DNA from: an uncultured delta proteobacterium | GTDB lineage: Bacteria; Desulfobacterota; Desulfobacteria; Desulfobacterales; B30-G6 | DNA length: 64,000 nt | Assembly (NCBI GenBank): GCA_963823335.1 | Contig: CAWGLD010000001.1 | Coordinates: 544,001-608,000, forward strand | Direction of reading: 5' to 3' | In this document: positions 1 through 64,000 of the stretch, one piece after another | Layout of the letters: each line of letters opens with the position of its first letter | Numbering within the stretch: position 1 is the stretch's first letter | Program-made: the position numbers and the translations under genes | Notes under the pieces: model-generated | Told to the model about the DNA's origin: nothing | The model's database searches: none | What the model saw: the letters and a program-made list of their open reading frames with translations, nothing else

Positions 1-1212
1 CTTCTCCGGCTTACGACCGCAATACCAGAGATATCCATCCGCGTCAAGACGACCCAGGTCCCCGGTGTGGTGCCAGCCGTTACGAAAGGTCCTTTCCGTA
101 TCTTCCGGCAGGTTCCAGTAACCCTGAAACACCATGGGTCCCTTAACGGCAATTTCACCCACGTCTCCCTGGGGGACGGGTGTGTCGTTGTCGTTCAAGA
201 GCTGTAACCTGACAAGTGCAACCGGTCGCCCTGCCGATCCTGGTCTGTCACTGTAGGGGCCCATGGTGACGACACACGACGTCTCTGTCTGTCCGAACAG
301 GCTGTAAAACGTACCACCGGTCCGCCGCTGATAGGCTTCGATGACTTCAGGCGTGTCGAGACCCATGACCGCTTTTAATGATCCGATATTCTTACCGGTT
401 GTTTCTCCGGCATCCAGGATCGAAGAGAGGATAGGTGAAAAATCAAACAGAATCGAAACCGTGAATCTTTCGATCAGATCCACGGCCTTTGGGGCATCGA
501 ATTTACGCATGTTGATATTCTGGGCACCGGCCTGGAAGCTGTTGGTAGCCATGAACAGACCCCCCACATGAAAGAGGGGTAAGAGGTTGAGATGGACATC
601 CCCTGAATCCAGGTTGAAACCGTGATTCAGCACCAGGTTTGCACACAGCAAATTGCCGTGGCTCAGAAGCGCTCCCCGGGGTCTGCCGGCGACCGCTGCA
701 GTGTGGATGATGACAAAGCCGTCGGTCCCTGCCACATCCACCGGTTCAAACAGGCCATCATTCTCGCACAGGGCTTTCATGTCCTCAAAGGATCCCTTGC
801 CGGCACCGAGCGTGTAAACAGTTTGGATGGACGGCAGCTGATCCATGATCCCGGAAATCATCTCCTGAAATTCCGGATCCACAAACAGCACCACCGGTCC
901 GCAGTCGTCGAGATTGAAGGCCACCTCCTGGGCAGAAAGCCGCCAGTTGACGGGAAGCATCACGGCACCGAGTGCTGCAGCCGCACCATAAAGAACAAAA
1001 TATTCCAGGCTGTTCTGACCTAGCACACCGATCCGGTCGCCTTTTTTTATGCCCTTTTTCTGCAAACCCGCAGCCAGGCAATCCACTCTGTTCTTGAACT
1101 GGCTGAAGGTGACGGCCCTGTCGTCATCGGCCTCGTACCAGGCCGGGCAGCCGCCAAACACGACGGCATTCTGTGAAATCAGATCATAAAACGTGACATC
1201 ATAAAGTCCCAT
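1..1212 (-). CDS. AMP-binding acyl-CoA ligase (3' end runs off window start)
   Basis: Not in the ORF track. Minus-strand reading from ATG 1212 (RBS AAGGAG) gives MGLYDVTFYD..., GIKKGDRIGVL, IIHTAAVAGRPRGALLSH (divergent P-loop), FGQTE and GWHHTGDLG adenylation motifs. Confidence 0.85.
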   Translation of the reverse strand, partial: MGLYDVTFYDLISQNAVVFGGCPAWYEADDDRAVTFSQFKNRVDCLAAGLQKKGIKKGDRIGVLGQNSLEYFVLYGAAAALGAVMLPVNWRLSAQEVAFNLDDCGPVVLFVDPEFQEMISGIMDQLPSIQTVYTLGAGKGSFEDMKALCENDGLFEPVDVAGTDGFVIIHTAAVAGRPRGALLSHGNLLCANLVLNHGFNLDSGDVHLNLLPLFHVGGLFMATNSFQAGAQNINMRKFDAPKAVDLIERFTVSILFDFSPILSSILDAGETTGKNIGSLKAVMGLDTPEVIEAYQRRTGGTFYSLFGQTETSCVVTMGPYSDRPGSAGRPVALVRLQLLNDNDTPVPQGDVGEIAVKGPMVFQGYWNLPEDTERTFRNGWHHTGDLGRLDADGYLWYCGRKPEK

Positions 1213-1306
1213 TGTTGGAATTTTCTCCTTTATCGTCGGCTGGCATGTATCGCTGGCTGGATTAACAACGGCAGTATTGCGGAGTGTGCACAATTCCGGC
1301 TAAATA

Positions 1307-1347
1307 GCGGCGCAGCCGCGTCAGATAACATCGCGCAGCGAGGTTAT
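1307..1347. repeat. Paired GNA-loop hairpin element, copy 1
   Basis: GCGGC-GCA-GCCGC followed by ATAACATCGC-GCA-GCGAGGTTAT; near-identical element at 2640-2680; abuts the uspA stop codon. Confidence 0.7.
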
Positions 1348-1742
1348 TATTTAACCGAAATGACGGGGCAAGACGCTTTCAGGATAATGTATTGCGCTGT
1401 GGATCCCAGCAGTAGTTTGCTGGTACGCGATTTTTTCTGGATACCCACATAAATCATGTCGACCTTGTTCTCATCGGCATAAAAGACAATGTCCTCTCCT
1501 GGCGAAAGACCGCGTGCCAGCTGGGTTACCTCGCATGCAATGCCTTCCTTTTTCAGAGTTGTCTTGATCTCCTCCAGCCGGGTGGTCATCTTGCTGATCT
1601 CTTCCGGATCTTCACCTTTGCCCCCTTCGCTGGAAGAGACGAGCAAGATCTCGGCATCGAAATACCGAGAATGCGTCTTGGCCAGATCCAGTGCGAGCTG
1701 CGACTCTTTGGTATTTTTATAGGCCACCAGTATTTTCATCAA
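1347..1742 (-). CDS. Universal stress protein (UspA family)
   Basis: KILVAY N-terminus; DMIYVG...LLLGSTAQYIILKASCPVISV C-terminal Usp signature. Confidence 0.9.
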   Translation of the reverse strand: MMKILVAYKNTKESQLALDLAKTHSRYFDAEILLVSSSEGGKGEDPEEISKMTTRLEEIKTTLKKEGIACEVTQLARGLSPGEDIVFYADENKVDMIYVGIQKKSRTSKLLLGSTAQYIILKASCPVISVK

Positions 1743-1763
1743 GATCCCCTTTTCTCCGGTTTC

Positions 1764-2585
1764 CTACATCCAGCGCTTGCGCCGCTTATAGGATTTGACG
1801 TCCTTGAATGATTTCCGTCTACCACCCTTGGTGACACCCATGTAAAATTCCTTCACGTCCGGGTTGTTTTTCAATTCTCTGGAAGGCCCTTCCAGAACGA
1901 TTTTTCCGGACTCCATGATATAGGCATAGGTCGAGATCTCCAATGCGATCTTGGCATTCTGCTCCACGATCAGCAGGGTCGTCTGCATCTCCTGGTTGAT
2001 TCGTGTGACGTTCTCGAAAATTTCCTTGACCAGCAGCGGGGCCAGTCCCAGAGACGGTTCGTCCAGCATAAGCATTTTGGGCGACGACATCAATGCCCGG
2101 GCGATGGCGATCATCTGCTGCTCGCCACCGGAACAGTAGCCTGCCAGGCGATTGGTGACTCTGGACAACCGTGGGAAATGCTTGTACATAAGCTCCTGGT
2201 CTTTGCGGATACTCTGAGAACCATCCTTGCGGGTAATGGATCCCACGCGGATATTCTCGTCCACCGTCAGATGCTTGAACACACGACGTCCTTCCGGCAC
2301 CATCACCGCCCCTAGCTTCACAACCTGCGTTCCCAGGACATTGGTGATGTCATTTCCCTCGAATTTGACGAAACCGTCCTTGATGTAGCCGTTTTCCGGC
2401 TTGAGAAGCCCGCTGATGGCCCGCAAGGTGGTAGTCTTCCCTGCCCCGTTGGTACCCAGCAAAGATACGATACTGCCTTCGGTTACGCTCAGACTGACAC
2501 CGCGCAGTACCTGGACAATGTCGTTGTAAACGACTTCGATGTTGTTGACATCTAGTAAATTTCCATTGGATGTTTGCTTAGTCAT
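1764..2585 (-). CDS. livF: Branched-chain/HAAT ABC transporter ATP-binding subunit (LivF-like)
   Basis: Walker A GTNGAGKT, signature CSGGEQQM, LDEPSLGLAP. Confidence 0.9.
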   Translation of the reverse strand: MTKQTSNGNLLDVNNIEVVYNDIVQVLRGVSLSVTEGSIVSLLGTNGAGKTTTLRAISGLLKPENGYIKDGFVKFEGNDITNVLGTQVVKLGAVMVPEGRRVFKHLTVDENIRVGSITRKDGSQSIRKDQELMYKHFPRLSRVTNRLAGYCSGGEQQMIAIARALMSSPKMLMLDEPSLGLAPLLVKEIFENVTRINQEMQTTLLIVEQNAKIALEISTYAYIMESGKIVLEGPSRELKNNPDVKEFYMGVTKGGRRKSFKDVKSYKRRKRWM

Positions 2586-2602
2586 ATTTCATCTATCTGA
2601 AG

Positions 2603-2631
2603 GGGAGGGCTGCACATAGCAGCCCTCCCTT
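2603..2631. terminator. GC-rich hairpin downstream of the substrate-binding gene
   Basis: GGGAGGGCTGC-ACATA-GCAGCCCTCCC inverted repeat between livK and livF; U-tail weak on the minus strand, so it may be an mRNA-stabilising hairpin. Confidence 0.55.
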
Positions 2632-2639
2632 TTATAAGA

Positions 2640-2680
2640 GCGGCGAAGCCGCGTTTCATAATATCGTGCAGCGATATTAT
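2640..2680. repeat. Paired GNA-loop hairpin element, copy 2
   Basis: GCGGC-GAA-GCCGC then ATAATATCGT-GCA-GCGATATTAT; abuts the livK stop codon. Confidence 0.7.
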
Positions 2681-3999
2681 TATTTGATCTTCTTTACAAA
2701 CTCAGAAACGAACGGCGAACCGAGGGCGTAGAAAACACCACCATTGGATACGTAGAGCTGAAGGGTGTCCACACCCTCCCGGTCATCCTCGGAATAAGTA
2801 ACCGGTCCCACGGTGGTCAGAGGATAGTAGGCATTGTAGCCGTTCATGCCCAATATCTCCTCATGCAGGGTTTCACGGGTAATTTTTTTCCCTTTTGCCT
2901 TGACCCGGCGCATGGCTTCCACGGCCACCTGGGCCACCATGATGCCGTTGGTGTAGTTGGAATCGTTGGCCAGATTGTCATCGCGTCCATAGCGTTTGGC
3001 CAGCGCCAGCTGAGCATCCGTCCCCGGCCCCTTGGAGGTCATCAGCTTGTAGGATGTGGTCCAGTAATAGTTTTCAGCGGCTGAACCGGCCAGCGCGATC
3101 AGACCGGGTCCACCGGCATAGTGGGCCCCCAGGAAGGTTACTTTACCGGCCTCACCAAATTTCGAGGCGATCATGCCCAGGCTCTGAGCCCCTTTCAACA
3201 TGGTGGCCACTGGCGGCTGAACCGTGTGGCTGATCACATACTGTACGCCTTTGCTTTGAAAACGTGTCAGCATGGCTGTGTTATCCAGGTCTTTGCCGTG
3301 TTCCACCACTTCCACGAGTTCGATGTTCAGACCGGCGTCAATTGCTTTTTGGACGTCCTCGTAGGACGCACGTCCAAAGGCCGACGGGTGGATGAACATG
3401 GCCACTTTGGCTTTGCCACCACCTTTGTGATTGGCCACGACGTATTCCGCCAGACCGACTGCCTGACTGGAATAGGAAGCAATGGGCAGGAAGATGTAGT
3501 TGGAGTCGATCAGGTTGCCGGCATGAAACGAGGCCGGGAGAACCGGAATTTTCTCTTCTTCGAAGTCCGGCTTCAAGGCCAGGGTGCTGCCGGTGGAGTA
3601 GTTCAGATAGAACACGATACCTTCATCCAGGAAGTCCTCGAAATTTCTTTTGGTGACTTCCGTCTTATAACCGTCATCGCGGATGAAAAGCTCCACTTTG
3701 TCGGCTCCCAGAAGCTTCTCATCGTTGACATATTTGACATAGTCCTCAGCGCCCTTTGAGTATGGGTCGCCTGCATCCGATGTCGGTCCGGTAATGGCGA
3801 GGGACAGACCCATCTTGTAGGTTTGGCCGCCGGCAGGACCGGCTTCAGTTTTCAACTTTTCAATCTGGCCTTGCAATTCAGCATTTTCAGCCGTCAGTTG
3901 TGTAACCTGGGCTTCCTGTTTTGAGTCACCGCAGGCAAACAAGAAAAAGGATAAACAAATGGGAATTAATACGAGTAACCACGTTTTTGATATTTTCAT
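2680..3999 (-). CDS. ABC transporter substrate-binding lipoprotein (LivK/PBP1 type)
   Basis: Lipobox LFAC, short coiled coil, then a PBP1 fold (GLSLAITGP, RDDGY, STGST); sits in the liv operon. Confidence 0.85.
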   Translation of the reverse strand: MKISKTWLLVLIPICLSFFLFACGDSKQEAQVTQLTAENAELQGQIEKLKTEAGPAGGQTYKMGLSLAITGPTSDAGDPYSKGAEDYVKYVNDEKLLGADKVELFIRDDGYKTEVTKRNFEDFLDEGIVFYLNYSTGSTLALKPDFEEEKIPVLPASFHAGNLIDSNYIFLPIASYSSQAVGLAEYVVANHKGGGKAKVAMFIHPSAFGRASYEDVQKAIDAGLNIELVEVVEHGKDLDNTAMLTRFQSKGVQYVISHTVQPPVATMLKGAQSLGMIASKFGEAGKVTFLGAHYAGGPGLIALAGSAAENYYWTTSYKLMTSKGPGTDAQLALAKRYGRDDNLANDSNYTNGIMVAQVAVEAMRRVKAKGKKITRETLHEEILGMNGYNAYYPLTTVGPVTYSEDDREGVDTLQLYVSNGGVFYALGSPFVSEFVKKIK

Positions 4000-4154
4000 C
4001 TGAACCTCCTTACAGGGTTTGTGGAACGATTAAGCATGACATCGACTTTTTCCCAACTCATGATACACAAATATGAATTATAAAACCACGATTCTGCCGA
4101 TTGTATATGGATTCAAGCGACAAAACCGGAAAAAATAGTTCAGGATGCTGCCCG

Positions 4155-5249
4155 TCAGTACCGAAACGGCCACAACTTGAAATAGGATCTCACGATGCGC
4201 CACCAGTTAGCGATCCCCCGCGGCTCGAACATCAGGAACAGGACGATGACCAGACCGAAGGACAGCGGCCGAAACGCCGTTGCCACATCCCCTAAGGCCG
4301 TGAAGTAGTGACCCACGAATTCGGCCAGGTTTTCCACCTGCAGCTCCAGCATCAGGATGGCTGCCGGCCCAACAAACGAACCCACCAGGGTTCCCAGACC
4401 GCCCACGATGGCCATGGCCAGATAAGAAATGGAGTGGTGCAGCGTAAAGGATTCAAAGCCCACCCCCCGCCACAGATAAGCGTGCAGGGCACCGGCCACC
4501 CCGGCAAAAAAACCTGCCAGGGCAAAAGCGTAGACTTTGGTAAACCCAGGGTGCATGCCCATGGCATCTGCGGCTCGATCGTTGTCGCGCACCGCCACCA
4601 GACTTCTGCCGTAGCGGGTGCGCAGCAGGTTGCGCACCGCAAATCCCAGAATCACCACAATGACCAGGATGGCGTAGTACCAGAAAAGATAGTGTTCATC
4701 ACGGGCCACCTCGCCCGTGAACCAGAAGACCCGGCCGATGGCGATGGTCTGCCCCTGGTTGAAAAATTTCGTGAAGTTGATGAACCATTGAAATATCATC
4801 TGGAAAGAAAGGGTGGCGATCACCAGGTAGAGGTGCTTCAATCGCAGCGACGGTAAGCCCACCACGCCACCGATGAATGAACCCACGCATCCTGCCACCA
4901 AAATCATCAGAGGCCAGAAATGGGTCAGCAATATGTGGTCGCTTCCGAGTATGCGGGAAAAGGAGGCCAGTGTGTAGGCGCCTACACCCACAAAGGCGGC
5001 GTGACCGATGGAAATCAGACCGGCAAATCCGGTCAAAAGATTCAGGCCGTACACGGCCACAATAGCAATCAGAATGCTGTCGACCACCAGCATGTATTTG
5101 CTGCCCACCTCGAATATAAGCGGCCAAGCAAACAGCAGCACCAGGAAGCAGATAAAAACCAGGCGATCGATATGCGTCAGAAATATGCGCTGTTCGGTCT
5201 TGTATGAGGTAAAGAAATTACCCGTGGCTAACCATCTATTTTCAGACAT
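4155..5249 (-). CDS. livM: HAAT ABC transporter permease (LivM-like)
   Basis: GLNLLTGFAGLISIGHAAFVGVGAY, LRLKHLYLVIATL, AVRDNDRAA motifs. Confidence 0.9.
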   Translation of the reverse strand: MSENRWLATGNFFTSYKTEQRIFLTHIDRLVFICFLVLLFAWPLIFEVGSKYMLVVDSILIAIVAVYGLNLLTGFAGLISIGHAAFVGVGAYTLASFSRILGSDHILLTHFWPLMILVAGCVGSFIGGVVGLPSLRLKHLYLVIATLSFQMIFQWFINFTKFFNQGQTIAIGRVFWFTGEVARDEHYLFWYYAILVIVVILGFAVRNLLRTRYGRSLVAVRDNDRAADAMGMHPGFTKVYAFALAGFFAGVAGALHAYLWRGVGFESFTLHHSISYLAMAIVGGLGTLVGSFVGPAAILMLELQVENLAEFVGHYFTALGDVATAFRPLSFGLVIVLFLMFEPRGIANWWRIVRSYFKLWPFRY

Positions 5250-5252
5250 AAC

Positions 5253-6146
5253 TTATACCCGTTCTATTTCATGGATACCAAAAAGACCATGGGGCTTGAA
5301 CAACAGAATGACCAAAAGGATTATGTAGGGCAGCACATCCGCCGTGCCGTTCAGACCCCAATTGCCGTCCAGGTAACCAGCGGCAAACTGCTGGATCAAC
5401 CCCATAATGATGCCGGCCACAATAGCCCCGAATATGGAATCCAGCCCACCCACGATCACCACCGGAAACACGATGATGCCGAATGATTGCAGCACATCAA
5501 AATTCAATCCCGTGATATTGCCGAGAATACCGCCGGCCGCAGCCGCACTCAGGCCGGCAGCGGCCCAGGCAAGGCCGAACACCTTCGGGACCGAAATGCC
5601 GATGGACATGGAAGCGAACTGATCGTCCGACACCGCCCGCATGGAGATACCCACCGTGGATGCCTTGAAGAACCAGGTAAATGCGCCGATCATGATGAAG
5701 GTGATGACCACGCCCACCAGTTGGGTCCAGGAGATTGAGATGCCCAAGAATGCTATGGGTGTCTTGGGTAAAAATTCCGGAAACGAAAAATTTCCTGCGC
5801 CAAAAGGCGTCATGTAGATGATACCATCGATGATGGACATCAACCCGATGGTTACCATGATGACCGATATGATAGGTTCACCGATGAGTCTACGCAGAAA
5901 CACACGCTCCACACTCATGGCCAGGAAAAAGGTAATAACCATGCTCAGCAGAAAAGAAATCACGATGTGGATGCCCACAAAGACAGTGAGGGCATAGGTG
6001 ATGAAAGCCCCGGCAGCGATGATCTGCCCGTGGGCAATGTTCAGCACACGGCTCGACTTATAGATCAGCACAAACCCCAGGGCCGAAAGCGCATAGATGG
6101 ATCCCACCACCACACCGCTGATGACCAGTTGAAAAAAATAACTCAT
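5253..6146 (-). CDS. livH: HAAT ABC transporter permease (LivH-like)
   Basis: GSIYALSALGFVLIYK, NIAHG, MRAVSDD, VGGLDS, KPHGLFG. Confidence 0.9.
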   Translation of the reverse strand: MSYFFQLVISGVVVGSIYALSALGFVLIYKSSRVLNIAHGQIIAAGAFITYALTVFVGIHIVISFLLSMVITFFLAMSVERVFLRRLIGEPIISVIMVTIGLMSIIDGIIYMTPFGAGNFSFPEFLPKTPIAFLGISISWTQLVGVVITFIMIGAFTWFFKASTVGISMRAVSDDQFASMSIGISVPKVFGLAWAAAGLSAAAAGGILGNITGLNFDVLQSFGIIVFPVVIVGGLDSIFGAIVAGIIMGLIQQFAAGYLDGNWGLNGTADVLPYIILLVILLFKPHGLFGIHEIERV

Positions 6147-8071
6147 GCAACCCCTTCCATTGTGTAAAACAACATTTCAGCCTCCACGGTCGTGGTCTGG
6201 CCATCCTGGTATTGGAAATCAGCTTCGACTTGCTTTTTGTGGACGCTCTCATCGTAAAGCGCTTCGTAGAGGTCCTTGTATTTTTCCATGACAAATTTCC
6301 GTCGTATTTTTCCGGTTTTGGTCAGCTCACCGTCATCCATGTCCAGCAGTTTGTACAAAACAGCGAAGCGTTTGATCCTGAAATGGTCTTTTTCCGCCCG
6401 TGCGTTGACGTCGGCCACCGCTTCTTTAAGTAGTTCCGCGACCTCCGGTTTGCCGGAAAGATCCATGTAGGTGGTGAAGGATATGCCCCGATCTTCGGCC
6501 CATTTACCCACCACAATGGGGTCGACATTGACCAGCGCCGCCACATAATCCCGTTGGTTCCCGAAAATAACCGCCTCCTTGATATAAGGGCTGAATTTGA
6601 GTTTGTTTTCCAGGAACATGGGGCTGAACATCTCGCCTTTGCTGTTGTGCATCACATCGGATACCCGGTCGATGACCACCAGATGACCGTTCTCGTCGAT
6701 ATATCCGGCATCCCCCGAGTGCATCCATCCGTCATGCAGCAACTCATCGGTTTTTTCGTCCTGCTTGAAATATCCCTTACACACCGAAGGCGAGCGCGAC
6801 AGAATCTCGCCTGCTTCGCTTATTTTGCACTCGGTTTCAGGCAAGGGCTTACCCACCGTATCCGGACGGACATCCCCGTCCCTGTGCATATAGGCAATGC
6901 CGACAATCTCCGTCTGTCCGTAGATCTGTTTCAGGTTAACACCGATAGCCTGGTAAAAGGTGAACAGCTCGGGACCCAGTGCTGCACCACCGGTGTAGGC
7001 CCTGCGCAGCCTGCTCAGACCGATCTGGTTGATCAACGGGTCCGTTACCAGGATCTTTCCCAGCCAGGCCATGAAACGCAGGGATGCGGGCATTTTTTCC
7101 CCGCGCATCCGGTATTGGGCCGCTTTCTCCCCGATCCTGATAAACTTGTTGTAGGCCAAACGGTTGAGCCAGTAGGATTCGTCTATTTTCAGCCAGATCT
7201 GCGAACGTATGGTTTCGTATATCCTAGGTGCGCCAAACATGAAATGGGGTCCGACCTCCTTGAGGTCCTCCATACTGGTTTCCACCGATTCCGGAAAGTT
7301 GATGGTGATGCCGGTGGCCATGGCCACACCAAAAGAGTTCATTTGCTCACCGATCCAGGCAAAGGGCAAAAAAGAAACATATTCGTCGGTATCTTCCAGG
7401 CGATCGACCTTGGAAAGTTGAATCCCCATATTGATGTAGTTTCTGTGGGTCATCATAGATGCCTTGGGCAGACCGGTGGTACCCGAGGTCAAGCAGAAAT
7501 GACACACGTCTTCCGGGTTTCCCTGCTCGATCATGGCCTCATATTTTTCGGGCTGCTCTGCGTGAATTTCTGCGCCCATTTCGTAGAGATCTTTTATGAG
7601 TAGAAACCAGTCATCGGACCGATAGCTGCGCATGCCACGCGGATCTTCGTAGATGACTTTCCGCACCCGGGGGATACGCTCGCGGATATCAACCAGTTTA
7701 TCTACCTGCTCCTGATCGTCGCAAAAAACGGCCGTGACGTCCATATAGTTGATCAAATCGGCTATTTCATCGGGCAGAGTGGTTTGATATATTCCGGCCG
7801 AGACCGCGCCCAGGGACTGGGCACCAATGGCCATGAACAACATTTCCGGGATATTGTCCCCTATCAGGGCTAGTTTGTCGCCTTTCTTGACACCCACTTT
7901 TTCTAGCCCCAGGGCAATCTTCCTTACGTATTCGTAATAGTCGTTCCAGGTGTAGTTATTCCAGTATCCGAAATCCTTTTCGCGCAAAGCGACTTTCGTC
8001 CCGGTCTCTTTGACCCGCCAGCGTAATAGCTGGGGAATAGTGAGTTCTAATAACTGATTATTGTCTTTCAT
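6143..8071 (-). CDS. Long-chain-fatty-acid--CoA ligase (AMP-binding)
   Basis: TSGTTGLPK, YGQTE, GWMHSGDAG, ELTKTGKIRR motifs. Confidence 0.9.
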   Translation of the reverse strand: MKDNNQLLELTIPQLLRWRVKETGTKVALREKDFGYWNNYTWNDYYEYVRKIALGLEKVGVKKGDKLALIGDNIPEMLFMAIGAQSLGAVSAGIYQTTLPDEIADLINYMDVTAVFCDDQEQVDKLVDIRERIPRVRKVIYEDPRGMRSYRSDDWFLLIKDLYEMGAEIHAEQPEKYEAMIEQGNPEDVCHFCLTSGTTGLPKASMMTHRNYINMGIQLSKVDRLEDTDEYVSFLPFAWIGEQMNSFGVAMATGITINFPESVETSMEDLKEVGPHFMFGAPRIYETIRSQIWLKIDESYWLNRLAYNKFIRIGEKAAQYRMRGEKMPASLRFMAWLGKILVTDPLINQIGLSRLRRAYTGGAALGPELFTFYQAIGVNLKQIYGQTEIVGIAYMHRDGDVRPDTVGKPLPETECKISEAGEILSRSPSVCKGYFKQDEKTDELLHDGWMHSGDAGYIDENGHLVVIDRVSDVMHNSKGEMFSPMFLENKLKFSPYIKEAVIFGNQRDYVAALVNVDPIVVGKWAEDRGISFTTYMDLSGKPEVAELLKEAVADVNARAEKDHFRIKRFAVLYKLLDMDDGELTKTGKIRRKFVMEKYKDLYEALYDESVHKKQVEADFQYQDGQTTTVEAEMLFYTMEGVA

Positions 8072-8077
8072 ACCGGT

Positions 8078-8839
8078 CTAATCTTCTCCAATGTAGGCTT
8101 CGACAACCTTGGGAATTTTCACTACTTCTTCCGGTGTTCCAGAGCCGATCAGCTCACCGAAATCGAGCACATAGATACGGTCCGATATGTCCATGACCAC
8201 ACCCAGATCGTGCTCCACCAGAATAACCGTGGCGTTTCGCTCCTTCTGTATATCGATGATGAACCGCACCATATCCTCTTTTTCTTCGATATTCATGCCT
8301 GCCATGGGTTCGTCAAGTAGAAGCAGCTCCGGGGCCAGGGTGAGGGCGCGGGCGACTTCGACCCGCTTTTGAATCCCGTAACTGAGGTTCCCCACCGTAT
8401 GTTTTCGATAAGGCTCCAATTCCATAAAATCGATAACCTCTTCCACATACGCCCGGTTCTTCGATTCTTCTCTGGAGGTTTTTCCGAGAAAGACCATAGC
8501 CTGCAGAAGGTTGTATTTCAATTTTTGATGCCTGGCCAGCATCAGGTTGTCCAGCACCGTCATACCCCTGAACAATTCGAGGTTTTGAAAAGCGCGGGCA
8601 ATGCCCATGCTTGATACCTGATGCGGACTGGCCTTTGAAAGACTTTTATCCCGGTAATGAATGTCACCTGACGTGGGGTGATAAAACCCGGAGATACAAT
8701 TGAGCAGGCTGGTTTTTCCGGCACCGTTGGGCCCGATGATGGAGGTGATCAGGCCCGGCTCGATATCCATGCTCACATTGGAAAGCGCTGCCAACCCACC
8801 AAAGGTGAGTGTAATGTCCTCAATTTTTAATCTGGCCAT
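8078..8839 (-). CDS. livG: HAAT ABC transporter ATP-binding subunit (LivG-like)
   Basis: GPNGAGKT, LSYGIQKRVE, LDEPMAG, VEHD. Confidence 0.9.
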   Translation of the reverse strand: MARLKIEDITLTFGGLAALSNVSMDIEPGLITSIIGPNGAGKTSLLNCISGFYHPTSGDIHYRDKSLSKASPHQVSSMGIARAFQNLELFRGMTVLDNLMLARHQKLKYNLLQAMVFLGKTSREESKNRAYVEEVIDFMELEPYRKHTVGNLSYGIQKRVEVARALTLAPELLLLDEPMAGMNIEEKEDMVRFIIDIQKERNATVILVEHDLGVVMDISDRIYVLDFGELIGSGTPEEVVKIPKVVEAYIGED

Positions 8840-8992
8840 AACTAAATAGTGTTCGCTTGTTAATAGGATTACATGAAAATAAAAAAAATCCGAAAGCAGG
8901 CATAACGGTTGTGATCTGTTTCAGATCCTTTTCAGCGACAATGCTGAGTTGTTGCATTTATAATATGAACAAAGTTCATTTACAAGGTGAAA

Positions 8993-9021
8993 TTTATAGC
9001 CAAAGCCGCATATAAGGTCAA
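8993..9021 (-). promoter_or_regulatory. Putative sigma70 promoter of the liv/ligase operon
   Basis: Minus strand TTGACC-17 nt-TATAAA. Confidence 0.55.
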
Positions 9022-9172
9022 GTGGCTAATTTACTTTCATTGCATTTTATGACATGCCCGAAGATAATCTTTGGACGGGCAAACCTGTCACGCAGCTGCT
9101 AATGCAATAATTGTGACTACTTTATAGCTATGTTCTAATTTTTGTCAAACAAAATAAAATCGTTACCCAATT

Positions 9173-9823
9173 TTAAAGAATGACCACCTTTTTGACATAA
9201 TTGACGATCTCTTCAGGCTCGTCCATAATCTGAAAAATCTCCATATCCTTCGACGAAACCCGATTGTCTGCAAGAAGCCGGTTCTCGATCCATTCCTTCA
9301 TACCACCCCAGTAATCACTGCCCACCAGAATGATGGGAAGCGGCCGGATCCGGTGGGTTTGAACCAGGGTCACGACTTCGAACAATTCATCGAGAGTTCC
9401 AAATCCTCCGGGCATGGCAATAAAGGCGGTAGCATATTTTATGAACATGACCTTTCGAATGAAAAAATACTTGAATTCGAGTTTCACATTCGCATATTCA
9501 TTCGGTTTCTGCTCAAAGGGCAGATGGATGTTGAGACCCGCCGAAGTGCCACCGGCCGCCGCCGCGCCCTTGTTTGCCGCCTCCATGACCCCGCCGCCGC
9601 CGCCCGTGATGACGGCAAACTTGTTTTCCGCAAACAGACCGGCTATTTTTTCTGTTTTACAATAAATGGGATCCTCCGGGGCAACCCTGGCGGACCCGAA
9701 GATACTCACCGCCGGCCCCAGATCGTGGAGAGCTTCGACGCCATCCACAAATTCCCCCATAATCTTGAAAAGACGCCACGATTCTCCAAGTTTAAAATCA
9801 TCGATAACAAATTGTTTTTCCAT
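9173..9823 (-). CDS. LOG family nucleotide phosphoribohydrolase (TIGR00730)
   Basis: SIFGSAR, TGGGGGVMEA, RK, PGGFGTLDE motif. Confidence 0.9.
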   Translation of the reverse strand: MEKQFVIDDFKLGESWRLFKIMGEFVDGVEALHDLGPAVSIFGSARVAPEDPIYCKTEKIAGLFAENKFAVITGGGGGVMEAANKGAAAAGGTSAGLNIHLPFEQKPNEYANVKLEFKYFFIRKVMFIKYATAFIAMPGGFGTLDELFEVVTLVQTHRIRPLPIILVGSDYWGGMKEWIENRLLADNRVSSKDMEIFQIMDEPEEIVNYVKKVVIL

Positions 9824-9864
9824 TATTTAATTCCTCTATTTAGTTCCTCGAACTTTCTTCAGTT

Positions 9865-10115
9865 TTTTAGGGGTTTAGACTGTAGACTCAATGCCGTTAA
9901 CTTAATGATGTAGCGCAGAGCTTCAGCTCTGCCCGTACACCGTTATAGCAGGCCTAAAGACCTGCGCTACATTGCGTGGAGCCGGGTACCACCTTAAATC
10001 AATGACCTTGACTGTAGACTATAAGGTGCGTCCGCCCCTCTCCAACCCTTGTATCACCCTCAAACCCTCTTATCACCCTTGTATCCCCCTCAAACCCTTC
10101 ACTTCTCCAACCCTG
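9865..10115 (-). repeat. G-tract post-stop element (minus copy) with nested REP doublet
   Basis: Reverse complement has GGGTGATACAAGGG units plus GCACC...AGTCTACAGTC as in the plus-strand copies; GACTGTAGACT occurs on both sides of the REP doublet. Confidence 0.6.
9908..9972. repeat. GTAG-family REP doublet (REPIN-like)
   Basis: GTAG-CGCAGAGC-TTCA-GCTCTGC and an inverted GTAG-CGCAGGTC-TTTA-GGCCTGC; outer arms ATGTAGCGCAG/CTGCGCTACAT. Confidence 0.7.
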
Positions 10116-10142
10116 GTCTCTCCCGGCCGCCCGCCGGGTGGT

Positions 10143-10370
10143 TTAAATCTTTCACCCTTTCCCGTTGTAACCGATAACCACCTTTCCCTGATCGACGATC
10201 ACCGGGACCTTTCGGCCACCCTTTGAATATACAAGCATGCTATTCATCTGTGCCTTGTCCGACAGTACGTCGTGATACTCAACATATCGACCCGCCTTTT
10301 CAAAAGCTTCCCGAGCTTCGGTGGTATAGGGTCAGGTATTTTTCCCGAAAATAATAACTTTTTCTGACAT
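10143..10370 (-). CDS. Glutaredoxin-like Uxx-star selenoprotein, 75 aa, two Sec codons
   Basis: RBS AGGAGG + ATG; MSEKVIIFGKNT-U-PYTTEAREAF...RKVPVIVDQGKVVIGYNGKG-U-KI*; TGA at 10334-10332 and 10154-10152, each followed by a hairpin with G in the loop; absent from the ORF track. Confidence 0.85.
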
Positions 10371-10505
10371 GGGGCCTCCTTGTTGGATAAACATCATATC
10401 CGAAAGAACGGGCACAATTTAGATGCGAATATCTTGTAAACTCAGACAATTATCACAGGAAATATTTTATTAACAGTAAATCCGGCGAATGTCAACGATT
10501 GCGGA

Positions 10506-10534
10506 TTGACAATTGCGCGATGAATTGGTTAAAT
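10506..10534 (+). promoter_or_regulatory. Putative sigma70 promoter of ptsH-ptsI
   Basis: TTGACA-17 nt-TTAAAT with TG extension. Confidence 0.45.
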
Positions 10535-10642
10535 CGGGCGCCTAATAATCAGGCCGTTAGACTGTGGACTTTTAGGCTGCCAGGCTGTAGACTGTCAGCC
10601 ACCTACGGCCTGTTTACCTATAGCCTAATAGACTAATATGTC

Positions 10643-10924
10643 ATGAGAAATACCGGAAAGGCGTTTTCAAAAGATGTCACCGTGGTCAATGATCTGGGAC
10701 TACATGCAAGATCTGCTGCAAAAATTGCCGAACTTGCCAGGGCTGCGACCTCGAAAATCTGGGTGCAAAAAAACGAGAAGAGAGCCGATGCCAGAAGTAT
10801 TTTGGACCTTCTGACACTGGCATGTGACAAAGGATCAAAACTGACCATCGTAATTAATGACAGATCGGACATGCAGACCCTGAACCACATTGTCGAACTC
10901 GTAAAAAATGGATTTGGAGAATAA
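10643..10924 (+). CDS. ptsH: HPr phosphocarrier protein
   Basis: GLHARSAA (His15 site) and DARSILDLL (Ser46 region). Confidence 0.92.
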   Translation: MRNTGKAFSKDVTVVNDLGLHARSAAKIAELARAATSKIWVQKNEKRADARSILDLLTLACDKGSKLTIVINDRSDMQTLNHIVELVKNGFGE

Positions 10925-10930
10925 AACCGG

Positions 10931-12700
10931 ATGTTGGATAACAAGGAACATAAGGAGATTGTATTAACCGGAATCAGCGCCTCTCCCGGAATTTGCATCG
11001 GCAAGGCATACCTGGTGAATCGGGAAGGCGTGGATGTCATCAAGCGATATCAAATCCTTAATTCAGGTCTTCAAAATGAGAAGAACCGCTTTAAAAAGGC
11101 GGTTAAAGAGGCCAAGTCCGAGCTCAATGATATCATCGCCAATATCCCCGAAGACCTGAGTCAGCATTCCGATATTCTCAAATCCCATATGCTGCTCCTG
11201 AAGGACAAAATGCTCTTCGATCGGACCCTCGATACCATCGACCAGGAACGGGTGAACGCGGAATGGGCTCTCAAGAAAGTCGTCTCCGGTGTTATGGCCA
11301 TGTTCCAGGATATTTCCGACCCGTACCTGAAAGACAGGTCGAGCGATGTGGAGCATGTCTCGGAACGCATTATGCTGCACCTGGCAGGGGTCAACTCGGT
11401 CAAAATCGCCGACATTGATAAACGCGTCATACTCGTGGCCCACGATCTTTCCCCTGCCCAGACCAGCCAGATCAATCTTGAGCGTATCAAGGGATTCGTA
11501 ACGGTTCGGGGCGGTATCACCTCCCACACCAGCATTGTTGCCCGAACCCTGGGAATTCCCGCCGTCCAGGGGGTTGCGGATGCTAAAACCCAGATACACA
11601 CGGATGATATCATCATCGTAGACGGCTCACTGGGACGTGTTGTTATCAACCCTTCCGAACAGACCCTGGTTACACATGAAGAACGCCAGGCGCGATTTGA
11701 ATCTTTTCGGGCCAGCATTGCCAGAATCAGCCACCGGCCAGCTGAAACCACCGACGGGCTTCGCATCCGGGTGATGGGCAACATCGAACAACCCGAGCAG
11801 GTGGTATCGGTTATGGATAACGGCGGTGAGGGTATCGGTTTATATCGGACCGAATTTCAATACCTCGCTCTCACAAGATTTCCGAACGAAGATGAGCTGT
11901 TCGACAAGTACCGGGATGTGGTGGAGGTCATGCCTTCGGCACCGGTGACCATCCGGACCCTAGACATTAACGGCGACAAGGCTGTCCACAAGTCAACCTT
12001 GGTGGAATCCAATCCCGCATTGGGGATGCGGGCTATCCGCTACTGCCTGCAGCGTCCGGAAGTCTTTCAAACCCAATTGAGGGCCATCTTGAGGGCCGCG
12101 GCCTTTGGAGATGTGCGGGTCCTTTTTCCCATGATATCCACCTACGAAGAACTCATGGCATCCAAGAGAATGCTGAGCCAAGCCATGGAGACCCTCGACA
12201 AGTCGGGTATTGAATTCAACCGCGATGTTTCCCTGGGCGTGATGATCGAAGTGCCGTCCCTGGCGATCATGGCGGACAGAATCGCCCCTGAAGTCGATTT
12301 TTTCAGCATCGGCACCAACGATCTGATCCAGTATACCATGGCTGTCGACAGGACTAACAAGAATGTGGCCCATCTATACAACCCCCTTCATCCCGCAATT
12401 CTACGGTTGCTGAAGTTTGTTTCCGATGCCGCCAAGGATCACAATGTCCAACTTTTCATGTGTGGCGAAATGGCCGGGGATCCATTCAATCTCCCCATTC
12501 TGATGGGTCTGGGTATTGATGAATTGAGCATGAATCCACAGGCCATTCCCATGGCCAAGAATGTCATCCGAGCACTCTCTGCCGCTGAAACCCGACCGTT
12601 TTTAGATACCGTTCTCATGCAGACCACCGCCGAAGACGTTGAGAAACTTGTTCGTGAAGCATACGGAGACATCATAACCCAGGCAACATCACCGGAATAG
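10931..12700 (+). CDS. ptsI: PEP-protein phosphotransferase (Enzyme I)
   Basis: GGITSHTSIVAR, GIGLYRTEF, DFFSIGTNDLIQY, CGEMAGD. Confidence 0.95.
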   Translation: MLDNKEHKEIVLTGISASPGICIGKAYLVNREGVDVIKRYQILNSGLQNEKNRFKKAVKEAKSELNDIIANIPEDLSQHSDILKSHMLLLKDKMLFDRTLDTIDQERVNAEWALKKVVSGVMAMFQDISDPYLKDRSSDVEHVSERIMLHLAGVNSVKIADIDKRVILVAHDLSPAQTSQINLERIKGFVTVRGGITSHTSIVARTLGIPAVQGVADAKTQIHTDDIIIVDGSLGRVVINPSEQTLVTHEERQARFESFRASIARISHRPAETTDGLRIRVMGNIEQPEQVVSVMDNGGEGIGLYRTEFQYLALTRFPNEDELFDKYRDVVEVMPSAPVTIRTLDINGDKAVHKSTLVESNPALGMRAIRYCLQRPEVFQTQLRAILRAAAFGDVRVLFPMISTYEELMASKRMLSQAMETLDKSGIEFNRDVSLGVMIEVPSLAIMADRIAPEVDFFSIGTNDLIQYTMAVDRTNKNVAHLYNPLHPAILRLLKFVSDAAKDHNVQLFMCGEMAGDPFNLPILMGLGIDELSMNPQAIPMAKNVIRALSAAETRPFLDTVLMQTTAEDVEKLVREAYGDIITQATSPE

Positions 12701-12828
12701 GGGGAAGGGTATGAAGGGACCGAGGGTCCAGGGTTCGAGGGTGATACAAGGGTTGGAGAGTGGCTGAGGGCAGTGAGCGAAAGGCACCTAATCGTCTACA
12801 GTCTAAACCGCTAAAAGGCTAACCAGGG
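12701..12828 (+). repeat. G-tract post-stop element, copy A
   Basis: GGG(N)5-8 tracts then core TGGCTGAGGGCAGTGAGCGAAAGGCACCTAATCGTCTACAGTCTAAACCGCTAAAAGGCTAACCAGGG. Confidence 0.8.
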
Positions 12829-12840
12829 AGTTGACCGTCA

Positions 12841-13302
12841 ATGAATCAGGGTCATATAAAAAAGATCGCAGAAAACCGAAAAGCGCGTTACGATTTTCAT
12901 ATCGAAGATACCTATGAGGCCGGAATTGTACTGCTCGGGACTGAAGTTAAATCCCTCCGAACAGGCCGGGCCAACCTGAAAGACTCTTACGCCAAGGTTA
13001 CCAATGGGGAGGTGTTCGCACACCAGATTCACATCGGCGCTTATCCCTTCGCCTACTACGACAACCACGACCCTTTGAGGGTTAGAAAACTTCTTTTGAA
13101 AAATCATGAAATCAAACGGCTCTACGCAAAAGTCAACGAGAAGGGATATTCTCTGATACCCTTGAGCCTCTACTTCAAGGACGGCAAGGCCAAGATGACC
13201 CTGGCCCTGGCAAAAGGCAAACGCAAGTACGACAAACGGGAATCCATCAGAAGCCGAGATGAAAAAAGAGATCTGGATCGTCAGAGAAAAGAGTACAAAT
13301 AA
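12841..13302 (+). CDS. smpB: SsrA-binding protein
   Basis: NRKARYDF, EAGIVLLGTEVKSLR, RKLLL, GKRKYDKRE. Confidence 0.97.
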   Translation: MNQGHIKKIAENRKARYDFHIEDTYEAGIVLLGTEVKSLRTGRANLKDSYAKVTNGEVFAHQIHIGAYPFAYYDNHDPLRVRKLLLKNHEIKRLYAKVNEKGYSLIPLSLYFKDGKAKMTLALAKGKRKYDKRESIRSRDEKRDLDRQRKEYK

Positions 13303-13355
13303 AATCGCTGTGCGACTTTATTTGCGAATGCGTTCAGAGTAGATGGAGTACTCTC

Positions 13356-13733
13356 ATGTCACTGAAAAAAACACCGAACACATCCAACAACCGTGACCGG
13401 ATTGTTGCGGAAGCCCGTCGCGAACAGGCGCGTCGAGAAAAAAGCTACCGGGAACGGGCGCTCAAGATGTTCCCCTGGATATGTGGTCGTTGCGGTCGTG
13501 AATTTTCCGGACAGCGTGTTCGAGAACTGACCGTGCATCACAAGGATCACGACCACGACAACAACCCGCCGGATGGGAGCAACTGGGAACTGCTCTGCAT
13601 CTACTGCCACGACAACGAACACTCACGGGACCAGGTGGCAGAGTGGTACCAACAGACCCCTGCGGATGACGAGTCGTCTCCGGTGGTCGGCCACAAGCCC
13701 TTTGCCGGTCTTGCCGATCTTTTAAAAAAATAA
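13356..13733 (+). CDS. yajD: YajD-family HNH nuclease
   Basis: YRERALKMFPWICGRCGREF, LTVHHKDHDHDNNPPDGSNWELLCIYCHDNEH. Confidence 0.9.
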   Translation: MSLKKTPNTSNNRDRIVAEARREQARREKSYRERALKMFPWICGRCGREFSGQRVRELTVHHKDHDHDNNPPDGSNWELLCIYCHDNEHSRDQVAEWYQQTPADDESSPVVGHKPFAGLADLLKK

Positions 13734-13785
13734 TACCAGTATAAAATCGGGTAAGATCCTCTTTTCCCGAACACAAGGACTTGCA

Positions 13786-14994
13786 ATGAACAACCCGCCT
13801 GCAGTAGCCGTTGTCGGTACATTTGATTCAAAGGGAGAAGAACATCTGTTCCTCAAGAACCGTATTGAAGAATTGGGGCTCCAGGTGTTGACCGTAAATG
13901 TCGGGACCAGAGAACCCATTCCCTTCGAAGTATCCCATGACCTGTATGCGTCCATGAAAAAGGATGCGACACTGGATGACAGTAACCGGGACAAAGCCAT
14001 TCAGGGAATGATCCATGGAGGCATACAGTTAATAAAACAACTGTATCGCGATGGTAAAATCCAGGCCATGATATCCGCCGGCGGTGGCAGTGGAACGCAC
14101 CTCTGTTCCAGTATCATGCGCGAACTCCCTATCGGGGTTCCAAAGGTGATGGTTTCAACCGTTGCCTCTCGAGACATGAAGCACACTGTCGGCACCAAAG
14201 ACATCACCATGATGCACAGCGTGGTGGACCTGCTGGGGGTGAACAGCATTTCCGGAATTATTCTGGACAAGGCCGCAGCAGCCGTTTGCGGCATGACCAT
14301 GAGTCAATGGCGGCCTGCTAAAGACAAAAGACGTATTGCACTCTCATTTTTCGGCTTCATCACAAAATCGGCCGAAGCAGTTAAAAAGGCCCTGGAGGGC
14401 ATGGGCTATGAAGTGATTCCCTTTCATGCCAATGGCACCGGCGGTATGGCCATGGAGGAGCTGGCCGCAGAAGGATATTTTGACGGCATTCTCGATCTGG
14501 CAACCCATGAACTGGCCGATGCGTTGATGGGTGGCTACTGCAGCGGCATCGGGCCCGGGCGTTTCGAGCCGTCTGCGGGGAAAAATATTCCCCGGCTGAT
14601 CACACCGGGAGGTCTTGACTGTGCCGTGCTCGAATTTACTCGCCAGCATGTTCCCGAAGAATACAGGAACCGCAAGGTATTTTATTATGACTTCAGATCC
14701 GCCATTCGCCTCACCCTCGAAGAGAGCCGGGTACTGGCTGAACAGCTGTCTGACAGACTGAACAAGGACGTGAAAAATGTTCATGTCCTGGTTCCCACCC
14801 AAGGATGGTCCGAAGCAGACCAGCAGGACGGACCGCTGTATGACCCTGAAACAAATGCATATCTGGTTAAAATTTTCAAAGAAAAACTGGACAAACGCAT
14901 TCAGCTTCAGGAAATCGACATGCACATCAATGATCCTGGTTTTGCTCAAATTGCGGCCAATGTAATGGATCAGATGGTCAAAGAGCGCAGCTAA
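13786..14994 (+). CDS. Tm-1-like ATP-binding protein (UPF0261), paralog 1
   Basis: GTFDSKGEE, GGGSGT, LPIGVPKVMVST, FHANGTGGMAMEEL, HINDPGFA. Confidence 0.88.
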   Translation: MNNPPAVAVVGTFDSKGEEHLFLKNRIEELGLQVLTVNVGTREPIPFEVSHDLYASMKKDATLDDSNRDKAIQGMIHGGIQLIKQLYRDGKIQAMISAGGGSGTHLCSSIMRELPIGVPKVMVSTVASRDMKHTVGTKDITMMHSVVDLLGVNSISGIILDKAAAAVCGMTMSQWRPAKDKRRIALSFFGFITKSAEAVKKALEGMGYEVIPFHANGTGGMAMEELAAEGYFDGILDLATHELADALMGGYCSGIGPGRFEPSAGKNIPRLITPGGLDCAVLEFTRQHVPEEYRNRKVFYYDFRSAIRLTLEESRVLAEQLSDRLNKDVKNVHVLVPTQGWSEADQQDGPLYDPETNAYLVKIFKEKLDKRIQLQEIDMHINDPGFAQIAANVMDQMVKERS

Positions 14995-15034
14995 ATGTCT
15001 AACTCCGAATATCAAAAGCGGAGATCTTCCAAAA

Positions 15035-15913
15035 ATGATTATCAAACCCGATTGCATCCCCTGTATCTTGAACATGTCTTTGCACTATCTTCGCAAACTG
15101 TCCCTTGGCGAGGAACAGGTCAACAAGATCTGTTCAGATATTCTGACATTGCGACCCCTCAGGGGAGAGATATGGGATATCACCAGCCCGGAAATCATCG
15201 AGCCGATCATGAAGAAAATCATGTCCGCTGTCGGCAGTCACGATCCCTTTGCAGTTGAAAGGGTAAAGCAGAACCAGAAGATGCTGACGCTGTATCCACA
15301 GCTGCAAAAAATGGTAAAGACAGCTGAGCATCCATTTAAAGCAGCAGCACACCTCGCCGGTCTTGGAAATGCCATCGATGTCATGCTGGTGGGGGGTGCC
15401 ACAGATATTCAGAAAATCATCAAAGAACAACTCGCCGATCCTCTGCCGGAAAATGTATTAGAGATACTTGAAAAACGGATCATGAGCAGTCGCCACATTC
15501 TCTACTTTGGCGACAATGCCGGAGAAATCGTTCTGGACAGGCTGTTCATCGAAACGATCAAAGAGCACTATGATACAGACATTACCTTTGTGGTCAGAAG
15601 TATGCCGACCTTGAACGATGCAACCCTGAAAGATGCAGAACAGACAGGTATGGCCAATCTGGTGCGTGTCATGGAGAACGGTATCGATGGTCCTGTCCCC
15701 GGAACCCTGCTGAATCGATGCTCAGGTGAGTTGCAGCGTCTTTTTCAGGAGGCGGATCTGATCATATCCAAAGGCGGTGGGAATTTTGACACCCTGGATG
15801 AGCTGCCGGAGAAGCGCAAAAGCAAGATATCCTATCTGCTGCTGTCAAAATGCCGCCCCTACCAAGAGCATTTTGGTGTGGGATTGCAGCGGGCGATACT
15901 ATTTAACGCTTAG
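15035..15913 (+). CDS. DUF89/ARMT1-like damage-control phosphatase
   Basis: N-terminal CxxC (DCIPC), GNAID, DNAGEIVLD, LNDAT, ISKGGGNF, KC. Confidence 0.88.
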   Translation: MIIKPDCIPCILNMSLHYLRKLSLGEEQVNKICSDILTLRPLRGEIWDITSPEIIEPIMKKIMSAVGSHDPFAVERVKQNQKMLTLYPQLQKMVKTAEHPFKAAAHLAGLGNAIDVMLVGGATDIQKIIKEQLADPLPENVLEILEKRIMSSRHILYFGDNAGEIVLDRLFIETIKEHYDTDITFVVRSMPTLNDATLKDAEQTGMANLVRVMENGIDGPVPGTLLNRCSGELQRLFQEADLIISKGGGNFDTLDELPEKRKSKISYLLLSKCRPYQEHFGVGLQRAILFNA

Positions 15914-15927
15914 AGAACTTTAAAAAA

Positions 15928-16110
15928 GGGTTTGAGGGTGATACAAGGGTGGTACAAGGGTTCGAGGGGGATAAAGGGGTTCGAGGGTCAGAGGGGGATA
16001 CAAGGGTTGGAGGGTGGCTGACAGCAGTTAGCGAAAGGCACCTAATAGTCTACAGTCTAAACCGCTAAAAGGCTAACCAGGGGTGGAGGGTGGTACAGGG
16101 GTTGGAGGGA
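15928..16110 (+). repeat. G-tract post-stop element, copy B (longest)
   Basis: About ten GGG tracts, then the core TGGCTGACAGCAGTTAGCGAAAGGCACCTAATAGTCTACAGTCTAAACCGCTAAAAGGCTAACCAGGG. Confidence 0.8.
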
Positions 16111-16116
16111 AATAAC

Positions 16117-16328
16117 TGTCATTTGCTTCGCGTAAATGAAAATGTTTCAGCTGTTAGGTTTTAAGTGTTAGGTAAGTCACGGGCTAAGAGCAACAATAAA
16201 TTACGCGCGCAGCGCAAATGACAGCCGAAGGCGAAATGTCGCGCGCAGCGCAAATGTCGTCCGCTAGGACAAATGACGCACGAAGTGCAAATGACATCCG
16301 AAGGATAAATGACGCCTGAAAGGCGAAT
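16117..16328 (+). repeat. Mini-hairpin array 1 (7 units of ~18 bp)
   Basis: AAATG(A/T)C linker plus variable 4-bp stem with GCA/GAA loop; inverted unit TGTCATTTGCTTCGC upstream. Confidence 0.8.
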
Positions 16329-16342
16329 GCACAGGGGGGCCC

Positions 16343-17554
16343 ATGCAGAAACCAAGCGTACTTCTTGTGGCAACAATGGATACCAAGTTCAGGGAAGCCG
16401 GCTTCATAGAATCCTGTCTCAAAGAATCCGGCTGTGCGGTCACGGTTATGGATGCCGGGATTCGTGGCGATAGCCCCGTACCTGTCACAATTACAAGACA
16501 CGAAGTCGCCCGGGCCGGCGGAAAAACATTATCGGAAATTCAATCCATAGGCCACGAAGGCGAAGCTCTCAACATGATGCTCATGGGCGCCTGCAGGATT
16601 GCGGACGAAATGATCGCCAAGGGTGCCGTCATTGGTGTCATAAGTCTGGGCGGCTCCATGGGAACCACACTCGGTACGGGTGTCATGCGCCGATTTCCCA
16701 TCGGGGTCCCAAAGGTGATGATCTCCACCATGGCCTCCAGGGATACCCGCACGTTTGTGGGAACAAAAGACATTCTTATGCTGCACGCCGTCTGTGATCT
16801 CTCGGGCCTCAACCGGTTTTCGAGAAAAATACTCCACAACGGCGCCATGGCCCTCTACGGCATGGTGTCCCGGAGCCGGAAAGACATTTCATCAGACAAA
16901 TCCATGATCTTTATTTCCACTCTGGGAACCACCGAGAAATGTGTTCAGGAGATACGCGCCTCCCTCGAAAAACAGGGTAAGGAAGTCGTGGTCTTTCACA
17001 CGGTGGGTTCCGGCGGCAGAGCCATGGAAGAACTCATCGCCTCAGAACCGGTTGAAGCCCTGGTGGACCTCTCCCTGCATGAAATGGCGGATCATCGTTT
17101 CGGAGGGGATTACGATGCAGGACCTGACAGGGGTTCCGTGGCATTGAAAAAGGGGATTCCGGTCGTCCTGGTACCCGGAAATATCGATTTTCTTGTGTCA
17201 GGACCGCTGGAGCAGTCCCTGAAAGATTTTCCCGATCGGCCGTACCATGTTCACAATACAGCCATTACGGTTGTACGAACGACCCGTGAAGAGATTGAAA
17301 GCATTGCCCGGCATGTAGGGGATTATTGTAATGCCGCCCCTGGACCGTACACCCTGGTAATTCCCATGAAGGGATTTTCAGCCTTTGACGCCATAGAGGG
17401 GCCGCTTCACGACCCCCAGGCACCGACCTGCTTTGTCAAAGCCCTGGAATCCCAGCTGTCCGACACATCACGGATGCACACCCTGCCATACCACATCAAT
17501 GATTCCGGCTTTTCTGCAGCTGTGATTGAAAAGCTCCAAGAACTGTTGCCCTGA
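16343..17554 (+). CDS. Tm-1-like ATP-binding protein (UPF0261), paralog 2
   Basis: ATMDTKFRE, GGSMGT, FPIGVPKVMIST, FHTVGSGGRAMEEL, HINDSGFS. Confidence 0.88.
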   Translation: MQKPSVLLVATMDTKFREAGFIESCLKESGCAVTVMDAGIRGDSPVPVTITRHEVARAGGKTLSEIQSIGHEGEALNMMLMGACRIADEMIAKGAVIGVISLGGSMGTTLGTGVMRRFPIGVPKVMISTMASRDTRTFVGTKDILMLHAVCDLSGLNRFSRKILHNGAMALYGMVSRSRKDISSDKSMIFISTLGTTEKCVQEIRASLEKQGKEVVVFHTVGSGGRAMEELIASEPVEALVDLSLHEMADHRFGGDYDAGPDRGSVALKKGIPVVLVPGNIDFLVSGPLEQSLKDFPDRPYHVHNTAITVVRTTREEIESIARHVGDYCNAAPGPYTLVIPMKGFSAFDAIEGPLHDPQAPTCFVKALESQLSDTSRMHTLPYHINDSGFSAAVIEKLQELLP

Positions 17555-17560
17555 TCTCTA

Positions 17561-17935
17561 TCAGAAGCCATCAACAACCATCTTCCTGAAAAAAGCTATT
17601 GTGTCTTTTGCTTCAGTAATTACTGAATAAATAAGAACGCAAAACTGAAGACCAAAAATAACGCTTTCTAAAATAAAGAACTGTCTTGGGCTTGCGGTAA
17701 AAACAAGAAAAGGAACCAGTATCGCCGATAGCCAGAGAAAAATATAACGGAATATAATCTTTTTCTTCCGATTTTTTTCCCTTATCAGAGAAATAATTTT
17801 CAACATAACATAAACAATAATAATATCCGAGATGCTCCACAATATCCCTTGAACTTTTGTGGTCAACAGATAGGCTTCTGTTGAAAAGCTCTTACCTATT
17901 TCCCAAAAAAACATATCTGTTAATTCTGAGATCAT
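17561..17935 (-). CDS. Hypothetical membrane protein (AT-rich)
   Basis: 124 aa, about 3 hydrophobic segments; overlaps the upstream gene's stop. Confidence 0.65.
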   Translation of the reverse strand: MISELTDMFFWEIGKSFSTEAYLLTTKVQGILWSISDIIIVYVMLKIISLIREKNRKKKIIFRYIFLWLSAILVPFLVFTASPRQFFILESVIFGLQFCVLIYSVITEAKDTIAFFRKMVVDGF

Positions 17936-18528
17936 GCTAGCTTCTTTTTTAATAGGAAGAATATTTTAAGCCCAATCAGACCAACAATCCATTCTATGAT
18001 AATCCAGAACATCCCGCATATTTTGATGTAAAAAGTAAAAGAATTTTGTATGTTCCTATGGGTATACCCGTCCATATCGACCAATGAGCCAAGATATGAA
18101 TGGTAGGCAGCATAAAATGAAAAAAGACCTAGGAAGAATATACCCGGCCCAAATAAAAGAATCCTATTAAGTATTGGTTTTTTTCTCTCGATAACAATTC
18201 TTAACAGATTATAGATTTTGAAAACATAAATAACGATAGCCGCCTCGATTGCTACCCAGAGGGTGCAAAAGAAATTCCACAAATAGCTGTAATAGAAATA
18301 TCCTAATGGTTTGTATTTATTGCTTAAATACTTGTCGATATGTATCTCCTGGCCGAAGTTCAAACAGACAAGAAGAACAAAAACAGTGATACAAAAATAG
18401 ATAAATGCTATTTGCCGGGCGTCACCATTTTTAAGAAAAATAAACCCTTTTCTGATATAAATCATAACCAATCCTTCGGCGAACAGCCAAAAGATTCCCA
18501 TGATCTTTATAAAGAATGATAAACTCAT
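17932..18528 (-). CDS. Hypothetical membrane protein (AT-rich) with repeated W-x3-E helices
   Basis: 198 aa, about 5 hydrophobic segments; FWLFAE, LWVAIE, FWIIIE. Confidence 0.65.
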   Translation of the reverse strand: MSLSFFIKIMGIFWLFAEGLVMIYIRKGFIFLKNGDARQIAFIYFCITVFVLLVCLNFGQEIHIDKYLSNKYKPLGYFYYSYLWNFFCTLWVAIEAAIVIYVFKIYNLLRIVIERKKPILNRILLFGPGIFFLGLFSFYAAYHSYLGSLVDMDGYTHRNIQNSFTFYIKICGMFWIIIEWIVGLIGLKIFFLLKKKLA

Positions 18529-18561
18529 GTCTCTTAACCTGGATGACGCCTACAACATTTT

Positions 18562-19242
18562 CTAAACGAGCATATCCGTCAAATCCGCGATGCTGTCAAT
18601 GACGGCATCCGGGTTTTCCCGGCTCAACGCTTTATGGTCGTCAAACCCGGTGAGCACGCCAACCGTCTTCATCCCGGCTGCCTTACCCGCCTGAATATCT
18701 ATACGCGCATCCCCCACATACATGCAGTCCCGGGGCAGGACGCCAAGACTTTTACAGCCCTTTATCAATGGATCCGGCGCCGGCTTTTTACGGGGTGCAT
18801 CCTCTGCATGGATGATGAACTCCAGCAGCTTGTCAATGCCTGAGTCCACCAGTGTCGGCAGTTTGACCGCCATGCTTTGCCGGGGCGTGGATGTAACAAT
18901 GCCCATCCTGATCCCTTTTTGCACCATGGCCTGCAGGGCTTTTTTTGCATCAGGGATCAGTTTTACCTGGTTTCTGAAAAGATTTGGATATATTTCGGCA
19001 ATGATCTCACGGGTTTTCTTTATCAGGTGGTCTTTTTCTTGGGGTGTTTTTTTCGGGAACACACTGCCCCATTCAAAATCACCATTTTTTGCTGCCTCCC
19101 GAAGTCTGTCCCTGGAAGGCATCGGAAAATCGAGTCGATTGAATACTATTTCAATAATCTGGTAGTATATGTGAATGGAGTCCAGAATCGTTCCATCGAG
19201 GTCAAACAAAACAGCAGTCACATTAATTTTCTTATTGTTCAC
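18562..19242 (-). CDS. HAD-family phosphatase (Gph/PpaX-like)
   Basis: FDLDGT, VTS, KKPAPDP, YVGDARID. Confidence 0.9.
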   Translation of the reverse strand: MNNKKINVTAVLFDLDGTILDSIHIYYQIIEIVFNRLDFPMPSRDRLREAAKNGDFEWGSVFPKKTPQEKDHLIKKTREIIAEIYPNLFRNQVKLIPDAKKALQAMVQKGIRMGIVTSTPRQSMAVKLPTLVDSGIDKLLEFIIHAEDAPRKKPAPDPLIKGCKSLGVLPRDCMYVGDARIDIQAGKAAGMKTVGVLTGFDDHKALSRENPDAVIDSIADLTDMLV

Positions 19243-19800
19243 CTAATTATCCTGCGCTTTCTTCTTGTGCATCCAAAAATAGTAAAAGGCCAACAAGGTC
19301 ATGCCATTGTCGATGCGATTGTCATGAATCTCGGAAGAAACATGGGCCAGGGGAAGCTTGATGACATCCAGGTCTTCCCCTTCATCCAAGGCGGGTGCCT
19401 GCTGAAATTCAGCATCCATGGCCAGGCATACAACACATTTGTTGCTCAATATGGCCGGCTGGGGAAAACATTCACCAATCACACGAAAATCCCTGGATCC
19501 ATAGCCGGTCTCCTCCAAAAGCTCTCTCCGGGCGGCTGCAATGGGAGAAGGATCATCCGGGTCCACCAGCCCGCCAGGCAGCTCCAGGTGTACCTTCTCG
19601 GTGCCATGGCGGTACTGGTTGACCATCACGACTTCCTGTTCCGCGGTAAGCGCCAGCACCACAACCCAGGTGGGGAAGTGAATGGCCATCACATTCATGG
19701 TCTTCCCGGTTCTGGGCGAGCGTGCCTCTTTTGATTCTATCTGCATGAGTTTGAAATCATGCAGGATTTTTCGATTCAATATTTTCCACGGTCGGATCAT
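19243..19800 (-). CDS. Nudix hydrolase (ADP-ribose pyrophosphatase/NudF-like)
   Basis: QYRHG, ELPGGLVD...AARRELLEETGY Nudix box; start set at ATG 19800 with RBS AAGGAG. Confidence 0.88.
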   Translation of the reverse strand: MIRPWKILNRKILHDFKLMQIESKEARSPRTGKTMNVMAIHFPTWVVVLALTAEQEVVMVNQYRHGTEKVHLELPGGLVDPDDPSPIAAARRELLEETGYGSRDFRVIGECFPQPAILSNKCVVCLAMDAEFQQAPALDEGEDLDVIKLPLAHVSSEIHDNRIDNGMTLLAFYYFWMHKKKAQDN

Positions 19801-19825
19801 TCTGACAACTCCTTGATTACGCAAT

Positions 19826-19942
19826 GTTTTAGGTGTTAGGTATTAAGTTTTAGGTTCAGCCACAAGACAGGTGCCCCTTTGCTGTCCGCTAATGGCCGTC
19901 ACCCTTATACCACCCTCCGACCCTCCAACCCCCTCATCACCC
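19826..19942 (-). repeat. G-tract post-stop element, diverged minus copy plus CTAAAAC heptamers
   Basis: Reverse complement: GGG tracts, ...GGGGCACCTG..., ACCTAAAACTTAATACCTAACACCTAAAAC; follows the LysR stop. Confidence 0.55.
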
Positions 19943-20890
19943 TCACCTCTGCTGGGCCAGTATCTTCAACATCAAGGCCCCGATATCCTGTGGTCGCATA
20001 TCTTCGGAGCGTAATTTTTTCAAGACTTTTTCAAAAGCCCTGGCAGGCATGGACAAGGGTTGCTTTTTCAGGTAGGCAAAACTGACGTCAAGATAAATCT
20101 GTTGTCCTTTGAGGGGAATCGTGGCCAATTTTCCTTCTTCGATTTCCGCAGCCACACAGGCCTTCACAAGAATGGAAACCCCCTCCCCTTTCTGAACCAG
20201 CTGTTTGATAAATTCGTTGTTACTGGTTTCCATGAGAACATTGGGTGTACAATCATGCTGTTTAAAAAGCATGTTCACGCGCTTTCGGGTTCCTGAACCT
20301 GTTTCCTTCATGATCAGCGGCTCTTTAGCCAGGTCCTGGGGGGAGATGTCTCCTTCGGCTGTCAGCGGGTGATTTACCGGAACAACAAGAATCAGCTCTT
20401 CCTGACTGAAAGGAACAAATGTAACCGCTGGATTCTCTGATGCCTTTGCAATGACAGCCACTTCATTCTTGAATTCCAGGAGGGTGTTGGTCATGTCCAG
20501 TGAGCTGCCCTCATCCAGATGAATTTTGATGCCGGGGTAGTCTTTATGAAAGCTGGAGAGCAGCGACGGCATAAAATAGCGCGCATAGGTCTTGGTGGTT
20601 CCCAGCCTCAGAACACCCCGTTTCAGCTCCTTCATGTCATCGATGACGTTCTCGATTTCTTTTTCATATTGAAAGATTTTCTGGGTGTATTCATACAGTG
20701 TCTTGCCTTCTTCCGTCAGATGTATCTGGCGTCCCTTTTTCTTGAACAGCTTCAGGTTGCATCCTTCTTCCAGTGCCTTGACCTGGGCCGTTACAGCCGG
20801 TTGTGTTACGAAGAGCATGCCTGCCGCAACCGTAAAACTGGCATGCTTCGCTGCATAATGAAAGGTCCTGAGCTGGTTGAAGTTCAACAT
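19943..20890 (-). CDS. LysR-family transcriptional regulator
   Basis: MLNFNQLRTF...SFTVAAGMLFVTQPAVTAQVKALEE HTH; start trimmed to ATG 20890. Confidence 0.92.
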   Translation of the reverse strand: MLNFNQLRTFHYAAKHASFTVAAGMLFVTQPAVTAQVKALEEGCNLKLFKKKGRQIHLTEEGKTLYEYTQKIFQYEKEIENVIDDMKELKRGVLRLGTTKTYARYFMPSLLSSFHKDYPGIKIHLDEGSSLDMTNTLLEFKNEVAVIAKASENPAVTFVPFSQEELILVVPVNHPLTAEGDISPQDLAKEPLIMKETGSGTRKRVNMLFKQHDCTPNVLMETSNNEFIKQLVQKGEGVSILVKACVAAEIEEGKLATIPLKGQQIYLDVSFAYLKKQPLSMPARAFEKVLKKLRSEDMRPQDIGALMLKILAQQR

Positions 20891-20983
20891 GAACGTCTTC
20901 CTTTTTGAAGTATCTCCCAACAAGTCACGGGGCAAGCGCGCGCTGTCGTGTTTCAAAACTTTTATTTATGGAAAATAAATCAC

Positions 20984-21049
20984 ATAAGAAAATGTTATAA
21001 TCAACATAAATTTAATTGAATTGACAGAATATTTTAGTTACTCCATAAA
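20984..21049 (+). promoter_or_regulatory. LysR box and sigma70 promoter of ppsA
   Basis: ATAA-GAAAATG-TTAT (T-N11-A) at 20984-20998; TTGACA 21021-21026, 17 nt, CATAAA. Confidence 0.65.
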
Positions 21050-21207
21050 TATTTATATTATATCTCCTTCTGCTGCTGAATGTTTTTGCTGATACTTCTT
21101 ACTGAGACTGGTTTCAGAGCCTCCATTATTCATCGTCCAAGCTTACCCTGCGGACCTTCAGGGTTCGGCAAAATTCCTATTAACCCCACACAAAAAGGAG
21201 GATAAAA

Positions 21208-23064
21208 ATGCCGGACGAAAAAGGAAGATTTCCAGATCCCCACGAGATTCAGGTTCCCCCGGAACTTGAGGGATGGGAGGAGATGTATCCATCACATCAC
21301 CTCTTTTCCAAGGACAGAGCAGACTGGGAAAAAGCGCAATTCTGGTATCAGGACAAGATCCATGCACCCGAGCCGGTGCCACCCCTGGATCTCATTTTTC
21401 AGGAGGCGTGGCAGATCTCCCTTTCCCAGTACACTACCCGGGTATTTTGTATTCCACCTGCCCAGGGAATCGCCCAGAGAATGGTGGGCTGTTACCTGTA
21501 CATCTGTGCCATTGCGCCCCCACCCGACGAAATTATCGGCCAGAAAGCAGCCCTGTTCGAAAAACGCGTTTTCTATGTATTTGAGCACTATGATGAACTG
21601 TGGGAAAAATGGCTCACAAAGTTCAAGGCGCTGGGCCAGGAAATGGAGGACGTGAAGGTCCCGGCGGAGTTGCCGAAATTTGTTCCGGATGATGAAGTGC
21701 TGCCCGCGCCTAAGGGCTACTACGATTCATACACACTCCTCGAATCTTTCGACAAACTTGTCAACCAGATGTTCAAGGGCTGGCAATATCATTTTGAAAT
21801 GCTCAATCTGACCTATCTGGCCTACCTCATGTTTGCCGATGTAGCCAGAAAACTTTTCCCGGGAATCAGTGAAAGCGCCATCGGCAAGATGGTGGCCGGC
21901 GCATATGTTTCCATGTTCAAACCGGAGGAGGAATTGTGCCGACTCGCCAGACTGGCACATTCGACCCAGGCCGTGGCGGATATTTTAAGGAGCGACAACA
22001 CGGCGGCGGAAAAAATCGCCACGCTTGAAAAAATATCTGAAGGTAAAAACTGGCTGGCGGAATATGAAAAATCCAAAGACCCCTGGTTCTCTGTGTCCTG
22101 CGGCAGCGGCTGGTTTCATCATGAAGGCAGCTGGACAACCAACCTCGATATTCCTTTCAGCTATCTCAAGAGTTATGTGGACCGTTTAGCCAATGGAGAA
22201 ACCATCGAACGTGCCCTGGAGGAGATCGGTAAAGAACGGGACAAAATCGTCGAAGAATACAAAAATCTCATCCAGACCGACGAAGACAGACAATCCTTCG
22301 ACGGTGCCTACAACACCATCCGAACCATCTATCGATATGCCGAGGATCATCTCTTCTGGGTGGAACATTGGTTCCATACCATTTGGTACAGAAAAATCCG
22401 GAAGATCGGGAAACTGCTTGTCGACAACGGGATGATCGATCAAGTGGATGACATTTTCATGTTCAACCGTTACGAAATTCCGCAACTTCTGACCGAAGTT
22501 TCAACGGCCTGGGCCCTGGGCGTAGACATACCCATGAGAAGTTCCCACTACAAGGCCAAGGTTGTCAAGCGTCGAAGCATTCTGGAGGCCGCCGGAAAAT
22601 GGAATCCGACACCGGCACTGGGTGTTCCGCCTGCAGAAGTGGCCGAGCCGTTTACGATCATGCTGTGGGGCATCACCACGGACAGGGTGCAGGAATGGCT
22701 CAAGGGCGTCGATGCGGCCCAGGAAGGCGATGTTTCCGAAATCAAAGGCTTTGCTTCTTCCGCCGGTGTAGCTCAAGGACCCGCAAGGGTACTGAAGTTA
22801 CTCAAGGACATCCTGGATCTGCAGCCCGGAGAAGTACTGGTTTGTCCCTCAACCAACCCGTCCTGGGCACCTGTTTTTACCAACATCAAAGCAGCCGTTA
22901 CCGACATTGGCGGTCTCACAAGTCATGCGGCCATCGTCTGCAGAGAATACGGTATTCCGTCCGTCACGGGGACGGGTGTGGCTACGTCTGTTATCAAGAC
23001 CGGCGATATCGTCAAGGTAGACGGCGATACGGGTTTGGTAGAGGTAATCGAACGGGCAGGGTAA
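21208..23064 (+). CDS. ppsA: Phenylphosphate synthase subunit A-like (PEP-utilising His domain)
   Basis: [35 protein letters not shown] and phospho-His motif [15 protein letters not shown]; matches my recollection of Thauera PpsA along its length. Confidence 0.85.
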
Positions 23065-23101
23065 TCCGACACCTACGTTGCCCGAACAACCATTTAAGCA
23101 T

Positions 23102-23134
23102 GTTTGGAGCGGTGTAACCAACGCCGCTCCAAAC
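23102..23134. terminator. Hairpin between ppsA and ppsB
   Basis: GTTTGGAGCGG...CCGCTCCAAAC inverted repeat. Confidence 0.5.
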
Positions 23135-23156
23135 TTCCTAAAACCCGTAAACGGGG

Positions 23157-24233
23157 GTGGAAATGGAGTATGTTCTTACTTTCCTGGAGGTAGACAAAAA
23201 TTCACTGTCGCTGGTTGGCGGCAAAAACGCCAGTCTGGGAGAATTGATAAAGGCGGACATTCGCGTGCCTCCCGGTTTTGCCGTAACCACGGAGAGTTAT
23301 CATAAATTTATCACCGAAACCGGGATCAGGGACAAGATTTTCCAAATACTATCGGACATGAAGCCGGGAGACATTGCCGCCCTGAATGCCGCCAGCGAAA
23401 GTATCCAGACGCTGATACAGGGTTCAGCCCTGTCGGAAGACATCCGATCGGCCATCGAAAAAGCATATGCGGAGCTCTGCGCCGACTGCCGGGTAATCGA
23501 CATGCCGGTGGCGGTTCGTTCAAGCGCTACGGCCGAAGACCTGCCCACGGCCAGCTTCGCCGGTCAACAGGACACCTATCTCTGGATTCAGGGTCACAAA
23601 GATGTCGCGGAAAAGGTTCAGCGCTGCTGGGCCAGCCTGTTTACACCCCGGGCCATCGATTATCGTGTAAAAAATAAGTTTGCACATGAGAAAGTTCTGA
23701 TCAGCGTAGGGGTTCAGAAAATGGTGAACTCCAGAGCTGCCGGGGTTATGTTTACATTGAACCCGACCGACGGCGACCTGTCCAAGGTCGTTATCGAAGG
23801 CAGCTGGGGGCTGGGGGAGACTGTCGTTTCCGGCTCCGTCAATCCGGACAAGTTCGTGGTAGACAAGGTGGTCATGGAAACTTCAGACAAGACCATTTCC
23901 ACCAAACACATCGCCTGCGTATACGACCCGCAGGCAGGTAAGGTCGTGGATGCGGATGTGGATGAAGACATGCAGTGCAAATGCTGTCTGGAGGATATGG
24001 AAGTCAAGGCCCTGGTGAGCATGGGCAAGTTGATCGAACGGCACTACAAGCGCCCCATGGACATCGAATGGGCCATCGATAAAGACCTCGATTTCCCCGA
24101 GAATATCTTTATCGTGCAGGCGCGGCCGGAGACCGTCTGGAGCCAGCGTAAGACACGCTCGCTAATCGGCGCTAAAAGCGGCTATCAACTTTTGATGGAA
24201 CAGGCCATGAAACGGATCAAGATACCCAGTTAA
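23157..24233 (+). CDS. ppsB: Phenylphosphate synthase subunit B-like (PEP-synthase ATP-grasp domain)
   Basis: VGGKNASLGEL, AVRSSATAEDLPTASFAGQQDTYL, DIEWA, QARPETVWS; lacks His and PEP domains. Confidence 0.85.
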   Translation: MEMEYVLTFLEVDKNSLSLVGGKNASLGELIKADIRVPPGFAVTTESYHKFITETGIRDKIFQILSDMKPGDIAALNAASESIQTLIQGSALSEDIRSAIEKAYAELCADCRVIDMPVAVRSSATAEDLPTASFAGQQDTYLWIQGHKDVAEKVQRCWASLFTPRAIDYRVKNKFAHEKVLISVGVQKMVNSRAAGVMFTLNPTDGDLSKVVIEGSWGLGETVVSGSVNPDKFVVDKVVMETSDKTISTKHIACVYDPQAGKVVDADVDEDMQCKCCLEDMEVKALVSMGKLIERHYKRPMDIEWAIDKDLDFPENIFIVQARPETVWSQRKTRSLIGAKSGYQLLMEQAMKRIKIPS

Positions 24234-24239
24234 AAAATA

Positions 24240-24388
24240 GGGTTCGAGGGTCCGAGGGTCCGAGTGGCGAAGGGTGGCTGACGGCAGTGAGCGAAAGGCA
24301 CCTGCAGCCTATCGTCTAAACGCCTAAAAGAAGTGCTTGGTTCTCAGCTGAAATTAACACTAAAACCTAAAACCTAAAACGAAAATAC
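24240..24388 (+). repeat. G-tract post-stop element, copy C, plus CTAAAAC heptamers
   Basis: GGGTCCGA octamers, core TGGCTGACGGCAGTGAGCGAAAGGCACCT, then ACTAAAACCTAAAACCTAAAAC. Confidence 0.75.
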
Positions 24389-24491
24389 TGCACTAACGTC
24401 TATACCGCAAAAAAAATCGTTTGGTAAAAATCATATGGGTTTTGTTTGCATGTTTGTTCAATTCTAACCAATAAAGGAGGACTGTTGCTCT

Positions 24492-25898
24492 ATGAAGAAC
24501 ATGAGAGATTTTATCACAGAAGGTGAGAAAAAGGGCCTGTGTAAACGAATTTCAGCTGAAGTCGATTGGAATCTGGAGTTGTCGCATATCGCCAAACTCA
24601 ATGAAGAGCAAAAGGGTCCGGCGCTGCTGTTTGAAAATGTGAAGGACTATGACACACCGGTGATTACCAGTGTCTGTACCACCCCTGAAAGACTGGCATT
24701 TATCCTTGGTCAACCATTGGATTCCACGCTTGTAGATCTCTACGCGCACTGGGCCAAGCTGGGGGACAACCTGTTGGAGCCCAAGTATGTGGAAAAAGCG
24801 GATGCGCCATGCAAAGAGAATATCATCACCGGGGACGACATTGACCTTTTCAAATTCCCCGTGCCGCAGTGGTATCCTCTGGACGGGGGCCGTTATATCG
24901 GGACCGCTCATTTCTTCATCAGCAAGGATCCCGAAACCGGCTGGGTAAACCTGGGAACCTACAGGGCTCAGCTATTGGGAAAAGACAAGATTGGCACCCA
25001 GTTTATCAAGGGCAAACATGCCGACATCATGCTGAAGAAATATCAAGCCATGGGGAAACCCATGCCGGTGGCTTCAGTAATCGGGTGTGATCCTCTGCTT
25101 TTTATCCTCGGTGCAGCACGCGTTTCAGCTTTTACTTCAGAATACGATGTGGCAGGCGCCCTGCGCGGTGAGCCTGTAGAAGTCGTTAAAGGAGAAATCG
25201 TCGATCTGCCCATTCCGGCACATGCCGAGATCGTGCTCGAAGGAGAAGTGGATGCCGACAAATTTATGGAAGAAGGACCGTTCGGTGAATATACCGGGTA
25301 TTATTCCGGCGTTGGTACGGATCCACGCAATTTCATGGATGTCCAATGTGTCACCCATCGTAACAATCCGATTCTCTGGGGAACCACCGTCGGCCGGGCC
25401 GTTACAGACACGCACATGACCATGGCACTGTCATATGGGGCCACCCTTTGGCAACAATTGTTGGCCATGAAGATTCCAGGCTTGAAAGCGGTTTACTGCC
25501 CGCCGGAAGGCTCCGGACGGTTTTTGGCCATCATCTCCATGAAGCAGATGTATCCCGGGCATGCAGACCAGGTGCTCACGGCTGCCATTTCAACGGAAAT
25601 GGGTGCCTATGGTCTGAAAACCGTCATCGTCGTGGATGAGGATATCGACCCCTGGGATATTCCCCGGGTCCTGTATGCCTTGAGTTTCAGATTCCAGCCC
25701 AACCGCAGTCAGGTCATCAAGAGAGGGCGGTCCACACCACTGGATCCGTCTCTGCCCATCAATGCGCGGGAAATTACCGGTAGACTTTTGTTGGATGCCA
25801 CCATACCCTATGACTGGAAACACAAACCGATTCCCATTGAACTGGACGCGGAAATGGTGAAAAGAGTCAAGTCGCGATGGTCTGAGTTGGGGTTATAA
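24492..25898 (+). CDS. ppcB: UbiD-family carboxylase, phenylphosphate carboxylase beta-like
   Basis: EVDWNLELSH, GPALLFE, DGGRYIGT, EGPFGEYTGYY, KRGRSTPLDP; resembles PpcB as recalled. Confidence 0.85.
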   Translation: MKNMRDFITEGEKKGLCKRISAEVDWNLELSHIAKLNEEQKGPALLFENVKDYDTPVITSVCTTPERLAFILGQPLDSTLVDLYAHWAKLGDNLLEPKYVEKADAPCKENIITGDDIDLFKFPVPQWYPLDGGRYIGTAHFFISKDPETGWVNLGTYRAQLLGKDKIGTQFIKGKHADIMLKKYQAMGKPMPVASVIGCDPLLFILGAARVSAFTSEYDVAGALRGEPVEVVKGEIVDLPIPAHAEIVLEGEVDADKFMEEGPFGEYTGYYSGVGTDPRNFMDVQCVTHRNNPILWGTTVGRAVTDTHMTMALSYGATLWQQLLAMKIPGLKAVYCPPEGSGRFLAIISMKQMYPGHADQVLTAAISTEMGAYGLKTVIVVDEDIDPWDIPRVLYALSFRFQPNRSQVIKRGRSTPLDPSLPINAREITGRLLLDATIPYDWKHKPIPIELDAEMVKRVKSRWSELGL

Positions 25899-25932
25899 AA
25901 ATAAAAACGCTCAATTTAGGAGGAGTTAGGTA

Positions 25933-26448
25933 ATGTCCGATACCGACATGATAGAAGACAAAAAGGTTCTGGTGGTTGATGATGAACAGGACATTCTGGA
26001 GGTTTTGGAAGAACTGCTGGATATGTGCCATGTGACAACAGCGTCGACCTTTGATCAGGCTAAAACCCTGTTGGAAACCCAGGCCTTTGACATCGCGATT
26101 CTCGATATCATGGGGGTTGACGGATATCGCCTGTTGGAAATTGCCAACAAGAAAAAGATACCCGCAATTATGCTTACAGCGCATGCATTCTCTGCCGGCA
26201 ACCTGGTAAAGACCATCAAAGAGGGTGCCTATGCCTATGTTCCCAAAGAAGAAATCGGCCGGATCGCCGAGTTTCTTTCAGATGCCTTGAACGCCAAAAA
26301 ACAAGGCAAAAATCCCTGGCGCGTCTGGGAGGAAAGACTGCCGTCATCCTATTTTGAAAAAAGATGGGGGGCGGCCTGGAAGAATTCGGACCGGGACTTC
26401 TGGAACAAATTCAGGGAAAGCATCAAAACGCGGGATGGGAAAAAATAA
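25933..26448 (+). CDS. Response regulator receiver protein
   Basis: VLVVDDE, AILDIMG, MLTA, YVPK, with a Trp-rich C-terminal extension. Confidence 0.85.
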   Translation: MSDTDMIEDKKVLVVDDEQDILEVLEELLDMCHVTTASTFDQAKTLLETQAFDIAILDIMGVDGYRLLEIANKKKIPAIMLTAHAFSAGNLVKTIKEGAYAYVPKEEIGRIAEFLSDALNAKKQGKNPWRVWEERLPSSYFEKRWGAAWKNSDRDFWNKFRESIKTRDGKK

Positions 26449-26527
26449 CGCAGTTATCCCCAACCAGGATAAACCGGTTGGAGTGAAGCGAAAACCCTGG
26501 CTTGCCGGGGAAAAGATAAGACCTTTT

Positions 26528-26607
26528 ATCACGAAAGCACGAAAGTACGAAAACACGAAAATTTTCATGGTCTTTTTCGTGTTTTTCAGATTTCGTGTTT
26601 TCGTGAT
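26528..26607. repeat. Inverted array of CACGAAA(A/G) octamers
   Basis: Four direct units followed by 3-4 reverse-complement units, forming a long imperfect hairpin. Confidence 0.75.
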
Positions 26608-26705
26608 TGCTTATATTTTTTTGCCACATAATTTACAAATTTTACAGTGCTCTGTGTCATTTGGACTTTATAGATAAGCATGAAAAAGAAAGAAGGAGGT
26701 TTGAA

Positions 26706-28361
26706 TTGAAACCGATTCGTTACCAGAAAGATATGATCGATGAATTTGTGACCGATGGTTACTGGACCGAAGAGCTTTTCTATGACTTCTGGGATAGAAA
26801 TGCCCGGGAAATCGGTAACCGGGAAGCGCTGGTAGACTCGAAATATCGCCTGACATGGTCTGAAGCCAAAAAACTGGTGGACGCCATGGCCATTTCCTGG
26901 GTGGAAATGGGAATTCCCAAACATTCCCGGGTCATCATTCAATCGCCCAACAGTGTCTACGGGTTTCTCGCCCGAATCGCCTGTGAGAGGGCCGGACTCA
27001 TTTCTCTTACGGTCTATCCATACCTTCGTCAGAGGGAATTGGAGTACATGCTGGAGAAAACAGAGGCCAAGGCAGTCGTTATTCTGAACATCTACAACAA
27101 ATTCAATTATCTAAAAATGTACACGGAGCTCCAGAAACAGTTTCCCCATCTAAAATATTTTTTTCTTTTCGACGATGACGTTCCGGACGATGCGCCTGCG
27201 GGTACCTATTCGCTGCCCCGGATGACCCAGCTCCGGGCAGAAAAACCAGTGGACGCATCCGTGCTGGCAGAACGCAGGTTGGACCCGTTCTGGAACATCT
27301 CCCTGCTCACGACCACATCCGGCACCACCGGTATCCCCAAGCTGGTGGAGTGGCCCACCGCGCCCCGCGTCTGCACATCCAAAGGCAGATGCGCCATCTG
27401 GAACCTCAACCGTGACGACACCACCATGGCCATCGCCCCTCATGCCGGCGGAGCGGCTGGAACACTGACGTATTTCGCCGCCCCCATTGCCGGTGCCAAA
27501 ACCGTGATGTTGGAGGAGTTTTCCGGCGAAGGCGCGCTGGCGCTCATCGAAAAAGAGAAAGCTACGGCCATCGGTGTGGTTCCCACCCACCTTATACGGA
27601 TGCTGGAGGCCGACGTCTCCAAATACGATCTGAGTTCTCTGCGGTTTATCCGCTCGGCCGGCGGGTATTTATCACCCCAGGTGGCCGAAGAAGCTGAAAA
27701 CGCATTTAAGGCAAGCATTACCAGCGACCTTGGGACCCAGGACAAGGGATCGGTGTCCGGGTGCAGCGTAGAGGATTCAAAGGATCTTCGCCGCAGAACC
27801 GTCGGCCGCATGCTTCCGGGCAACAAGGTGAGATTGCTGGACAAGGACACCGGCAAAGAAGTGCCCGAGGGCGAACCCGGAGTTCTCTGGCTCAGGGGCC
27901 CCCACGCCCCGGCAGGATACTTCCGGGACGAGGAATTGACCGCCACGGTGTTCGACAAGGACGGATGGACCACCACGGAGGATATCGTCAAATTCGATCA
28001 GGGCTGTCTGTGGATTCTGGGCCGGGCCAAGGACATGATCATCCGGGGAGGACAGAACATCTATCCTGCAGAGATCGAGGGCCTGCTCAATGATCATCCC
28101 GGGGTATCGTCTGTAGCGGTTGTGGGGTATCCGGACCGGGAGATGGGTGAACGGTGCTGTGCCTACGTCATCCCCAAGCCTGGTGTGGATTTTTCCTTTG
28201 ACGAAATGGTTTCTTTTCTCAAGGGGAAAAATATTGCCATGTTCAAACTTCCGGAACGGCTCGAAATTGTGTCTGAGTTTCCCCTGGTGGGAGATTCGGG
28301 CAAGGTCAACAAGGAAACCTTGAAGGAACAGATCAAGGCATTGGTTGAGAAGGGGAGCTAA
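26706..28361 (+). CDS. Aryl/acyl-CoA ligase (EntE/cyclohexanecarboxylate-CoA ligase-like)
   Basis: TSGTTGIPK, GRAKDMIIRGGQNIYPAEIE, FKLPERL, SGKVNK; start TTG 26706 after RBS AGGAGG. Confidence 0.85.
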   Translation: MKPIRYQKDMIDEFVTDGYWTEELFYDFWDRNAREIGNREALVDSKYRLTWSEAKKLVDAMAISWVEMGIPKHSRVIIQSPNSVYGFLARIACERAGLISLTVYPYLRQRELEYMLEKTEAKAVVILNIYNKFNYLKMYTELQKQFPHLKYFFLFDDDVPDDAPAGTYSLPRMTQLRAEKPVDASVLAERRLDPFWNISLLTTTSGTTGIPKLVEWPTAPRVCTSKGRCAIWNLNRDDTTMAIAPHAGGAAGTLTYFAAPIAGAKTVMLEEFSGEGALALIEKEKATAIGVVPTHLIRMLEADVSKYDLSSLRFIRSAGGYLSPQVAEEAENAFKASITSDLGTQDKGSVSGCSVEDSKDLRRRTVGRMLPGNKVRLLDKDTGKEVPEGEPGVLWLRGPHAPAGYFRDEELTATVFDKDGWTTTEDIVKFDQGCLWILGRAKDMIIRGGQNIYPAEIEGLLNDHPGVSSVAVVGYPDREMGERCCAYVIPKPGVDFSFDEMVSFLKGKNIAMFKLPERLEIVSEFPLVGDSGKVNKETLKEQIKALVEKGS

Positions 28362-28364
28362 AAC

Positions 28365-28460
28365 AGGGTCCAGGGGTGATACAAGGGTGGTAAGAGGGTT
28401 CGAGGGTGGCTGACGGCAGTGAGCGAAAGGCACCTAAAAGCCTACAGTCTAAAGCCCTAA
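28365..28460 (+). repeat. G-tract post-stop element, copy D
   Basis: GGGTGATACAAGGG... core TGGCTGACGGCAGTGAGCGAAAGGCACCTAAAAGCCTACAGTCTAAA. Confidence 0.8.
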
Positions 28461-28523
28461 TTTTCTGAACTAGGTTCATCGGCTTTTCGCTAGTGTCCGT
28501 CCAAAAATAGAGATTTTCGCGTT

Positions 28524-29735
28524 ATGCCAAAGCAGATCCTGATCATATCCACCCTGGACACCAAAGGGGTGGAAACACGTTACTTGAAGCAGAAAATCGA
28601 GGCGCTGGGTCTTTCCGCCATCCTCATGGATCTGTCCATGCGCGCTGACGTTAAACTGCCGGCTGAAATAACCAATGCCCAGGTGGCTGAAGCAGGCGGC
28701 AGCAGCATCGAAGAAATCGGGCAATCCCGTGAACGAAGCAAGATCACGAAAATCATGACGTCCGGGGCTTCCAAGCTGGCAAGGCAGTATTATGGCGAGG
28801 GCAGAATCGACGGTGTAATTGCAATGGGCGGATCCACCGGCACCCTGATGGCATCCGATGTGATGCGGTCCCTCCCTTTTGGTGTTCCCAAGACAGTTAT
28901 ATCTTCTACGGCAGCACTTCCCGGTCTTTCCACCAGGTATATCGGAACAGGGGATATTACGCTGTTTCATTCGGTAATCGAAATTTCCGGTCTTTCCAAT
29001 TTGTTAAAAAACGTGATGGACAGGGCAGCACACGCCATCACCGCCATGGTTCATGAGACAGTCACACCCCTGGTTACGGGCGAGGGAAAAGCCATCGCCC
29101 TGACCATGCTGGGTCCCTGTGAAAAATGTGCCAGCTTTGTCCGTATTGCCCTTGAAAAAGAAGGCTATCAGGTCATCGGCTTCTCCGCAGCCGGTGTGGG
29201 TGATCGGGCCATGGAACAGATGATCGCCGAAGGGTTTTTTCAGGGTGTCATCGACCTGGCGCCGGGTGGGGTCGGGGAGCATCTTTTCGGTTTTATGAGA
29301 GATGCAGGCCCGAATCGACTGGAAAATGCAGGCAGGATGGGAATTCCAATGATTGTTTCCACCTGCAGCGTCAATCACATGACACCCTCAAAGTCCAGAT
29401 ACCAAGCCGAATACCACCAGCGCCGCAAATATGACCTGGATAAATTTCGCACCTGGATACGATTGTCGCCGGAAGAGCTGCAGAGCGTTGCGCAAGCCTT
29501 TGCCGCGAAATTGAACAAAGCCGGCGGCCCGGTAAAATTCCTGATACCGCAGAATGGTTGGTCTTCGGTGGACCAGCCCGGCAATCCGACCCACGATCCA
29601 CAGGAGGACCGCATCTTCGTTGAGGTGCTGCAACAAAACCTGCGCCCGGACATCGACATCCTGGAAATACAGGCCAATATGGAAGACCCGGTCTTTGCCC
29701 AGGCTGTTGTTGAAACGGCATTGCATCTATTTTAA
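28524..29735 (+). CDS. Tm-1-like ATP-binding protein (UPF0261), paralog 3
   Basis: STLDTKGVE, GGSTGT, LPFGVPKTVISS, GDRAMEQM. Confidence 0.88.
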   Translation: MPKQILIISTLDTKGVETRYLKQKIEALGLSAILMDLSMRADVKLPAEITNAQVAEAGGSSIEEIGQSRERSKITKIMTSGASKLARQYYGEGRIDGVIAMGGSTGTLMASDVMRSLPFGVPKTVISSTAALPGLSTRYIGTGDITLFHSVIEISGLSNLLKNVMDRAAHAITAMVHETVTPLVTGEGKAIALTMLGPCEKCASFVRIALEKEGYQVIGFSAAGVGDRAMEQMIAEGFFQGVIDLAPGGVGEHLFGFMRDAGPNRLENAGRMGIPMIVSTCSVNHMTPSKSRYQAEYHQRRKYDLDKFRTWIRLSPEELQSVAQAFAAKLNKAGGPVKFLIPQNGWSSVDQPGNPTHDPQEDRIFVEVLQQNLRPDIDILEIQANMEDPVFAQAVVETALHLF

Positions 29736-29908
29736 TTGACCATATGCCTCTTGAAAAAGTAGCTCCTCTGGGATAAAGAATCGATTCTTTATTCTGCTGG
29801 GAAGCGAGGATGCTTGGAGACTGGGATGCTGCTGTCCGTTTTTATCTCTCAGCCACCCTCGAATCCTTGGCCTCTGGAACCCTTTTTCCTAAAAAAAGCG
29901 AGGTACCC

Positions 29909-30514
29909 ATGTCCAAACGAATTGTCATAGGAATATCCGGTGCAAGCGGTGTGACGTACGGTGTGCGCCTGCTCAGCCTGCTGAAAGACAGTGATTATGA
30001 AACGCACCTGATCTTGTCCGAATCCGGCAAACTCAATATCAAGATCGAGACAGCCTACACACCCGAGGAAGTCCAGGCCATGGCCAGTCATGTGTATGAC
30101 CACAAAGACATGGCCGCCGCTCTGTCATCCGGTTCTTTCCTGACCCAGGGCATGGTGGTGGTCCCGTGTACCATAAAGACCTTGTCCGGGATTGCCAACT
30201 CATATAACGAGAACCTTCTTGTGCGGGCCGCCGATGTCACATTAAAGGAAAAACGCAAACTGGTTCTGGTGGTGAGAGAAACGCCCCTGCACCTCGGTCA
30301 CCTGCGCCTCATGACACTGGCGGCGGAAATGGGAGCCCTTATTGTACCGCCGGTGCCCTCCTTTTATCATCAACCCGAAACCCTCCAGGACATCATCGAT
30401 CAAACCATCGGCAAGGTATTCGATTACCTCGGTATCGAACACGCGCTTTTTAATCGCTGGGGTGAGAACAAAAGAATGCCCAGGACACCCGATGCCTCAT
30501 TAAAAGCACTTTAA
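29909..30514 (+). CDS. ubiX: Flavin prenyltransferase
   Basis: IGISGASG, SSGSF, PCTIKTL, RAADVTLKEKRKLVLVVRETP, PSFYHQP; start ATG 29909. Confidence 0.93.
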   Translation: MSKRIVIGISGASGVTYGVRLLSLLKDSDYETHLILSESGKLNIKIETAYTPEEVQAMASHVYDHKDMAAALSSGSFLTQGMVVVPCTIKTLSGIANSYNENLLVRAADVTLKEKRKLVLVVRETPLHLGHLRLMTLAAEMGALIVPPVPSFYHQPETLQDIIDQTIGKVFDYLGIEHALFNRWGENKRMPRTPDASLKAL

Positions 30515-30557
30515 AGGTGAGAATCTCTTTCCTCGGGGTGAGCTTTGATTCTCTGTT

Positions 30558-31259
30558 TTAGGCGCCCTCATCTCCCCCGGGAAACCCGGGGCTTCCGGCA
30601 ATACCTGTTCGTTTGCGGGAGCGCGGGCCCGCGGCGCCTTCAGATCGCCAGTCCTGTGGTTTCCGCACCTCATGGATCAAGTGAAGTTTATTCTGTCGCT
30701 GAAGCCTTTCATAGATCTGCCCCCATGCACAGGGAACCTCCGGGTTGATTTCACAGCTGACGCCGTTGCTTCCCCCGCAAGGGCCGTTCAACAGGCTCTT
30801 TGCACATCGGGCGATCGGACAAATACCGCCGGTATAGGTCAGCAGGCAGTCGCCACATCCCCGGCACATTTCCTGCCATAGGCCCGGTTCAAAAGAGGCA
30901 CCAAGAAAGGTTGTGTTCAATGCCGGAATCACAGGCAGGGGATCAAAAGCATCGGCCAGGGTCTGTACACCGGCCCCGCAGGCCAGAGAGATAACGGCAT
31001 CGGTCCCTTGGGGAAGCTCGTGATAGGATTGGACGAGATCCAGCTCGCATTGCCTTAATATAACATCGACGGTTATGGGTGACGGCTCGGCCCCGTGGTA
31101 CACTTTGCGGTTGAGCTCTTGGGCGAGCATCTGCACCTCGCGGTCTCCGCCGGAAAGACACACGGAAACACAGCTTCCACAACCGACGATGGAAATTTTT
31201 TCATAACCGGAAATAGATCGAATGATCTCCTCGATGGGTTTGATATCACCGACAATCAT
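30558..31259 (-). CDS. Methylenetetrahydrofolate reductase C-terminal-domain (MetV-like) Cys-rich protein
   Basis: GCGSCVSVC, RQCE, ACGAGVQ, CRGCGDC, CPIARCAKSLLNGPCGG, CAW. Confidence 0.8.
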   Translation of the reverse strand: MIVGDIKPIEEIIRSISGYEKISIVGCGSCVSVCLSGGDREVQMLAQELNRKVYHGAEPSPITVDVILRQCELDLVQSYHELPQGTDAVISLACGAGVQTLADAFDPLPVIPALNTTFLGASFEPGLWQEMCRGCGDCLLTYTGGICPIARCAKSLLNGPCGGSNGVSCEINPEVPCAWGQIYERLQRQNKLHLIHEVRKPQDWRSEGAAGPRSRKRTGIAGSPGFPGGDEGA

Positions 31260-31268
31260 GACATAGCC

Positions 31269-31649
31269 TCATTTTTTTTCCATAAAGTGGGCCTTGACTT
31301 TGAGCGTCAGGGCCGGCTTGTGGCGTTCGCAAACAGGCGCTTCAAGTTTGCCCAGCTTTTCAGCAAGTGTTTCTCCAAAAGCGGCGGTATAAATCGGCTC
31401 GCCACACACACGGCAGTGCTCCAGATCGAGGGAGATGACCTCATCCCAGCGGTTTTGGAGCATATATTGAAATTCGACGGCATCCTGAGGGCACACACGC
31501 CAGCAATTCCCGCAGCGGGCGCATTTTGCCATATTGTGGCGAAGTTTTCTCTTTTTAGCATCATCCTGAACATCGATGGCATTGGCAGGACAATTCTGTA
31601 AACAGGCCAGACACCCGTTACATTTGCTGTTGACCTGGAAAAAGTTCAT
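31269..31649 (-). CDS. 2[4Fe-4S] ferredoxin-domain protein with C-terminal Cys motif
   Basis: CNGCLACLQNCP, CARCGNCWRVCP, CRVC...CERH. Confidence 0.85.
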   Translation of the reverse strand: MNFFQVNSKCNGCLACLQNCPANAIDVQDDAKKRKLRHNMAKCARCGNCWRVCPQDAVEFQYMLQNRWDEVISLDLEHCRVCGEPIYTAAFGETLAEKLGKLEAPVCERHKPALTLKVKAHFMEKK

Positions 31650-31650
31650 C

Positions 31651-32241
31651 TCAGTACTTCCTCCTTAAACAGGCGGATTTGCGGATATTGGCCGTTTGAA
31701 GCATGTCGGCATCGTCCCATCGCAATGCACCGGGTTCGCAAAAATGAACACACTGCGGGTTTCCATTACACACATCGCACTTGAAAATCACCTGTCGGAT
31801 TTCGTCGAAACCGATGGCCGCATAGGGACAGGCAGCCATACACGCTCGACAGGATACACATCGGTCATAATCCACCATGACCCTTCCCCAATCGTCATTC
31901 CAGACCATGGCCTCTTTGGGGCAGACAGCCATGCAAGGCGCATCCGCACACTGCTGACAACAATTCGGTAAAAAGACATCACCCGTGTGCCATGCAATTA
32001 CACGAATTCGAGATCGGGAAGTATCGATGTCGCCCAGATGGAAAAGAGAACAGGCAATTTCGCAGAGCCTGCACCCATTGCACTTTTGTGGATGAATTGT
32101 AATGACTTTCTGTGAGACGTGCGCTTCTTCCGGCCGTGGGGCCAGCACGTTAAAGTCACCGTTTTTCAGTCGCTCCACGATATCTTCCGGGAGGCTGCTT
32201 TTTGTCTCCTGGCCAGCTTTGCAGAAACGCGTGTCGATCAT
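31651..32241 (-). CDS. 4Fe-4S dicluster (DmsB/CooF-like) electron transfer protein
   Basis: CNGCRLCEIAC, CQQCADAPCMAVCP, CVSCRACMAACP, KCDVC...CVHFC. Confidence 0.85.
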   Translation of the reverse strand: MIDTRFCKAGQETKSSLPEDIVERLKNGDFNVLAPRPEEAHVSQKVITIHPQKCNGCRLCEIACSLFHLGDIDTSRSRIRVIAWHTGDVFLPNCCQQCADAPCMAVCPKEAMVWNDDWGRVMVDYDRCVSCRACMAACPYAAIGFDEIRQVIFKCDVCNGNPQCVHFCEPGALRWDDADMLQTANIRKSACLRRKY

Positions 32242-32271
32242 GTTGGATCACCTATTTCGTCACAACTTATT

Positions 32272-32287
32272 GTTCATTATATTGAAC
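32272..32287. promoter_or_regulatory. Palindromic operator candidate between divergent Fe-S and AOR operons
   Basis: GTTCA-TTATAT-TGAAC; IclR-like box, and an IclR gene lies at 37209. Confidence 0.4.
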
Positions 32288-32573
32288 GCAATATGACAGT
32301 ACTTTATCGACTAAAATGAATCCTTGTCAACTATAAAATGATAGATTACAGCTCTTGTCATACGTATGTTCCGTTTGGCCTATTTGCAAAACAAGCGTTT
32401 GTTTGAAGTTGTTTGCCGAAGCAGCTTCGGAACGTTGTTCTGACAAACTGTCTACAGGGATTATGTGTATTTTGCCCTTGACACCGGGGCCTGTTTTCAA
32501 CTATAACCACACCATAATAATTCATCCTAATGAACAAACCCTTTTTGTGAAACAAACAGATGAGGAGCATGCC

Positions 32574-32879
32574 ATGGCCATCGACTCAAAAAATCTATCA
32601 TCAGCCGAATCGTTACAGAAAGCCCGCACCTTCGGCAAAATCAGATGCCACAACCCCAGCTGCATGGAAAGGATGGAGCCGTCTCCCGGCGACGATCACG
32701 TCAAATGCGCAACCTGTGGCATGGAGTTTCGGCTCTTCTGGGTGCGCCCGGACCTGCCGCGAATCCGCGGACCGGTCTGGGATGTCAATCGTAAAATTGC
32801 GGAGCAGAAGTTGGCCGAGAAATTAAAAAAAGCCAGCCCGGTCTCAAAGAAAAAAATCAAAAAAGAGGGGGTATCCTAA
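32574..32879 (+). CDS. Small Cys-motif (Zn-ribbon-like) hypothetical protein
   Basis: RBS GAGGAG; CHNPSC...CATC; stop 1 nt before the AOR start. Confidence 0.7.
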   Translation: MAIDSKNLSSAESLQKARTFGKIRCHNPSCMERMEPSPGDDHVKCATCGMEFRLFWVRPDLPRIRGPVWDVNRKIAEQKLAEKLKKASPVSKKKIKKEGVS

Positions 32880-32880
32880 G

Positions 32881-34821
32881 ATGGCATTAGATCGAAAAAT
32901 TGCATACATCGATCTTTCCGAAGGCAAGATTGAATCCAAGCCGATCCCGATTGAAATTCGAAAAAAATACCTGGGTGGCCGGGGGCTCGATGCATACCTG
33001 CTGTACAACCATGCGCCCAAAGGGTGTGATCCTCTGGGTCCTGAAAACCCATTATTGATCAGCGGCGGCATTCTTACGGCAACATGCGCCTCAGCCACGG
33101 CCCGGACACACATCATGGCCAAATCACCCCTGACCGGTCTTTTGGGAAGTGCCAACATGGGCGGATTCTTTGCCCCTGAACTGGCATGGGCCGGCTATCA
33201 TCACCTGGTCATCACAGGTAAGGCAAAAAAGCCTGTATATATCTGGATTCACAACGGCACCATCGAAATTCGTGACGCCGCGCATCTGTGGGGCAAAACG
33301 ACCACGGAAACCCAATGGGCCATCCGTGAGGAACTGAATGACGATGAAATCAAGAGCGCCGTTATTGGTCAGGCCGGTGAAAACCTGGTGCGCTATGCCA
33401 ATGTAATGACCGGCGTCAAAAATGCCGCCGGCCGGACAGGCATGGGCTGCGTCATGGGATCGAAAAACCTGAAGGCCGTGGCCGTACGCGGAACCATGGA
33501 CATCAAAATCGCCCACCCCATCGAAGCCCTGGACCACAATAAACGCTTCATCGATCAGATCACCAGCGCCAAGGTAAACAAAACCCAGGGCACATTGGGC
33601 ACGCCTTTTATATGGGGGGCTACCAACAGCTGGGGTGGTGTGCGCAACCGCAATTTTCAATACAACCAGCTTGAAAACGCCGACGACATCGAGCCCGAAA
33701 GAATCGACGAGATCGCCACGGAAACCATGGGGCCCTACCACATGGCGGGATGTTTTGGCTGCCAGGTCCATTGCCGGGCCCAGTACAAGATTCCATCGGG
33801 ACCCTATGCCGGAAAGTACGATGAGGGTCCGGAATACACATCCCAGGGAGCCTTCGGGGCTGAACCGGACTGCACAAAAGCGGAAACGGTTCTGACAGGC
33901 AATCACCTGGTCGATCAGTACGGTGTGGACAACCTGGAGATCGGCAGCCTCATCTCCTGGGCCATGGAGCTTTTTGAACTTGGCATCATCACCACCAAAG
34001 AAACCGATGGGCTGGACCTTCGATTCGGCAATGACGAGGCCCTGCTGGAAATGATTCACCGCATCTGCCAGCGCAAGGGCTGGCTGGGAGACGCCCTGGC
34101 CGACGGCGGCATACCGGCATCCCAGAAGATCGGTAAAAAATCCTTTGATTATCTGATCCAGGTCAAAGGGATGAGCAATCTGCACTCCGACGAACGCGGT
34201 ACACCTGCCCTGGCCCTCAATATTGCCACGGCTTCCCGCGGCTCCGATCATCTGCGCAGCCGACCGGCCATCGATCTCTATCATCTTCCCGAAAAAGTGC
34301 TTCGCAAGATATATGGCAGCCCGATTCCCTATGAAGGCCCCCTGAGTTCGGAGCACACCGAATACATCGGTAAACCCTGGCAGGTTTTCTGGCAGCAGAA
34401 CTGTTATATGGCCGTCGACTGCCTGGGAATCTGTAAATACCACACGGTGTTTTTAGGCGCGACCCTGCCCAACTTCGAAGACTGGCCCAAGGTGATCTAC
34501 TACAACACGGGTCTTGAATTTACACCCCGGGAGTTATGGGAAATTGCCGAACGCTGTAACAATATCGAGAGGTTGTACAACCTGAGAGAAGGACTTGAAC
34601 GGGATGATCCTGTCAAAGGCGACACGCTCAATCACCGCTATTTCGATGAGCCCTTACGAAGAGGGGCTCCTGACATTGTCGGACTGACAATCGATCGAAA
34701 AAAGTTCAAAAAAATGGTGGATGAATTTTATACCCATAACGGTTGGGACAAAAAAGGTGTCCCAACACCCGAAACCTTGCGTCGGCTTGGTCTGGACCAG
34801 GAACCAGCCCACCTACTATAG
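32881..34821 (+). CDS. Aldehyde:ferredoxin oxidoreductase family (tungstopterin) enzyme
   Basis: LGGRG, KSPLTG, GRTGMGCVMGSKNLKA, CFGCQVHC, EGPEY, DCLGIC, GWDKKGVPT. Confidence 0.92.
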   Translation: MALDRKIAYIDLSEGKIESKPIPIEIRKKYLGGRGLDAYLLYNHAPKGCDPLGPENPLLISGGILTATCASATARTHIMAKSPLTGLLGSANMGGFFAPELAWAGYHHLVITGKAKKPVYIWIHNGTIEIRDAAHLWGKTTTETQWAIREELNDDEIKSAVIGQAGENLVRYANVMTGVKNAAGRTGMGCVMGSKNLKAVAVRGTMDIKIAHPIEALDHNKRFIDQITSAKVNKTQGTLGTPFIWGATNSWGGVRNRNFQYNQLENADDIEPERIDEIATETMGPYHMAGCFGCQVHCRAQYKIPSGPYAGKYDEGPEYTSQGAFGAEPDCTKAETVLTGNHLVDQYGVDNLEIGSLISWAMELFELGIITTKETDGLDLRFGNDEALLEMIHRICQRKGWLGDALADGGIPASQKIGKKSFDYLIQVKGMSNLHSDERGTPALALNIATASRGSDHLRSRPAIDLYHLPEKVLRKIYGSPIPYEGPLSSEHTEYIGKPWQVFWQQNCYMAVDCLGICKYHTVFLGATLPNFEDWPKVIYYNTGLEFTPRELWEIAERCNNIERLYNLREGLERDDPVKGDTLNHRYFDEPLRRGAPDIVGLTIDRKKFKKMVDEFYTHNGWDKKGVPTPETLRRLGLDQEPAHLL

Positions 34822-34846
34822 ATTATGGAATGGAGAGGAAAAGACA

Positions 34847-35344
34847 ATGGAGAAAGTTCTATCTGTCGATTTTCAGAAGTGTACCGGTTGCCGTTTGTGC
34901 GAAATCATATGTTCGGTGATGCATGACGGTGTTTCCAATCCCGCCAGAAGCAGAATCAGGATCGTGAAATGGGAAGATGAAGGCCAATATATTCCCATGA
35001 TCTGCCAGCAATGTGAGGATGCGCCCTGTCTGAATGTCTGCCCGGTGGGGGCCATATCCAGAGATGCGGATTACGGCTTTTTATCTGTCGACTACAATAC
35101 CTGTATCGGTTGCCGTTCATGTGTGAGCGTCTGCCCTTTCGGGGCCATGAACTATACCAGAATCGACAAAAAGATATTCAAATGCGACCTGTGCGGAGGG
35201 GATCCGCAGTGCGTGCGATTCTGCGAGATGAAGGCTGTGGATTATATTCCATCTGATCGTATGGGTGCCGAAAAGAAAAGAGATGCGGCCACGCGTTTTT
35301 ATGCCGCTCAAAAAAAGGCCACAGCACTCCAGGAGCCCTTTTAA
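34847..35344 (+). CDS. 4Fe-4S dicluster subunit (AOR partner)
   Basis: CTGCRLCEIIC, CQQCEDAPCLNVCP, CIGCRSCVSVCP, KCDLCGGDPQC; start ATG 34847. Confidence 0.88.
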   Translation: MEKVLSVDFQKCTGCRLCEIICSVMHDGVSNPARSRIRIVKWEDEGQYIPMICQQCEDAPCLNVCPVGAISRDADYGFLSVDYNTCIGCRSCVSVCPFGAMNYTRIDKKIFKCDLCGGDPQCVRFCEMKAVDYIPSDRMGAEKKRDAATRFYAAQKKATALQEPF

Positions 35345-35359
35345 CACGGCAAATAAAAA

Positions 35360-36802
35360 ATGGGCATCAACACAATCAAATTACGTTCCGTAGGTATCGA
35401 TGTCGGCAGCTCGACGTCGCATCTGGTATTCTCGAATCTGGTGTTGGTGAGGGATGAGATGTCCCCCTCCCGTCGCTTTAAAATCGAGCGCAGAGAGGTG
35501 ATTTATGAAGGCCGGATCATCGACACACCCCTGCACGACAACGATACGATTGACATCGATCGATTGATTGCATTTGTGAGGGATGAGTGCCGGCGGGCCG
35601 GTATCGATCCCGAAGAGATCGATACCGGTGCGGTGATCATCACGGGAGAAACGGCAAAAAAGCGCAATGCGCGCGAGATCGTGGAATCGTTGTCCAAAGA
35701 TACGGGAAAATTTGTCGCAGCAACCGCCGGACCCAACTTCGAAAGCCTGCTGGCCGCCATGGGATCCGGTGCAACGACCCGTTCAAAGGACATGCAGAAA
35801 ACCATCCTGTCCTGCGACATCGGCGGTGGAACCGCCAACATGGCCATCTCCGTCAATGGGGAGGTTGTCTCCACAAGCTGTATTTCTGTGGGTGGAAGAT
35901 TGCTGGCCATAAATTCCGACGGTACTATCCGCAAACTGGACAGACCTGCAAGAAAGATCATGCAGCATATCGGGCTGACCTACGACGTGGGGGATCGGAT
36001 CCCCAAAGCGGATATGGGCAAAATCGCGTCATGCATGGCCGACGTGCTGATGGAGGTGCTCACCGGTCCTGCTGTCACGCTACTGGCCAAACAGTTGATG
36101 ACGTCGCCCTCCCTGGATTTCCAGCATGAAATCGATGAATACTCTTTTTCAGGGGGTGTGGCCGAATTGATCTATGGGCCACCGTCCGATTACGGCGACG
36201 TGGGTGGCATGCTTGCAGAAAAACTGATGGCCCTGTTCCCCGATCTGAAGGCACCGGTGGTCGAACCGGTGAACAAGATCCGGGCCACCGTCATCGGTGC
36301 GGGAGCCTATTCATTGTCTATCTCGGGCTGCTCCGGATTTATGGATGAAAAACTGACCTTCCCCTTAAAAAACATTCCTGTGCTCAGGGTCGATGTAGAG
36401 CGCTCAAAACTGTCCGTCGAGCATGTCGTCTCCCAGGTAAATCTGGCCTATAAACGATTCGACTTACACGAAGGTGAAGAGACCGTGGCCCTGTACTTCA
36501 AAGATCCGGTTCAGGCATCCTATCCACGTCTGGAGCTGTTTGCAAAATCGATCGAAGCCGCCCTGGTCAATTCCATTCAAAAAAAGATACCGATCATTCT
36601 CATTTTTGAAAAAGACGTCGCCTGCAGTGTCGGAAATGTCATTCAGCGGGAAACCGGTTTGAAAACAAACCTGCTCTCTTTGGACGAGTTGCTTTTAGAA
36701 GATGGAGAATGGATCGATATCGGCGCGCCTTTGGTTCATCGCCAGGTGTTTCCCGTAACCGTGAAATCCCTTGTGTTCCATTCCGACCCTTCAACGTGCT
36801 GA
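35360..36802 (+). CDS. EutA-family reactivating-factor ATPase (ASKHA)
   Basis: SVGIDVGSSTSHLVFS, GAVIITGETAKKRNA, FVAATAGPNFES, DIGGGT, IRATVIGAG, PVTVKSL. Confidence 0.85.
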   Translation: MGINTIKLRSVGIDVGSSTSHLVFSNLVLVRDEMSPSRRFKIERREVIYEGRIIDTPLHDNDTIDIDRLIAFVRDECRRAGIDPEEIDTGAVIITGETAKKRNAREIVESLSKDTGKFVAATAGPNFESLLAAMGSGATTRSKDMQKTILSCDIGGGTANMAISVNGEVVSTSCISVGGRLLAINSDGTIRKLDRPARKIMQHIGLTYDVGDRIPKADMGKIASCMADVLMEVLTGPAVTLLAKQLMTSPSLDFQHEIDEYSFSGGVAELIYGPPSDYGDVGGMLAEKLMALFPDLKAPVVEPVNKIRATVIGAGAYSLSISGCSGFMDEKLTFPLKNIPVLRVDVERSKLSVEHVVSQVNLAYKRFDLHEGEETVALYFKDPVQASYPRLELFAKSIEAALVNSIQKKIPIILIFEKDVACSVGNVIQRETGLKTNLLSLDELLLEDGEWIDIGAPLVHRQVFPVTVKSLVFHSDPSTC

Positions 36803-36817
36803 CAGGATTTTTCCCTG

Positions 36818-37090
36818 TTACCCCCCTGCCAGCATAAGGGTGATCTGGATTTCATCACCATCCCCTACAGGTTTCCTGAGTTCGTCAGGGTAGGTGCTTT
36901 CCAGATTGAGGTAGATTTCGATCAGCTTGTGCAAGGTTCCGTCAGCATTATACAGAACCTTTTTCATATCGGGAAAACGGCCGACCAGATCGTTGAGACA
37001 CTCTCCGATGGTCCGGCCGGCGACCTCGATGGTTTTCTGGTTATCGGTGTACCGACGATGGCTTGAATGTATGTTGACTTTGACGCTCAT
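36818..37090 (-). CDS. MoaD/ThiS sulfur carrier
   Basis: Ubiquitin-like fold ending MLAGG; start ATG 37090. Confidence 0.85.
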   Translation of the reverse strand: MSVKVNIHSSHRRYTDNQKTIEVAGRTIGECLNDLVGRFPDMKKVLYNADGTLHKLIEIYLNLESTYPDELRKPVGDGDEIQITLMLAGG

Positions 37091-37208
37091 GTTGCAATCC
37101 TGAATCGCTGAAATTGATTTGAAACCGTTATAACTGAACCCTGTAACATGCAATATAATAAACAATTCAGATTTTTTCCATCTCTATTGTCAAAAAAGGA
37201 TCGTTTTA

Positions 37209-37997
37209 ATGTCCACCCTCGAACCGGTCACAAAACAACCGGGTTATCAAGCTCCGGCCGTTCATAAGGCTTTCCAGCTGCTTCGCACCGTCGCTGCCTC
37301 CCATAAACCTTTGGGACTCACCGAACTGGCCCAGCAGCTCGGGTACAGCAAAAGCACCACCCACGGACTGGTCCATGCGCTTTTACGGGAAGGCGCCTTG
37401 GTCCAGGAAGCCAATGGACGCGGTCTTTTCTTGGGCCCGGTGGTTTCCGACCTGACCTTTGACAGCTGGAACTACCTCAAAGTGAATGAGTTGAGCCAGC
37501 CGATTATCAATGCCATTCGCGATGCAGCCGGTGAAACGGTATTTTTCGGTGTTTTGATCAACAAACGAGTGATCATCCTGACCATCGCGGAGGCTGCCGT
37601 ACCACTGAAGATTTCCGGATCGACCGGCACCAGCATTTCACTTTTTGCCGGCGCTGTCGGTAAAGTCTTTCTGGCCGATGCAAACATTAGCGACGTAAAA
37701 CTGTTGCTGCGGAAAAATAAACTTCCACGCTACACACCGCTTTCCATCTGGAAAGAGAAAGACTACCTGCAGGAACTGGAACACGTGCGCAAGCTTGGTT
37801 ATGCCGTTGACAACGAAGAATATCTGACCGGAGTGAAGGCGGTGGCCGTGGCTCTCCACAACCAGAAGGGCCCTCCCATGGCGGTCTGGGTCGTTGGATT
37901 GTCCAGTTCCATGACCAGGGCAAAAATGGACTGGATAATCGACAGTCTTGTTGTAAAAGCTGACATGCTCCGTCAAACATTGGCCGAAAACATGTGA
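37209..37997 (+). CDS. IclR-family regulator
   Basis: AVHKAFQLL...LGYSKSTTHGL HTH; AVGKVFLA, GYAVDNEEY. Confidence 0.9.
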   Translation: MSTLEPVTKQPGYQAPAVHKAFQLLRTVAASHKPLGLTELAQQLGYSKSTTHGLVHALLREGALVQEANGRGLFLGPVVSDLTFDSWNYLKVNELSQPIINAIRDAAGETVFFGVLINKRVIILTIAEAAVPLKISGSTGTSISLFAGAVGKVFLADANISDVKLLLRKNKLPRYTPLSIWKEKDYLQELEHVRKLGYAVDNEEYLTGVKAVAVALHNQKGPPMAVWVVGLSSSMTRAKMDWIIDSLVVKADMLRQTLAENM

Positions 37998-37998
37998 C

Positions 37999-38595
37999 AT
38001 GGAATGGAAGCGATTCATACAGGAACTTTATCTGCGGGCCGAGCCTTATCTGATAACGAGGAATGATTCCGTTCACACCCGGGTTGCCCATGGCTATGCA
38101 CTGCTTCTGCTCCAAAAGGAGGGCGGTGACCGCAACATCGTCGAACCGGCCATCATCCTTCACGATGTCGGGTGGTCGGCACTCAAACCGGAGGACATCG
38201 AGACTGCCTATGGGATTCGGGCCACGGGTGCAAAAGCGCGCGAGCTGAATCGTGTCCACGAAATCCAGGGCGCCGGAATTGCCGCAGAGATCCTCGCCGA
38301 CCTGGGTTGTGACACCATAAGCATCGACAGTATCGTAAAGATCATCGACCGCCACGATTCCGGAACGAGCCCCGATACATTGGAAGAGAAGCTGGTGAAA
38401 GATGCGGACAAACTTTGGCGTTTTTCAATAATCGGGTACTCTTACGAGTTGCAAAGGCAGGCCAGCACCCACACGGCAAGACACGCTTTTCTGTCCCAAA
38501 AGGTCGACAGCTGGTTTTTTACCCCAACCGCAAAAGCGCTGGCAGACAAAGAACTTCGGGCGCGCGACAAAGAAAACTACAAGGGTTCGATCTGA
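37999..38595 (+). CDS. HD-domain phosphohydrolase
   Basis: H...ILHDVGW...HE...HD...DADKL. Confidence 0.85.
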   Translation: MEWKRFIQELYLRAEPYLITRNDSVHTRVAHGYALLLLQKEGGDRNIVEPAIILHDVGWSALKPEDIETAYGIRATGAKARELNRVHEIQGAGIAAEILADLGCDTISIDSIVKIIDRHDSGTSPDTLEEKLVKDADKLWRFSIIGYSYELQRQASTHTARHAFLSQKVDSWFFTPTAKALADKELRARDKENYKGSI

Positions 38596-39413
38596 CATGT
38601 GGGGCAGATGTGACTGCTGCGCTGGCCCACCAGGATGCGTTGAATGGCGGAACCACAGCGCGGGCACGCCTGCCCGCCCCGGCGGAATACCTTGAGTTGA
38701 TCGGCATTGCGGCCCTGGCGACCGGCCACCGAGTAGAAATTTCCCGCGCCACCACCCAGGGTCGTACCCATGTTTCGCAGCCCGGTACGCAGCACATACG
38801 GTATGGCCCGGTGCAGGTCAGTGATTTCTTTTTTCGAAAGTGAACAGCTGATACGCAAGGGGTGAATTATAGCCTTCCAGAGCGCTTCGTCCACGTAGAT
38901 GTTGCCCAGACCGGCAATAAATCGCTGGTCCAGCAGCAGGGGCTTGATCTGGCGTCTGCAGGCCTCGAGCATCTTGCCAAAACGGGCCGCAGTGAAGTCA
39001 TCCGCCAGAGGTTCGGGCCCCAGTTTTCCCAGGACCGTCCCGGGGTCTTTGGTGAGGAGAATGCGGCCGAACTTGCGTGTATCCTGAAAGCGCAGCTCCC
39101 TCTTTTCCCCCAGATCCAGGATCACATGTTCGTGTCTGTTACGTTCCTTGCCCTTGAGCTCCCAGTTCAGATGCCCGGTCATACGCAGATGGATCAGCAG
39201 GGTCAGGCCCTGGGACAGCTCCATGACAATATATTTACCCCGACGCGTGATCTGCTGGATCGTGTGCCCCTCGATGCTTTTACAGAAGACAGCGGGCGTC
39301 ATTTCGGCAATGGTCCTGGGCCAGTACACCCTGGCACCGGCAATACAACACCCGGCGATCTTGAGCCCGTTCAGGTTGTCCACCACCGTCTGTACTTCAG
39401 GCAACTCGGGCAT
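38577..39413 (-). CDS. mutM: Formamidopyrimidine-DNA glycosylase
   Basis: MPELPEV, RRGKY, HLRMTG, GLGNIYVDE, C-terminal Zn finger. Confidence 0.96.
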   Translation of the reverse strand: MPELPEVQTVVDNLNGLKIAGCCIAGARVYWPRTIAEMTPAVFCKSIEGHTIQQITRRGKYIVMELSQGLTLLIHLRMTGHLNWELKGKERNRHEHVILDLGEKRELRFQDTRKFGRILLTKDPGTVLGKLGPEPLADDFTAARFGKMLEACRRQIKPLLLDQRFIAGLGNIYVDEALWKAIIHPLRISCSLSKKEITDLHRAIPYVLRTGLRNMGTTLGGGAGNFYSVAGRQGRNADQLKVFRRGGQACPRCGSAIQRILVGQRSSHICPTCQIEPL

Positions 39414-39425
39414 GATGACGTTCCT

Positions 39426-40268
39426 TTACCTGCCCAACCGTTGCAGCTCCACCTCCACGGCAGCTGAAAAACTCTCCAGGCTGCGTTGCCGCTGCAGACG
39501 CCCGTTGATGTATACCGCGGGCGTACCCCTGACATCGGCTTCTCTGGCCCATTGCACGTCCTTTAAAATCTGATCCGTCACCTGGGCTGCCTTGCGCTGG
39601 GTGTCGAAAGCGCTCTTGTCCAGATCGAGACTGACGCGGATCTCTTCCACCTTGGCCTCATTCAGGCTGTTGTAACTGGCAAAAAGAGCATCGTGAAATT
39701 CCCAGAAACGACCCTGGGCATGGGCCGCCAGGGCGGCAGCGGCGGCTTGACGCGCAAATTTGTGACTGCGCAAAGGAAAATTTTTGAAGACGAGCTTGAC
39801 CTGTTGGGGATATTTCTCGAGCAACTGCTCGAGTACCGGCGCGAGCCGGGCGCAGTAAGGTCATTGAAAATCGGTAAAAACCACCACCGCCACGGCTGCG
39901 TCCAGAGCTCCCTTGGTGGGGGAACCGTCAACGGGAATATCCACGATGAACGTCAGGATGAGCTCCTGGATACGATTGCCGGCGGAGTTGACCAGATAGA
40001 GACGATCCTCTGCCGGACCCGCTTGAATGCCGTCCACTCCGGGATCCACCGTCAGGGTGTCGTACAGTTCGCCGGTGCTCTTGAAAATCTGCAGTTTGGC
40101 ATCTGCCGTGAGCACATAGATATAGCGCCCGTTACCCGGAACGACCAGGTCAACAGGTGTTGCCTTGAGCTGGAAGGTACGTACCACCTGGGCCTCCACT
40201 TCGGCCTGAGCCGGGGAAACCACTGCCAGTAATAAAATTAGCGATATCAGCCAATGGTGTGCTTTCAT
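39426..40268 (-). CDS. Secreted DsbA-like selenoprotein (UPYC), 280 aa
   Basis: Track ORFs 39861-40268 and 39426-39824 are one frame joined by TGA 39863-39861: FTDFQ-U-PYCARL...FPL...GTP; N-terminal signal peptide; hairpins follow the TGA. Confidence 0.88.
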
Positions 40269-40545
40269 AAAAACATCCTTGATCCATTACAGGTAACGCG
40301 GGTTGCTTCACCCCACAGGTTCGGCTCATCCAGGAACGCATTGTTCCCATGTAGACATAACGCAATCGACATCAACGTCTATCATATTGTCGAAGCAAAT
40401 AAAAGCCCTACCCACCTGCCGATTGACAACAACACCCACAGCAGGTATTCTCACAACAAACACCACGCAAAGAGAAGGACGAAGGGCTTAGGAATGAGGA
40501 CTGAGTTGCTGGAAAGCGACTGTCAGCCATCAGCTGTTAGCCGAC

Positions 40546-40591
40546 TTAAAACCTAACACCTAAAACTTAAAACCGTCTTAAACTTAAAACC
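40546..40591 (+). repeat. CTAAAAC/CTAACAC heptamer tract
   Basis: CTTAAAACCTAACACCTAAAACTTAAAACC...CTTAAAACC upstream of lutA. Confidence 0.55.
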
Positions 40592-40600
40592 AGAATTAAT

Positions 40601-41332
40601 ATGGATTCAGTTAAAAATATCACCCTCTTCGTCCAGTGCCTGGTGGATGGTCTCTATCCAGAGGTGGGAGAGGCCATGCTGACGATCTTCAAGCGTCTCG
40701 GCATCCAGGTGGACTGCCCCATGGACCAGACCTGCTGCGGCCAGCCCGCCTTCAACGCCGGTCATCGAAAGGCCGCCAGGGTAGCCGCCAGGAGGTTCAT
40801 TGAAATTTTCGAACACGCGGAGTGGATTGTCTGCCCTTCGGGATCCTGCGTCAACATGGTAAAAAACCATTATCCGGACCTTTTCGAAGATGATGCTGTG
40901 TGGGCCGAGCGGGCAAAGCAGGTGGGACAGCGAACCTATGAACTGAGTCAGTTTCTGGTGGACATTCTGAGCGTCGAGGACCTGGGTGCCGCCCATCACG
41001 GCAAAATAACCTACCATGACTCCTGCCACCTGCTCAGAGGTCTGGGTGTCGGGGAACAGCCACGGCGTCTGATACGGCATGTAAAACAGGCTGAATTTGT
41101 CGAGATGAAAGATTCGGACCGCTGTTGCGGGTTCGGGGGAACCTTTTCGGTCAAATACCCGGACATCTCAACGGCCATGGTGGACGACAAGATCCGCAAC
41201 ATTCTCGCAACCGGGGCCGATACCGTTACCGGTTGCGACATCAGCTGTCTCATGAACATCCAGGGCAGACTCAGCCGCATAGGGTCATCTATCAAGGTGT
41301 TGCATATTGCGCAATTGTTGGCAGATAAATAG
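40601..41332 (+). CDS. lutA: Lactate utilisation protein A (CCG Fe-S)
   Basis: QTCCGQP, PSGSC, YHDSCH, CCGFGGTFS. Confidence 0.88.
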   Translation: MDSVKNITLFVQCLVDGLYPEVGEAMLTIFKRLGIQVDCPMDQTCCGQPAFNAGHRKAARVAARRFIEIFEHAEWIVCPSGSCVNMVKNHYPDLFEDDAVWAERAKQVGQRTYELSQFLVDILSVEDLGAAHHGKITYHDSCHLLRGLGVGEQPRRLIRHVKQAEFVEMKDSDRCCGFGGTFSVKYPDISTAMVDDKIRNILATGADTVTGCDISCLMNIQGRLSRIGSSIKVLHIAQLLADK

Positions 41333-41365
41333 CTGTTATAGAGGCCAAGGATCGAGAAAAGAAAT

Positions 41366-41531
41366 TGTCATTTGCTTCGCGATATTTATGGTCATTTACT
41401 TCGTGTCATTTATTGTAGCTATCAGCTATGAGCAACAATAAATGACGCCCGCAGGGCAAATGTCGCGCGCAGCGCAAATGACATCCGAAGGATTAATGAC
41501 GCCCGCAGGGCAAACGGCGTCCGAAGGAAAT
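41366..41531 (+). repeat. Mini-hairpin array 2 (5 units of 18 bp)
   Basis: Same linker/hairpin units and the same GCTA(A/T)GAGCAACAATAAAT leader as array 1; inverted units upstream. Confidence 0.8.
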
Positions 41532-41532
41532 A

Positions 41533-42945
41533 ATGAAACCATCGAGCTACACGCGTCTGTCCCAATCGGCCATAAAAGATCCTGTGCTCCACACCGCCCT
41601 GGCAAACCTCCAGGAACGGTTCGGCAAGGGCGCGGCCCTGGGGTACCGGAAATTTCCGGAGGGACCGGGGCTGCGTCTCAAGGCCCATGATATCCGCATG
41701 AATGCCATCGAAAATCTCGACATCCTGCTGGAAACCCTCGCCCGAAACATCCGCGGAAACGGAGGCCATGTTCATTTTGCCCGGGATGCCCAGACGGCTG
41801 TGGACTGCTGTCTCGACATCGCCCGTAAGCATGACGTGAGCATGGCGGTCAAGGGCAAATCCATGCTCAGTGAAGAAATCGGGCTCAACAAGGCCCTTCA
41901 AGAGGCCGGTATCGAAGCCGTGGAGACCGATCTGGGGGAATACATCATCCAGCTGGCCGGCGAAACACCGTCCCACATCATCGCACCCGCCGTTCACAAA
42001 ACCCGGCAGCAGGTGGGCCGTCTCTTTCAGAAAAAGCTGGGTATCCCCTATTCCGAGGATCCGCCCACCCTGACCCTGGCTGCCAGAAAAGCCCTGCGGG
42101 AAAAATTTTTGAAAGCCGAAATGGGCATCTCGGGCTGCAACCTGGCCTGTGCTGAAACCGGTCACATCACCACCGTGTCCAACGAGGGCAATATCCGCAT
42201 GTCCACCACCCTGCCCCGGGTGCACGTGGCCTTCATGGGCATGGAACGGGTTGTGGCCGATCTCAAGGACCACGAAATTTTTTTCCGTCTGCTTTCCATG
42301 GGCGGTGCCGCCCAGAACATGGCTGGCTATGTCAGCTACCGCGGCGGCCTGGGAGACAAAGGCCTCCTGGGCGGACCGGGTGAGTTTCATCTGATCGTCA
42401 TCGACAACGGTCGCAGCCGGATCCTCGCCGATCCCGACTTCAAGGAGATGCTCTGCTGCATCCGTTGCGGGGGCTGTCTCAACATCTGCCCGGTATACGG
42501 GGAAATCGGCGGACATGCTTACAATTCCCCTTATTCCGGACCGGTGGGGGCTGTTGTCACGCCCCTGTTACAAGGGATCAACCGCCATGCCGACCTCTGC
42601 CAGGGAGAGTCTCTGTGCGGGGCCTGCATGGATGCCTGCCCCGTCAACATCGACATCCCCCGCATGCTGCTTCGGCTGCGCCAGAAACTGGCCGAGGGAG
42701 ACCCCTCCTGGAATGTCACGATCAAGAGTCGCCTGGATCAGGCCGTTTTTGCCGCCTGGTCACTCCTGATCCGCAATCCGCGTCTTTACGATTTGTTTCT
42801 AAAATCCGCTGTTGTGGGTCAGAAATTTCTGCCCGGAAAAGAACAGATGATCTCCAGGCTCCCTTTTTCCGGCAAAGGCTGGACCGACAGCCGGGATCTC
42901 AAGAAATTCGCCCAAAAGCGCTTTTTGGATCGTGGAAGATCATGA
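41533..42945 (+). CDS. lutB: Lactate utilisation protein B (Fe-S)
   Basis: KGKSMLSEE, ETDLGEYIIQL, NEGN, CIRCGGCLNICP, CGACMDACPV. Confidence 0.9.
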   Translation: MKPSSYTRLSQSAIKDPVLHTALANLQERFGKGAALGYRKFPEGPGLRLKAHDIRMNAIENLDILLETLARNIRGNGGHVHFARDAQTAVDCCLDIARKHDVSMAVKGKSMLSEEIGLNKALQEAGIEAVETDLGEYIIQLAGETPSHIIAPAVHKTRQQVGRLFQKKLGIPYSEDPPTLTLAARKALREKFLKAEMGISGCNLACAETGHITTVSNEGNIRMSTTLPRVHVAFMGMERVVADLKDHEIFFRLLSMGGAAQNMAGYVSYRGGLGDKGLLGGPGEFHLIVIDNGRSRILADPDFKEMLCCIRCGGCLNICPVYGEIGGHAYNSPYSGPVGAVVTPLLQGINRHADLCQGESLCGACMDACPVNIDIPRMLLRLRQKLAEGDPSWNVTIKSRLDQAVFAAWSLLIRNPRLYDLFLKSAVVGQKFLPGKEQMISRLPFSGKGWTDSRDLKKFAQKRFLDRGRS

Positions 42946-43742
42946 AACCAATCAAACCAGTAAATGGCCAATCCCCGATCCCCGTCGATCAAACCCGATT
43001 CATCGCTAACATCAAAAAAGCCCTGGGACGGTCCGATTTCGAGCATCGCCGAATGGAAGACCTCATTCAAACCAGCCCCGATAGCAACGATCTTGCCTTG
43101 ATGCAAACCATCCAGAGCCGTGACCGAAAAATGCGACTCACCCTCCTGGACAGGATGATGGAGGTTGCCAAAACCATCAACACGAAAGTCGCGGCGGCAG
43201 AAACCAAAACCCAGATCGCGGCGGCCATTGCTAAAATCGCCATTGATTCAAATGCGGAATGGGGCGACGGAAAATCCATCGTGGCCTGGGATCATCCCCT
43301 GGTGAATGGCCTGGATCTGCCCGCAGCCATGCAACCCCTGGGTGTTCCGGTCTATTTTCCGGAAAACGACGCCTGCAGTGCCGGAGCAAAGACTTTCCGC
43401 AAACAGTCCGAGACCGCCTTGATGGGCATAACCTCGGCTGATTTCGGTCTGGCGGAAACCGCTACCCTGACCATGAAAACCCGCCCCGGACAACCCCTGC
43501 ACGTCTCCCTTCTACCCTCCATCCACATCGCCGTGATCCGGCTGGAACAAATCCTGTCCAATCTCAAGGAGTTTTACGCCCTGCTCAAATGGGACCCCGC
43601 ACAACAGGCTGAGGGTCTCACCCACAGCATGTCCTTTATCACCGGCCCCAGCAAAACCGCCGATATCGAAGCCACCCTGGTCCACGGCGCCCATGGCCCC
43701 AGGGAGCTGGTTATCTTCGTTTTGAAAAATGAAACGAGCTGA
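42942..43742 (+). CDS. lutC: Lactate utilisation protein C (LUD domain)
   Basis: AETAT, SLLPSIHIA, ITGPSKTADIE, GAHGP; ATGA overlap with lutB. Confidence 0.88.
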   Translation: MKPIKPVNGQSPIPVDQTRFIANIKKALGRSDFEHRRMEDLIQTSPDSNDLALMQTIQSRDRKMRLTLLDRMMEVAKTINTKVAAAETKTQIAAAIAKIAIDSNAEWGDGKSIVAWDHPLVNGLDLPAAMQPLGVPVYFPENDACSAGAKTFRKQSETALMGITSADFGLAETATLTMKTRPGQPLHVSLLPSIHIAVIRLEQILSNLKEFYALLKWDPAQQAEGLTHSMSFITGPSKTADIEATLVHGAHGPRELVIFVLKNETS

Positions 43743-43797
43743 AACCAGCAATTACGTCTAACATCTCACATTTTGCGTCTCCCTCCCTGAAACTATG

Positions 43798-44361
43798 TCA
43801 TTTCCGATTTAATCGCCAGCGCTGGCTGGTCAGCATAAAATTGGGCAAATGCCCCTTGCTGCTCACGTCCCGCGCCATCTCGGTCATGTAAAAAGCATCG
43901 GGATCTTCTTTCCGGACAGCGGCCAGTATGCGCTGCAAATCGCGTCGGCGACAGGCAATGCATAGTTCGTCCACGGGCCCACGCATACCCTCACCCCTGA
44001 AAACGGTCACCGGCTGTCCCATGGCTCGAATGCAACTCGCCAATGTTTTTCCGGCAGTTCTCGTGATCACCCGCAGAATAATGAAACCCAGTGCCAGTCT
44101 ACGTTCAAGATTGATACCGACCACGTTGCCGGTCGCATACCCAAAGGCATAAAAAAGAGCCAGTATGGGTTGCTCGTTGATCTTGTGAATCACCGTACTC
44201 ACCACCGTTATCCAGATCAGGAGTTCAAATATACCCAGGAAAAATGCGATGACTCTACGGCCCTGAACCGTTACGATGATCCTGACCGTCCCGAGGGATA
44301 CGTCGACAATACGCATTACAAAAATGAGCAAACCCGTAGATAAAACATTTAAATCAATCAT
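43798..44361 (-). CDS. UPF0316/DUF2179 membrane protein
   Basis: RIVDVSLGTVR, YAFGYATGNVVG, DPDAF. Confidence 0.8.
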   Translation of the reverse strand: MIDLNVLSTGLLIFVMRIVDVSLGTVRIIVTVQGRRVIAFFLGIFELLIWITVVSTVIHKINEQPILALFYAFGYATGNVVGINLERRLALGFIILRVITRTAGKTLASCIRAMGQPVTVFRGEGMRGPVDELCIACRRRDLQRILAAVRKEDPDAFYMTEMARDVSSKGHLPNFMLTSQRWRLNRK

Positions 44362-44413
44362 TTCAACATCCTGTCAATTGAGAATCTGTGAAAAAAGGCA
44401 AACGTCGATGGGC

Positions 44414-45910
44414 TCACGTCCCGCAAAAGGTTTGATAGGGTTGCGCCGAAGGGGGCGGGGGCTGGTGATAGCCGGTCTGTTCCGGTGGATCTTGGTAGGG
44501 TTGAGACAGAGCACCCAGCAGTTTTTCCATGACCGTAAAATCCGACCATTCCACGGCCGCCGCCAAGGCCTCTTCCACCCGGTGGTTGCGGGGGATGACC
44601 GCCGGGTTGTGGGTGCTCATGAGCCGGCGGGATGCCTCCCAGGAATCGGGTTGTCGTTGTAACCGGGCCTGCCAGCGCTCGAACCAATGCTTAAAATCCA
44701 GGGCCCGGAACACGGAGGCCTTCGGCAAGGAACCGGATACCAGGTCCCGGAAGGTGTTGGTAAAATCCGCGCCGTGTCGGTGCATGCAATCGAGCAGGTC
44801 CTCAACCAGGGCACCGTCCTCCGCTTCCTGGTTTAACAGTCCCAGTTTGGATCTAAAGCCTGACAGCCAGTAGTGACGGAAGGTGTCTGAAAATCCGGAG
44901 ACTGCCTCTTTTGCCATGGATACGGCCTCCTGCGGATCCTCGTGAATTAGCGGCAACAGCGTCTCGGCAAACCGAGCAAGATTCCATTGGGCGATCTTTG
45001 GTTGCCGACCGTAGGCGTATCGGCCGTGGTGATCGATGGAACTGAAAACGGTATTCGGATCGTAGGCGTCCATGAACGCGCAGGGACCGTAGTCGATGGT
45101 TTCACCGCAAAGGGCCATGTTATCCGTGTTCATGACGCCGTGGATGAAGCCAACCACTAGCCAGCGGGCCACCAGGGACGCCTGCCGCTCCATGACAGCC
45201 CCAAGCAGGGCAAGATACGGGTTTCTGTCCGTGGCCAGATCAGGAAAGTGGCGACGGATGGTGTAATCGGCCAGCATCCGGGTTTCGTTGGGCTTGCTCC
45301 TTGCCGCCGCATACTCGAAAGTGCCCACGCGGATGTGGCTGGCCGCCGTTCGGGTGAGGATCGCCCCCTGCAGGGCGGTTTCACGGAACACCTGTTCACC
45401 AGTGGTCACCACCGCAAGGCTGCGGGTCGTCGGTATATCCAGGGCGTGCATGGCCTCGCTGATGATATACTCCCGAAGCATCGGGCCCAAGGCCGCCCGT
45501 CCGTCCCCCTGCCGCGAAAACGGGGTCTTGCCGGACCCTTTGTACTGGATGTCGAATCGTTCACCTTCCGGTGTCACCTGCTCGCCCAGCAATATTGCCC
45601 GCCCATCGCCCAGCATGGTGAAAGAACCGAATTGATGCCCCGCATAGGCTTGAGCGAGAGGCTCGGCTCCCTCGGGAAGCCTGTTGCCCGAGAAAACGGC
45701 AGCGCCCTCGTCGCCCTTTAGAGCATCCGGATTCAGCCCTAAAAACTGCGCCAGCACTAGATTGAAAATCACCAGTCTCGGCTTATGCACCGGTACTGGA
45801 CTCAGTCGGGCATAGAAAGCCTCCGGCAACCTTGCGTAGCTGTTCTCGAATTTCCACCCGGTGTCCGGGCGGTTCTGTCTGATGCTTGGCACCATAGAAT
45901 TCTTCTGCAT
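44414..45910 (-). CDS. selO: Protein adenylyltransferase SelO (YdiU)
   Basis: [37 protein letters not shown]-terminal TFCGT. Confidence 0.93.
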
Positions 45911-46331
45911 AGCAAATTATGTCCTAATTTGAACGATTGTTGAGCTTGCCGCAGATATAAGGAAGATGCGCTAAGGTCGGCAATCCCAACAGGCTCTAAG
46001 TTTTAAGAAGTTAAATAGATTTATTCCTTTGATATTATTTATAATTTAAGTTTCTTATGACATGATAATCAGTCATGTATGGCATGACAACTATTAATTT
46101 GCATAATTTTTAATTGGTCGTATCGTGCTGATCGGTATCACCCTTGCTGAAGTGGACTGCATAAATTACGATTTGCATTAGGACAATGAAAATCCAGCGC
46201 ACTTTTTTTATGAGAGCTGGAAATCCCGTGAGCTTTGACATAGTGTCCCTATTCTTGTATTCGTAATCTAATATTTCCGGCCTACTCAAATTATTTTGTC
46301 TAATCCAAACAAATACCATTCGGGATTAACT

Positions 46332-47738
46332 ATGAAATTGCTAAACAAAGAAACGATCGAAACTATTTATGAAAAAGCCACAGACATATTGGCAAGTGTT
46401 GGCGTAGAATTTGAGACGGACAGCGCAATAGAACTGTTTAAAAAAAATGCTGCAAAAGTAGAGGGCAAAAGAGTCTTTATCTCTCCGTCCTTGTTGACAT
46501 CGGCCTTGGATTCACTTCCAAAGGTCAAATATATTCCTACACACAACAAACGACTCGTTGCTGCTTCCCCATTTTCCAATGCCCCCATGATCATAGATGA
46601 TATCACTGAGAAAATACGGCGTGGCAACACTCAAGATGCCATCAAAATGTATCAGCTCGCCGAAACCTGTGACCTATATGAATCTACAAATCCCGGAGTT
46701 GTTGACCCCGAAGACAACGACAGTGAAGACCAGTATATCGGTCAAATTGCGATGATGCTGAAATATTCAGATAAATTTCCAAATTTAAGTTTGCGTGCCA
46801 CAAAATCGAATACAAAAAACAATGATGTTTACACCAGTGCCAAAAAAGCAATCCAACTGATCAAAGAAATCAAAGGTGATGACAGCAAACCGGTCATGGG
46901 ACAGGGGATTTGCCCAATGGCACCTTTGTCTTATGATGAGGAAGGCCTGATAAATTTGACTGTTTTGGTTGAGGAAGAACAAGATATAACGATTTTCCCT
47001 TGTACCCTGTCCTTTATGACCGGACCAGAAAGTCTGTTGGGCATCGTTGTTCACGACATTGCCATTTGCTTGGCAGGAATGGTTTATATTCAGCTACTTA
47101 AACCCGGCACAGGTGTGTCTTTCAGTAATTTTTCTACAATGACAGACATGCGCTCTTTACAACCGGTATACGGCAGCCCAGAATTTCTTCATGTTCAGAT
47201 CATGTTTTATGAAGTTTGCCTTCACCTTGAAATGAACTGTATTCTTGGCGGGTGCTTAGCCGATGGCACCCGAAACGATTATCAGGGCGGATTTGAATCC
47301 TGTTTCACATCGATTGCTCCCTTCTATATGACCCGTGTAGAGGAAGTCTGGTGTTATCCCGGTCTTATGGCAGCCTTTGCCGGGGGAAGTTTTAAGAAGA
47401 TGATTCTTGATGAGGAATTAATAATCAACTGCAATCGGACACTTCAGGGGCTGAACCTTTCTTTTGATCCCATGCTCAAAGAAAAACTGGCAGAATCAGT
47501 GAAGACAAAAAGCTTTTTGACGATCGGCTCCCCGGCCATCTACAGAAAAGAACAGAGAGTAACCAATATTTTTGATAAAAAAGGAATAAGCCTAAACAAT
47601 GATTCTTCGGAAATAACTGTGGACATCAATGTTTCTAAAGAAATAGAAAAAAGATGTGCGGCATACGTTCTTCCAGATCGAAGCAAAACACAAATGAACC
47701 AGCTGCAAAAATATCTGCCAACGCAATGTAAATATTAA
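46332..47738 (+). CDS. Trimethylamine methyltransferase (MttB) superfamily, non-pyrrolysine
   Basis: IYEKATDILASVGVEF, TDMRS...YGSPE, DYQGGFES, KMILDEE; no in-frame TAG; AT-rich. Confidence 0.75.
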   Translation: MKLLNKETIETIYEKATDILASVGVEFETDSAIELFKKNAAKVEGKRVFISPSLLTSALDSLPKVKYIPTHNKRLVAASPFSNAPMIIDDITEKIRRGNTQDAIKMYQLAETCDLYESTNPGVVDPEDNDSEDQYIGQIAMMLKYSDKFPNLSLRATKSNTKNNDVYTSAKKAIQLIKEIKGDDSKPVMGQGICPMAPLSYDEEGLINLTVLVEEEQDITIFPCTLSFMTGPESLLGIVVHDIAICLAGMVYIQLLKPGTGVSFSNFSTMTDMRSLQPVYGSPEFLHVQIMFYEVCLHLEMNCILGGCLADGTRNDYQGGFESCFTSIAPFYMTRVEEVWCYPGLMAAFAGGSFKKMILDEELIINCNRTLQGLNLSFDPMLKEKLAESVKTKSFLTIGSPAIYRKEQRVTNIFDKKGISLNNDSSEITVDINVSKEIEKRCAAYVLPDRSKTQMNQLQKYLPTQCKY

Positions 47739-48021
47739 CACCCGTTTCGACCCACCTGCCCCGCAACACAGCTGATAGTCAAGATGCCCATGGCAGCGGG
47801 AAACCGATCTGATATATCGTCTTGCAGGATCATTTTTATAGGCTAAATGGGCCCTCTAAGACTAAAAAACGGCACTAAACAGTATATATTTACCCTATAT
47901 TCAGTAGGATACCCCGGTCCGACCCGCATTTTAAGCCATTGGAGCCTCCTTTCATTTTAAGATTATGGGATAGTCTTTGAAAAATGATCTTACAAAATCT
48001 GATAGGAATGGCAATCTTGCA

Positions 48022-48133
48022 ACAAAAAATGACCCCGGTTGGTTATTGCCGGGATCACAAGTAGGAGGAGATTTGAAGATTAATTCATATCAAATCTTAA
48101 TATAAAAATATACCACTAAGTGGCACATGTCAA
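48022..48133 (-). ncRNA. Candidate ~75-nt sRNA with anti-SD motif
   Basis: TTGACA-17-TATTTT promoter, UCUCCUCCUAC, 9-bp hairpin plus U6 terminator; no plausible CDS. Confidence 0.45.
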
Positions 48134-48180
48134 ATAGGAGGCTGCTGAAATTGTCAATACGTTAATAAAAAGACACAACC

Positions 48181-48366
48181 CTACTTTTTCTTGCATGTCG
48201 ATATGCCGAATGGCAGATAGGCTGGGCACCAACCGATCGCTGCAGTTGCAATCGGCAGCAACCCGATTATCCCCCACCAACTCTTGATATCAATCCCGAT
48301 AAAGATAACAATTAAGCCAGCCATCACTCTTAATGCTCTGTCTGCCGATCCGACATTTTTATCCAT
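48181..48366 (-). CDS. DUF2892 (YgaP-like) small membrane protein
   Basis: NVGSADRALR...IGWCPAYLPFGISTC. Confidence 0.88.
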   Translation of the reverse strand: MDKNVGSADRALRVMAGLIVIFIGIDIKSWWGIIGLLPIATAAIGWCPAYLPFGISTCKKK

Positions 48367-48934
48367 AATTCGCCTTCCATCATAGTAGCTATTTGCTTGT
48401 TAGAGATCATAAGACTGACCCCCTATGGAACAGGGGGCCAAAAGAAGGTTGGGCAGTTAAGTTAACAGAGCAACTAACAGGGGAAAAGATCGTCCCCAAC
48501 CCTACCTGTTTCATAAGTTAAGGATTGGGTGAAGCACTGTCAAATAAGAGTATAACTAAATTTCTTAGGGGCAGGTTTGTCCAAACCTTTGATAAGAGAA
48601 CAATCACCACATTTATTTCACTTATGAGGTTCTCGAAGCATTGGTTGTTCTACATACCGCGTGATAGCACGCGGTTGCGAACCAAATCGTTCGGAGATGT
48701 GCCGTCTCCGAATCCTTTTCAGCATTTGCATGATTCGAGTGATTTAATTTTCGAGATTTACATATTTTAGCCCGTTAGACATTTTTTATTTATATCGCTT
48801 TTGGATCCTGATATTAAATAAAAATTGGACTGACTGGATTCGTATCCGTCACAGGGCCTGAACCTTCGATTGCGGAAGCAAAATGTAATTGGCGCTTTTT
48901 GCAAATTAGTTGCATTGTTAGAGATGAATTTATA

Positions 48935-50215
48935 ATGATTAGAGTCATTAAACCATTTATTGCTCTGCTCATCGCCACGACCATTCTCACCATGGGAAGT
49001 GGCCTGATGAACAGTTTGCTAAGCATTAACATGCGGCTCCAGGGCTATAACGACCAGATCATTGGACTGGTCATGTCCGGTAACTACCTGGGAATAGTGC
49101 TGGGTATCTATTTCTGCCAGAAAATCGTGCAACAGGTCGGCCATATAAGGGCATTTGCTGTATTTGCAACTGTCATGACGGCAGTATCGTTGGTGCACGG
49201 ACTGTACATGTCTGCCTGGCTTTGGACTGTTTTGAGAATTTGCAATGGCTTGTGTGTCACCGGACTCTTCATGGTGATTGAAAGCTGGCTGAATGGAAAA
49301 GTAGAGCCAGCCTTTCGCGGCCGGCTGTTGTCTATTTATATGATTCTGGTATATTTCGGAATCGGCAGCGGCCAGCTTTTGTTGAACGTCGGTGAAGTTC
49401 AGGGCCAAACCATCTTCATGATCGCCGCAATCCTGTTTTCCCTTTGCCTGGTGCCTATTTCCATAACGCGCGCAGTCAAACCCCAGCCCCTCGAAGTGCC
49501 TCGCTATAACTTGATAAAACTGTTTCAACTTGCACCGTTGAGCATGGTCGGAAGCTTTGTTGCCGGCCTGATCAACAGTTCATTTTATGCCATGGGACCC
49601 ATATTTGGAATAGACATCGGACTTCCCGTCTCTCAGGTTTCCCTTTTCATGAGTCTCACTGTTTGGTCGGGGCTGTTGTTTCAATATCCGGTGGGTCTGT
49701 TCTCTGACAGACTCGACCGCCTGACAGTCCTGTCGGGTCTGGGATTTCTTGTGATGCTGGTGAGTGTCGGCATTGCGGTGTTAGGTCGGGTCGGCCTGGG
49801 TGTACTGCTGCCCCTGACTGTTTGTTTCGGGATGGCTTTCACTATTTATCCTGTGGCCATGGCGCGGGCTCAGGACAGCATCAGCAAGAATGAGATCGTG
49901 CCAGTCAGTGCAGCCTTGATTTTATTTTTTGGTATAGGTGCCTGCTTTGGCCCCATAACAGCATCCTTCGTCATTTCAAAGATCGGCCCATTTGGTCTTT
50001 ATTATTTCACAGCAGGGTGTGGCGGGACGCTATGCATGGTTGTTTGGAGTCTACGATATAAATTTCCCAGCAACTTCGAAGAACAGGTGCCGTATATTTC
50101 CATGCCCAGAACGTCGCCGGTGGTCAGCAACCTTGATCCTCGAAGACAAAACGGGTTTTATAATGACGGGGGTGAAACGTCTGAATGCGACAACAAGTTA
50201 GAAAGTCATCCCTAG
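48935..50215 (+). CDS. MFS transporter (YcaD-like)
   Basis: VGHIRAFA, ESWLN, RGRLLSIY, QYPVGLFSDRLDR. Confidence 0.88.
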   Translation: MIRVIKPFIALLIATTILTMGSGLMNSLLSINMRLQGYNDQIIGLVMSGNYLGIVLGIYFCQKIVQQVGHIRAFAVFATVMTAVSLVHGLYMSAWLWTVLRICNGLCVTGLFMVIESWLNGKVEPAFRGRLLSIYMILVYFGIGSGQLLLNVGEVQGQTIFMIAAILFSLCLVPISITRAVKPQPLEVPRYNLIKLFQLAPLSMVGSFVAGLINSSFYAMGPIFGIDIGLPVSQVSLFMSLTVWSGLLFQYPVGLFSDRLDRLTVLSGLGFLVMLVSVGIAVLGRVGLGVLLPLTVCFGMAFTIYPVAMARAQDSISKNEIVPVSAALILFFGIGACFGPITASFVISKIGPFGLYYFTAGCGGTLCMVVWSLRYKFPSNFEEQVPYISMPRTSPVVSNLDPRRQNGFYNDGGETSECDNKLESHP

Positions 50216-50472
50216 ATTATTGGGGACATCGTGCAGAACATACACAAATGTCTGACATCTAAAAAGTTAACAACAATAGCCTACCTTTTTGACCAATAGT
50301 GCATCTGGCCTGAAAATCTGGTCTTGCCAATCCGTCTTGTCCGATTCCTTCAGGTCGATGAATTGTCGAATGCCCCCTGCAATAATGCGTTTAATCAGGT
50401 TCTAATTAATATTATTTGTCCAATTACAAGCAAGTAAGCGCACGCTCAAAATTCTGAAATATATAAATATAT

Positions 50473-50602
50473 TTGAAATTGTTCTTCCGGGTACATATAT
50501 TGTGAAAGCGAAAGGAGGTGATCAAAATGAAAAGGCTCTGCATGGTGATGCATGCAAAGCCTTAGACCCGGAAAGGAATCCTGAAAGGATAACTAATCCG
50601 GA
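50473..50602 (+). other. Candidate small transcript: promoter, perfect SD, 12-codon ORF (50527-50565)
   Basis: TTGAAA-17-TATATT; AAAGGAGGTGATC; MKRLCMVMHAKP*; ORF folds into a 12-bp hairpin with one mismatch. Confidence 0.4.
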
Positions 50603-50733
50603 CATCGAAATTGTCGATATGCTTCAATCTGAATCAATGATGGCCCAAGAAAACCGAATTGAGCGCAATTTGACCATCACCTTGCTTTTTCGGCAACCGG
50701 GTTCTGATAGACATGACATCTCTTGAAACGGTA

Positions 50734-50955
50734 TCACATTACCTTGACACCATTTTTTTTCATTAGAGCAATAATATCATCTAATTGTGCTGTCGAACAG
50801 TCATCGATATGGTAAACTTTCTGGCCGCCGTCCACGAACCTGAGCGTCAAATTCCTATGTTCGTCCAGCCGGGCTTGATGAACGTAGCTATCATTGAGCC
50901 ATGGTTTGAGTACCTGAATAAAGTCAATAAGCGTGCATGTGTTCATGGGATACAA
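50734..50955 (-). CDS. Small hypothetical protein
   Basis: 73-aa ORF with RBS GGAG, downstream of the phosphatase gene on the same strand. Confidence 0.55.
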   Translation of the reverse strand: MYPMNTCTLIDFIQVLKPWLNDSYVHQARLDEHRNLTLRFVDGGQKVYHIDDCSTAQLDDIIALMKKNGVKVM

Positions 50956-50996
50956 TTTTCTCCATTATCGTGTTGATCACTTAAAGCAGAGGTTAA

Positions 50997-51602
50997 CTAA
51001 CGCGTTTTAATCGAGCCGATGGTCGTTATGTCGCCGGTACTGGATCGATGAACGATGACCAGTTCTCCCGATGCAGGATAGATGCCGGTCAGGGCCGTGA
51101 TGTTGACCTGATGGGTAACGAGAACGATTGGCCGGTCAAGGTTCTGCCTTGCTATCCATTCAGACAACATTCTGGTTTGTGATTCTCGACGCTCGTATCG
51201 CTGAAAAAAGGAGTTTAATGCCGCAAGTTCCTCGACCGGCCCAAGCCCGAGTAATTTTGCCGTTTCCATGCAACGGCACCATTGGCTTGAATAGACCTGT
51301 GCACTATTAATTCCTTGCTCATGAAAACGATCGCCAATTTTTTCAGCCTGATCGCGGCCCTCTTCCGACAAATTTCTTTGGGTCGCGCATTGACCGAGCT
51401 CAAACTGAGGAGGATCACCCGTTCCCGGGGCGATGGCATGACGTAAGAGCACAAGGTGTTCGCCCGATTTCAGCATCTTCCACAGCTGTGTGTCGTCATC
51501 TGAAGAAAACGCTGAAACACTGCAGCAAAGACAAAATATTGTCACGAGAACAACCATTCGAAATCGTAATGGTAAACGCGTATGTATGTCATTTTTTTGC
51601 AT
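50997..51602 (-). CDS. Histidine phosphatase superfamily protein (secreted)
   Basis: LRHAIAPG, RNLSEEGR, SSQWCRCMETA, LVTH; signal-like N-terminus. Confidence 0.85.
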   Translation of the reverse strand: MQKNDIHTRLPLRFRMVVLVTIFCLCCSVSAFSSDDDTQLWKMLKSGEHLVLLRHAIAPGTGDPPQFELGQCATQRNLSEEGRDQAEKIGDRFHEQGINSAQVYSSQWCRCMETAKLLGLGPVEELAALNSFFQRYERRESQTRMLSEWIARQNLDRPIVLVTHQVNITALTGIYPASGELVIVHRSSTGDITTIGSIKTR

Positions 51603-51656
51603 GATCTTGATTTTCGTTTTGGATAGTTTGATCGTTTAAGGCATATTCTAATACAC

Positions 51657-52694
51657 GTGGACACTTTTTCAATAGGAGTGAATTTGAAATCTGTTAGCCA
51701 GTCTAAAATACGCGGCGCTCTTTTAGGGCTTGGCATAGGCGACGCACTTTCCATGCCGGTCCACTGGTATTACAATCGCTGGGCGCTTGAAAATGATTAT
51801 GGACAGGTCGTGGATTATCTAAAACCGCGCAACCCCCATCCGGACAGCATCCTCTGGCGTTCCCAGTACAAAGCGTCTAATGCCAGGGGCGAAATCCTTC
51901 ACGACCAGGCGCAATACTGGGGTAAAAGAGGCCTACACTATCACCAATTTCTGAAAGCGGGAGAAAACACCTTAAATGTCAAAATTTGTCGACTGCTCGT
52001 CGATTCTTTGAATCAAAATCGGGCTTATGACGCCAACGATTTTCTAAACAAATACATCGCCTTTATGACGACCCCAAACAGCCATCGCGACACCTACATC
52101 GAAGAGTATCACCGCAATTTCTTTGCTAACTACGCGTCCGGGATTGCGCCACATAAATGCGGTGTTGAAGAAAAGCATATCGGTGGGCTGGTGGGCATCG
52201 TTCCCGTTATAACTTTTTATGCCAATCATCCGCAGCAGGCACAAGAGCATGCCCTGGAACACCTGGCTTTGACACATCCCGGCAAGAAAATGGAAGTTTC
52301 GGCATCTTTGATCATCGATATTTTGCTACAGGTATTTGACGGCAATCCTCTGCAGGAGGTGATTTTGGGACAACTGCAGGTTCAAAACAATCCTTTGCTG
52401 GGTCACCCATTTACGAAGCTGCTGAAGGAACCGGATGAAACGGTCATTGGGAAGTATTTCAGTACCGCCTGCTATGTCGAGGACGCCGTTCCAGCCGTCA
52501 TCTATCTGGCTTTAAAATATCATCAGGATCCGGAAAAAGCGCTGGTCGTGAATACCAACCTGGGCGGTGACAATGCCGGTCGCGGAGCGGTTTTAGGGGC
52601 GCTGCTCGGTGCCGCCCACGGTACCGATAAATTTCCAGAACGCTGGGTCGGCGGGCTTGTGGAGCCCTTGCCAGATTTTATTAACGTCTTCTAA
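51657..52694 (+). CDS. ADP-ribosylglycohydrolase family protein
   Basis: GDALSMPVHWYY, GGDNAGRGAVLGALLGA. Confidence 0.85.
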   Translation: MDTFSIGVNLKSVSQSKIRGALLGLGIGDALSMPVHWYYNRWALENDYGQVVDYLKPRNPHPDSILWRSQYKASNARGEILHDQAQYWGKRGLHYHQFLKAGENTLNVKICRLLVDSLNQNRAYDANDFLNKYIAFMTTPNSHRDTYIEEYHRNFFANYASGIAPHKCGVEEKHIGGLVGIVPVITFYANHPQQAQEHALEHLALTHPGKKMEVSASLIIDILLQVFDGNPLQEVILGQLQVQNNPLLGHPFTKLLKEPDETVIGKYFSTACYVEDAVPAVIYLALKYHQDPEKALVVNTNLGGDNAGRGAVLGALLGAAHGTDKFPERWVGGLVEPLPDFINVF

Positions 52695-52721
52695 TGAAAT
52701 TATAAACCAGGAGATTAAATC

Positions 52722-53489
52722 ATGAAACTCAATAATAAAATTGCCCTGATAACTGGGGGCAGCAGAGGTCTGGGTAGAAATTCGGCTATGCGTCTTGCTG
52801 AAAATGGAGCTGATGTGATCATTACCTACCACCAACAAAAGGACGCAGCCGATATCGTGGTCAAGGAAATTGAAAAACAGTACCAAAGAAATGCGACAGC
52901 CCTGCAGCTCGACGTCGGACACGTCGGTTCCTTTGATAATTTTATGGATCGGGTATCAGATGTCCTGAAAAACAATTGGCACGCCCAGAGGTTTGACTTT
53001 CTGATCAACAATGCGGGCATAGGAACGCGCGCAGCTATCGATCAAACGACCGAGGAAGTCTTTGACAACCTGTTCAATGTACATTTCAAAGGCGTTTATT
53101 TCTTGACACAAAAAGCGATCCCGATAATGAATGACAATGGATGTGTCGTTAATATTTCTTCCGGGCTGACACGGTTTTCAATGCCGGGCCAGAGTGCCTA
53201 TGCATCCATGAAAGGCGCGATTGAAGTTTTCACAAAGTACATTGCAAAGGAAATGGCGCCCAGAGGTATCAGGGCCAACCTGGTGGCGCCGGGAGCCATT
53301 GAGACGGACTTCACCAAGCCCGCCTTTGATGCCAATCCCCAGATAAGGGAAATGATTGCCGCGCAAACGGCATTGGGACGGGTCGGTGTCCCGGACGATA
53401 TCGGTGGCGTTGTCGCATTCCTGTGCTCCGAGGAAGCACGCTGGTTAAATGGTCAGAGATTGGAGGTGTCCGGGGGTATTTTTCTGTAA
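52722..53489 (+). CDS. Short-chain dehydrogenase/reductase
   Basis: TGGSRGLG, NNAG, YASMK, PGAIETD. Confidence 0.92.
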   Translation: MKLNNKIALITGGSRGLGRNSAMRLAENGADVIITYHQQKDAADIVVKEIEKQYQRNATALQLDVGHVGSFDNFMDRVSDVLKNNWHAQRFDFLINNAGIGTRAAIDQTTEEVFDNLFNVHFKGVYFLTQKAIPIMNDNGCVVNISSGLTRFSMPGQSAYASMKGAIEVFTKYIAKEMAPRGIRANLVAPGAIETDFTKPAFDANPQIREMIAAQTALGRVGVPDDIGGVVAFLCSEEARWLNGQRLEVSGGIFL

Positions 53490-53589
53490 ATCTGGTTTCG
53501 AACGCTGGATGGTAAAAACACACCACGAGCACTATCGGTGATAGGGATACGATTAACAATTTCTTTAGATTGAAATAATTGATTATCAA

Positions 53590-53675
53590 ATGCGCACATA
53601 CGATTTTATCATTGTCGGCTTAGGCACGGCCGGTGCGGCAACTTGCATGACACTGACCCGTCGGGGGTATAGGCG
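53590..53675 (+). pseudogene. N-terminal remnant of an FAD-dependent oxidase (SolA/sarcosine oxidase-like)
   Basis: YDFIIVGLGTAGAATCMTLTRRGY dinucleotide-binding motif, followed by unrelated-looking sequence. Confidence 0.55.
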
Positions 53676-53789
53676 TGTAAAAACTTCGTCATATTTCATG
53701 CAGGATTCAGGCAACAAACAATTGCCGAACGACAAATACTACAGCTGTAGGAACCTGAAATATCGTATAAGTTCAAAAGGAGGCATCTC

Positions 53790-54446
53790 ATGCTGAAACT
53801 GGGTGAAAAAGGCGCCATATTGCAACGTGACAAAAAAACGTATGCTATTGCCCCCCATATTCCCTGCGGGGTGGTCACACCGGAGCTGCTGCGCCGGATC
53901 GCCGATGTAAGCGAAAGATACAATGCCCAGACCATCAAGATCACCGGGGCTACCCGTATCGCCATCATCGGCATCCAAGAGGAAGACGTAGATCAGATCT
54001 GGCAGGAGATCCAGCTTGATAAAGGCGCGGCCGTAGGACTCTGCGTGCGTAGTATTCGTTCGTGCCCTGGGTCCACTTACTGCCGTCTGGGCAAACAAGA
54101 TGCCCTGGGCATCGGCATGGAACTCGACAAGCGCTATCACGCCAAGAGTCTTCCCGGCAAATTCAAAATGGCGATATCCGGATGCCATCTGAGTTGTGCT
54201 GAATCCTGGGTGAGGGATATCGGCCTGATCGGTCTGAAAGAAGGCTGGCAGGTGGTCATCGGCGGGAATGTGGGCGCGGAGCCGCGCATTGCCCAGGAGG
54301 TCGCTTCCGGTATTGACGATGCCGGCATCCTGCAAGCGGTAGATAAAATAGTTCTATGCTATCAGGAATCTGCCCAAAAAGGCGAGCGTCTGGGAAAAAC
54401 CATCGGCCGGATCGGTCTGGAGCCTTTTAAGACAGCTTTGCAGTAA
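53790..54446 (+). CDS. Nitrite/sulfite reductase 4Fe-4S domain protein
   Basis: GAILQRD, RSCPGSTYC, KFKMAISGCHLSCAE. Confidence 0.85.
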   Translation: MLKLGEKGAILQRDKKTYAIAPHIPCGVVTPELLRRIADVSERYNAQTIKITGATRIAIIGIQEEDVDQIWQEIQLDKGAAVGLCVRSIRSCPGSTYCRLGKQDALGIGMELDKRYHAKSLPGKFKMAISGCHLSCAESWVRDIGLIGLKEGWQVVIGGNVGAEPRIAQEVASGIDDAGILQAVDKIVLCYQESAQKGERLGKTIGRIGLEPFKTALQ

Positions 54447-54563
54447 ATGGAAACCCAAGGATCTATCGAATCGGAAAGCATGGATCAGACCATTGCACGA
54501 AGAAGTTGCGTATTGTTGGATTTCTGGCACAATATGAGCATTGATTCAACATCACCCGATTAA

Positions 54564-56612
<2,049 letters not shown>

Positions 56613-56742
56613 GTTGCCGAAATAAAAGCAAGATGACACGTGCAGATCTTATCGTATCGTGTTAACCGCTTTCCAATGAAAACAACAGAAGTTGCAGAAG
56701 GCCGCCAAAACACAACAACAAAATTTGCATGAAAGGTCCGTC

Positions 56743-57648
56743 GTGATTCGTTGGGGTTTGTGTTGCATATTTCGTGAAGCGCCGATAAGGTTCCGCCGTA
56801 CGACAGCAAAATACGTAAGCAAGCTATCGTCGGATGAGCAAAAGCGTCATCTTTCCGGTATTTGCCTGCATAATGCGAATTCTCTTCTCGAAGCACTTCA
56901 CTTTTGCCGGCAAAACGGGATCAAGGCCTTTCGTATCAACAGCCAGATTTTGCCGCTCAAAACGCATCCACAGTTCGGCTATGACATCGAAAGGCTGCCC
57001 GAATCATCGAAAATTGTAAAAACATTTAAAAAATGCGGGGCCTACGGCCGCCGGCACCATCTACGTTTAAGCTTTCACCCCGATCAGTTTATTTTGCTGT
57101 CTTCGCCCAATCCGGATGTCACCCGCCGTTCCATTGCCGATCTGCAATATCAGGCGGAAGTGGCGAAGTGGGTCAAGGCCGATGTCATCAATATTCATGC
57201 TGGCGGGGCCTACGGCAACAAAGACAAAACCCTGCAGCGCCTGTCCGATCGCATCTCGAATTTGCCGCAGGACGTTCGCCAAATGCTGACCTTGGAAAAC
57301 GATGATCGGCTTTATACCCCTCGTGAATTGCTGCCGGTTTGCGAAACATTGGCAATACCAATGGTATACGACGTGCACCATCATCGCTGCCTGCCCGATG
57401 GTCTCAGTGTTGAAGAGACCACGCAAAGGGCGCTTAAAACCTGGAACCGCGAGCCGCTTTTTCATATATCAAGCCCCCTGAACCCTTGGGGGTCTGGGAA
57501 CCCGAGAAGTCATCATGATTATGTCAATCCCGATGATTTCCCGGAATCCTGGCTGAAACTGGATATTACTCTGGATGTTGAGGCAAAAGCCAAAGAGCTG
57601 GCTGTTCTCAAATTGATGCAAGAGATTGACATAAGACAAAAGAAGTGA
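56743..57648 (+). CDS. uvsE: UV DNA damage endonuclease
   Basis: RLSFHPDQF, LTLENDD, YDVHHH, HISS, DVEAKAKE; start GTG 56743. Confidence 0.9.
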   Translation: MIRWGLCCIFREAPIRFRRTTAKYVSKLSSDEQKRHLSGICLHNANSLLEALHFCRQNGIKAFRINSQILPLKTHPQFGYDIERLPESSKIVKTFKKCGAYGRRHHLRLSFHPDQFILLSSPNPDVTRRSIADLQYQAEVAKWVKADVINIHAGGAYGNKDKTLQRLSDRISNLPQDVRQMLTLENDDRLYTPRELLPVCETLAIPMVYDVHHHRCLPDGLSVEETTQRALKTWNREPLFHISSPLNPWGSGNPRSHHDYVNPDDFPESWLKLDITLDVEAKAKELAVLKLMQEIDIRQKK

Positions 57649-57867
57649 GCCTCACCATCCTGAGCCACAAAGGTTTAAACAGATTTTTTTTCGGTTTCAG
57701 CTCTTTTCGTTCGGAAAATTTTCACACGACTGAAGAGACAATAGGCTTACATCTTGAAAAAGTGGCCAAAACACAATCGAGACATTATTTTATTCATAGA
57801 TAGAAACAAACCAAAACTGTGAATCGATTGTTGATACACAAAAACGTGCAATTGAAGAGGAGAAAAA

Positions 57868-58359
57868 ATGGACTACAATTTTACTGCAGACGAGATCTTT
57901 GAAGTCGCCGTCCGGATTGAAGCCAACGGTGCAAGCTTCTACCGCAAAGCAGCAGCGAACCAATCTGAGGACATCAACCGTTCTTTCTTGGAGCAGCTGG
58001 CGAAGATGGAGGATCATCATCAGTCAACCTTTAAAAATATGAGATCAACTCTCAAACCAAACGAAAAACAGACTACGGTTTTCGATCCCAATCAAGAAAC
58101 CGCTCAATACCTGGCCGTCATGGCCGACACTCACGGTGGAGAGGGCAGTCCAACGGCTGCAGATTCCCTGACTGGAAATGAAACCATCCAGGAAATTATC
58201 GATATCGCCATCGGATTAGAAAAGGAATCCATCCTGTTTTATCTGGGTTTGAAAGACTTCGTCCCGCCTGAGTACGGACAGGATAAACTGGATCGCATTA
58301 TACGTGAAGAACAGCGGCACATCGTACAGCTCAACGGCTTTCGCAAAAAGGTGTTGTAG
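57868..58359 (+). CDS. Rubrerythrin/ferritin-like protein
   Basis: EANGASFY...EDHH and EKESILFY...EQRH diiron motifs. Confidence 0.85.
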   Translation: MDYNFTADEIFEVAVRIEANGASFYRKAAANQSEDINRSFLEQLAKMEDHHQSTFKNMRSTLKPNEKQTTVFDPNQETAQYLAVMADTHGGEGSPTAADSLTGNETIQEIIDIAIGLEKESILFYLGLKDFVPPEYGQDKLDRIIREEQRHIVQLNGFRKKVL

Positions 58360-58391
58360 CCATCCCCAAGTTAGTGCCAACTAAAAGCAGA

Positions 58392-58460
58392 GGGGTCAAG
58401 TCTACTCTTAAAAGGGGTCATAAAACATAAAAAGGGGTCAAGTCTACTCTTGACTCTTTT
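58392..58460. repeat. GGGGTCAAGTCTACTCTT direct repeat plus hairpin
   Basis: Two 18-bp copies (58392, 58434); the second forms a hairpin with CTTGACTCTTTT. Confidence 0.6.
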
Positions 58461-58521
58461 CCAGATGACCTCCCAGATTTCTTTTTGAAACGATTTCTAT
58501 GTTTTTCTGTACCCGCACCGA

Positions 58522-58678
58522 TTACCACAGGCGTTTGTTAGCGAAGGCTTTTCCGGAGTGCGATTTCATATATTTCTCGAATGCCAGGGCTTTTTGGCGA
58601 GACTGGAAGGCTGCATAGGAAATGAGCTCCCATGGTTTGTACTTGGAGGTATGGGGTGATTGACCATTGTTGTGCGCG
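58522..58678 (-). pseudogene. C-terminal fragment of a small GIY-YIG nuclease
   Basis: [21 protein letters not shown]...ALAFEKYMKSHSGKAF; the N-terminal GIY-YIG motif is missing. Confidence 0.75.
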
Positions 58679-58681
58679 ACA

Positions 58682-59789
58682 ACATCAACCAATATGAATG
58701 CCAACGAGGTCATTGCCAATCGCGGGCTCGAACTGATGGGTTTTACCAAAGGGGACTACCAGCACCTGCACCCCAATGACCATGTCAACTGCTCACAGTC
58801 AACCAATGATGCCTATCCGACCGCCATCAAGCTCGGGGTTCTGCTTTCCCATCGTAGACCTGACCCGTGCCATGGTCGAGCTGCGCGAGTCTCTTGAAGA
58901 GAAAGCTGAAGAGTTCAGTGATGTCCTCAAGATGGGCCGTACCGAGAACCAGGATGCCGTACCAATGACCCTTGGCCAGGAATTCAGTGCCTACGCCGTG
59001 ATGATCGATAGTGCCAGTAAAGCGCTCGAACGTGCCGCCGATGAGTTTCTCAATATCAATATGGGCGCAACGGCAATAGGTACAGGCATCAATAGTCCGC
59101 CGGGTTACGCTAACCTGGTTACTAAAAAACTTTCTGAAGTGAGTGGGTTTGAACTGAGACGGGCCGGCAATCTGGTAGAAGCAACACAGAATGCAGGCAC
59201 CTTTGTGCAGATGTCGGCTACCTTAAAAAGGGCCGCTGTACAGATTTCCAAGATCTGCAATGATCTGCGCTGGTTGTCATCGGGCCCCCGCTGCGGCCTC
59301 AATGAAATCAACCTGCCGGCCATGCAGCCGGGCTCTTCCATTATGCCCGGAAAAGTCAATCCGGTTATTCCTGAACTGGTCAACCAGATCTGTTATCAGG
59401 TTATGGGCTACGATGCTGTGGTGTCAATGGCCGCCGAGGCAAGTGAGCTGGAACTTTGTATGGCCGAGCCAATTATCGCCTATGATCTGCTGCATGGCAT
59501 GATGATTCTCAAGAACGGCTGTGTAACCCTGGTCTCTCGCTGCATTACAGGAATCGAAGCGAACCGTGATATCTGCCGCGGCTACGTCGAACAAAGCATC
59601 GGCCTGGTGACTGCCCTGGTGCCGGTCATCGGTTATGAAGCATCAGCAGCGATTGCCAAAGAGGCCCTGAAAACCGGAGGCAGTGTCTACGAGCTTGTTC
59701 TATCCAAAGGGTTGCTCTCCAAGGAAGAACTCGACGATATGCTCCGTCCGGAGAACATGACCGATCCGAGGGAAATTCCCCACAAATAG
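58682..59789 (+). pseudogene. aspA: Aspartate ammonia-lyase, 5'-truncated and frameshifted (~58855)
   Basis: Begins at [24 protein letters not shown] in one frame, KMGRT and GSSIMPGKVNP in another. Confidence 0.85.
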
Positions 59790-59800
59790 CCTGTCAGTCA

Positions 59801-59835
59801 AAGCCGCTATCTGTTACCCGCTCAGATAGCGGCTT
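59801..59835. terminator. Hairpin after aspA
   Basis: AAGCCGCTATCTG/CAGATAGCGGCTT 13-bp perfect stem. Confidence 0.6.
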
Positions 59836-59868
59836 AGGTCTATATCTTTAACCAAACAAATTTTCACT

Positions 59869-60376
59869 ATGGATCCTGTTTTTCTTCTTACTGTTCTTTT
59901 CATTATAGGTCTTGTGGTCGAAGCAATGACCGGAGCCATCACTGCTGGTGATGACCTCGATTGCTGCACTGATTATGGTTATGATTGCTCGATATTTTCG
60001 AAAACTCAGCTGGTTGTTCCTGTCTCTTGATGCTCTTGGTCTGATCACCTTCAGTATCGTCGGCGCAATGCGCGCTATGGACATGGGTTTTGGTATGGGG
60101 GTTGCTTCTATTGCGGGAATCACCACAGGAGTGTTTGGTGGGATCCTGCGTGATATGCTCTGTAATCGCATCCCGCTGGCCTTTCAAAAAGAACTTTACG
60201 CCAGTGTTTCTATTGCTTCAGTATGGTTATACCTGATTCTGCATCATTATGGAGTCGCTGCATCAATCTCGGTTACTGTTACTCTGATATTTGGCTTTTG
60301 CCTTCGTATGCTGGCTGTAAAGTATGACTGGAATATTCCACGGTTCGTGTATGAGGCAAAGATGTCTGAGCAATAA
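59869..60376 (+). pseudogene. TRIC/UPF0126 membrane protein with internal frameshifting deletion
   Basis: ATG 59869: ...IGLVVEAMTGAITAG then out of frame; second frame has LDALGL, GVFGGILRD, ELYA; the first GGG.RD repeat is missing. Confidence 0.7.
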
Positions 60377-60835
60377 ATTCTCGGATGCCTTTTTCATCGC
60401 CCGTCGAATGGCCTTCTGGCTTGATTGTCTGAACTATCTGAGCCCCGGCATCAGCTCAACAGACACTCCAGCCCACTCACCATATCATTTCTAAAGGGTT
60501 GAATATCCCCCAGAAATATGTCAGAGTAATCTCGATACCTTGGTCAATAATAAAGAGATACATCTTTCTGGTGTGGAGCACCATTCCACATTATTGCACA
60601 TGTTATTTTGTAGAGAAAGTCATATGGCCTCATCTTTTTAGGGTTGAATAATTGCTTTTACACAACCGCAAAGATCTCATCAATAAAATGGTAATGTATT
60701 TTAAAGAATAACGAAGAGTTAGGGCAAATATCCGTTTGAGGATAAAACGACCAAGAAACTTATCATTTCTGGACAGACACTAACTCAAGAGAATGAACTG
60801 GAACTGGTATCTTGAGGACTGGAAAAGAACATTTA

Positions 60836-61969
60836 ATGAATGTAACTGCAGAAATTGCTATTCAGCAGGCTTCTGAAGATACCTTGGTCGTAACTCTTTC
60901 CGGACCCTGGACACTGAACCATGCAAGACCCTCAAATAAAACGGTCCGTCATTTTCTAAAAGCATCTCCTGCACTGCGGACAATCAAATTTGATACCCAG
61001 AAACTGACGAACTGGGACTCGGGATTATTGATCTTTGTGAAACGGCTGCGTACTCTCTCTGCAGATACAGGAATAGTAATTGACGTCAGCGGCCTGCCTC
61101 TTGGTGCTCAGCAGTTGATGAAACTTGCAGCTGCTGTACCAGACAAGACTGATGCCCATACGCCACCCAAACGATCCTCCTTTCTGATGATTGTCGGCCA
61201 GGATGTCATTGAGTTTTTCCATTCATCCGGCAAAATCCTGGCATTTATTGGAGAAACGACACTGGCCTTCCTGAGGTTGTTGCGCGGTCACGCCCGGCTT
61301 CGTCGCTCTGATCTATTTCTGATTATTGAAGATTGTGGAGGACGTGCCCTGCCAATTGTGTCCCTGATCAGTTTCCTGGTCGGTCTGATCCTGGCTTTCG
61401 TCGGTGCCATCCAGTTAGAATTATTCGGTGCACAGATTTACGTTGCTGACCTGGTAGGTATTGCCACTGTTCGACTCATGGGGGCTATTATGACCGGTAT
61501 CGTCATGGCGGGGCGGACAGGTGGAGCATTTGCCGCCCAACTCGGCACCATGCAGGTAAACCAGGAGATTGACGCGCTCAAAACCATGGGCATTTCTCCG
61601 ATGGAGTTTTTGGTGCTGCCGCGAATGCTCGCACTCGCAATGATGATGCCCCTGCTTTGCCTGTATGCCAATGTCATGGGAATACTTGGGGGCATGGTTG
61701 TCGGTGTTGGCCTGCTGGATATCGACTTTATTCAATATTTCAACCAGACAGTAGAGGCGGTACGACTCTGGGACTTAGGAATTGGACTTTTCAACAGTAT
61801 AGTTTTCGGCATAATTGTGGCATTATCTGGCTGTATGAGGGGAATGGAGTGTGCCCGGAGTGCATCCGCAGTTGGTGATGCTGCTACATCGGCTGTCGTA
61901 ACAGCAATTGTCGGAATTATAGTTTCAACTGCGGTTATCACGGTAATCTGCGATATACTCGGGATCTGA
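60836..61969 (+). CDS. mlaE: MlaE-family ABC permease with N-terminal STAS domain
   Basis: WDSG STAS; AGRTGGAFAAQLGTMQVNQEIDALKTMG, VLPR. Confidence 0.9.
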   Translation: MNVTAEIAIQQASEDTLVVTLSGPWTLNHARPSNKTVRHFLKASPALRTIKFDTQKLTNWDSGLLIFVKRLRTLSADTGIVIDVSGLPLGAQQLMKLAAAVPDKTDAHTPPKRSSFLMIVGQDVIEFFHSSGKILAFIGETTLAFLRLLRGHARLRRSDLFLIIEDCGGRALPIVSLISFLVGLILAFVGAIQLELFGAQIYVADLVGIATVRLMGAIMTGIVMAGRTGGAFAAQLGTMQVNQEIDALKTMGISPMEFLVLPRMLALAMMMPLLCLYANVMGILGGMVVGVGLLDIDFIQYFNQTVEAVRLWDLGIGLFNSIVFGIIVALSGCMRGMECARSASAVGDAATSAVVTAIVGIIVSTAVITVICDILGI

Positions 61970-62006
61970 TATTTCCGGAGGTAATTCTGAGTATTATCAA
62001 CAAGGA

Positions 62007-62768
62007 ATGATGATTGACAAAAAGGCACATATTACAGTTCGGGACCTGACCGTAGGGTATGGAGACTTTATATTGATGCGTGATTTGTCTTTTACCGTCG
62101 AACATGGCGATATTTTCATTATCATGGGTGGTAGCGGATGCGGTAAAAGTACCATAATGAATATACTCATCGGTCTTAAAAGTCCCAGCAAAGGGAGCGT
62201 GGTGTATGATGCTTTGGATTTCTGGGGATCAGGCCCTGAAGCCCGAGACAAGATTATTCGACGCACTGGAGTAATGTATCAGAGCGGTGCGTTATGGAGT
62301 TCGATGACTTTAGCAGAAAATATCGCCTTGCCTTTGGAAACGTATACACAACTCAGTGTTGCCGAAATACAGGAGGTGGTCGAGCTAAAACTGGAACTCG
62401 TTGGTCTTGCAGGATTTCAGGAGTTTTATCCGTCTGAGATAAGCGGTGGTATGCAGAAACGTGCTGGGATTGCCCGCGCCATGGCTTTGGATCCGGAGAT
62501 CCTCTTTTTTGACGAACCCTCCGCCGGGCTCGACCCTGTTTCGGCCCGTCGCCTTGACGATATGATTCTGGAACTTCGTAACAGCCTCGGTACGACCATG
62601 GTTGTGGTTACCCACGACCTGGCCAGTATCTTCGCAATTGGCAGCAATTCTGTATTCCTTGATGTGGCCAAGCGTACAATGACCGCAACGGGAAATCCCA
62701 ATCAACTGCTTGCTGAAAGCCGCGATCCTACACTGCATATGTTTTTGACTCGAGGTGAAAAACTGTAA
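62007..62768 (+). CDS. mlaF: MlaF-family ABC ATPase
   Basis: GGSGCGKS, ISGGMQKRAGIARA, FDEPSAGLDP. Confidence 0.92.
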   Translation: MMIDKKAHITVRDLTVGYGDFILMRDLSFTVEHGDIFIIMGGSGCGKSTIMNILIGLKSPSKGSVVYDALDFWGSGPEARDKIIRRTGVMYQSGALWSSMTLAENIALPLETYTQLSVAEIQEVVELKLELVGLAGFQEFYPSEISGGMQKRAGIARAMALDPEILFFDEPSAGLDPVSARRLDDMILELRNSLGTTMVVVTHDLASIFAIGSNSVFLDVAKRTMTATGNPNQLLAESRDPTLHMFLTRGEKL

Positions 62769-62786
62769 CAATTATGGAGAGAAGAC

Positions 62787-63794
62787 ATGGCAAAACAAGC
62801 TAACACTATGGTGATCGGCGGATTCGTTATCTTGGCTGTCTTCCTGCTGATTTCCAGTATCGTTGTTTTCGGTTCGGGAAATTTTTTCAAGAATATCGAT
62901 GAATATATATTTCACTTTGAGGGTTCTATAAAAGGGCTCAATGTCGGTGCACCAGTGCTGTTCGAAGGTGTAAGGATCGGTAAGGTAACCAGAATAGTGG
63001 CAACTATTGACGAAACTCAACTGACAACTGATATTAAGGTAATCGCTGAAATCTATGGTGACAGCTTTCTCGTTAAAAATGAGTTAGAAGAGAGAGACTC
63101 AAAGGACATAGTGTCGAAACTCATTAACAAGGGATTGCGGGGAAAATTGGCAATCCAGAGTTTAGTCACCGGCCAATTATTGATCGAGCTTGGATATAAT
63201 CCGGGGTCACCGGCTAAAGTTAAAGAGGAAAAATCACACTATATAGAAATACCGACCACATCATCGGACACCGGGCGTTTTTTGAAATCTTTGCAAAATC
63301 TTGACTTTGAAGCGTTGGATAAAACACTTAACAGTGTTTTGAGTGGATTGGATCGCCTGGTTAATGACCCCGCAATCCATTCTGGAGCCAGTTCTCTGAA
63401 TAAAACAATTGATGAATTAATAGGTCTGATCACCAAGATAGACAGCCACGTTGATCCCCTTGCTGAATCGTTACAGGAAACCCTTGGCGACACACGCCGA
63501 CTCTTAAACAATGCGGATCGTCAGGTTGCTCCAGTGAGCGGTGATTTAAAGAAGATTCTTGTGAATTTTAACAAACTTGTTCGTGACACTGACAGCAGTA
63601 TAAAACTGCTGACGAATAATCTCGATTATACCCTTGAAAAACTTAATGGAATAGTTTCCGAAGATAGTCCGCTGATTATAGAAATGCAGGAGACATTGTC
63701 CAAAGTTTCTACTATGTCAAGTTCTATTCGGCAGTTGGCAGACTACCTGGAACGGCACCCCGAGGCACTGTTAAGAGGGAAAGGTCCACAATGA
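62787..63794 (+). CDS. MlaD/MCE domain protein
   Basis: GLNVGAPVLFEGVRIGKV, SLVTG, YLERHPEALLRG. Confidence 0.9.
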   Translation: MAKQANTMVIGGFVILAVFLLISSIVVFGSGNFFKNIDEYIFHFEGSIKGLNVGAPVLFEGVRIGKVTRIVATIDETQLTTDIKVIAEIYGDSFLVKNELEERDSKDIVSKLINKGLRGKLAIQSLVTGQLLIELGYNPGSPAKVKEEKSHYIEIPTTSSDTGRFLKSLQNLDFEALDKTLNSVLSGLDRLVNDPAIHSGASSLNKTIDELIGLITKIDSHVDPLAESLQETLGDTRRLLNNADRQVAPVSGDLKKILVNFNKLVRDTDSSIKLLTNNLDYTLEKLNGIVSEDSPLIIEMQETLSKVSTMSSSIRQLADYLERHPEALLRGKGPQ

Positions 63795-63804
63795 GGAGAC
63801 GAAA

Positions 63805-64000
63805 ATGGAGAAAAACTGCCTATTTTATCTGGTGACCATAACCACCACCCTATTCTTCTTTGTTATTGGAGGTTGTGTCGGAAAGAGTCCATCGTCTCGT
63901 TTTTACAGACTCACCTCAATCACAGAAAGTCAGTCGGATGCTCTACCAAAGAATCCGACATCAGATATCGCCGTAGGTATAGGTCCGGTGACCATTGCTG
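63805..64000 (+). CDS. PqiC-like auxiliary lipoprotein (runs off window end)
   Basis: Lipobox IGGC, SRFYRL, VGIGPVTI; follows the MCE gene. Confidence 0.75.
   Translation, partial: MEKNCLFYLVTITTTLFFFVIGGCVGKSPSSRFYRLTSITESQSDALPKNPTSDIAVGIGPVTIA

Follow-up and report, generated by a model that had tools for sequence, protein, structure and literature searches.

The window analysed here, a stretch of DNA of 64,000 nucleotides, carries on its minus strand a reading frame of 75 residues that is interrupted by two TGA codons and is predicted to encode a glutaredoxin-like protein. The frame, its ribosome binding site, and a hairpin downstream of each TGA are listed in Table 1. When TGA was translated as selenocysteine (U), the product read MSEKVIIFGKNTUPYTTEAREAFEKAGRYVEYHDVLSDKAQMNSMLVYSKGGRKVPVIVDQGKVVIGYNGKGUKI. 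The first-pass annotation of this DNA had described a 75-residue frame with two in-frame TGA codons, a UPYT active site, a KVPVI motif, and a C-terminal G-U-K-I-stop, and each of these elements was present in the minus-strand translation. The strong ribosome binding site that it reported was also found ahead of the ATG.

Table 1. Positions of the predicted two-selenocysteine gene and its associated elements in the window.
Feature	Coordinates	Strand	Basis
Predicted two-Sec glutaredoxin-like coding sequence, 75 aa	10370..10143	minus	translation with TGA=U; NF041114, NF041212 and PF00462 matches; AlphaFold2; Foldseek
Shine-Dalgarno-like AAGGAGG, 4-nt spacer to ATG	10375..10381	minus	sequence read directly
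ATG start	10370-10368	minus	sequence
TGA1, codon 13, glutaredoxin nucleophile position of U-P-Y-T	10332..10334	minus	sequence, translation and homologue codons
TGA2, codon 73, third codon from the end, G-U-K-I-stop	10152..10154	minus	sequence, translation and homologue codons
End of frame: AAG ATT, then TAA	TGA AAG ATT TAA, 10154-10143; TAA, 10145-10143	minus	sequence
Hairpin 1, SECIS-like, within the coding sequence, GAAGCU-CGGGA-AGCUUU	10303..10319	minus	start 12 nt, loop 18 nt past TGA1
Hairpin 2, SECIS-like, 3' UTR, CCCGGC-GGGCG-GCCGGG	10122..10138	minus	start 13 nt, loop 19 nt past TGA2

Translation table 11 yielded only a 31-residue fragment at this locus (10152..10247), and the gene was therefore missing from the ORF track, as had been pointed out. 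Both hairpins lay at the places claimed for them, 13 nt past TGA1 and TGA2. In hairpin 1, this distance applies to the inner part, AAGCU-CGGGA-AGCUU, and a G-U closing pair extends the stem to 10319-10303. The first base of hairpin 2 is the fifth after the TAA, leaving a 4-nt gap, so that this hairpin falls outside 10143..10370; it lies wholly in the 3' UTR, since after UGA2 the frame has only two more codons before its true stop. A promoter and terminator scan of positions 9800-10700 found neither, and an Rfam scan of positions 9000-11500 at E≤10 returned three chance-level matches, none of them SECIS-like.

Family membership and predicted fold

The protein matched the NCBIfam model NF041114, "UXX-star selenoprotein family 1", with 100.2 bits against a cutoff of 72 (E 5.7e-29), and residues 5-74 were aligned to profile positions 1-69 of 70. 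The parent model, NF041212 ("Uxx-star family glutaredoxin-like (seleno)protein"), was matched with 75.9 bits against a cutoff of 66. The Uxx-star family, to which the first-pass annotation had referred, was thus found above curated cutoffs in both models. The likeness to NF041114 comprises the glutaredoxin-like core of about 70 residues, U or C at the active site, and the C-terminal U-x-x-stop, and no difference was detected. The sister models NF041211 (UXX-star family 2), NF047338 (UXX-star family 3), and NF045501 (HUGP/GUXX-star fusion selenoprotein) have the small domain and the C-terminal architecture in common with the window protein. It aligned end to end with the first two, with 44.2 bits against a cutoff of 100 and 38.0 bits against 97, respectively, and with the C-terminal domain of the third, with 34.2 bits against 325. 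In the fusion form, about 160 additional residues make up an N-terminal domain, and the window protein lacks it. The protein is a member of the curated family NF041114, and both the family and its U-x-x-stop architecture were already known. In its accessible part, a 2026 review presents the "UXX-star" families as predictions and has a table with UXX-star family 2 and the fusion form, citing Haft and Tolstoy 2025. The UXX-star family is unmentioned in the main text of the BSepDB paper, and no experimental work on UXX-star family 1, on selenium incorporation or otherwise, was found in the literature searched.

Relatives were collected at two distances. A scan of loci, with one genome per species, gave 329 pattern matches; relatives are encoded by 168 of them, and the 80 best of these were retained. 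This 80-sequence set consists of the window and 79 loci; locus L061, whose contig ends before the C-terminus, was left out. The record titles of the best 80 name Desulfobacterales, Desulfobacteraceae, Thermodesulfobacteriota, and "delta proteobacterium", and further labels are Acidobacteriota, Vicinamibacterales, Brocadiales, Planctomycetes, and a few others. All 80 sequences matched both NF041114 and NF041212 at E≤1e-10. Among 1.84 billion representative proteins searched with a profile, 1125 matched at E≤0.001, 137 of them at E≤1e-10. From 150 matches listed, 36 distant homologues were fetched, most of them reaching the end of the profile, so that this sample is biased to complete C-termini. 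At the positions of interest, 15 of the 36 had Cys in place of Sec73, 12 had W at TGA positions, 4 ended in G-T just before the TGA, and 5 were of other kinds.

The glutaredoxin fold, the UPYT active site, and the cis-Pro motif KVPVI had also been proposed, and on these Pfam, AlphaFold2, Foldseek, and the alignment to E. coli Grx3 agreed. The Pfam Glutaredoxin model PF00462 was matched with 37.5 bits against 22.9. The AlphaFold2 model built from the 80 aligned sequences had a pLDDT of 95.6 and a pTM of 0.86, with the element order strand-helix-strand-helix-strand-strand. In the tail, residues 61-75, the mean pLDDT was 96, and short strand segments were predicted at residues 68, 71, and 73-74. 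The top Foldseek matches were glutaredoxins, namely 3ic4 (TM 0.76), Clostridium cGrx1 (7c12 and 7c10), and E. coli Grx3. When PDB sequences were searched with a profile, E. coli Grx3 was returned at E 8.5e-07, and K-V-P of the window protein (residues 54-56) was aligned to the cis-proline motif T-V-P.

The predicted fold is common to dithiol glutaredoxins such as E. coli Grx3 (3grx, 1fov) and A. fulgidus Grx-1 (3ic4), with TM values of 0.75-0.76. In both, the nucleophile stands at the start of helix 1 and a cis-proline is present, and Pro56 was invariant among the relatives. Two differences were found. The dithiol enzymes have C-P-Y-C, whereas the window protein has U-P-Y-T; the resolving Cys is absent, and Thr16 was invariant in the 80 sequences. 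Furthermore, the alignment to Grx3 reaches no further than residue 65 of 82, and the window protein ends soon after strand 4, 8 residues past Gly67, with no C-terminal glutaredoxin helix. The last helix, which follows the G-G motif in dithiol glutaredoxins, is replaced by the short tail that carries Sec73. K10, U/C13, P14, T16, P56, and U73 were among the residues invariant in the 80-sequence set, and no further conserved Cys was found across these sequences.

Codon 13 and the two SECIS-like hairpins

Codon 13 was TGA in 52 of the 80 sequences, TGC in 20, and TGT in 8, that is, Cys in 28. Judged by these codons, position 13 is a classic Sec/Cys pair. Hairpin 1 was counted from the table of these sequences wherever 4 bp or more enclosed a 5-nt loop whose start lay exactly 18 nt past codon 13. 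It was present in 43 of the 52 TGA forms, with the core GCU-CG[G/U]GA-AGC, versus none of the 28 Cys forms; the other 9 TGA forms did not have it in this simple form. In the window the hairpin is made of codons 18-23. It arises from codons for A-A-R-E-A, and the Cys forms, which read A-A-R-[D/E]-D, cannot make it.

When the 52 TGA forms were aligned without gaps, the inner four pairs of hairpin 1 proved to be kept, with changes at synonymous or wobble sites. Pair 18-30 was GC in 18 sequences, AU in 12, GU in 12, UG in 2, CG in 1, and unpaired in 4, and pair 21-27 was UA in 40, CG in 6, UG in 1, and unpaired in 2. The covariation score was 0.238 compared to 0.127 in shuffled alignments, and none of 500 shuffles scored as high. 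When the partner was slid by +1, the covariation was similar (0.247), yet fewer cells were paired (65.6% versus 73.8%). Two outer pairs of the six in the window's hairpin 1 occurred in the closest relatives only. By itself, hairpin 1 in the window is weak, with an energy of -3.8 kcal/mol. The minimum-energy fold of the TGA1 region pairs otherwise and does not use it; when the hairpin was forced, the fold acquired a putative lower stem in which the UGA itself takes part, and the energy was -13.4 kcal/mol, 1.1 above the unconstrained minimum. Single-sequence folds of both hairpin regions were no better than shuffles (z -0.67 to -1.54). Judged from the single sequence, then, the hairpins do not rise above chance, but they do so overwhelmingly across the 80 homologous sequences.

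Equivalents of hairpin 2 were counted as perfect stems of at least 4 bp with an energy of at most -6 kcal/mol and a loop starting 15-23 nt past the UGA. One was found in 73 of 78 distinct 60-nt downstream sequences, compared to 7.0% of 7800 dinucleotide shuffles, and 5 of the 78 had no clear hairpin. When the origin of the count was moved to eight other offsets, only 0 to 8 of 76-78 sequences qualified. The stems were 5-10 bp long, with several pair types at every stem position, and all 73 loops had a G within the first two positions. For covariation, an eight-pair helix was scored on a plain MAFFT alignment that was not fitted to the structure. Paired cells made up 76.4% of this helix versus 62.8% in shuffles, none of which reached as high a value in 500 trials, and 23.6-44.9% when the helix was slid. 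Cells altered on both sides numbered 108 versus 52.7 in shuffles, and the covariation score was 0.384 compared to 0.185. RNAalifold gave no consensus pairs on the MAFFT alignment of the 80 regions downstream of TGA2, which we attribute to the varying spacer length and the gappy alignment.

The hairpins were compared with a model of bacterial SECIS elements that is quoted in the review PMC13188914 and sets four rules: first, 3-9 nt in the apical loop and 4-16 bp in the upper stem; second, a G at loop position 1 or 2 or at both; third, 16-37 nt between UGA and apical loop; and fourth, an energy of at most -7.5 kcal/mol. Hairpin 2 agrees with four of four of these rules, with the 5-nt loop GGGCG, 6 bp, a distance of 19 nt, and -12.4 kcal/mol. 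Across the homologous hairpins, the distance from UGA to loop was 15-23 nt, and it was at least 16 in 72 of 73. Hairpin 1 agrees with three, having the 5-nt loop CGGGA, 6 bp including the G-U pair, and a distance of 18 nt; at -3.8 kcal/mol alone, it would reach the energy limit only with the putative lower stem that includes the UGA.

Reviews usually state that bacterial SECIS elements lie within the translated region, as also given in the accessible part of PMC11431864, and a SECIS that works entirely from the 3' UTR, as proposed for hairpin 2, would depart from this. The same source reports that E. coli produced active thioredoxin reductase from a construct in which a minimal SECIS of 17 nt followed the stop codon; it was placed there because Sec adjoins the C-terminus. 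By analogy with that construct, a SECIS beyond the reading frame is mechanistically acceptable. The element was engineered in the E. coli case, whereas the putative SECIS in the 3' UTR of the window gene is natural.

Proposed redox chemistry and gene neighbourhood

The first-pass annotation had proposed that both UGA codons are decoded as Sec, each with its own SECIS. This proposal is supported by TGA or Cys at codon 13, by TGA at codon 73 in the close relatives and Cys there in 15 of the 36 distant homologues, and by hairpins that are conserved at a fixed distance and covary at both sites. As far as sequence comparison can tell, the gene and its two-selenocysteine reading are almost certainly real, correctly interpreted, and of an already known kind. 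We estimate a probability of about 0.85 that 10370..10143 on the minus strand is a genuine gene for a 75-residue UXX-star glutaredoxin-fold protein with two selenocysteines, in which each UGA is recoded via its own SECIS and the protein carries out thiol/selenol redox chemistry.

In the mechanism that we propose, SelB with Sec-tRNA would recode each UGA, directed by the small SECIS hairpin of that UGA. Residue 13 occupies the glutaredoxin nucleophile position, where helix 1 begins, and would face the cis-proline loop. Since the second Cys of the CxxC motif is replaced by the invariant Thr16, Sec73 would be its sole conserved redox partner. The protein would then act as a thiol/selenol oxidoreductase that cycles between two selenols and an Se-Se bond, or an Se-S bond in the 28 relatives with Cys13. 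We infer that residues 13 and 73 most likely form such a redox pair, with Se-Se cycling chemistry; a possible diselenide between them had been suggested in the first-pass annotation. Among the close relatives, residue 73 is constant, whereas residue 13 is Sec in some and Cys in others, and for this reason Sec73 is probably the indispensable residue.

This predicted chemistry would resemble that of the C-terminal tail of mammalian thioredoxin reductase, Gly-Cys-Sec-Gly, in which Sec likewise lies within three residues of the C-terminus. The two proteins belong to unrelated families, and the redox partner is adjacent to Sec in the reductase but 60 positions away in the window protein. A further reading, to which we give somewhat less than even odds, is that Sec73 rather than residue 13 is catalytic. 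A mobile tail of three residues would then swing over to Sec/Cys13 and make an Se-Se or Se-S bond with it inside the molecule, and the protein would be a stand-alone analogue of the thioredoxin reductase tail with a natural SECIS in the 3' UTR that spans phyla. The predicted protein would be among the smallest with two selenocysteines. Its short message would hold one SECIS within the coding sequence and a second that lies outside it, in the 3' UTR, and could serve as a small natural system for studying how SelB deals with a UGA at the third codon from the end. Experiments on it would be sharpened by the comparative features found here, namely the invariant Sec73, the exchange of Sec and Cys at position 13, and the occurrence of hairpin 1 only with TGA13.

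Both residues may be Sec but serve instead as ligands of soft metals or metalloids (e.g., Hg, As, or Cu), the protein being a chaperone or scavenger and not an Se-Se redox pair. Such a role is suggested in the accessible part of the 2026 review, and a flexible C-terminal selenolate beside an active-site selenolate would chelate well. The gene neighbourhood bears on this point in two ways. No reductase or substrate partner was conserved across phyla beside the gene in the 80 loci, which is in keeping with a metal-binding role. On the other hand, metal-resistance or transport genes were not conserved beside it either. A TIGR00730/LOG-like gene lies downstream on the same strand in 39 of the best 80 loci, and in 33-35 of them genes for HPr and PtsI are found upstream in divergent orientation; these neighbours are confined to Desulfobacterales-type loci, and the Acidobacteriota loci have ThyX-like, thioesterase, MMPL, and LolA-like genes. 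By fold, cis-proline, and UxxT motif, the protein is of the thiol oxidoreductase type. We therefore regard metal binding as unlikely compared to the redox pair. The neighbourhood was also considered as a source of evidence for a partner protein and was rejected, since TIGR00730 and HPr/PtsI are of the Desulfobacterales type only and the neighbours in other phyla are unrelated.

Decoding of codon 73 and the genetic code of the window

Codon 73 might also be a true stop. UGA1 alone would then be read as Sec, the protein would have 72 residues, and the downstream hairpin would serve to stabilise the transcript or to end it. TGA is commonly used as a stop in this DNA, a GC-rich hairpin right after a stop codon is a common feature of 3' ends, and table-11 calls end homologues at this codon (P0004, P0007, P0009, P0011, P0013, P0015). 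The codons of the relatives argue for translation through it. In the 80-sequence set, the C-terminal codon was TGA in all 80 and never TAA or TAG, whereas the stop that follows was TGA in 30, TAA in 27, and TAG in 23. TGA2 does not behave as a plain stop, because it is fixed, and the stop that comes after it can be any of the three codons. The number of sense codons between TGA2 and that stop was exactly two in every one of the 80 sequences. The two residues they encode were G-V in 45, R-V in 14, K-I in 5, and ten rarer pairs in the others. The last residue was Val in 72 and Ile in 8, and it was written with six codons (GTT, GTC, GTG, GTA, ATT, and ATC). Where a residue is conserved, synonymous change is a hallmark of translated sequence.

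The hairpin itself is also unlike a terminator. None of the 73 equivalents was followed by a U-rich tract, the terminator scan of the region was empty, and the hairpins keep the distance from the TGA and the early G in the loop described above. Moreover, distant homologues have Cys at this position and continue past it. Among the 36 fetched, 12 of the 15 with Cys had it in the same column and 3 had it one column to the left, the loop of these three being shorter by one residue; several Cys73 homologues end in C-x-[VILF]. Homologues with Cys at either position, which the first-pass annotation had proposed to look for, were thus found for codon 73 as well as for codon 13. These results leave a true stop at codon 73 with a very small chance. 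The decoding of TGA2 as Sec, although less obvious than that of TGA1, is the better supported of the two on the codon and hairpin comparisons.

Among 52 stops of large ORFs in the window, TGA was used in 16, TAA in 23, and TAG in 13, and many large ORFs had full-length family matches under table 11. A reassigned code is excluded because TGA is an ordinary stop here. That the locus holds no selenoprotein at all, but a glutaredoxin pseudogene with two nonsense mutations or a gene with TGA read as Trp, as in codes 4 and 25, is hardly credible: public entries do show W at both TGA positions (P0002, P0003, P0005, P0006, and P0008; 12 of the 36 fetched), but nonsense mutations would not recur at codon 13 in 52 and at codon 73 in all of 80 sequences that come from several phyla, TGA ends those 16 well-supported ORFs, position 13 alternates with Cys and not with Trp, and the W entries run through the terminal TGA into non-homologous sequence (P0012, P0019, P0033), as a gene-calling artefact would.

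The rest of the window was also examined for selenocysteine. No tRNA genes were found within the 64 kb, and selA, selB, and selD were not among its 54 large ORFs. A scan for frames across TGA gave weak candidates only, with no second convincing selenoprotein gene in the window. A SelO/YdiU gene ending in C-G-T-TGA was rejected, as no hairpin follows it (z +0.84), and a ferredoxin and DUF5981 frame across TGA was rejected because a Sec-like context was absent. With regard to annotation, ordinary gene callers skip the UXX-star gene or trim it to a piece of 31 or 72 residues, and the tryptophan shown at both predicted Sec positions in some public protein entries is an artefact.

Other in-frame TGA codons and a selenium-named regulator

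The product of the SelO/YdiU-family gene in the window (Table) ends in F-C-G-T followed by TGA, and this C-x-x-TGA end resembles the C-x-x-U terminus of selenoprotein O in eukaryotes. The frame continues for 16 further codons between the first TGA and the next TGA. When folding was compared with shuffled sequences, no hairpin was found 3' of the first TGA (z +0.84), and this TGA is therefore probably an ordinary stop.

Another frame holds two domains, 4Fe-4S ferredoxin and DUF5981 (a methylene-tetrahydrofolate reductase C-terminal domain). The TGA that separates them lies in the context EKK-TGA-GYV, with no Cys adjoining it. The frame could be two neighbouring genes or a single read-through gene. 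TGAs also interrupted the same-frame sequence upstream of the aspartate ammonia-lyase-like ORF, which may represent a gene that has been truncated or has decayed.

The top-scoring model for the LysR regulator was NF040786, named 'selenium metabolism-associated LysR family transcriptional regulator'. This name is probably uninformative here because the gene adjoins a cluster that looks like one for anaerobic phenol metabolism. The members of the cluster were phenylphosphate-synthase-like PEP-utilising proteins, a phenylphosphate carboxylase beta-like UbiD, UbiX, and an acyl-CoA ligase.

Features in the window (matches by profile where a model is given)
Feature	Position	Strand	Details
CTGTAGACT-type direct repeats	9880, 10012, 10562, 10585
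Inverted repeat	9908-9972		arms 25 nt, 80% complementary, gap 15 nt
Short degenerate G-rich repeats	10039-10124; also near 12739-12800, 15927-16110
PRK02399-family paralogues (three)	13786-14994, 16343-17554, 28524-29735
LysR regulator	19943-20956	-	NF040786, 220.8 bits, below cutoff of 250
Cluster resembling anaerobic phenol metabolism	21208-30514		
4Fe-4S ferredoxin and DUF5981 domains, one TGA between	30561-31664	-
SelO/YdiU-family protein adenylyltransferase	44414-45910	-	NF000658, 558.6 bits
Aspartate ammonia-lyase-like ORF	58776-59789	+	covers only profile positions 159-474

Homologue entries showing tryptophan and loci without the common hairpin

Trp was shown at both TGA positions in the public homologue entries P0002, P0003, P0005, P0006, and P0008, as well as in 12 of the 36 more distant homologues fetched. 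Part of these entries extended past the terminal TGA into unrelated sequence. They seem to stem from gene calling with a code that reads TGA as Trp, and to misrepresent the UXX-star family.

Three homologous loci from Acidobacteriota bins (L048, L070, and L075) have TGA at codon 13 and lack the common hairpin 1. As judged by eye, alternative pairings occupy its place in all three, including a long-range 9-bp stem in L070 and a 6-bp GCCGCC/GGCGGC stem around an inner 4-bp stem in L075. These pairings may represent a second SECIS design.

Repeats around the selenoprotein gene

The spacer directly 3' of the selenoprotein gene was filled by G-rich repeats, which also occurred at other intergenic places. 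On the strand of the gene, the unit reads GGGTGATA[C/A]AAGGGTT[T/G]GAGGG, and units are spaced by about 11-19 nt. The inverted repeat was located between the selenoprotein gene and a TIGR00730-family gene. Comparable G-rich repeats were found 3' of the homologous selenoprotein gene in L001, L003, and L004, three loci among the best 80 of 168 relatives.

Follow-up and report, generated by a model that had tools for sequence, protein, structure and literature searches.

A composite gene interval with a Desulfatiglans-type core, most likely for conversion of phenol to 4-hydroxybenzoyl-CoA, in an uncultured delta proteobacterium

We analyzed a 25-kb interval within a 64-kb window, the window being the whole stretch of 64,000 nucleotides under analysis. 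The interval runs from 13786 to 38595, the outer ends of its first and last genes, and is a composite of a conserved core and variable flanking sets. It contains the following features:

13786..14994, + strand: UPF0261 paralogue 1, 402 aa, Tm-1-like subfamily (Pfam UPF0261 N and C domains)
15035..15913, + strand: ARMT1/DUF89-type metal-dependent phosphatase, 292 aa (PF01937, 168.7 bits)
16343..17554, + strand: UPF0261 paralogue 2, 403 aa, MarK-like (336.5 bits to MarK 9mpy, full length)
17561..18528, - strand: two hydrophobic ORFs, 124 and 198 aa (no Pfam or NCBIfam match)
18562..19242, - strand: HAD-IA hydrolase, 226 aa, phosphoglycolate-phosphatase-like (Pfam HAD_2, 128 bits)
19243..19824, - strand: NUDIX hydrolase, 193 aa, NudE-like (Pfam NUDIX)
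19943..20956, - strand: LysR-type regulator, core member (Pfam HTH_1 and LysR_substrate)
21208..23064, + strand: PpsA-like dikinase subunit, 618 aa (NF006153, 847.5 bits, cutoff 578; PF00391)
23157..24233, + strand: PpsB-like ATP-binding subunit, 358 aa (PF01326 PPDK_N, 402 bits)
24492..25898, + strand: PpcB-type UbiD (prFMN) carboxylase, single, 468 aa (TIGR02724, 507.7 bits, cutoff 468.95)
25933..26448, + strand: single-domain response-regulator receiver, 171 aa (PF00072, 51.2 bits)
26706..28361, + strand: AMP-forming aryl-acid CoA ligase, DhbE/FadD type, 551 aa (Pfam AMP-binding and AMP-binding_C)
28524..29735, + strand: UPF0261 paralogue 3, 403 aa, core member (by clade and synteny)
29810..30514, + strand: UbiX flavin prenyltransferase, ORF of 234 aa (PF02441; NF004685, 262.3 bits, cutoff 188)
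30558..32241, - strand: MetV-like DUF5981 protein, 233 aa; 2x[4Fe-4S] ferredoxin, 126 aa; Fer4_11 polyferredoxin, 196 aa (Pfam)
32571..32879, + strand: small Cys-x2-Cys zinc-ribbon-like protein before the AOR gene (translation)
32881..35344, + strand: tungsten-type aldehyde:ferredoxin oxidoreductase (AOR), 646 aa, and Fer4_11 subunit (AFOR_N and AFOR_C)
35360..36802, + strand: EutA-like ASKHA ATPase, 480 aa, closing the AOR operon (PF06277, 457.7 bits)
37209..38595, + strand: IclR regulator, 262 aa, and CreD-like HD-domain phosphohydrolase, 198 aa (Pfam)

The Pfam scan comprised 60 ORFs (34 + 26), the largest non-overlapping ORFs across the full window. Outside this set lay ten ORFs with lengths of 61-84 aa and several with 70-179 aa (for instance 16161-16376, 36818-37165 and 39693-40232). 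Six-frame tblastn of the window was carried out with canonical-cluster queries from Azoarcus sp. KH32C (PpsC, PpcA, PpcD, PpcG, DUF120 and NUDIX) and with related-locus queries (Hcr-like subunits, CBS proteins and PAC_bac). All genes named in the earlier note (ppsA-ppsB, a PpcB-like UbiD, ligase, ubiX, Tm-1-like, AOR, EutA and MetV genes) were present at the coordinates it gave, while the receiver gene between ubiD and the ligase gene was absent from its list. Its statement that a CBS-domain PpsC, PpcA and a xanthine-oxidase-family reductase are lacking was borne out for the window: Pfam on the 60 ORFs and tblastn found no PpsC, PpcA, PpcD or PpcG, no xanthine-oxidase-family or Hcr gene, and no benzoyl-CoA pathway gene, second UbiD or hydroxyl-removing enzyme. 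The tblastn matches at E<1 consisted of the single UbiD (PpcA query) and short spurious ones.

Desulfobacterota loci were fetched with the UbiD of the window, and the best 80 of 259 relatives were compared. A locus counted as full if 9 kb or more flanked it on each side (n=22). The order LysR / ppsA-ppsB-ubiD-(receiver)-ligase-UPF0261-ubiX recurs in these best 80 of 259 relatives and is therefore no chance juxtaposition. The LysR gene is divergent from ppsA with a 252-nt spacer, and 14 of the 15 window-type full loci have an upstream orthologue with >50% identity. Also among the best 80 of 259, the ligase gene is found downstream of ubiD in 45 of 53 loci, UPF0261 at most 5 kb downstream of ubiD in all 44 loci that are long enough, and UbiX in 29 of 32 observable loci. 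UbiD is 77-98% identical across the same 80 loci (mean column identity 89%, 26 sequences). Of the 24 window-type loci that extend 9 kb or more downstream, six have Hcr-like genes adjoining the core; the large subunit in one of the six, L002, scored 903.4 bits to TIGR03194 (cutoff 994.55), with the next-best model at 610.7.

PpsA contains a C-terminal phospho-His mobile domain (PF00391 at residues 539-609) whose 'TSHAA' His motif aligns to PEP synthase structures. Its identity to Azoarcus PpsA is 41.6%, compared with 61-65% for canonical-type relatives, and the next full-length 50%-cluster representative shows at most 44% identity. The phylogeny proposed as a check in the earlier note indeed set PpsA apart from canonical phenol PpsA, in its own well-supported clade (SH-aLRT 97-99), and the cluster as a whole departs from the PpsABC-PpcABCD layout of Thauera and Azoarcus. 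However, the sister clade comes from haloarchaea and lies amid aerobic, cresol-like genes, so the phylogeny leaves the substrate range of PpsA unsettled. PpsB is 49.9% identical to its Azoarcus counterpart.

The UbiD protein passes the NCBIfam model TIGR02724, 'phenylphosphate carboxylase subunit beta', by a narrow margin (Azoarcus PpcB reaches 1105.4 bits) and stays below the cutoff of the alpha model (227 bits against 564.6), with identities of 49.5% to Azoarcus PpcB and 33.7% to PpcA. UbiX is 56.2% identical to Azoarcus UbiX, its domain beginning at residue 36 of the ORF. In 13 other loci, canonical-type PpsAB (61-65% to Azoarcus) is accompanied by a UbiD 84-92% identical to that of the window; the ligase (ca. 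80-85%) and UPF0261 likewise sit behind canonical-type PpsA there, and all ten canonical-type loci with enough sequence carry a PpsC-like CBS gene (33-39% to Azoarcus PpsC).

The receiver protein has a Trp-rich C-terminal tail and invariant catalytic residues (D16, D17, D58, T82 and K105 in 28 sequences). Among the best 80 of 259 loci it occurs in 23 of 29 window-type and none of ten canonical-type loci, the complement of the CBS PpsC (0 of 29 and 10 of 10). Fisher p-values for the two distributions were 1e-5 and 2e-9, which overstate the evidence because few independent lineages are involved, and the absence of the receiver from six window-type loci means that it is dispensable or replaceable. 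No likeness to the HAD protein PpcD was detectable (hhalign 4.8%). The receiver is a candidate stand-in for the CBS PpsC that, with its complete phospho-acceptor site, would most likely serve the divergent dikinase.

In case of the ligase, the ORF opens at 26607 with 26706 as the likely start; orthologues of 550-553 aa have their first residues at the 'LKPIRY' position. Among solved structures, DhbE and salicyl-AMP ligases come closest (221-208 bits; benzoate-CoA ligase 114), and DhbE positions N235, Y236 and S240 are not kept. Relatives carry the IMG label '2,3-dihydroxybenzoate-AMP ligase', matching the label of the gene in Desulfatiglans anilini. Desulfomonile tiedjei, a carrier of the operon, has a ligase of 82% identity. 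In L044, a PaaK-type ligase 40% identical to that of the Azoarcus cluster replaces the DhbE type.

UPF0261 paralogue 3 belongs to a clade of 45 rows (support 99), 43 of them just downstream of ubiD. It scores 187.9 bits to MarK 9mpy and keeps the D-T-K motif, with Ser, Leu and Pro in place of H219, H304 and T196. Lacking two MarK phenol-binding residues, it is doubtful as a catalyst of a MarK-like reaction on phenol. Its 'GFSAAG' segment is conserved, yet four of the 45 clade rows have the His, which weakens arguments built on the H219 position. Possible roles, in order of preference, are a phosphoryl-handling carboxylase partner replacing PpcA, PpcC or PpcD, a role in providing UbiX with FMN or dimethylallyl phosphate, and a kinase that phosphorylates a phenolic intermediate further along the pathway.

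Of the genes that the earlier note had listed as extra content, the third UPF0261 is strictly syntenic; most of the others are variable. In the 22 full loci (among the best 80 of 259), AOR was found in 5, MetV in 2, ARMT1 in 4, HAD in 7, HD in 9 and NUDIX in 10, and the UPF0261-ARMT1-UPF0261, HAD-NUDIX, MetV/ferredoxin/AOR/EutA and IclR-HD sets, hence also paralogues 1 and 2, are variable add-ons. Paralogue 1, which precedes the core in some but not all of the best 80 of 259 loci, is closest to Tm-1 among solved structures (191.7 bits; MarK 9mpy 160.2) and has an N-terminal D-S-K motif and the equivalent of MarK H219 ('FHANG'). Paralogue 2 keeps the equivalents of MarK D-T-K, G195-T196, H219 and H304, with H348 changed to Phe, and falls into an 'FHTVG' clade of ten rows, all upstream of the core; it is a candidate aromatic (phenolic-OH) kinase. 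The MetV/ferredoxin module accompanies AOR genes in six loci (L016, L043, L053, L064, L065 and L080), and in the first three a EutA-like gene follows the AOR genes. The HD protein shares 35% identity (E 3e-19) with the product of an HD gene that occupies the creD position in a cre-like cluster of Rhodococcus (cre gene names from a table in PMC7764795). Speculatively, the flanking sets could extend the cluster to phenolic aldehydes by way of the MarK-like kinase, the tungsten aldehyde oxidoreductase and the CreD-like protein as an aryl-phosphate hydrolase.

The phe cluster that D. anilini induces on phenol (H567DRAFT_02050-02059), as described in PMC6114531 and Table_1.XLSX of PMC7500099, contains PpcB (468 aa), a 'DHB-AMP ligase' (552 aa), UPF0261 (403 aa) and a CheY-like receiver (175 aa) together with UbiX, CO-dehydrogenase-like (Hcr) subunits, Ppsα (42% to Thauera) and Ppsβ. 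Peak areas on 4-aminobenzoate, aniline, benzoate and phenol, in that order (sheet 1 of the table), were 0, 5.0e7, 5.3e7 and 2.5e9 for UPF0261; 8.5e8, 8.0e8, 6.6e8 and 1.26e10 for the ligase; 1.06e9, 8.8e8, 6.9e8 and 6.0e9 for the receiver; and 1.5e9, 8.8e8, 8.8e8 and 1.8e10 for PpcB. The 468- and 403-aa proteins of the window have the phe lengths, while the UPF0261 of the D. anilini ani cluster has 411 aa. Reported identities to canonical proteins of 42, 49 and 56% for PpsA, PpcB and UbiX compare with 41.6, 49.5 and 56.2% for the window; Ppsβ differs, at a reported 38% compared with 49.9%. By gene order, annotation, protein lengths and identity levels, rather than D. anilini sequences, the window core thus matches the phe type. 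The variant pathway suggested in the earlier note is therefore a departure from the Thauera/Azoarcus layout, but its core, by order, annotation and lengths, was already known.

We consider it most likely, at a probability of roughly 60%, that a LysR-controlled core operon of Desulfatiglans type (19943-30514) within this composite interval converts phenol to 4-hydroxybenzoyl-CoA, with the flanks as variable add-ons. Going by family membership, PpsB would use ATP to load the mobile His of the divergent PpsA, which would then phosphorylate phenol. The single PpcB-type UbiD, with prFMN from UbiX, would carry out para-carboxylation of phenylphosphate, and the DhbE/FadD-type ligase would form the CoA thioester; some related clusters have a PaaK-type ligase in its place. 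For hydroxyl removal the window holds no gene; in six related loci an Hcr-like molybdenum enzyme adjoins the core.

With a different substrate, as raised in the earlier note, the divergent PpsAB would set specificity for another phenolic compound (a cresol, catechol, hydroquinone or 4-hydroxybenzaldehyde) or for aniline. The 41.6% identity of PpsA to the canonical protein is consistent with this, as are the aldehyde dehydrogenase, phosphatase and FAD/Fe-S oxidase genes beside the haloarchaeal sister-clade genes, the separate clades of phenol, alkylphenol and hydroxyphenylethanone kinases described in PMC9618137, the MarK-like kinase, AOR and CreD-like HD protein added in the window, and the similar make-up reported for the D. 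anilini aniline cluster (a dikinase, one PpcB, a ligase of ca. 550 aa and UPF0261). We nevertheless regard it as unlikely, since a UbiD of 84-92% identity stands behind canonical-type PpsAB with PpsC in other loci and Hcr-like neighbors occur in six. Further, the phenol-induced D. anilini Ppsα is just as distant from Thauera, and extracts of phenol-grown D. anilini cells form phenylphosphate (PMC6114531). The reported identity of D. anilini Pasα to its Ppsα is only 26.7%, so an aniline-type kinase would be expected much further from canonical PpsA than that of the window, and the protein lengths fit the phe rather than the ani cluster.

Another reading assigns 4-hydroxybenzoyl-CoA reduction to the AOR module (tungsten enzyme, ferredoxins and EutA-like ATPase), perhaps after phosphorylation by UPF0261. 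The module occupies the ubiX-iclR slot of a window devoid of an Hcr gene, the closest UbiD relatives (L001, L002 and L004) have MoeB and Hcr-like genes between UPF0261 and iclR, and the aryl-CoA reductase BamB belongs to the AOR family. However, the AOR aligns over its full length with true aldehyde oxidoreductases (P. furiosus 1aor, 322.2 bits; Aromatoleum 8c0z, 281.3) but with BamB 4z3w at 233 bits over residues 8-425 only, the N-terminal two thirds. The module, present in 5 of the 22 full loci, also varies in position and orientation, and other parts of the genome may hold an Hcr gene, which makes this assignment improbable. UbiD enzymes are reversible, and hydroxyarylic acid decarboxylases occur within the family. 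The UbiD of the window might thus be a decarboxylase, or the cluster might serve biosynthesis or detoxification rather than phenol catabolism; the VdcC model gives 316.7 bits (cutoff 650), and 77-98% conservation among the best 80 of 259 loci is unusual for a catabolic enzyme. The coupling of the UbiD, in one operon, to a dikinase that consumes ATP as well as to a CoA ligase and a LysR regulator, and the Hcr-like genes beside the core in six loci, argue the other way, as does the phenol induction of orthologues, by annotation, in D. anilini (PMC7500099), leaving this reading very little probability.

Some smaller observations concern the flanks. The two hydrophobic ORFs at 17561..18528, the 198-aa one membrane-like by translation, have a local GC of 0.46-0.49 and lack a counterpart (E<=1e-10) throughout the best 80 of 259 loci; they probably represent an insertion that is specific to the window and has no part in the pathway. 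NCBIfam equivalogs were all under cutoff for the HAD-IA hydrolase and the EutA-like protein (392 vs 598 for EutA), as was the damage-control phosphatase model for ARMT1 (124.7 bits, cutoff 440). The canonical Azoarcus cluster has its own NUDIX gene after ubiX, which differs from that of the window in showing no detectable likeness to it (E 0.13). The ORF of the Fer4_11 subunit of AOR spans 34721-35344, its true start probably lying later. The zinc-ribbon-like ORF opens at 32355; only its C-terminal ca. 100 aa are conserved, with a tblastn coverage of 0.5-0.7 in AOR-bearing loci and a weak IBR match (E 0.005).

The cluster spans positions 13786 to 38595 of the window, with its first and last genes at these ends. 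ORF listing combined with Pfam and NCBIfam searches confirmed every gene that an earlier note, made from the sequence alone, had named there. One core gene absent from that list was found in addition and encodes a 171-aa receiver-domain protein. The genes are arranged as follows:

13786-14994, + strand: UPF0261 paralogue 1
+ strand: ARMT1/DUF89 phosphatase
16343-17554, + strand: UPF0261 paralogue 2
17561-18528, - strand: two family-less hydrophobic ORFs
18562-20956, - strand: HAD-IA hydrolase, NUDIX hydrolase and LysR regulator
+ strand, in order: PpsA-like protein (618 aa), PpsB-like protein, one UbiD, receiver, AMP-forming ligase, UPF0261 paralogue 3 (28524-29735) and UbiX
30558-32241, - strand, after UbiX: MetV-like protein and two Fe-S proteins
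+ strand: small zinc-ribbon-like ORF, aldehyde oxidoreductase (AOR), Fe-S subunit and EutA-like protein, then IclR and HD protein

The Pfam scan covered 60 ORFs across the 64 kb, leaving out ten ORFs of 61-84 aa and several of 70-179 aa, and a second check was carried out by six-frame tblastn of the window with proteins of the canonical cluster and of related loci. The absences listed in the earlier note held: among the 60 ORFs no CBS-domain PpsC, second UbiD or xanthine-oxidase-family enzyme was found by Pfam, and tblastn likewise returned no match in the window for CBS-domain PpsC or Hcr-like reductase subunits. Rfam families, including riboswitches, gave no match in the entire window. Promoter-like sites occurred at chance level (17 versus 17.2 expected), and the somewhat higher number of terminator-like sites (35 versus 23.3 expected, sd 4.5) is uninformative. 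The two ORFs at 17561-18528, between UPF0261 paralogue 2 and the HAD gene, are AT-rich and strongly hydrophobic, and no counterparts were found among the best 80 of 259 related loci.

These loci were obtained by a UbiD scan of GTDB species genomes, which returned 259 relatives; the best 80 (77-98% identity) were kept and their synteny was determined using tblastn with the window's proteins. The 259 relatives indicate that the core occurs widely among metagenome-assembled genomes (MAGs) from sediment and peat. Nearly all of the best 80 loci are titled as Desulfobacterota-type MAGs, three carrying other contig titles (L019, Gammaproteobacteria; L066 and L073, Pseudomonadota), and named carriers include Desulfomonilaceae, Ca. 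Desulfacyla euxinica and Syntrophobacter sp. SbD1. We call loci window-type if their PpsA resembles that of the window and canonical-type if it resembles the phenol PpsA of Azoarcus and Thauera. Within the best 80, a UPF0261 gene was present at most 5 kb downstream of ubiD in all 44 loci with enough sequence, a ligase gene downstream of ubiD in 45 of 53, ubiX in 29 of 32 and an orthologous LysR gene upstream in 14 of the 15 window-type loci that extend 9 kb or more to either side. The flanks are variable even among close relatives: among the 22 loci in total that extend this far (full loci), AOR was found in 5, MetV in 2, ARMT1 in 4, HAD in 7, HD in 9 and NUDIX in 10. Recurrent genes and variable flanks thus divide the region into a conserved core (19943-30514, LysR to UbiX) and add-ons. 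L016 has the entire layout of the window, and in three other loci (L001, L002 and L004; UbiD 97-98% identical) MoeB and an Hcr-like enzyme occupy the UPF0261-IclR slot.

A further small gene was seen in 29 of the best 80 loci, encoding a PAC_bac protein (PF21758) of about 130 aa between UPF0261 and ubiX (L016:15213, L021:15400-15789 and 27 further loci). Among the loci that extend 5.5 kb or more downstream, 20 of 29 of window type and 2 of 10 of canonical type carry it. No trace of it is seen in the window at 29735-29915, where the gap is just about 75 nt, and tblastn gave no match elsewhere in the window.

Annotated plasmid records served as reference anchors for the PpsA types, and protein search of such plasmids yielded a textbook phenol cluster on plasmid pAZKH of Azoarcus sp. 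KH32C (L081). Here, a sigma-54 regulator is followed by ppsA, ppsB, CBS-domain ppsC, ppcB, ppcD (HAD), ppcA, ppcG and a third UbiD gene, then by ubiX, DUF120, NUDIX, a PaaK-type ligase and a transporter. The window shares with the Thauera/Azoarcus cluster the order of ppsA, ppsB and, further on, ppcB, the presence of UbiX and NUDIX genes and a CoA ligase at the end, but lacks CBS-domain PpsC, PpcA, HAD-type PpcD, PpcG (PF09662), the third UbiD and the DUF120 kinase. Further, its regulator is of LysR instead of sigma-54 type and its ligase of DhbE/FadD instead of PaaK type (25% identity). In Azoarcus, the 15 kb to either side contain neither a UPF0261 nor a receiver gene. The two UbiX proteins are 56.2% identical; no likeness was detectable between the NUDIX proteins.

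The window's PpsA has a PpsA-specific body of about 600 aa that carries a C-terminal PEP-utilizer mobile His domain (PF00391, residues 539-609; NF006153, 847.5 bits) in which the His motif aligns. The adjacent gene encodes a PPDK_N protein (PF01326, 402 bits) with 49.9% identity to Azoarcus PpsB. The window's PpsA is only 41.6% identical to Azoarcus PpsA, and 46 window-type PpsA proteins from the best 80 of 259 loci fall at 40.5-43.7%, whereas canonical-type relatives reach 61-65%. Within the same best 80, thirteen loci with the same UbiD (Desulfomonilaceae, Syntrophobacteraceae and Syntrophales) encode a PpsA just 40-43% identical to that of the window; the 61-65% values were obtained for the ten full-length PpsA proteins of these canonical-type loci. 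An exhaustive search of PpsA representatives at 50% identity returned the cluster to which the protein itself belongs (78%), all remaining full-length representatives being at 44% or below. The window type forms, in a tree of 68 rows, a supported clade (SH-aLRT 97-99) whose sister clade (100) is haloarchaeal; the canonical phenol clade (100) and a Rhodococcus cre-type kinase lie apart from it. The phylogeny suggested in the earlier note thus places the window's PpsA outside the characterised phenol PpsA clade. The gene contexts of the haloarchaeal and Rhodococcus relatives are aerobic and cresol-like.

Two side observations concern PpsAB. The closest outgroup of window-type PpsAB (44-45% identity) resides on haloarchaeal plasmids, exemplified by that of Natribaculum luteum (L083, 8950-11979 and neighbours), next to genes for an aldehyde dehydrogenase, an HAD-IB phosphatase, a metallophosphoesterase, a Rieske dioxygenase and a large FAD/Fe-S protein; this may represent an archaeal phosphorylation-initiated phenolic pathway. 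A single locus of Syntrophobacter sp. SbD1 (L059:2008-12892) encodes two PpcB-type UbiD proteins in tandem, 84% and 82% identical to that of the window, and two PpsAB pairs, both PpsA copies being of canonical type.

The PpsA type coincides with the accessory gene. Among the 39 loci (from the best 80 of 259) whose sequence reaches 5.5 kb or more downstream, a CBS (PpsC-like) gene was present in all 10 canonical-type and in none of 29 window-type loci, and the receiver gene in 23 of 29 window-type and in none of 10 canonical-type loci, a contrast for which Fisher p-values overstate the case as few lineages are involved. In canonical-type loci the CBS gene directly follows UPF0261, and its product is 33-39% identical to Azoarcus PpsC. 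The receiver retains the catalytic residues D16, D17, D58, T82 and K105 (acidic pair, phospho-acceptor Asp, Thr and Lys), which are invariant in 28 sequences, and carries a conserved Trp-rich tail in the same set. Domain scans recognised no output domain, and matches in the protein atlas were only to 'response regulator' clusters of Thermodesulfobacteriota. From this we infer that the receiver probably serves the divergent dikinase in place of PpsC. In Azoarcus, the slot after ppcB is taken by HAD-type PpcD; remote homology of the receiver to this protein was considered and is not supported (hhalign probability 4.8%).

The only UbiD of the window passes the PpcB model (TIGR02724, 507.7 bits, cutoff 468.95) and fails the PpcA model (TIGR02723, 227 bits, cutoff 564.6), in line with identities of 49.5% to Azoarcus PpcB and 33.7% to Azoarcus PpcA. 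Six-frame tblastn gave no match for PpcD (18-kDa HAD-type δ subunit) in the window or, at E<=1e-3, in the best 80 of 259 loci, nor for PpcG (10-kDa γ subunit) in either. A hidden PpcG-like gene in the 259-nt ppsB-ubiD spacer was likewise discarded, the spacer having no ORF above 45 aa and being unconserved among six loci; it does contain a short run of CTAAAAC-like repeats (24340-24390). Among the best 80 of 259 loci, UbiD proteins 84-92% identical to the window's occur beside canonical PpsAB, so the carboxylase likely has the same substrate in both settings, which would probably be phenylphosphate.

UbiD is exceptionally conserved over several orders (77-98% identity, mean column identity 89%, best 80 of 259 loci). 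Its neighbours in Desulfomonilaceae loci are diverged or swapped (PpsA 42%, UPF0261 53-57%, UbiX 56-63%); L001, L002 and L004 combine UbiD at 97-98% with PpsA at only 81-82%, and L016 has 91% and 90%, respectively. This mismatch suggests recombination or transfer of a ubiD-ligase unit.

The closest characterised counterpart is the phe cluster of Desulfatiglans anilini DSM 4660 (H567DRAFT_02049-02059), reported to be phenol-induced and to comprise ppsα (42% to Thauera), ppsβ, a single ppcβ (49%), ubiX (56%), Hcr-type subunits and two ligases, including an induced '2,3-dihydroxybenzoate-AMP ligase' (02058) whose function the authors call unknown (PMC6114531). The same report gives no ppcγ and places candidates for ppsγ, ppcα and ppcδ elsewhere in the genome (PMC6114531). 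The phe cluster and the window share ppsα-ppsβ without an adjoining ppsγ, a single ppcβ of 468 aa, ubiX, a ligase of about 550 aa and 'DHB-AMP ligase' type beside ppcβ, a 403-aa UPF0261 protein and a CheY-like receiver of about 175 aa. Identities to denitrifier PpsA, PpcB and UbiX are about 42, 49 and 56% in both, and the IMG label of the window ligase's relatives is that of the D. anilini ligase gene. The gene set of the Desulfatiglans-type phe cluster (ppsαβ, ppcβ, DhbE-like ligase, UPF0261, ubiX and receiver) is thus complete in the window. The core agrees with the phe cluster in gene order, annotation, protein length and level of identity, and we infer orthology by these features rather than by direct sequence comparison. 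Unlike the phe cluster, the window has no Hcr-like subunits and no PaaK-type ligase inside the cluster, its receiver gene follows ubiD instead of adjoining ppsβ, and it additionally carries two more UPF0261 genes, ARMT1, HAD, NUDIX, the AOR/MetV/EutA module and IclR-HD.

Peak areas of D. anilini phe cluster proteins (PMC7500099, Table_1.XLSX, sheet 1)
Protein; 4-aminobenzoate; aniline; benzoate; phenol
02057, 'UPF0261 family', 403 aa; 0; 5.0e7; 5.3e7; 2.5e9
02058, 552 aa; 8.5e8; 8.0e8; 6.6e8; 1.26e10
02050, CheY-like receiver, 175 aa; 1.06e9; 8.8e8; 6.9e8; 6.0e9
02059, 468 aa; 1.5e9; 8.8e8; 8.8e8; 1.8e10

Several readings of the substrate were weighed. The earlier note had considered a different one, and the ani cluster of D. 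anilini, built around the phenylphosphoamidate synthase PasAB, does share with the window a dikinase pair, a single PpcB-type UbiD, an acyl-CoA synthetase of about 550 aa and a UPF0261 protein; the latter (03869, 411 aa) is induced on aniline and 4-aminobenzoate and was reported as undetected on phenol and benzoate (PMC7500099). However, Pasα is only 26.7% identical to Ppsα and annotated as PEP synthase/PPDK type, whereas the window's PpsA is of Pps type. An ortho-hydroxylated product was suggested by the ligase (551 aa with the probable start at 26706), whose nearest solved structures are DhbE and salicyl-AMP ligases. Its positions aligned to DhbE N235, Y236 and S240, which we take to be those binding the ortho-hydroxyl, are G, A and T/L, and a salicylate or 2,3-dihydroxybenzoate enzyme was therefore dropped, together with the hydroquinone/gentisate or ortho-carboxylation route that it implied. 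Further, among the best 80 of 259 loci, L001, L002, L004, L009, L069 and L079 have an Hcr-like trio next to the core; where 9 kb or more of downstream sequence is available, this corresponds to 6 of 24 window-type and 0 of 8 canonical-type loci. The large subunit from L002 scores 903.4 bits against TIGR03194 (cutoff 994.55; next-best model 610.7). In locus L044 the DhbE-type enzyme is replaced by a PaaK-type ligase with 40% identity to that of Azoarcus. These trios and this ligase point to 4-hydroxybenzoate and its CoA ester as products.

Among other systems, PpsAB is reported to be homologous to CreHI and HpeHI (PMC9618137), but the CreHI/CreD and HpeHI/AcvAB pathways, which use phosphate as a handle, are aerobic, employ P450 or biotin carboxylases and include no UbiD, unlike the window. 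The ORM2 benzene 'Magic' cluster was rejected as a relative, its reported content being GlcDEF-like flavoproteins, a CoA transferase and a hotdog hydratase (PMC13101534). The window core is most likely a Desulfatiglans-type phenol system acting on phenol, as argued by its likeness to that system and by the occurrence of the same UbiD beside canonical PpsAB, and the window holds no new pathway. The variant character proposed in the earlier note is thus retained relative to Thauera, while the cluster belongs to a known system and a different substrate is not favoured.

Beyond this assignment, we propose, at a probability of roughly 0.3, that the Desulfobacterota phenol machine differs from that of Thauera in its mechanism. 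A divergent two-subunit dikinase would be aided by a phosphorylatable single-domain receiver and not by CBS-domain PpsC, and a homomeric prFMN carboxylase of PpcB type would be obligatorily partnered by a MarK-family UPF0261 phosphotransferase, with UPF0261 and the DhbE-type ligase doing the work of PpcA, PpcC and PpcD. If true, the gap left by a missing component for phosphoryl handling (or energy saving) would be filled by UPF0261. This would bear on a question of the D. anilini authors, who ask how a sulfate reducer affords up to four ATP equivalents (PMC6114531). The same authors regard phenylphosphate carboxylation without γ and δ subunits as open (PMC6114531). The result is of comparative value: it defines the core of the Desulfobacterota version, the UPF0261-UbiD linkage and the alternation of receiver and PpsC. 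It also singles out three conserved role-less proteins, UPF0261, the DhbE-type ligase and the receiver, whose D. anilini counterparts, matched by annotation and length, are phenol-induced. Phenol is a common anoxic substrate, originating from tyrosine breakdown, lignin and pollution, and the findings matter for how energy-limited anaerobes pay for its activation. Within a limited full-text library, no discussion of the roles of these three genes and no literature on UPF0261 in anaerobic phenol metabolism was found, and the D. anilini paper was the sole relevant match for the ligase name combined with phenol, anaerobic and carboxylase.

A first catalytic activity for UPF0261 came only in 2025 with MarK, an ATP-to-ADP kinase of phenolic aldehydes and ketones that has an N-terminal D-T-K ATP motif and the phenol-binding residues G195, H219 and H304, more than 90% conserved (PMC12624787). 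All three paralogues of the window have the UPF0261 N and C domains. Paralogue 2 (336.5 bits to MarK, PDB 9mpy) keeps both the ATP motif and the residues contacting the phenol oxygen, D-T-K, G195, H219 and H304, with H348 replaced by Phe, and is MarK-like by these sequence features. Paralogue 1 has D-S-K, is closer to Tm-1 and shows His at 219 and Tyr near 304. The core protein, paralogue 3, retains D-T-K but differs from MarK in lacking H219 and H304, with G, S and L at the three phenol-binding positions. In an 82-sequence tree it belongs to a 45-row clade (support 99), 43 rows of which lie just downstream of ubiD; His is present in four members. In ligase-less clusters a UPF0261 protein of another subclade remains between ubiD and ubiX, so that the family goes with the carboxylase or its cofactor and not with the ligase. 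The D. anilini protein reaches about 1/7 of the PpcB abundance, which would fit participation in the pathway better than supply of a cofactor. If the connection with an anaerobic UbiD carboxylase is indeed strict, the UPF0261 family would gain a second context, distinct from that of MarK.

Regarding the add-ons, the predicted tungsten enzyme AOR matches P. furiosus AOR (1aor) over residues 9-638 with 322.2 bits and BamB (4z3w) over residues 8-425 with 233 bits. It is thus closer to true aldehyde oxidoreductases, and a BamB-type aryl-CoA reductase is not favoured in view of this full-length likeness. For the HD protein, homology was found to the gene in the creD position of a cre-like cluster. 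Speculatively, MarK-like kinase, AOR and HD protein could together handle phenolic aldehydes as an add-on route. Judging by the grouping of ubiX with DUF120 and NUDIX in the canonical cluster, some phosphohydrolases may be involved in supplying prFMN; NUDIX is linked to dimethylallyl phosphate.

Searches with PpsA, receiver and ligase listed close metagenome relatives as matches and a single named cultured organism, Desulfomonile tiedjei (P0460), an organohalide respirer whose DhbE-type ligase is 82% identical. It probably carries the core and could serve for experiments on it. In a Desulfomonilaceae locus (L007:18353-21294), the phenol core is followed after a few kb by a trio of pterin-binding, B12-binding and URO-D-like genes, a corrinoid methyltransferase system that may act as O-demethylase. 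Outside the cluster, a fumarase-type ORF of 337 aa (58776-59789) matches the Lyase_1 profile at positions 131-312 only and may be N-terminally truncated or have a mis-set start. At 46001-48000, GC content falls to 0.40 around an MttB-family methyltransferase gene (46296-47738), with about 0.50-0.57 on both sides.

Follow-up and report, generated by a model that had tools for sequence, protein, structure and literature searches.

The only characterised member of the UPF0261 family is MarK (Saro_1862) of Novosphingobium aromaticivorans (PDB 9MPY; JBC 2025; PMC12624787), a stand-alone homodimeric kinase that phosphorylates phenolic hydroxyl groups and converts ATP to ADP. The view from which the original prediction for our locus started, that bacterial UPF0261 proteins are uncharacterised, is thus out of date. 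MarK prefers para-acyl phenols (p-hydroxyacetophenone, p-hydroxybenzaldehyde), does not phosphorylate phenol or 4-hydroxybenzoate, and uses up its substrate stoichiometrically in the forward reaction; its residues H219 and H304 bind the phenol and show more than 90% conservation in MarK homologs (PMC12624787). In acetovanillone catabolism it takes the place of the dikinase AcvAB/HpeHI, and about a quarter of the genomes with either enzyme have both (PMC12624787).

Phenol carboxylation through phenylphosphate is represented by Thauera aromatica, which has PpsAB upstream of PpcABCD, PpcD being the phosphatase delta subunit, together with UbiX (as given in PMC6114531 and PMC7500099). For sulfate reducers, phenylphosphate carboxylation with a single Ppc subunit, and affording up to four ATP equivalents for it, is posed as an open question in PMC6114531. 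When assayed with neither nucleotides nor CoA added, extracts of Desulfatiglans anilini left phenylphosphate unconsumed and uncarboxylated, which the authors argue reflects oxygen damage (PMC6114531). Recombinant PpcB proteins did not convert phenylphosphate, and recombinant D. anilini proteins formed 4-aminobenzoate from aniline without any UPF0261 protein, the phosphoamidate being described as very unstable in water. UPF0261 and Tm-1 are unnamed in the main texts of PMC6114531 and PMC7500099, and among papers accessible without subscription we found none joining UPF0261 or Tm-1-like proteins with phenylphosphate. Passages found in the Geobacter study PMC1924859 name Gmet_2100-2102 only, with nothing on UPF0261, and those in PMC5946492 discuss Pps-Ppc operons without a UPF0261 gene among them.

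Results

The window, that is the whole stretch of 64,000 nucleotides analysed here, carries three UPF0261 genes, which we call U1, U2 and U3 (Table 1). As predicted, they encode paralogs of about 403 residues with both T-x-D-[TS]-K (TFDSK in U1, TMDTK in U2, TLDTK in U3) and GG-x-x-GT motifs, and one of them, U3, is flanked by an AMP-forming CoA ligase and ubiX. Each matches its two Pfam profiles at E values of 1e-52 to 1e-68 and NF002674 above the cut-off. Nothing else in the 4.37 Mb genome matches PF06792, and the three genes lie inside 16 kb. Recent tandem duplication was ruled out by their pairwise identity of 33-34% and their placement in three separate clades (family trees omitted identical sequences and fragments of fewer than 290-300 aligned residues). 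Since all three lie on a single contig in 4/9 same-genus genomes, the cluster is inherited rather than a quirk of assembly. Promoter and terminator scans gave counts at shuffle level (14 vs 16.8 and 29 vs 21.3). In four RNA-library runs the contigs extended over spacers as well as over genes of either strand and thus show neither transcription nor its level or ranking.

Table 1. Coordinates of the UPF0261 genes and neighbouring features in the window.
Feature	Positions	Strand	Evidence and remarks
U1, UPF0261 protein, 402 aa	13786..14994	+	PF06792 + PF23189; satellite clade of pps-bearing genomes
ARMT1/DUF89-like phosphatase	15035..15913	+	immediately 3' of U1
U2, UPF0261 protein, 403 aa	16343..17554	+	PF06792 + PF23189; most MarK-like of the three
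HAD-family phosphatase, phosphoglycolate-phosphatase-like	18562..19242	-	not PpcD-like; rival candidate for dephosphorylation
NUDIX hydrolase	19243..19824	-	
LysR regulator	19943..20956	-	divergent from ppsA; place conserved
PpsA-like phenylphosphate synthase alpha, phospho-His subunit, 618 aa	21208..23064	+	NF006153 above cut-off
PpsB-like ATP-binding subunit, 358 aa	23157..24233	+	PPDK_N
PpcB, the operon's only UbiD carboxylase, 468 aa	24492..25898	+	TIGR02724, 507.7 bits (cut-off 468.95)
Stand-alone receiver-domain protein	25933..26448	+	found in 9/27 comparable loci
AMP-forming aryl-CoA ligase	26607..28361	+	likely start 26706 (~551 aa); always found upstream of U3
U3, UPF0261 protein, 403 aa	28524..29735	+	PF06792 + PF23189; within the ppcB-ligase-ubiX module
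UbiX flavin prenyltransferase	29810..30514	+	likely start 29909

All three share with the N-terminal region of tomato Tm-1 (PDB 3WRW/3WRX/3WRY) and with TBST-paired bacterial UPF0261 proteins (PMC5028733) the fold and the ATP-binding lysine, but they belong to other clades and have no TIM-barrel domain or partner gene. The predicted lack of a TIM-barrel partner in the window extends to the whole genome, which is 93.9% complete: it gave no match to PF09370 (the control matched in 1/14 genomes), nor to the PF09370 protein of a relative by tblastn. We reject the idea that this is anomalous, as only 4/301 genomes of the class carry PF09370, which is absent from 44/48 UPF0261-positive ones. The TIM-adjacent UPF0261 copies (L041, L059, L065) group separately in the tree.

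MarK shares with these proteins the length, the two-domain fold (seen for U3 in a structure model, for U1 and U2 by sequence), the lack of a TIM-barrel domain, the ATP-site D-[TS]-K and the location in an aromatic phosphorylation-carboxylation operon. MarK substitutes for a dikinase, however, whereas the dikinase PpsAB is present here; and MarK feeds a biotin carboxylase working on the acetyl side chain, whereas the carboxylase here is a UbiD enzyme of ring carboxylation. No acvCDEF/hpeCBAD biotin carboxylase families were found among the 59 window proteins scanned. The ATP-site D14-T15-K16 (MarK numbering) reads DSK in U1 and DTK in U2 and U3. U2 aligns almost without gaps to 9MPY over residues 2-402 (E 1.4e-99), retains G195, T196, H219, E247, D282, F283 and H304, and is altered at I285V and H348F; its phenol pocket (G195, H219, H304) is complete in the alignment. 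In U1, G195, H219, E247 and D282 are retained alongside T196F, H304Y, N305D and L308R, so that the first two of the three pocket residues are kept.

U3 aligns over its full length (E 3.1e-54) and retains the essential lysine, but its pocket is rebuilt relative to MarK (T196P, H219S, E247G, D282N, F283H, H304L, N305D, L308R). The structure model (pLDDT 86) superposes on Tm-1 with Z 39.0 (rmsd 3.4, 384 aligned residues) and on 9MPY with Z 32.0 (rmsd 6.8, 391 aligned), the next match having Z 10.6. Across 31 U3 orthologs the D-T-K motif and the glycine loop show little or no variation. The altered pocket is itself conserved, with N284, D306, R309 and R313 invariant, and H219 is retained in a few orthologs. 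U3, its sister clade U3' and aniline-type copies form a clade of 35 sequences (support 0.96) with G247, D305 and R308 in common; in the aniline-type copies H219 has become M, and the pocket therefore tracks the pathway substrate. A complex prediction of PpcB with U3 (31-row alignments each) scored 0.00 and is informative neither way on binding.

The locus shares PpsAB upstream, PpcB and UbiX with T. aromatica, and presumably the same overall conversion, but has U3 and the ligase in the stead of PpcA and PpcD, and apparently also of PpcC. PpcA was not found in this genome by a search that was positive in 19/66 genomes, and the other UbiD protein of the genome is only 31% to a PpcA. No PpcD is encoded in the window and no tblastn match to an in-operon PpcD was found in the genome, one weak KdsC-like match (89 bits) lying on another contig. 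PpcC gave no genome match by TIGR02725, whose control was silent everywhere, or by tblastn with an 85-aa query.

The predicted tie between UPF0261 and pps/ppc is borne out across 301 genomes of the class, with UPF0261 in 39/39 ppsA-positive but only 9/262 ppsA-negative genomes. In a set of 66 Desulfobacterota genomes with ppsA, a U3 ortholog is present in 30 and PpcA in 19, with no genome carrying both (8.6 expected; Fisher 6.8e-7, overstated by kinship); in families f65 and f107 both types are present, in different genomes. Eight of the 17 with neither carry U3' directly after ppcB or at its place. PpcA-type loci have one or two PpcD-like phosphatases 3' of ppcB, and two PpcA/D-type loci (L133, L178) carry a UPF0261 gene of other clades. 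As the ligase shows an identical exclusion (0/31 genomes without U3; control 5/5), this pattern does not single out U3.

U3 orthologs follow the ligase in 27/27 loci of the class and, among the best 80 of 452 metagenome hits, in 59/60 loci with more than 500 nt upstream; ppcB was present in 19/19 of those with 7 kb upstream. Where U3 orthologs occur in ppsA-negative genomes (3/25), the assemblies are all fragmented and the ligase is still adjacent. U3 keeps its link to ppcB and the ligase, whereas the accompanying ppsA alternates between clades (~42% and 75-93% identity) or sits apart (L163, L174-L176). Other neighbours were counted in 27 loci, none of them from the same genus, for which 7 kb of upstream and 3 kb of downstream sequence existed. 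UbiX genes are present in 26/27 loci, often just 3' and with NUDIX and PAC_bac genes; HCR-type genes often lie 3' of the ppcB-ligase-U3 module; and HD, HAD or metallo-phosphatases occur in 18/27 loci and are absent from 9/27. U3 is the sole UPF0261 member in 15/27 U3 genomes, all three clades occurring together in 5/27. The hetero-oligomer of U1, U2 and U3 that had been suggested as a possibility is therefore not supported, and an obligate one is unlikely. The suggested replacement of missing Pps/Ppc subunits finds support for U3, which occurs where PpcA, PpcC and PpcD are absent, but not for U1 or U2.

The phe cluster of D. anilini (H567DRAFT_02049-02059; PMC6114531, PMC7500099) has the same ppcB (468 aa)-AMP ligase (552 aa)-UPF0261 (403 aa)-ubiX order, again with ppsAB, a receiver protein, a single ppcB and, two genes away, another UPF0261 gene (02061). 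It differs in the order of ppsAB and the receiver gene, and HCR genes lie inside it whereas none lies beside the operon here. H567DRAFT_02057, encoding the 403-aa UPF0261 protein between ligase 02058 and ubiX 02056, is a putative ortholog of U3, judged from position and length. In the published proteome table its mean was 2.47e9 on phenol vs 1.80e8 on benzoate (13.7-fold), and it is never mentioned in the text of that paper. Both enrichment near UbiD/Pps genes and co-induction, set beforehand as tests of the predicted tie, were examined, and the tie withstood them. The flanking paralog 02061 was not induced with the cluster, and 03869, the UPF0261 protein of the aniline cluster, was found in 4/6 aniline/4-aminobenzoate samples and 0/6 others. 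In MS area 02057 lay ~7-fold under PpcB (replicate 1), which argues against a 1:1 subunit.

Discussion

Our best explanation, with a probability of about 0.45, is that U3 serves PpcB, the single carboxylase, by dephosphorylating phenylphosphate in place of PpcD, the acceptor of the phosphoryl group most likely being ADP; catalysis itself is an inference for all three proteins, as are its direction, the substrate and this acceptor. The three proteins would be stand-alone aryl phosphotransferases of the MarK family, from three old, separate clades rather than one complex, with U3 as the dedicated member. PpsAB would turn phenol and ATP into phenylphosphate, leaving AMP, whereas PpcB, in an operon without PpcD, PpcA and PpcC, would carboxylate free phenol(ate) only. 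Beside it, U3 would run the MarK reaction in reverse, moving the phosphoryl group of phenylphosphate to ADP, and the adjoining ligase would trap 4-hydroxybenzoate as the CoA ester, pulling two uphill steps, so that the route from phenol to 4-hydroxybenzoyl-CoA would cost three ATP equivalents and not four. Because the forward reaction of MarK is stoichiometric, transfer to ADP would be uphill and would risk a futile cycle unless gated.

In favour of this explanation are the kinship, fold and kept lysine that U3 has in common with MarK, its place behind the ligase, the exclusion of PpcA, the induction of 02057 on phenol, the inertness of phenylphosphate in D. anilini extracts and towards recombinant PpcB, and a pocket that follows the pathway substrate. 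Several observations count against it. U3 has neither H219 nor H304, the phenol ligands of MarK, and MarK is inactive on phenol and 4-hydroxybenzoate. The ligase shares the exclusion pattern, two PpcA/D-type loci hold UPF0261 genes of other clades, phosphatase neighbours are found in 18/27 loci, recombinant D. anilini proteins made 4-aminobenzoate without UPF0261, and the failed assay may reflect oxygen damage.

As a fixed member of the operon where PpcD is missing, U3 is a testable candidate for the unexplained step of anaerobic phenol breakdown in sulfate-reducing bacteria. The finding names an overlooked co-induced gene, offers the missing ADP or CoA as a possible reason for the assay failure, and would take the MarK family beyond the aerobic catabolism of lignin monomers into ring carboxylation by anaerobes. 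More tentatively, U3 may be an aryl-phosphate:ADP phosphotransferase and phenylphosphate carboxylation may thus have a second architecture. Strict anaerobes would then regain the energy of the phosphate ester as ATP by substrate-level phosphorylation rather than lose it to hydrolysis, and a single kinase fold would serve entry, side substrates and exit of the aryl-phosphate pool through U1, U2 and U3.

It is rather unlikely that U3 instead acts as a forward kinase for 4-hydroxybenzoyl-CoA or 4-hydroxybenzoate, either as a trap against back-decarboxylation or to prime the hydroxyl group for reductive removal, with the hydrolysis of phenylphosphate to phenol left to a generic phosphatase. The strict pairing of U3 with the ligase and the HCR-type genes often found after the module would fit, as would the preference of MarK for para-acyl phenols, which the CoA ester resembles, and R308, which could bind an anion if it lies in the pocket as the alignment suggests. 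However, U3' copies follow ppcB in genomes without the ligase, energy-limited cells would spend a fifth ATP equivalent, dephosphorylation would be left to neighbours absent from a third of the loci (9/27), and D. anilini extracts did not consume phenylphosphate.

A U3 that binds ATP or aryl phosphate without catalysis is less probable again. It would assist PpcB or the ligase as an accessory, a sensor or a scaffold, and might pair with U1 or U2. As a first guess a sensor or accessory role, which had been suggested, is disfavoured because the ATP lysine is kept. The near-invariant D-T-K and glycine loop and the changed but conserved pocket of the 31 orthologs also speak against it, as do the many genomes in which U3 stands alone (15/27, vs 5/27 with all three clades) and the lack of co-induction of 02061. 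In its favour are the lost equivalents of H219, E247, D282 and H304, the use of this fold by Tm-1 for ATP-bridged protein binding, and the presence of U3 where three Ppc subunits are absent.

Somewhat more doubtful still is that all three are forward kinases, for substituted phenols poorly handled by PpsAB or for escaped phenol at one ATP rather than two. MarK does stand in for a dikinase, roughly one in four genomes that have either enzyme carry both, and U2 retains the MarK pocket; yet for U3 this would leave unexplained both the PpcA/C/D exclusion and its constant company of ppcB and ligase where ppsA changes clade or sits apart. That U3 helps to supply a cofactor, for instance as a prenol kinase giving dimethylallyl phosphate for UbiX, is very unlikely despite ubiX in 26/27 loci, often just 3' with NUDIX and PAC_bac genes, since PpcA-type operons have ubiX but no U3 and the known family substrates are phenols.

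For U1 and U2, the forward-kinase reading, with wider or cheaper substrate entry, is the likeliest. Judged by its sequence, U2 is probably a MarK-like forward kinase for para-acyl phenols, and U1 probably one for another, possibly carboxylated, phenol, each as a side activity. U1 accompanies pps operons as a satellite with a looser tie. Only 5/18 U1 orthologs and 1/6 U2 orthologs have pps/ppc genes within 12 kb, which again does not favour a hetero-oligomer of the three.

Three UPF0261 genes from separate clades

The three UPF0261 open reading frames of the original prediction, here U1, U2 and U3, lie where it placed them and carry both of the motifs it described, T-x-D-[TS]-K and GG-x-x-GT. 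They share 33-34% pairwise identity and are the only PF06792 matches in the whole genome (n=3). The TIM-barrel partner that it noted as lacking in the window is likewise absent from the genome, with zero PF09370 matches at 93.9% completeness. UPF0261 is nearly always present in TIM-barrel genomes but the converse does not hold (PMC5028733).

UPF0261 genes of the window
Gene	Family	Position	Domains
U1	UPF0261	13786-14994	both UPF0261 Pfam domains
U2	UPF0261	16343-17554	both UPF0261 Pfam domains
U3	UPF0261	28524-29735	both UPF0261 Pfam domains

U3 belongs to the operon run ppsA-ppsB-ppcB-receiver-AMP ligase-U3-ubiX (pps stands for phenylphosphate synthase and ppc for phenylphosphate carboxylase), with a divergent LysR gene. 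An ARMT1-like phosphatase gene separates U1 from U2, and ppsA follows 4-7 kb downstream of both with minus-strand genes between. Two hydrophobic, low-GC ORFs of 124 and 198 aa between U2 and a HAD gene (17561-18528, minus strand) have no Pfam or NCBIfam match and are absent from the same-genus loci mapped. A G-rich composite intergenic repeat, found as 63 blastn pieces across the genome, lies immediately 3' of stop codons at 12724-12828, 15978-16082, 24236-24303 and 28370-28474, sites that include the ppsB/ppcB and ligase/U3 gaps.

Bacterial UPF0261 proteins had been considered uncharacterised; the family is in fact characterised, through the aromatic kinase MarK of Novosphingobium aromaticivorans (Saro_1862, PDB 9MPY; PMC12624787). 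A UPF0261 protein that stands alone and forms homodimers, MarK converts a phenolic OH and ATP into a phosphorylated product and ADP, with Lys16 essential and the phenol held by G195, H219, H304 and H348; 11 substrates are listed for it, mostly para-acyl phenols, and it does not act on phenol or 4-hydroxybenzoate (PMC12624787). The best PDB match of a profile built from U1, U2 and U3 was the MarK structure. In MarK numbering, U2 (E 1.4e-99) retains D-T-K, G195, T196, H219, E247, D282, F283 and H304. U1 retains H219, E247 and D282 and has F196, Y304, D305 and R308, while U3 retains D-T-K and G195 and carries P196, S219, G247, N282, H283, L304, D305 and R308. From these alignments, E247 probably partners H219 and R308 may face the pocket. 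The predicted structure of U3 (pLDDT 86) matched Tm-1 with Z 39.0 and MarK with Z 32.0, against Z of at most 10.6 for unrelated folds. All three are UPF0261 members. Judged by sequence, U2 passed as a MarK-type kinase; U3 failed on the phenol pocket and is best called a variant.

U1, U2 and U3 are different proteins and fell into separate clades of a 75-sequence tree. The U3 group (35 sequences, support 0.96) has G247, D305 and R308 in common and includes both an aniline-cluster type, with H219 replaced by M, and a sister type, U3', which lies directly 3' of ppcB in operons without the window's ligase. Named U3 relatives at 62-91% identity are from Desulfobacterales and other deltaproteobacterial MAGs. 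In U3' behind ppcB at L107, L111, L114, L118, L124, L131, L165, L167 and L177, the ATP-site lysine is an arginine (D-T-R or D-E-R), and the host genomes lack that ligase. Loci L110 and L115 have the order ppsB-UPF0261-ligase-ppsA-ppcB of the Desulfatiglans anilini aniline cluster (03868-03872), with M at the H219 position. The window contributes a case in which all three clades occur together, and a proposed division of roles among them.

Association with phenylphosphate genes

The proposed tie to pps/ppc was borne out, with a strength that varies by clade. Among 301 genomes of the class, UPF0261 occurred in 48 and the ppsA query in 39, all 39 within the 48; PF09370 occurred in 4/301, each copy beside a UPF0261 match. 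Across 351 genomes of the phylum, UPF0261 was present in 55/66 ppsA-positive versus 25/285 ppsA-negative genomes, counts in which kin are not independent, so that p-values overstate the significance. In the class loci fetched, where short contigs lower the neighbour counts, U3 orthologs lay directly after the ligase in 27/27 and had a pps/ppc gene no more than 12 kb away in 26/27. The latter held for 5/18 U1 and 1/6 U2 orthologs, of which 17/18 and 6/6 came from ppsA-positive genomes. At L083, L100 and L113 the neighbours of the U1 orthologs are not pps genes but an AMP ligase and a carboxyltransferase, nearer to a MarK-type context. Among the best 80 of 452 metagenome matches to U3, the ligase was upstream in 59 of the 60 with upstream sequence, and no PpcA, PpcC, PpcD or TIM barrel was found. 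U3 keeps the company of PpcB (77-98%) and of the ligase, whereas ppsA comes from either of two clades or lies apart; U3 therefore belongs to the carboxylase module. A ~365-aa protein without Pfam match, 74-82% conserved, adjoins ppsAB at L121:6925-8031, L122, L124, L157 and L165.

Two architectures occur, and PpcA and U3 did not coincide: of 66 ppsA-positive genomes, 19 had PpcA above cut-off, 30 a U3 ortholog (identity at least 53%) and none both. The ligase showed the same exclusion (0/31 genomes without U3; control 5/5), which is thus not specific to U3. In PpcA-type loci, ppcB is followed by one or two genes for PpcD-like phosphatases and then by ppcA and ppcC; the window's genome yielded no PpcA, and neither PpcD nor PpcC of such an operon drew a match in it. 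PpcA and U3 are both missing from 17 genomes, of which eight have U3' at ppcB and one, at the end of a contig, has ppcB-ppcD (L148). PpcA-type genomes can carry UPF0261 genes of other clades, and at L133 and L178 these lie within or next to such an operon. Generic phosphatases lie nearby in 18/27 U3 loci, none of them constant (HD 11, HAD 10, metallophosphatase 8).

A possible role for U3

As a phosphotransferase fold stands where the phosphatase is missing, the simplest reading is that U3 acts on the same phosphoryl group, and we put the probability that it removes this group at roughly 0.45. ADP is a possible but doubtful acceptor; the substrate here, judged by homology, is probably phenol itself. 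Phenylphosphate and ADP would give phenol and ATP at U3, PpcB would then carboxylate, and the ligase would capture the product. The U3 step would run uphill by some 10-15 kJ/mol, the PpcB carboxylation by about 6. Both could be paid for by the ligase and the high phenylphosphate level allowed by the dikinase, and gating would be required to avoid a futile cycle.

The supplement of PMC7500099 tabulates four UPF0261 proteins of D. anilini. H567DRAFT_02057 (403 aa) is flanked by ligase 02058 and ubiX 02056, behind ppcB 02059 (468 aa), the same order and lengths as in the window. Averaged over three widely scattered replicates, its area was 2.47e9 on phenol versus 1.80e8 on benzoate, a 13.7-fold difference; 03869 of the aniline cluster appeared in 2/3 aniline, 2/3 4-aminobenzoate and 0/6 other samples, and 02061 and 02365 were low without induction (PMC7500099). 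In the accessible main texts of PMC7500099 and PMC6114531 we did not find Tm-1 or these genes named, and none of the literature searched joined the UPF0261/Tm-1-like family to phenylphosphate. In Thauera, the phosphatase is the delta subunit and restores phenylphosphate carboxylation; in D. anilini the ppcD candidate was absent from the proteome, and an assay that contained neither nucleotide nor CoA showed no consumption of phenylphosphate (PMC6114531). Recombinant D. anilini PpcB proteins did not convert phenylphosphate (PMC7500099). Against dephosphorylation by U3, they turned aniline into 4-aminobenzoate without UPF0261 (PMC7500099), the authors attributed the failure of the assay to oxygen, and the organism has another UbiD induced by phenol, 33% identical to PpcA (PMC6114531).

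U3 is unlikely to be a kinase for 4-hydroxybenzoyl-CoA, and its being a non-catalytic accessory is less probable still. For U3, forward phosphorylation of other phenols is slightly more improbable again, but for U1 and U2 it is the likeliest role. Cofactor supply is very improbable. The hetero-oligomer once suggested is also unlikely as a three-way complex, because U3 is the sole PF06792 match in 15/27 U3 genomes and all three clades occur together in only 5/27.

Beside the operon, 30558-36802 encodes an aldehyde oxidoreductase of a tungsten-type clade and its Fe-S partners, together with an MTHFR C-terminal-like protein and a EutA-like ATPase, a set that adjoins the pps/ppc operon in other families too (65-87% identity). 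Elsewhere in the genome (C5, 184000-203999; L159), a second UbiD gene is surrounded by genes for aldehyde oxidoreductase, cupin and xanthine-oxidase-family proteins, and this region probably encodes another aromatic or heterocycle pathway.

Follow-up and report, generated by a model that had tools for sequence, protein, structure and literature searches.

The window, i.e. the whole 64,000-nt stretch of DNA that was analysed, contains at 16 kb a short tandem array (array 1) on the plus strand, spanning positions 16198 to 16325. Array 1 forms the 3′ end of a 429-nt spacer that separates two plus-strand genes, an upstream ARMT1-like domain gene (15035–15913) and a downstream UPF0261 family gene (16343–17554). 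It consists of seven head-to-tail units, each composed of a 7-nt AAATDWC linker (AAATTAC, AAATGAC or AAATGTC) followed by a self-complementary insert that forms a 3–5 bp hairpin with a GNA-type loop. Specifically, units 1–3 read AAATTAC-GCGCGCAGCGC, AAATGAC-AGCCGAAGGCG and AAATGTC-GCGCGCAGCGC on the plus strand, and units 4–7 read AAATGTC-GTCCGCTAGGAC, AAATGAC-GCACGAAGTGC, AAATGAC-ATCCGAAGGAT and AAATGAC-GCCTGAAAGGC(G). The inserts fold as GCGC-GCA-GCGC (twice), (A)GCC-GAA-GGC(G), GTCC-GCTA-GGAC, GCAC-GAA-GTGC, ATCC-GAA-GGAT and GCCT-GAA-AGGC, with GCA, GAA or GCTA in the loop. These stems and loops, listed in the original prediction, were all confirmed from the sequence, and the span proposed there (16197–16328) is corrected to 16198–16325. 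Array 1 is also delineated by Tandem Repeats Finder, which reports a period of 18 (6.1 copies) and a period of 36 (3.2 copies, score 143), and by its counterpart in a relative (G005). The linker heptamer as such is not enriched in the whole window (32 matches versus 24.8 expected); 6 of the 32 matches stand at 18–19-nt spacing within array 1.

The array is embedded in a longer element. On its 3′ side, a degenerate last linker (AATGCAC) and a G-run (16326–16342, plus strand), likely the ribosome-binding region, precede the ATG at 16343, and this segment is kept in G005 with one change. On its 5′ side, comparison of flanks within the genome and among orthologues reveals a conserved left junction of the GCTAAGAGCAACAAT type (‘..AGC(N)AGCAACAAT’) at 16184–16197 on the plus strand. 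Next to it, a plus-strand heptamer-type module, GTTAGGTTTTAAGTGTTAGGT (16153–16176), takes the place of the second reversed unit and central stem of other copies, as seen by comparison with G005, G007, G004 and G006. A single reversed unit with a 2-bp stem lies on the minus strand at 16118–16132, where the plus strand reads GTCATTT-GCTTCGC-G, and such a left arm recurs at many copies in the genome. The left part of mosaic element 1 (15928–16110) is made of plus-strand G-run repeat modules (15928–16019 and 16080–16110) and a plus-strand 40-nt module (16038–16077).

A second array (array 2), with five plus-strand units at 41440–41528, lies between a lutA-like and a lutB-like gene and is reported by Tandem Repeats Finder as 41440–41536. 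Its last unit, GTCCGAAGGA, contributes an AAGGA ahead of the lutB ATG at 41533. The last unit provides this AAGGA both in the genome that contains the window (G000) and in G005, and an AAGGA precedes the lutB ATG also in G003 and G007. The left arm of element 2 (41367–41446, plus strand) comprises reversed units (41367–41411) and a 12-bp central stem with an 18-nt loop, in which 41405–41416 pairs with 41435–41446, i.e. the innermost reversed linker with the first forward linker. A conserved junction (..AGCTATCAGCTATGAGCAACAAT) likewise stands ahead of most arrays of the genome, with one to three reverse-orientation units that have weak 2-bp stems (GTCATTT-GCTTCGC, GTCATTT-ACTTCGT) on its left and, farther left, G-run repeats, heptamer-type repeats and the 40-nt module. 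Because modules are swapped between species at one and the same site, the array is one module of a mosaic repeat. The arrays are the hairpin module of a composite intergenic repeat, whose right arm is the head-to-tail run of linkers and mini-hairpins.

The further copies sought in the genome and its relatives are plentiful. A scan that required hairpins at 15–21-nt spacing found about 57 arrays of 2–8 units, with common flanks and modules, in G000 (11 contigs, 4.37 Mb), and arrays are abundant in the taxonomic family. Unit length is 14–19 nt, varying within and between genomes, and about one quarter of the linkers in the genome lack an ATG. Pairing was assessed on 200 inserts of 11 nt defined solely by their two flanking linkers. 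Watson–Crick pairs occupy 623 of 800 stem positions, compared with 345 (sd 12, maximum 387) in 1000 partner shuffles, and 125 of the 200 units are paired at every stem position. The closing pair is C-G in 141 units; GNA loops occur in 134, with GAA (80), GCA (36) and GTA (15) making up 131. The stem vocabulary is small, being GCGC (44), GCAC (24), GTCC (20), GCCC (12), ATCC (9), GCCT (5) and others. The covariation is real, but within a single genome it rests on a few repeatedly copied hairpin “words”. A compensatory change in place is provided by one orthologous unit, which reads GCGCGCAGCGC in G000, G005 and G007 and GTGCGCAGCAC in G004 and G006. The shuffle test and this in-place change support the earlier contention that selection or drive acts on structure, as opposed to plain slippage.

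Comparison of orthologous sites shows that whole units and blocks of 2–4 units are gained and lost by the run. The lutA–lutB spacer carries five units in G000, eight or nine in G005, four in G007, four in G003 and a remnant in G008; in G001 it measures 7 nt. At the site of array 1, G005 carries the identical seven units in identical order, with 2 differences over 128 nt, G007 has five of the seven units (3 differences over the shared five), G004 and G006 have three or four, and G001 has a 101-nt spacer without repeats. An operon on contig C8 keeps arrays in three spacers in all three species compared (G000, G005 and G007), with different unit number and order; the G007 copy includes 16 units with a 4-unit period. 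Arrays are kept at all five sites examined in G005 and G007. On the other hand, 72 of 287 four-fold sites in the two genes flanking array 1 differ between G000 and G005. Array 1 is thus far better conserved than neutral sites, which suggests purifying selection on its sequence, i.e. a function. Its strong conservation may also reflect a local recombination tract, as the 150-nt anchors on either side are 95% and 90% identical. In a lutA+lutB protein tree, G001 falls in an unresolved group with array-rich species, and G008 and G009 fall outside; from this tree position, the near absence of arrays in G001 is read as loss. With spacers of 7 nt and of 101 nt, the latter free of repeats, at the two sites, G001 speaks for dispensability. 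Contigs from two RNA libraries join a 3-unit variant of array 1 to the downstream gene, which is weak evidence of read-through; as contigs, they give no strand, end or abundance information, are open to DNA carry-over and leave 16092–16175 uncovered and uninformative.

The distribution of the arrays is restricted at close range and scattered at long range. A narrow pattern matches 12 of the 14 other genomes of the taxonomic family and none of 26 genomes from other families of the order. It misses the arrays of G001 and G011, which a relaxed pattern finds; the relaxed-pattern matches number 5 in G001, 11 in G011, 14 in G009, 24 in G008 and 199 in G005, and array load varies 40-fold within one genus. 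Of 400 further genomes sampled from the phylum, just two yield hairpin-type matches, G185 (2) and G178 (1). A one-genome-per-species scan, with at least 116 loci, revealed real arrays in metagenome-assembled genomes labelled Bacteroidales, Saprospiraceae, Lentimicrobiaceae, Calditrichaceae and Calditrichia. Triple-linker matches number 42 in G439, 63 in G443, 0 in G442, 59 in G440 and 32 in G185, compared with 0–3 for a reversed-pattern control. Units in the other phyla often contain a 7-nt GCGAAGC or a 9-nt GGCGAAGCC hairpin. No hairpin array was found in 200 other sampled Bacteroidota genomes, a few of which have the bare linker heptamer in tandem. Among 117 matches listed for viral contigs, none has all four stem pairs and three have three of four, so that no real array is apparent among them. 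Occurrence is patchy, as for mobile DNA, and the linker is alike in Desulfobacterota, Bacteroidota and Calditrichota.

The arrays are oriented with respect to genes. Of the arrays with three or more units that lie between co-directional genes, 21 point the way of the genes and 3 the opposite way (binomial p = 2.8e-4). With respect to the leading strand, the corresponding split is 21 versus 23, GC skew being clear on the long contigs. The strand bias that the original prediction proposed to examine is therefore present, but it follows transcription and not replication. In 1370 co-directional spacers, units with 4-bp stems are found 83 times in sense and 15 times in antisense, and units with 2-bp stems 8 and 11 times, units within an array not being independent of one another. 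Units with strong stems are nearly confined to the sense strand of the adjacent genes, and they typically end some tens of bases ahead of the next start codon. For 26 arrays with same-strand flanks, the downstream start is at a median of about 56 nt and the upstream stop at about 106 nt, as measured with crude gene calls. Arrays lie within operons, e.g. lutA–lutB and murG–murC, and the operon on contig C8 has a sense array in each of three successive spacers. Four genomes from other lineages gave 10 arrays at nine co-directional loci, among the first 14 distinct loci listed; 7 of these arrays are co-oriented and 3 are not, and both arrays at divergent loci face the adjacent gene. Additionally, the antisense strand of array 1 has 4 matches to a terminator consensus compared with 0.4 expected, and that of array 2 has 1; the sense strand of array 1 has none. 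A Sigma-70 promoter scan gave no site in element 1 and one weak site in element 2.

Whether the hairpins act in DNA or in RNA can be approached from their mismatches and loops. Single mismatches in units are G·T in 17 cases versus A·C in 18, and there is no RNA wobble signature because G·T is not in excess over A·C. Nearest-neighbour folding yields z-scores of -1.13 (RNA sense), -1.29 (DNA sense), -0.51 (RNA antisense) and -2.10 (DNA antisense), which are not decisive; to our knowledge, nearest-neighbour models grant GNA triloops no special bonus. Hairpins of the d(GCGAAGC) or d(cGNAg) type are the classic stable DNA mini-hairpin and have been studied in vitro as isolated motifs. Such stability is likewise described for d(GNA) and the closing pair in a published account (PMC3201870). 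The array units share the loop and closing pair with d(cGNAg), and here they form genome-wide tandem arrays with a constant linker. The earlier idea of a structure formed at the ssDNA level gains some support from the C(GNA)G fit and the lack of a wobble excess, and the HUH/REP-type transposase invoked along with it is not supported; a hairpin-binding protein, its alternative there, stays a candidate. The 20 Y1_Tnp loci examined, in sets of 8 and 12, are all free of arrays out to 1.5 kb. All 15 family genomes possess Y1_Tnp, whatever their array load, and it was not found in the array-rich G443 and G185. Orientation by transcription rather than by replication is also unlike what lagging-strand ssDNA transposition would predict.

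Loci of candidate genes that the prediction had named were surveyed for nearby arrays, and RAYT, GIY-YIG and four-helix-bundle genes show no link to them. A RAYT or IS200-like link was rejected, since none of the 20 Y1_Tnp loci lies near an array and their occurrence is independent of load. An Ssn/GIY-YIG link was rejected as well, because none of 12 small GIY-YIG loci has a unit within 1.5 kb. In G005 and G006 the only GIY-YIG match is of UvrC size, and small GIY-YIG genes, which within the genus we take to be UPF0213/YhbQ-like, also occur in the array-poor G001. No flanking arrays were seen at GIY-YIG genes in other phyla, a test that is indirect because Pfam cannot separate cd10448, the small single-domain GIY-YIG type of Ssn. 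The published SRM pattern has 29 matches in the genome versus 27 in a shuffled genome, and none in arrays. Four-helix-bundle (23S_rRNA_IVP) genes number 20 in G000, 19 of them without a true linker–hairpin unit within 700 nt; the one 23S_rRNA_IVP match between inverted arrays is a degraded fragment (C1:744972–745094). A CRISPR was rightly dismissed at the outset, as the repeat has a 7-nt constant part and a 9–12-nt self-complementary part with a small vocabulary, and no 24–48-nt repeats with unique spacers. Rfam returned no match at E up to 10 for 15800–16500, and none at the gathering score for the whole window. The full-text literature searched, mostly outside subscription journals, holds no description, in keeping with the earlier remark that the array matches no element that could be named; the per-species repeat lists in the supplements to the Ssn and REP papers could name a relative. 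A coding repeat was rejected because three ORFs through the arrays match no Pfam family and 17–19-nt units shift the frame. A termination–reinitiation relay through overlapping ATGA in the linkers was rejected too: read from its first ATG, the array 1 frame ends about 22 nt short of the gene, the array 2 frame enters lutB 157 nt out of frame, and about one quarter of linkers lack an ATG. Neither a described REP family nor a translated repeat protein, two of the alternatives set out beforehand, was matched in what was searched.

Among known intergenic repeats, BOX of Streptococcus pneumoniae and the mycobacterial MIRU are modular, have a variable central tandem module, lie in operons, are co-oriented with genes and are transcribed. 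Their units are 40–100 nt long, and MIRUs carry small coupled ORFs. The present arrays have no sequence likeness to them and no consistent coupled ORFs. The cyanobacterial STRR heptamer repeats and small dispersed repeats combine heptamer tandems with small hairpins in the intergenic space of operons. Intergenic repeats of Nostoc are treated in part of one published account (PMC2408588). Our arrays are similar to these in mixing a heptamer with a hairpin, and the linker heptamer also occurs as a pure tandem in other genomes; the sequences differ, and a regular alternation of linker and hairpin is not known from those repeats.

Two better-studied families deserve closer comparison. REP/BIME repeats of enterobacteria and pseudomonads are GTAG-tagged REPs mobilised by RAYT. 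They are described as short extragenic palindromes at high copy number in mosaic clusters with constant linker motifs; these occupy spacers of co-directional or convergent genes, are transcribed and retain pairing in variable copies (PMC3733652). The arrays are alike in forming about 57 extragenic clusters with linker motifs and preserved pairing. They differ in carrying AAATDWC (reverse GWHATTT) instead of GTAG and stems of 3–5 bp, whereas the REP palindromes described in that part of the account are 20–40 bp (PMC3733652). Array units run head-to-tail and have no RAYT association, whereas REP units alternate, and arrays stand beside the downstream start, whereas REPs follow the upstream stop. 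The CGTC-tagged REPs, which include Neisseria dRS3/NTS and Ssn-related motifs, are cleaved in single-stranded form by Ssn, a GIY-YIG nuclease, according to the published report (PMC11893778). Their tag, CGTC or else TGTC or CCTC, stands 5′ of the palindrome. Like NTS, as described in that report, the arrays place an oriented unpaired tag beside a GC-rich hairpin, and their reverse strand often reads (C)GTCAT followed by a hairpin (compare CGTCATTCCCGCG...; PMC11893778). This reverse-strand (C)GTCAT arises only from GAC-type linkers (AAATGAC, TAATGAC, GAATGAC), about half of the total; the rest give GAC, GTA, GAT or GTT. On the other hand, CGTC REPs have 8–9 bp stems starting with AT, 4–5-nt loops, a CCA tail and head-to-head dimers with negligible head-to-tail arrangement, in the part of the description available (PMC3733652), whereas the arrays have 3–5 bp stems, 3–4-nt loops and head-to-tail units, and the SRM pattern is absent from them.

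Taken together, we propose, at a probability of roughly 0.45, that the arrays form the hairpin module within a REP/BOX-like, non-autonomous mosaic repeat, confined by lineage and patchy through horizontal spread, and that this module turns over unit by unit and survives only in the non-polar orientation. By analogy, it resembles REP/BIME or pneumococcal BOX in kind, not in sequence. Turnover of units would proceed by slippage or recombination from linker to linker, and the C(GNA)G hairpins, being very stable in ssDNA, may assist it such that only foldable units keep being copied. The orientation rule would stem from selection within transcripts. Sense hairpins followed by A-rich linkers should be read through; an antisense unit presents a GC hairpin with GUCAUUU behind it, and several in a row may, judging from the consensus matches, terminate or pause transcription. 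Given this resemblance to small terminators, arrays appear to be tolerated in transcription units only in the sense orientation. This would require no host function, and a transcribed array may still alter the stability or translation of the downstream cistron. The DNA and RNA observations could be reconciled if the hairpins matter in DNA for copying and their orientation is filtered at transcription, the stable strand being tolerated as the non-template (mRNA-like) one, on which units do not resemble terminators. Several observations pull against this reading. The conservation of array 1 suggests function, arrays are retained at five of five sites, and an AAATGAC linker common to three phyla suggests a conserved reader. 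Slippage alone should depend on the replication strand, and no such dependence was seen. The folding z-scores are weak (-0.5 to -2.1), and no mobilising enzyme was found, which leaves the seeding of new sites without explanation.

The same conservation and retention, with array 1 far above the four-fold sites, would be expected of an element selected in RNA, in which GC hairpins and exposed A-rich AAAUGAC linkers in 5′ leaders or intercistronic regions shield the downstream cistron from decay, leave its ribosome-binding region open, or are themselves bound by the 30S subunit or by an RNA-binding protein. Sense orientation (21 versus 3 in G000, 7 versus 3 in four other genomes), array ends near start codons (about 56 versus 106 nt), the AAGGA that the last unit gives to lutB and the RNA-library contigs joining array to gene are all consistent with such a role. 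We nevertheless regard it as a possibility that we lean against, given that there is no sign of G·U tolerance (17 versus 18), that the loops are C-G-closed GNA triloops and not GNRA or UNCG tetraloops, and that the RNA folding z-score is just -1.1. Moreover, load varies 40-fold in the genus, the corresponding operons of G001 work with no arrays in them, neither the number nor the order of units is fixed, and a giant G007 array is antisense to both neighbours. The C(GNA)G motif, its strand-specific loop and the missing wobble signature would suit an array read on one strand of ssDNA, in which a trans-acting nuclease, transposase or binding protein recognises the hairpin and its single-stranded tag and, by analogy with REP–RAYT or NTS–Ssn, spreads units and resizes arrays. 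Patchy cross-phylum distribution typical of mobile DNA and an inverted-arm architecture like that of REPIN or HH dimers point the same way, as does a reverse strand of (C)GTCAT plus hairpin, which is like the CGTC tag of NTS/SRM in the parts of the published descriptions available (PMC11893778; PMC3733652). This explanation is unlikely in view of the partners surveyed: no array lies within 1.5 kb of 20 Y1_Tnp loci, Y1_Tnp was not found in G443 and G185, small GIY-YIG genes lack nearby units at 12 loci and are present in array-poor G001, the SRM pattern is at background (29 versus 27 shuffled) and absent from arrays, and orientation is independent of the replication strand.

A far more improbable account is that the repeats are dsDNA binding sites, iteron-like or for a nucleoid protein, or a translated repeat. 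It would fit a constant heptamer at regular spacing and the antisense frames that stay open through the arrays. Yet a unit length of 14–19 nt gives no helical phasing, and it is the pairing and not the sequence that is kept in the variable part. A translated product is opposed by the lack of any Pfam family in three ORFs, by unit-length changes that break every frame and by the array 2 sense ORF, which runs into lutB 157 nt out of frame. Finally, the linker and C(GNA)G array might constitute a cis platform on the sense strand, in mRNA or in non-template DNA, for a reader that is common to, or was transferred among, the three phyla, which we consider rather doubtful. If true, the arrays would join REP–RAYT and NTS–Ssn as a third repeat–protein pairing, one that is miniaturised, arranged in tandem and tied to the transcription direction, and the platform would control downstream gene expression or stability.

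The mini-hairpin array family is undescribed in the literature searched and nearly always co-oriented with genes. The function and spread of REP-like repeats is an old open question, to which this family offers clean handles: an 18-nt unit with a fixed linker and a hairpin matching the most stable known DNA mini-hairpin, a tight tie to the direction of transcription, fast turnover with close relatives that hold from 5 to about 200 copies, and independent occurrences in three phyla. In practical terms, the arrays disrupt assemblies built from short reads and give rise to spurious antisense ORFs, and they could be used to mark strains. No shared gene was seen beside the giant arrays of G007. These arrays reach about 60 units with a 54-nt period, and a giant array there runs antisense to the genes on both of its sides.

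Comparison of one carboxyltransferase operon across three related genomes reveals repeat modules at a site of gene loss. Specifically, a gene of ~1.4 kb lies between two genes of this operon in the array-rich genome G005 (locus L219, contig C28), and from its sequence it looks like a biotin carboxylase gene. In G007 (locus L220, contig C15) only a remnant of this gene persists, and the gene is absent in G000, the window's own genome (locus L201, contig C8), and the repeat modules occupy the scar of the lost biotin-carboxylase-like gene.

Among the modules of the mosaic elements, G-run repeats of the AGGGTTCGAGGGTGATACAAGGG type are located at window positions 15928-16019 and 16080-16110 with the sense strand G-rich, a composition that might allow quadruplex formation. 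Repeats of this type are scattered genome-wide, with 43 exact core matches in G005 versus 3 in the array-poor G001. Additionally, tandem heptamer-type repeats (GGTTTTA / TTAGGTA / TAAAACC; window 16153-16176, 19829-19855, 24360-24380 and 40547-40599) accompany the hairpin arrays and constitute a further module. The linker heptamer also occurs free of hairpins in the unrelated genomes G575, G111 and G073, as tandem (CAATGAC)n and linker-only repeats AAATGACAAATGAATGTC, with one example at G575 C1:140638-140678.

The hairpin arrays reach giant size in G007. One array of ~60 units (locus L380, contig C3, about 5950-7050) lies beside murA and is antisense to both neighbours, and another of 16 units (locus L384, contig C1, 2886-3157) separates murG from murC and has the sense orientation. 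Long false ORFs arise from both arrays.

The four-helix-bundle 23S_rRNA_IVP gene family has 20 matches in G000 alone (e.g. C2:127769-128083), and matches are present in just 1 of 14 control genomes. In the window, a truncated GIY-YIG gene fragment on the minus strand (58549-58674) is adjoined by direct repeats GGGGTCAAGTCTACTCTT, which contain a GTCAAG/CTTGAC hairpin, the whole region spanning 58390-58674. Elsewhere in the window, at 26530-26605, a block of four CACGAAAG copies and, behind it, a block of four copies of the inverse TTTTCGTG make up a long interrupted palindrome of 8-mers. G000 also carries another dispersed element, with two short hairpins and a T-run at its end (C1:746673-746713, C1:802519-802559, C1:1697656-1697696 and C5:268590-268631), which has no relation to the mini-hairpin arrays and ahead of which ~100 nt are conserved.
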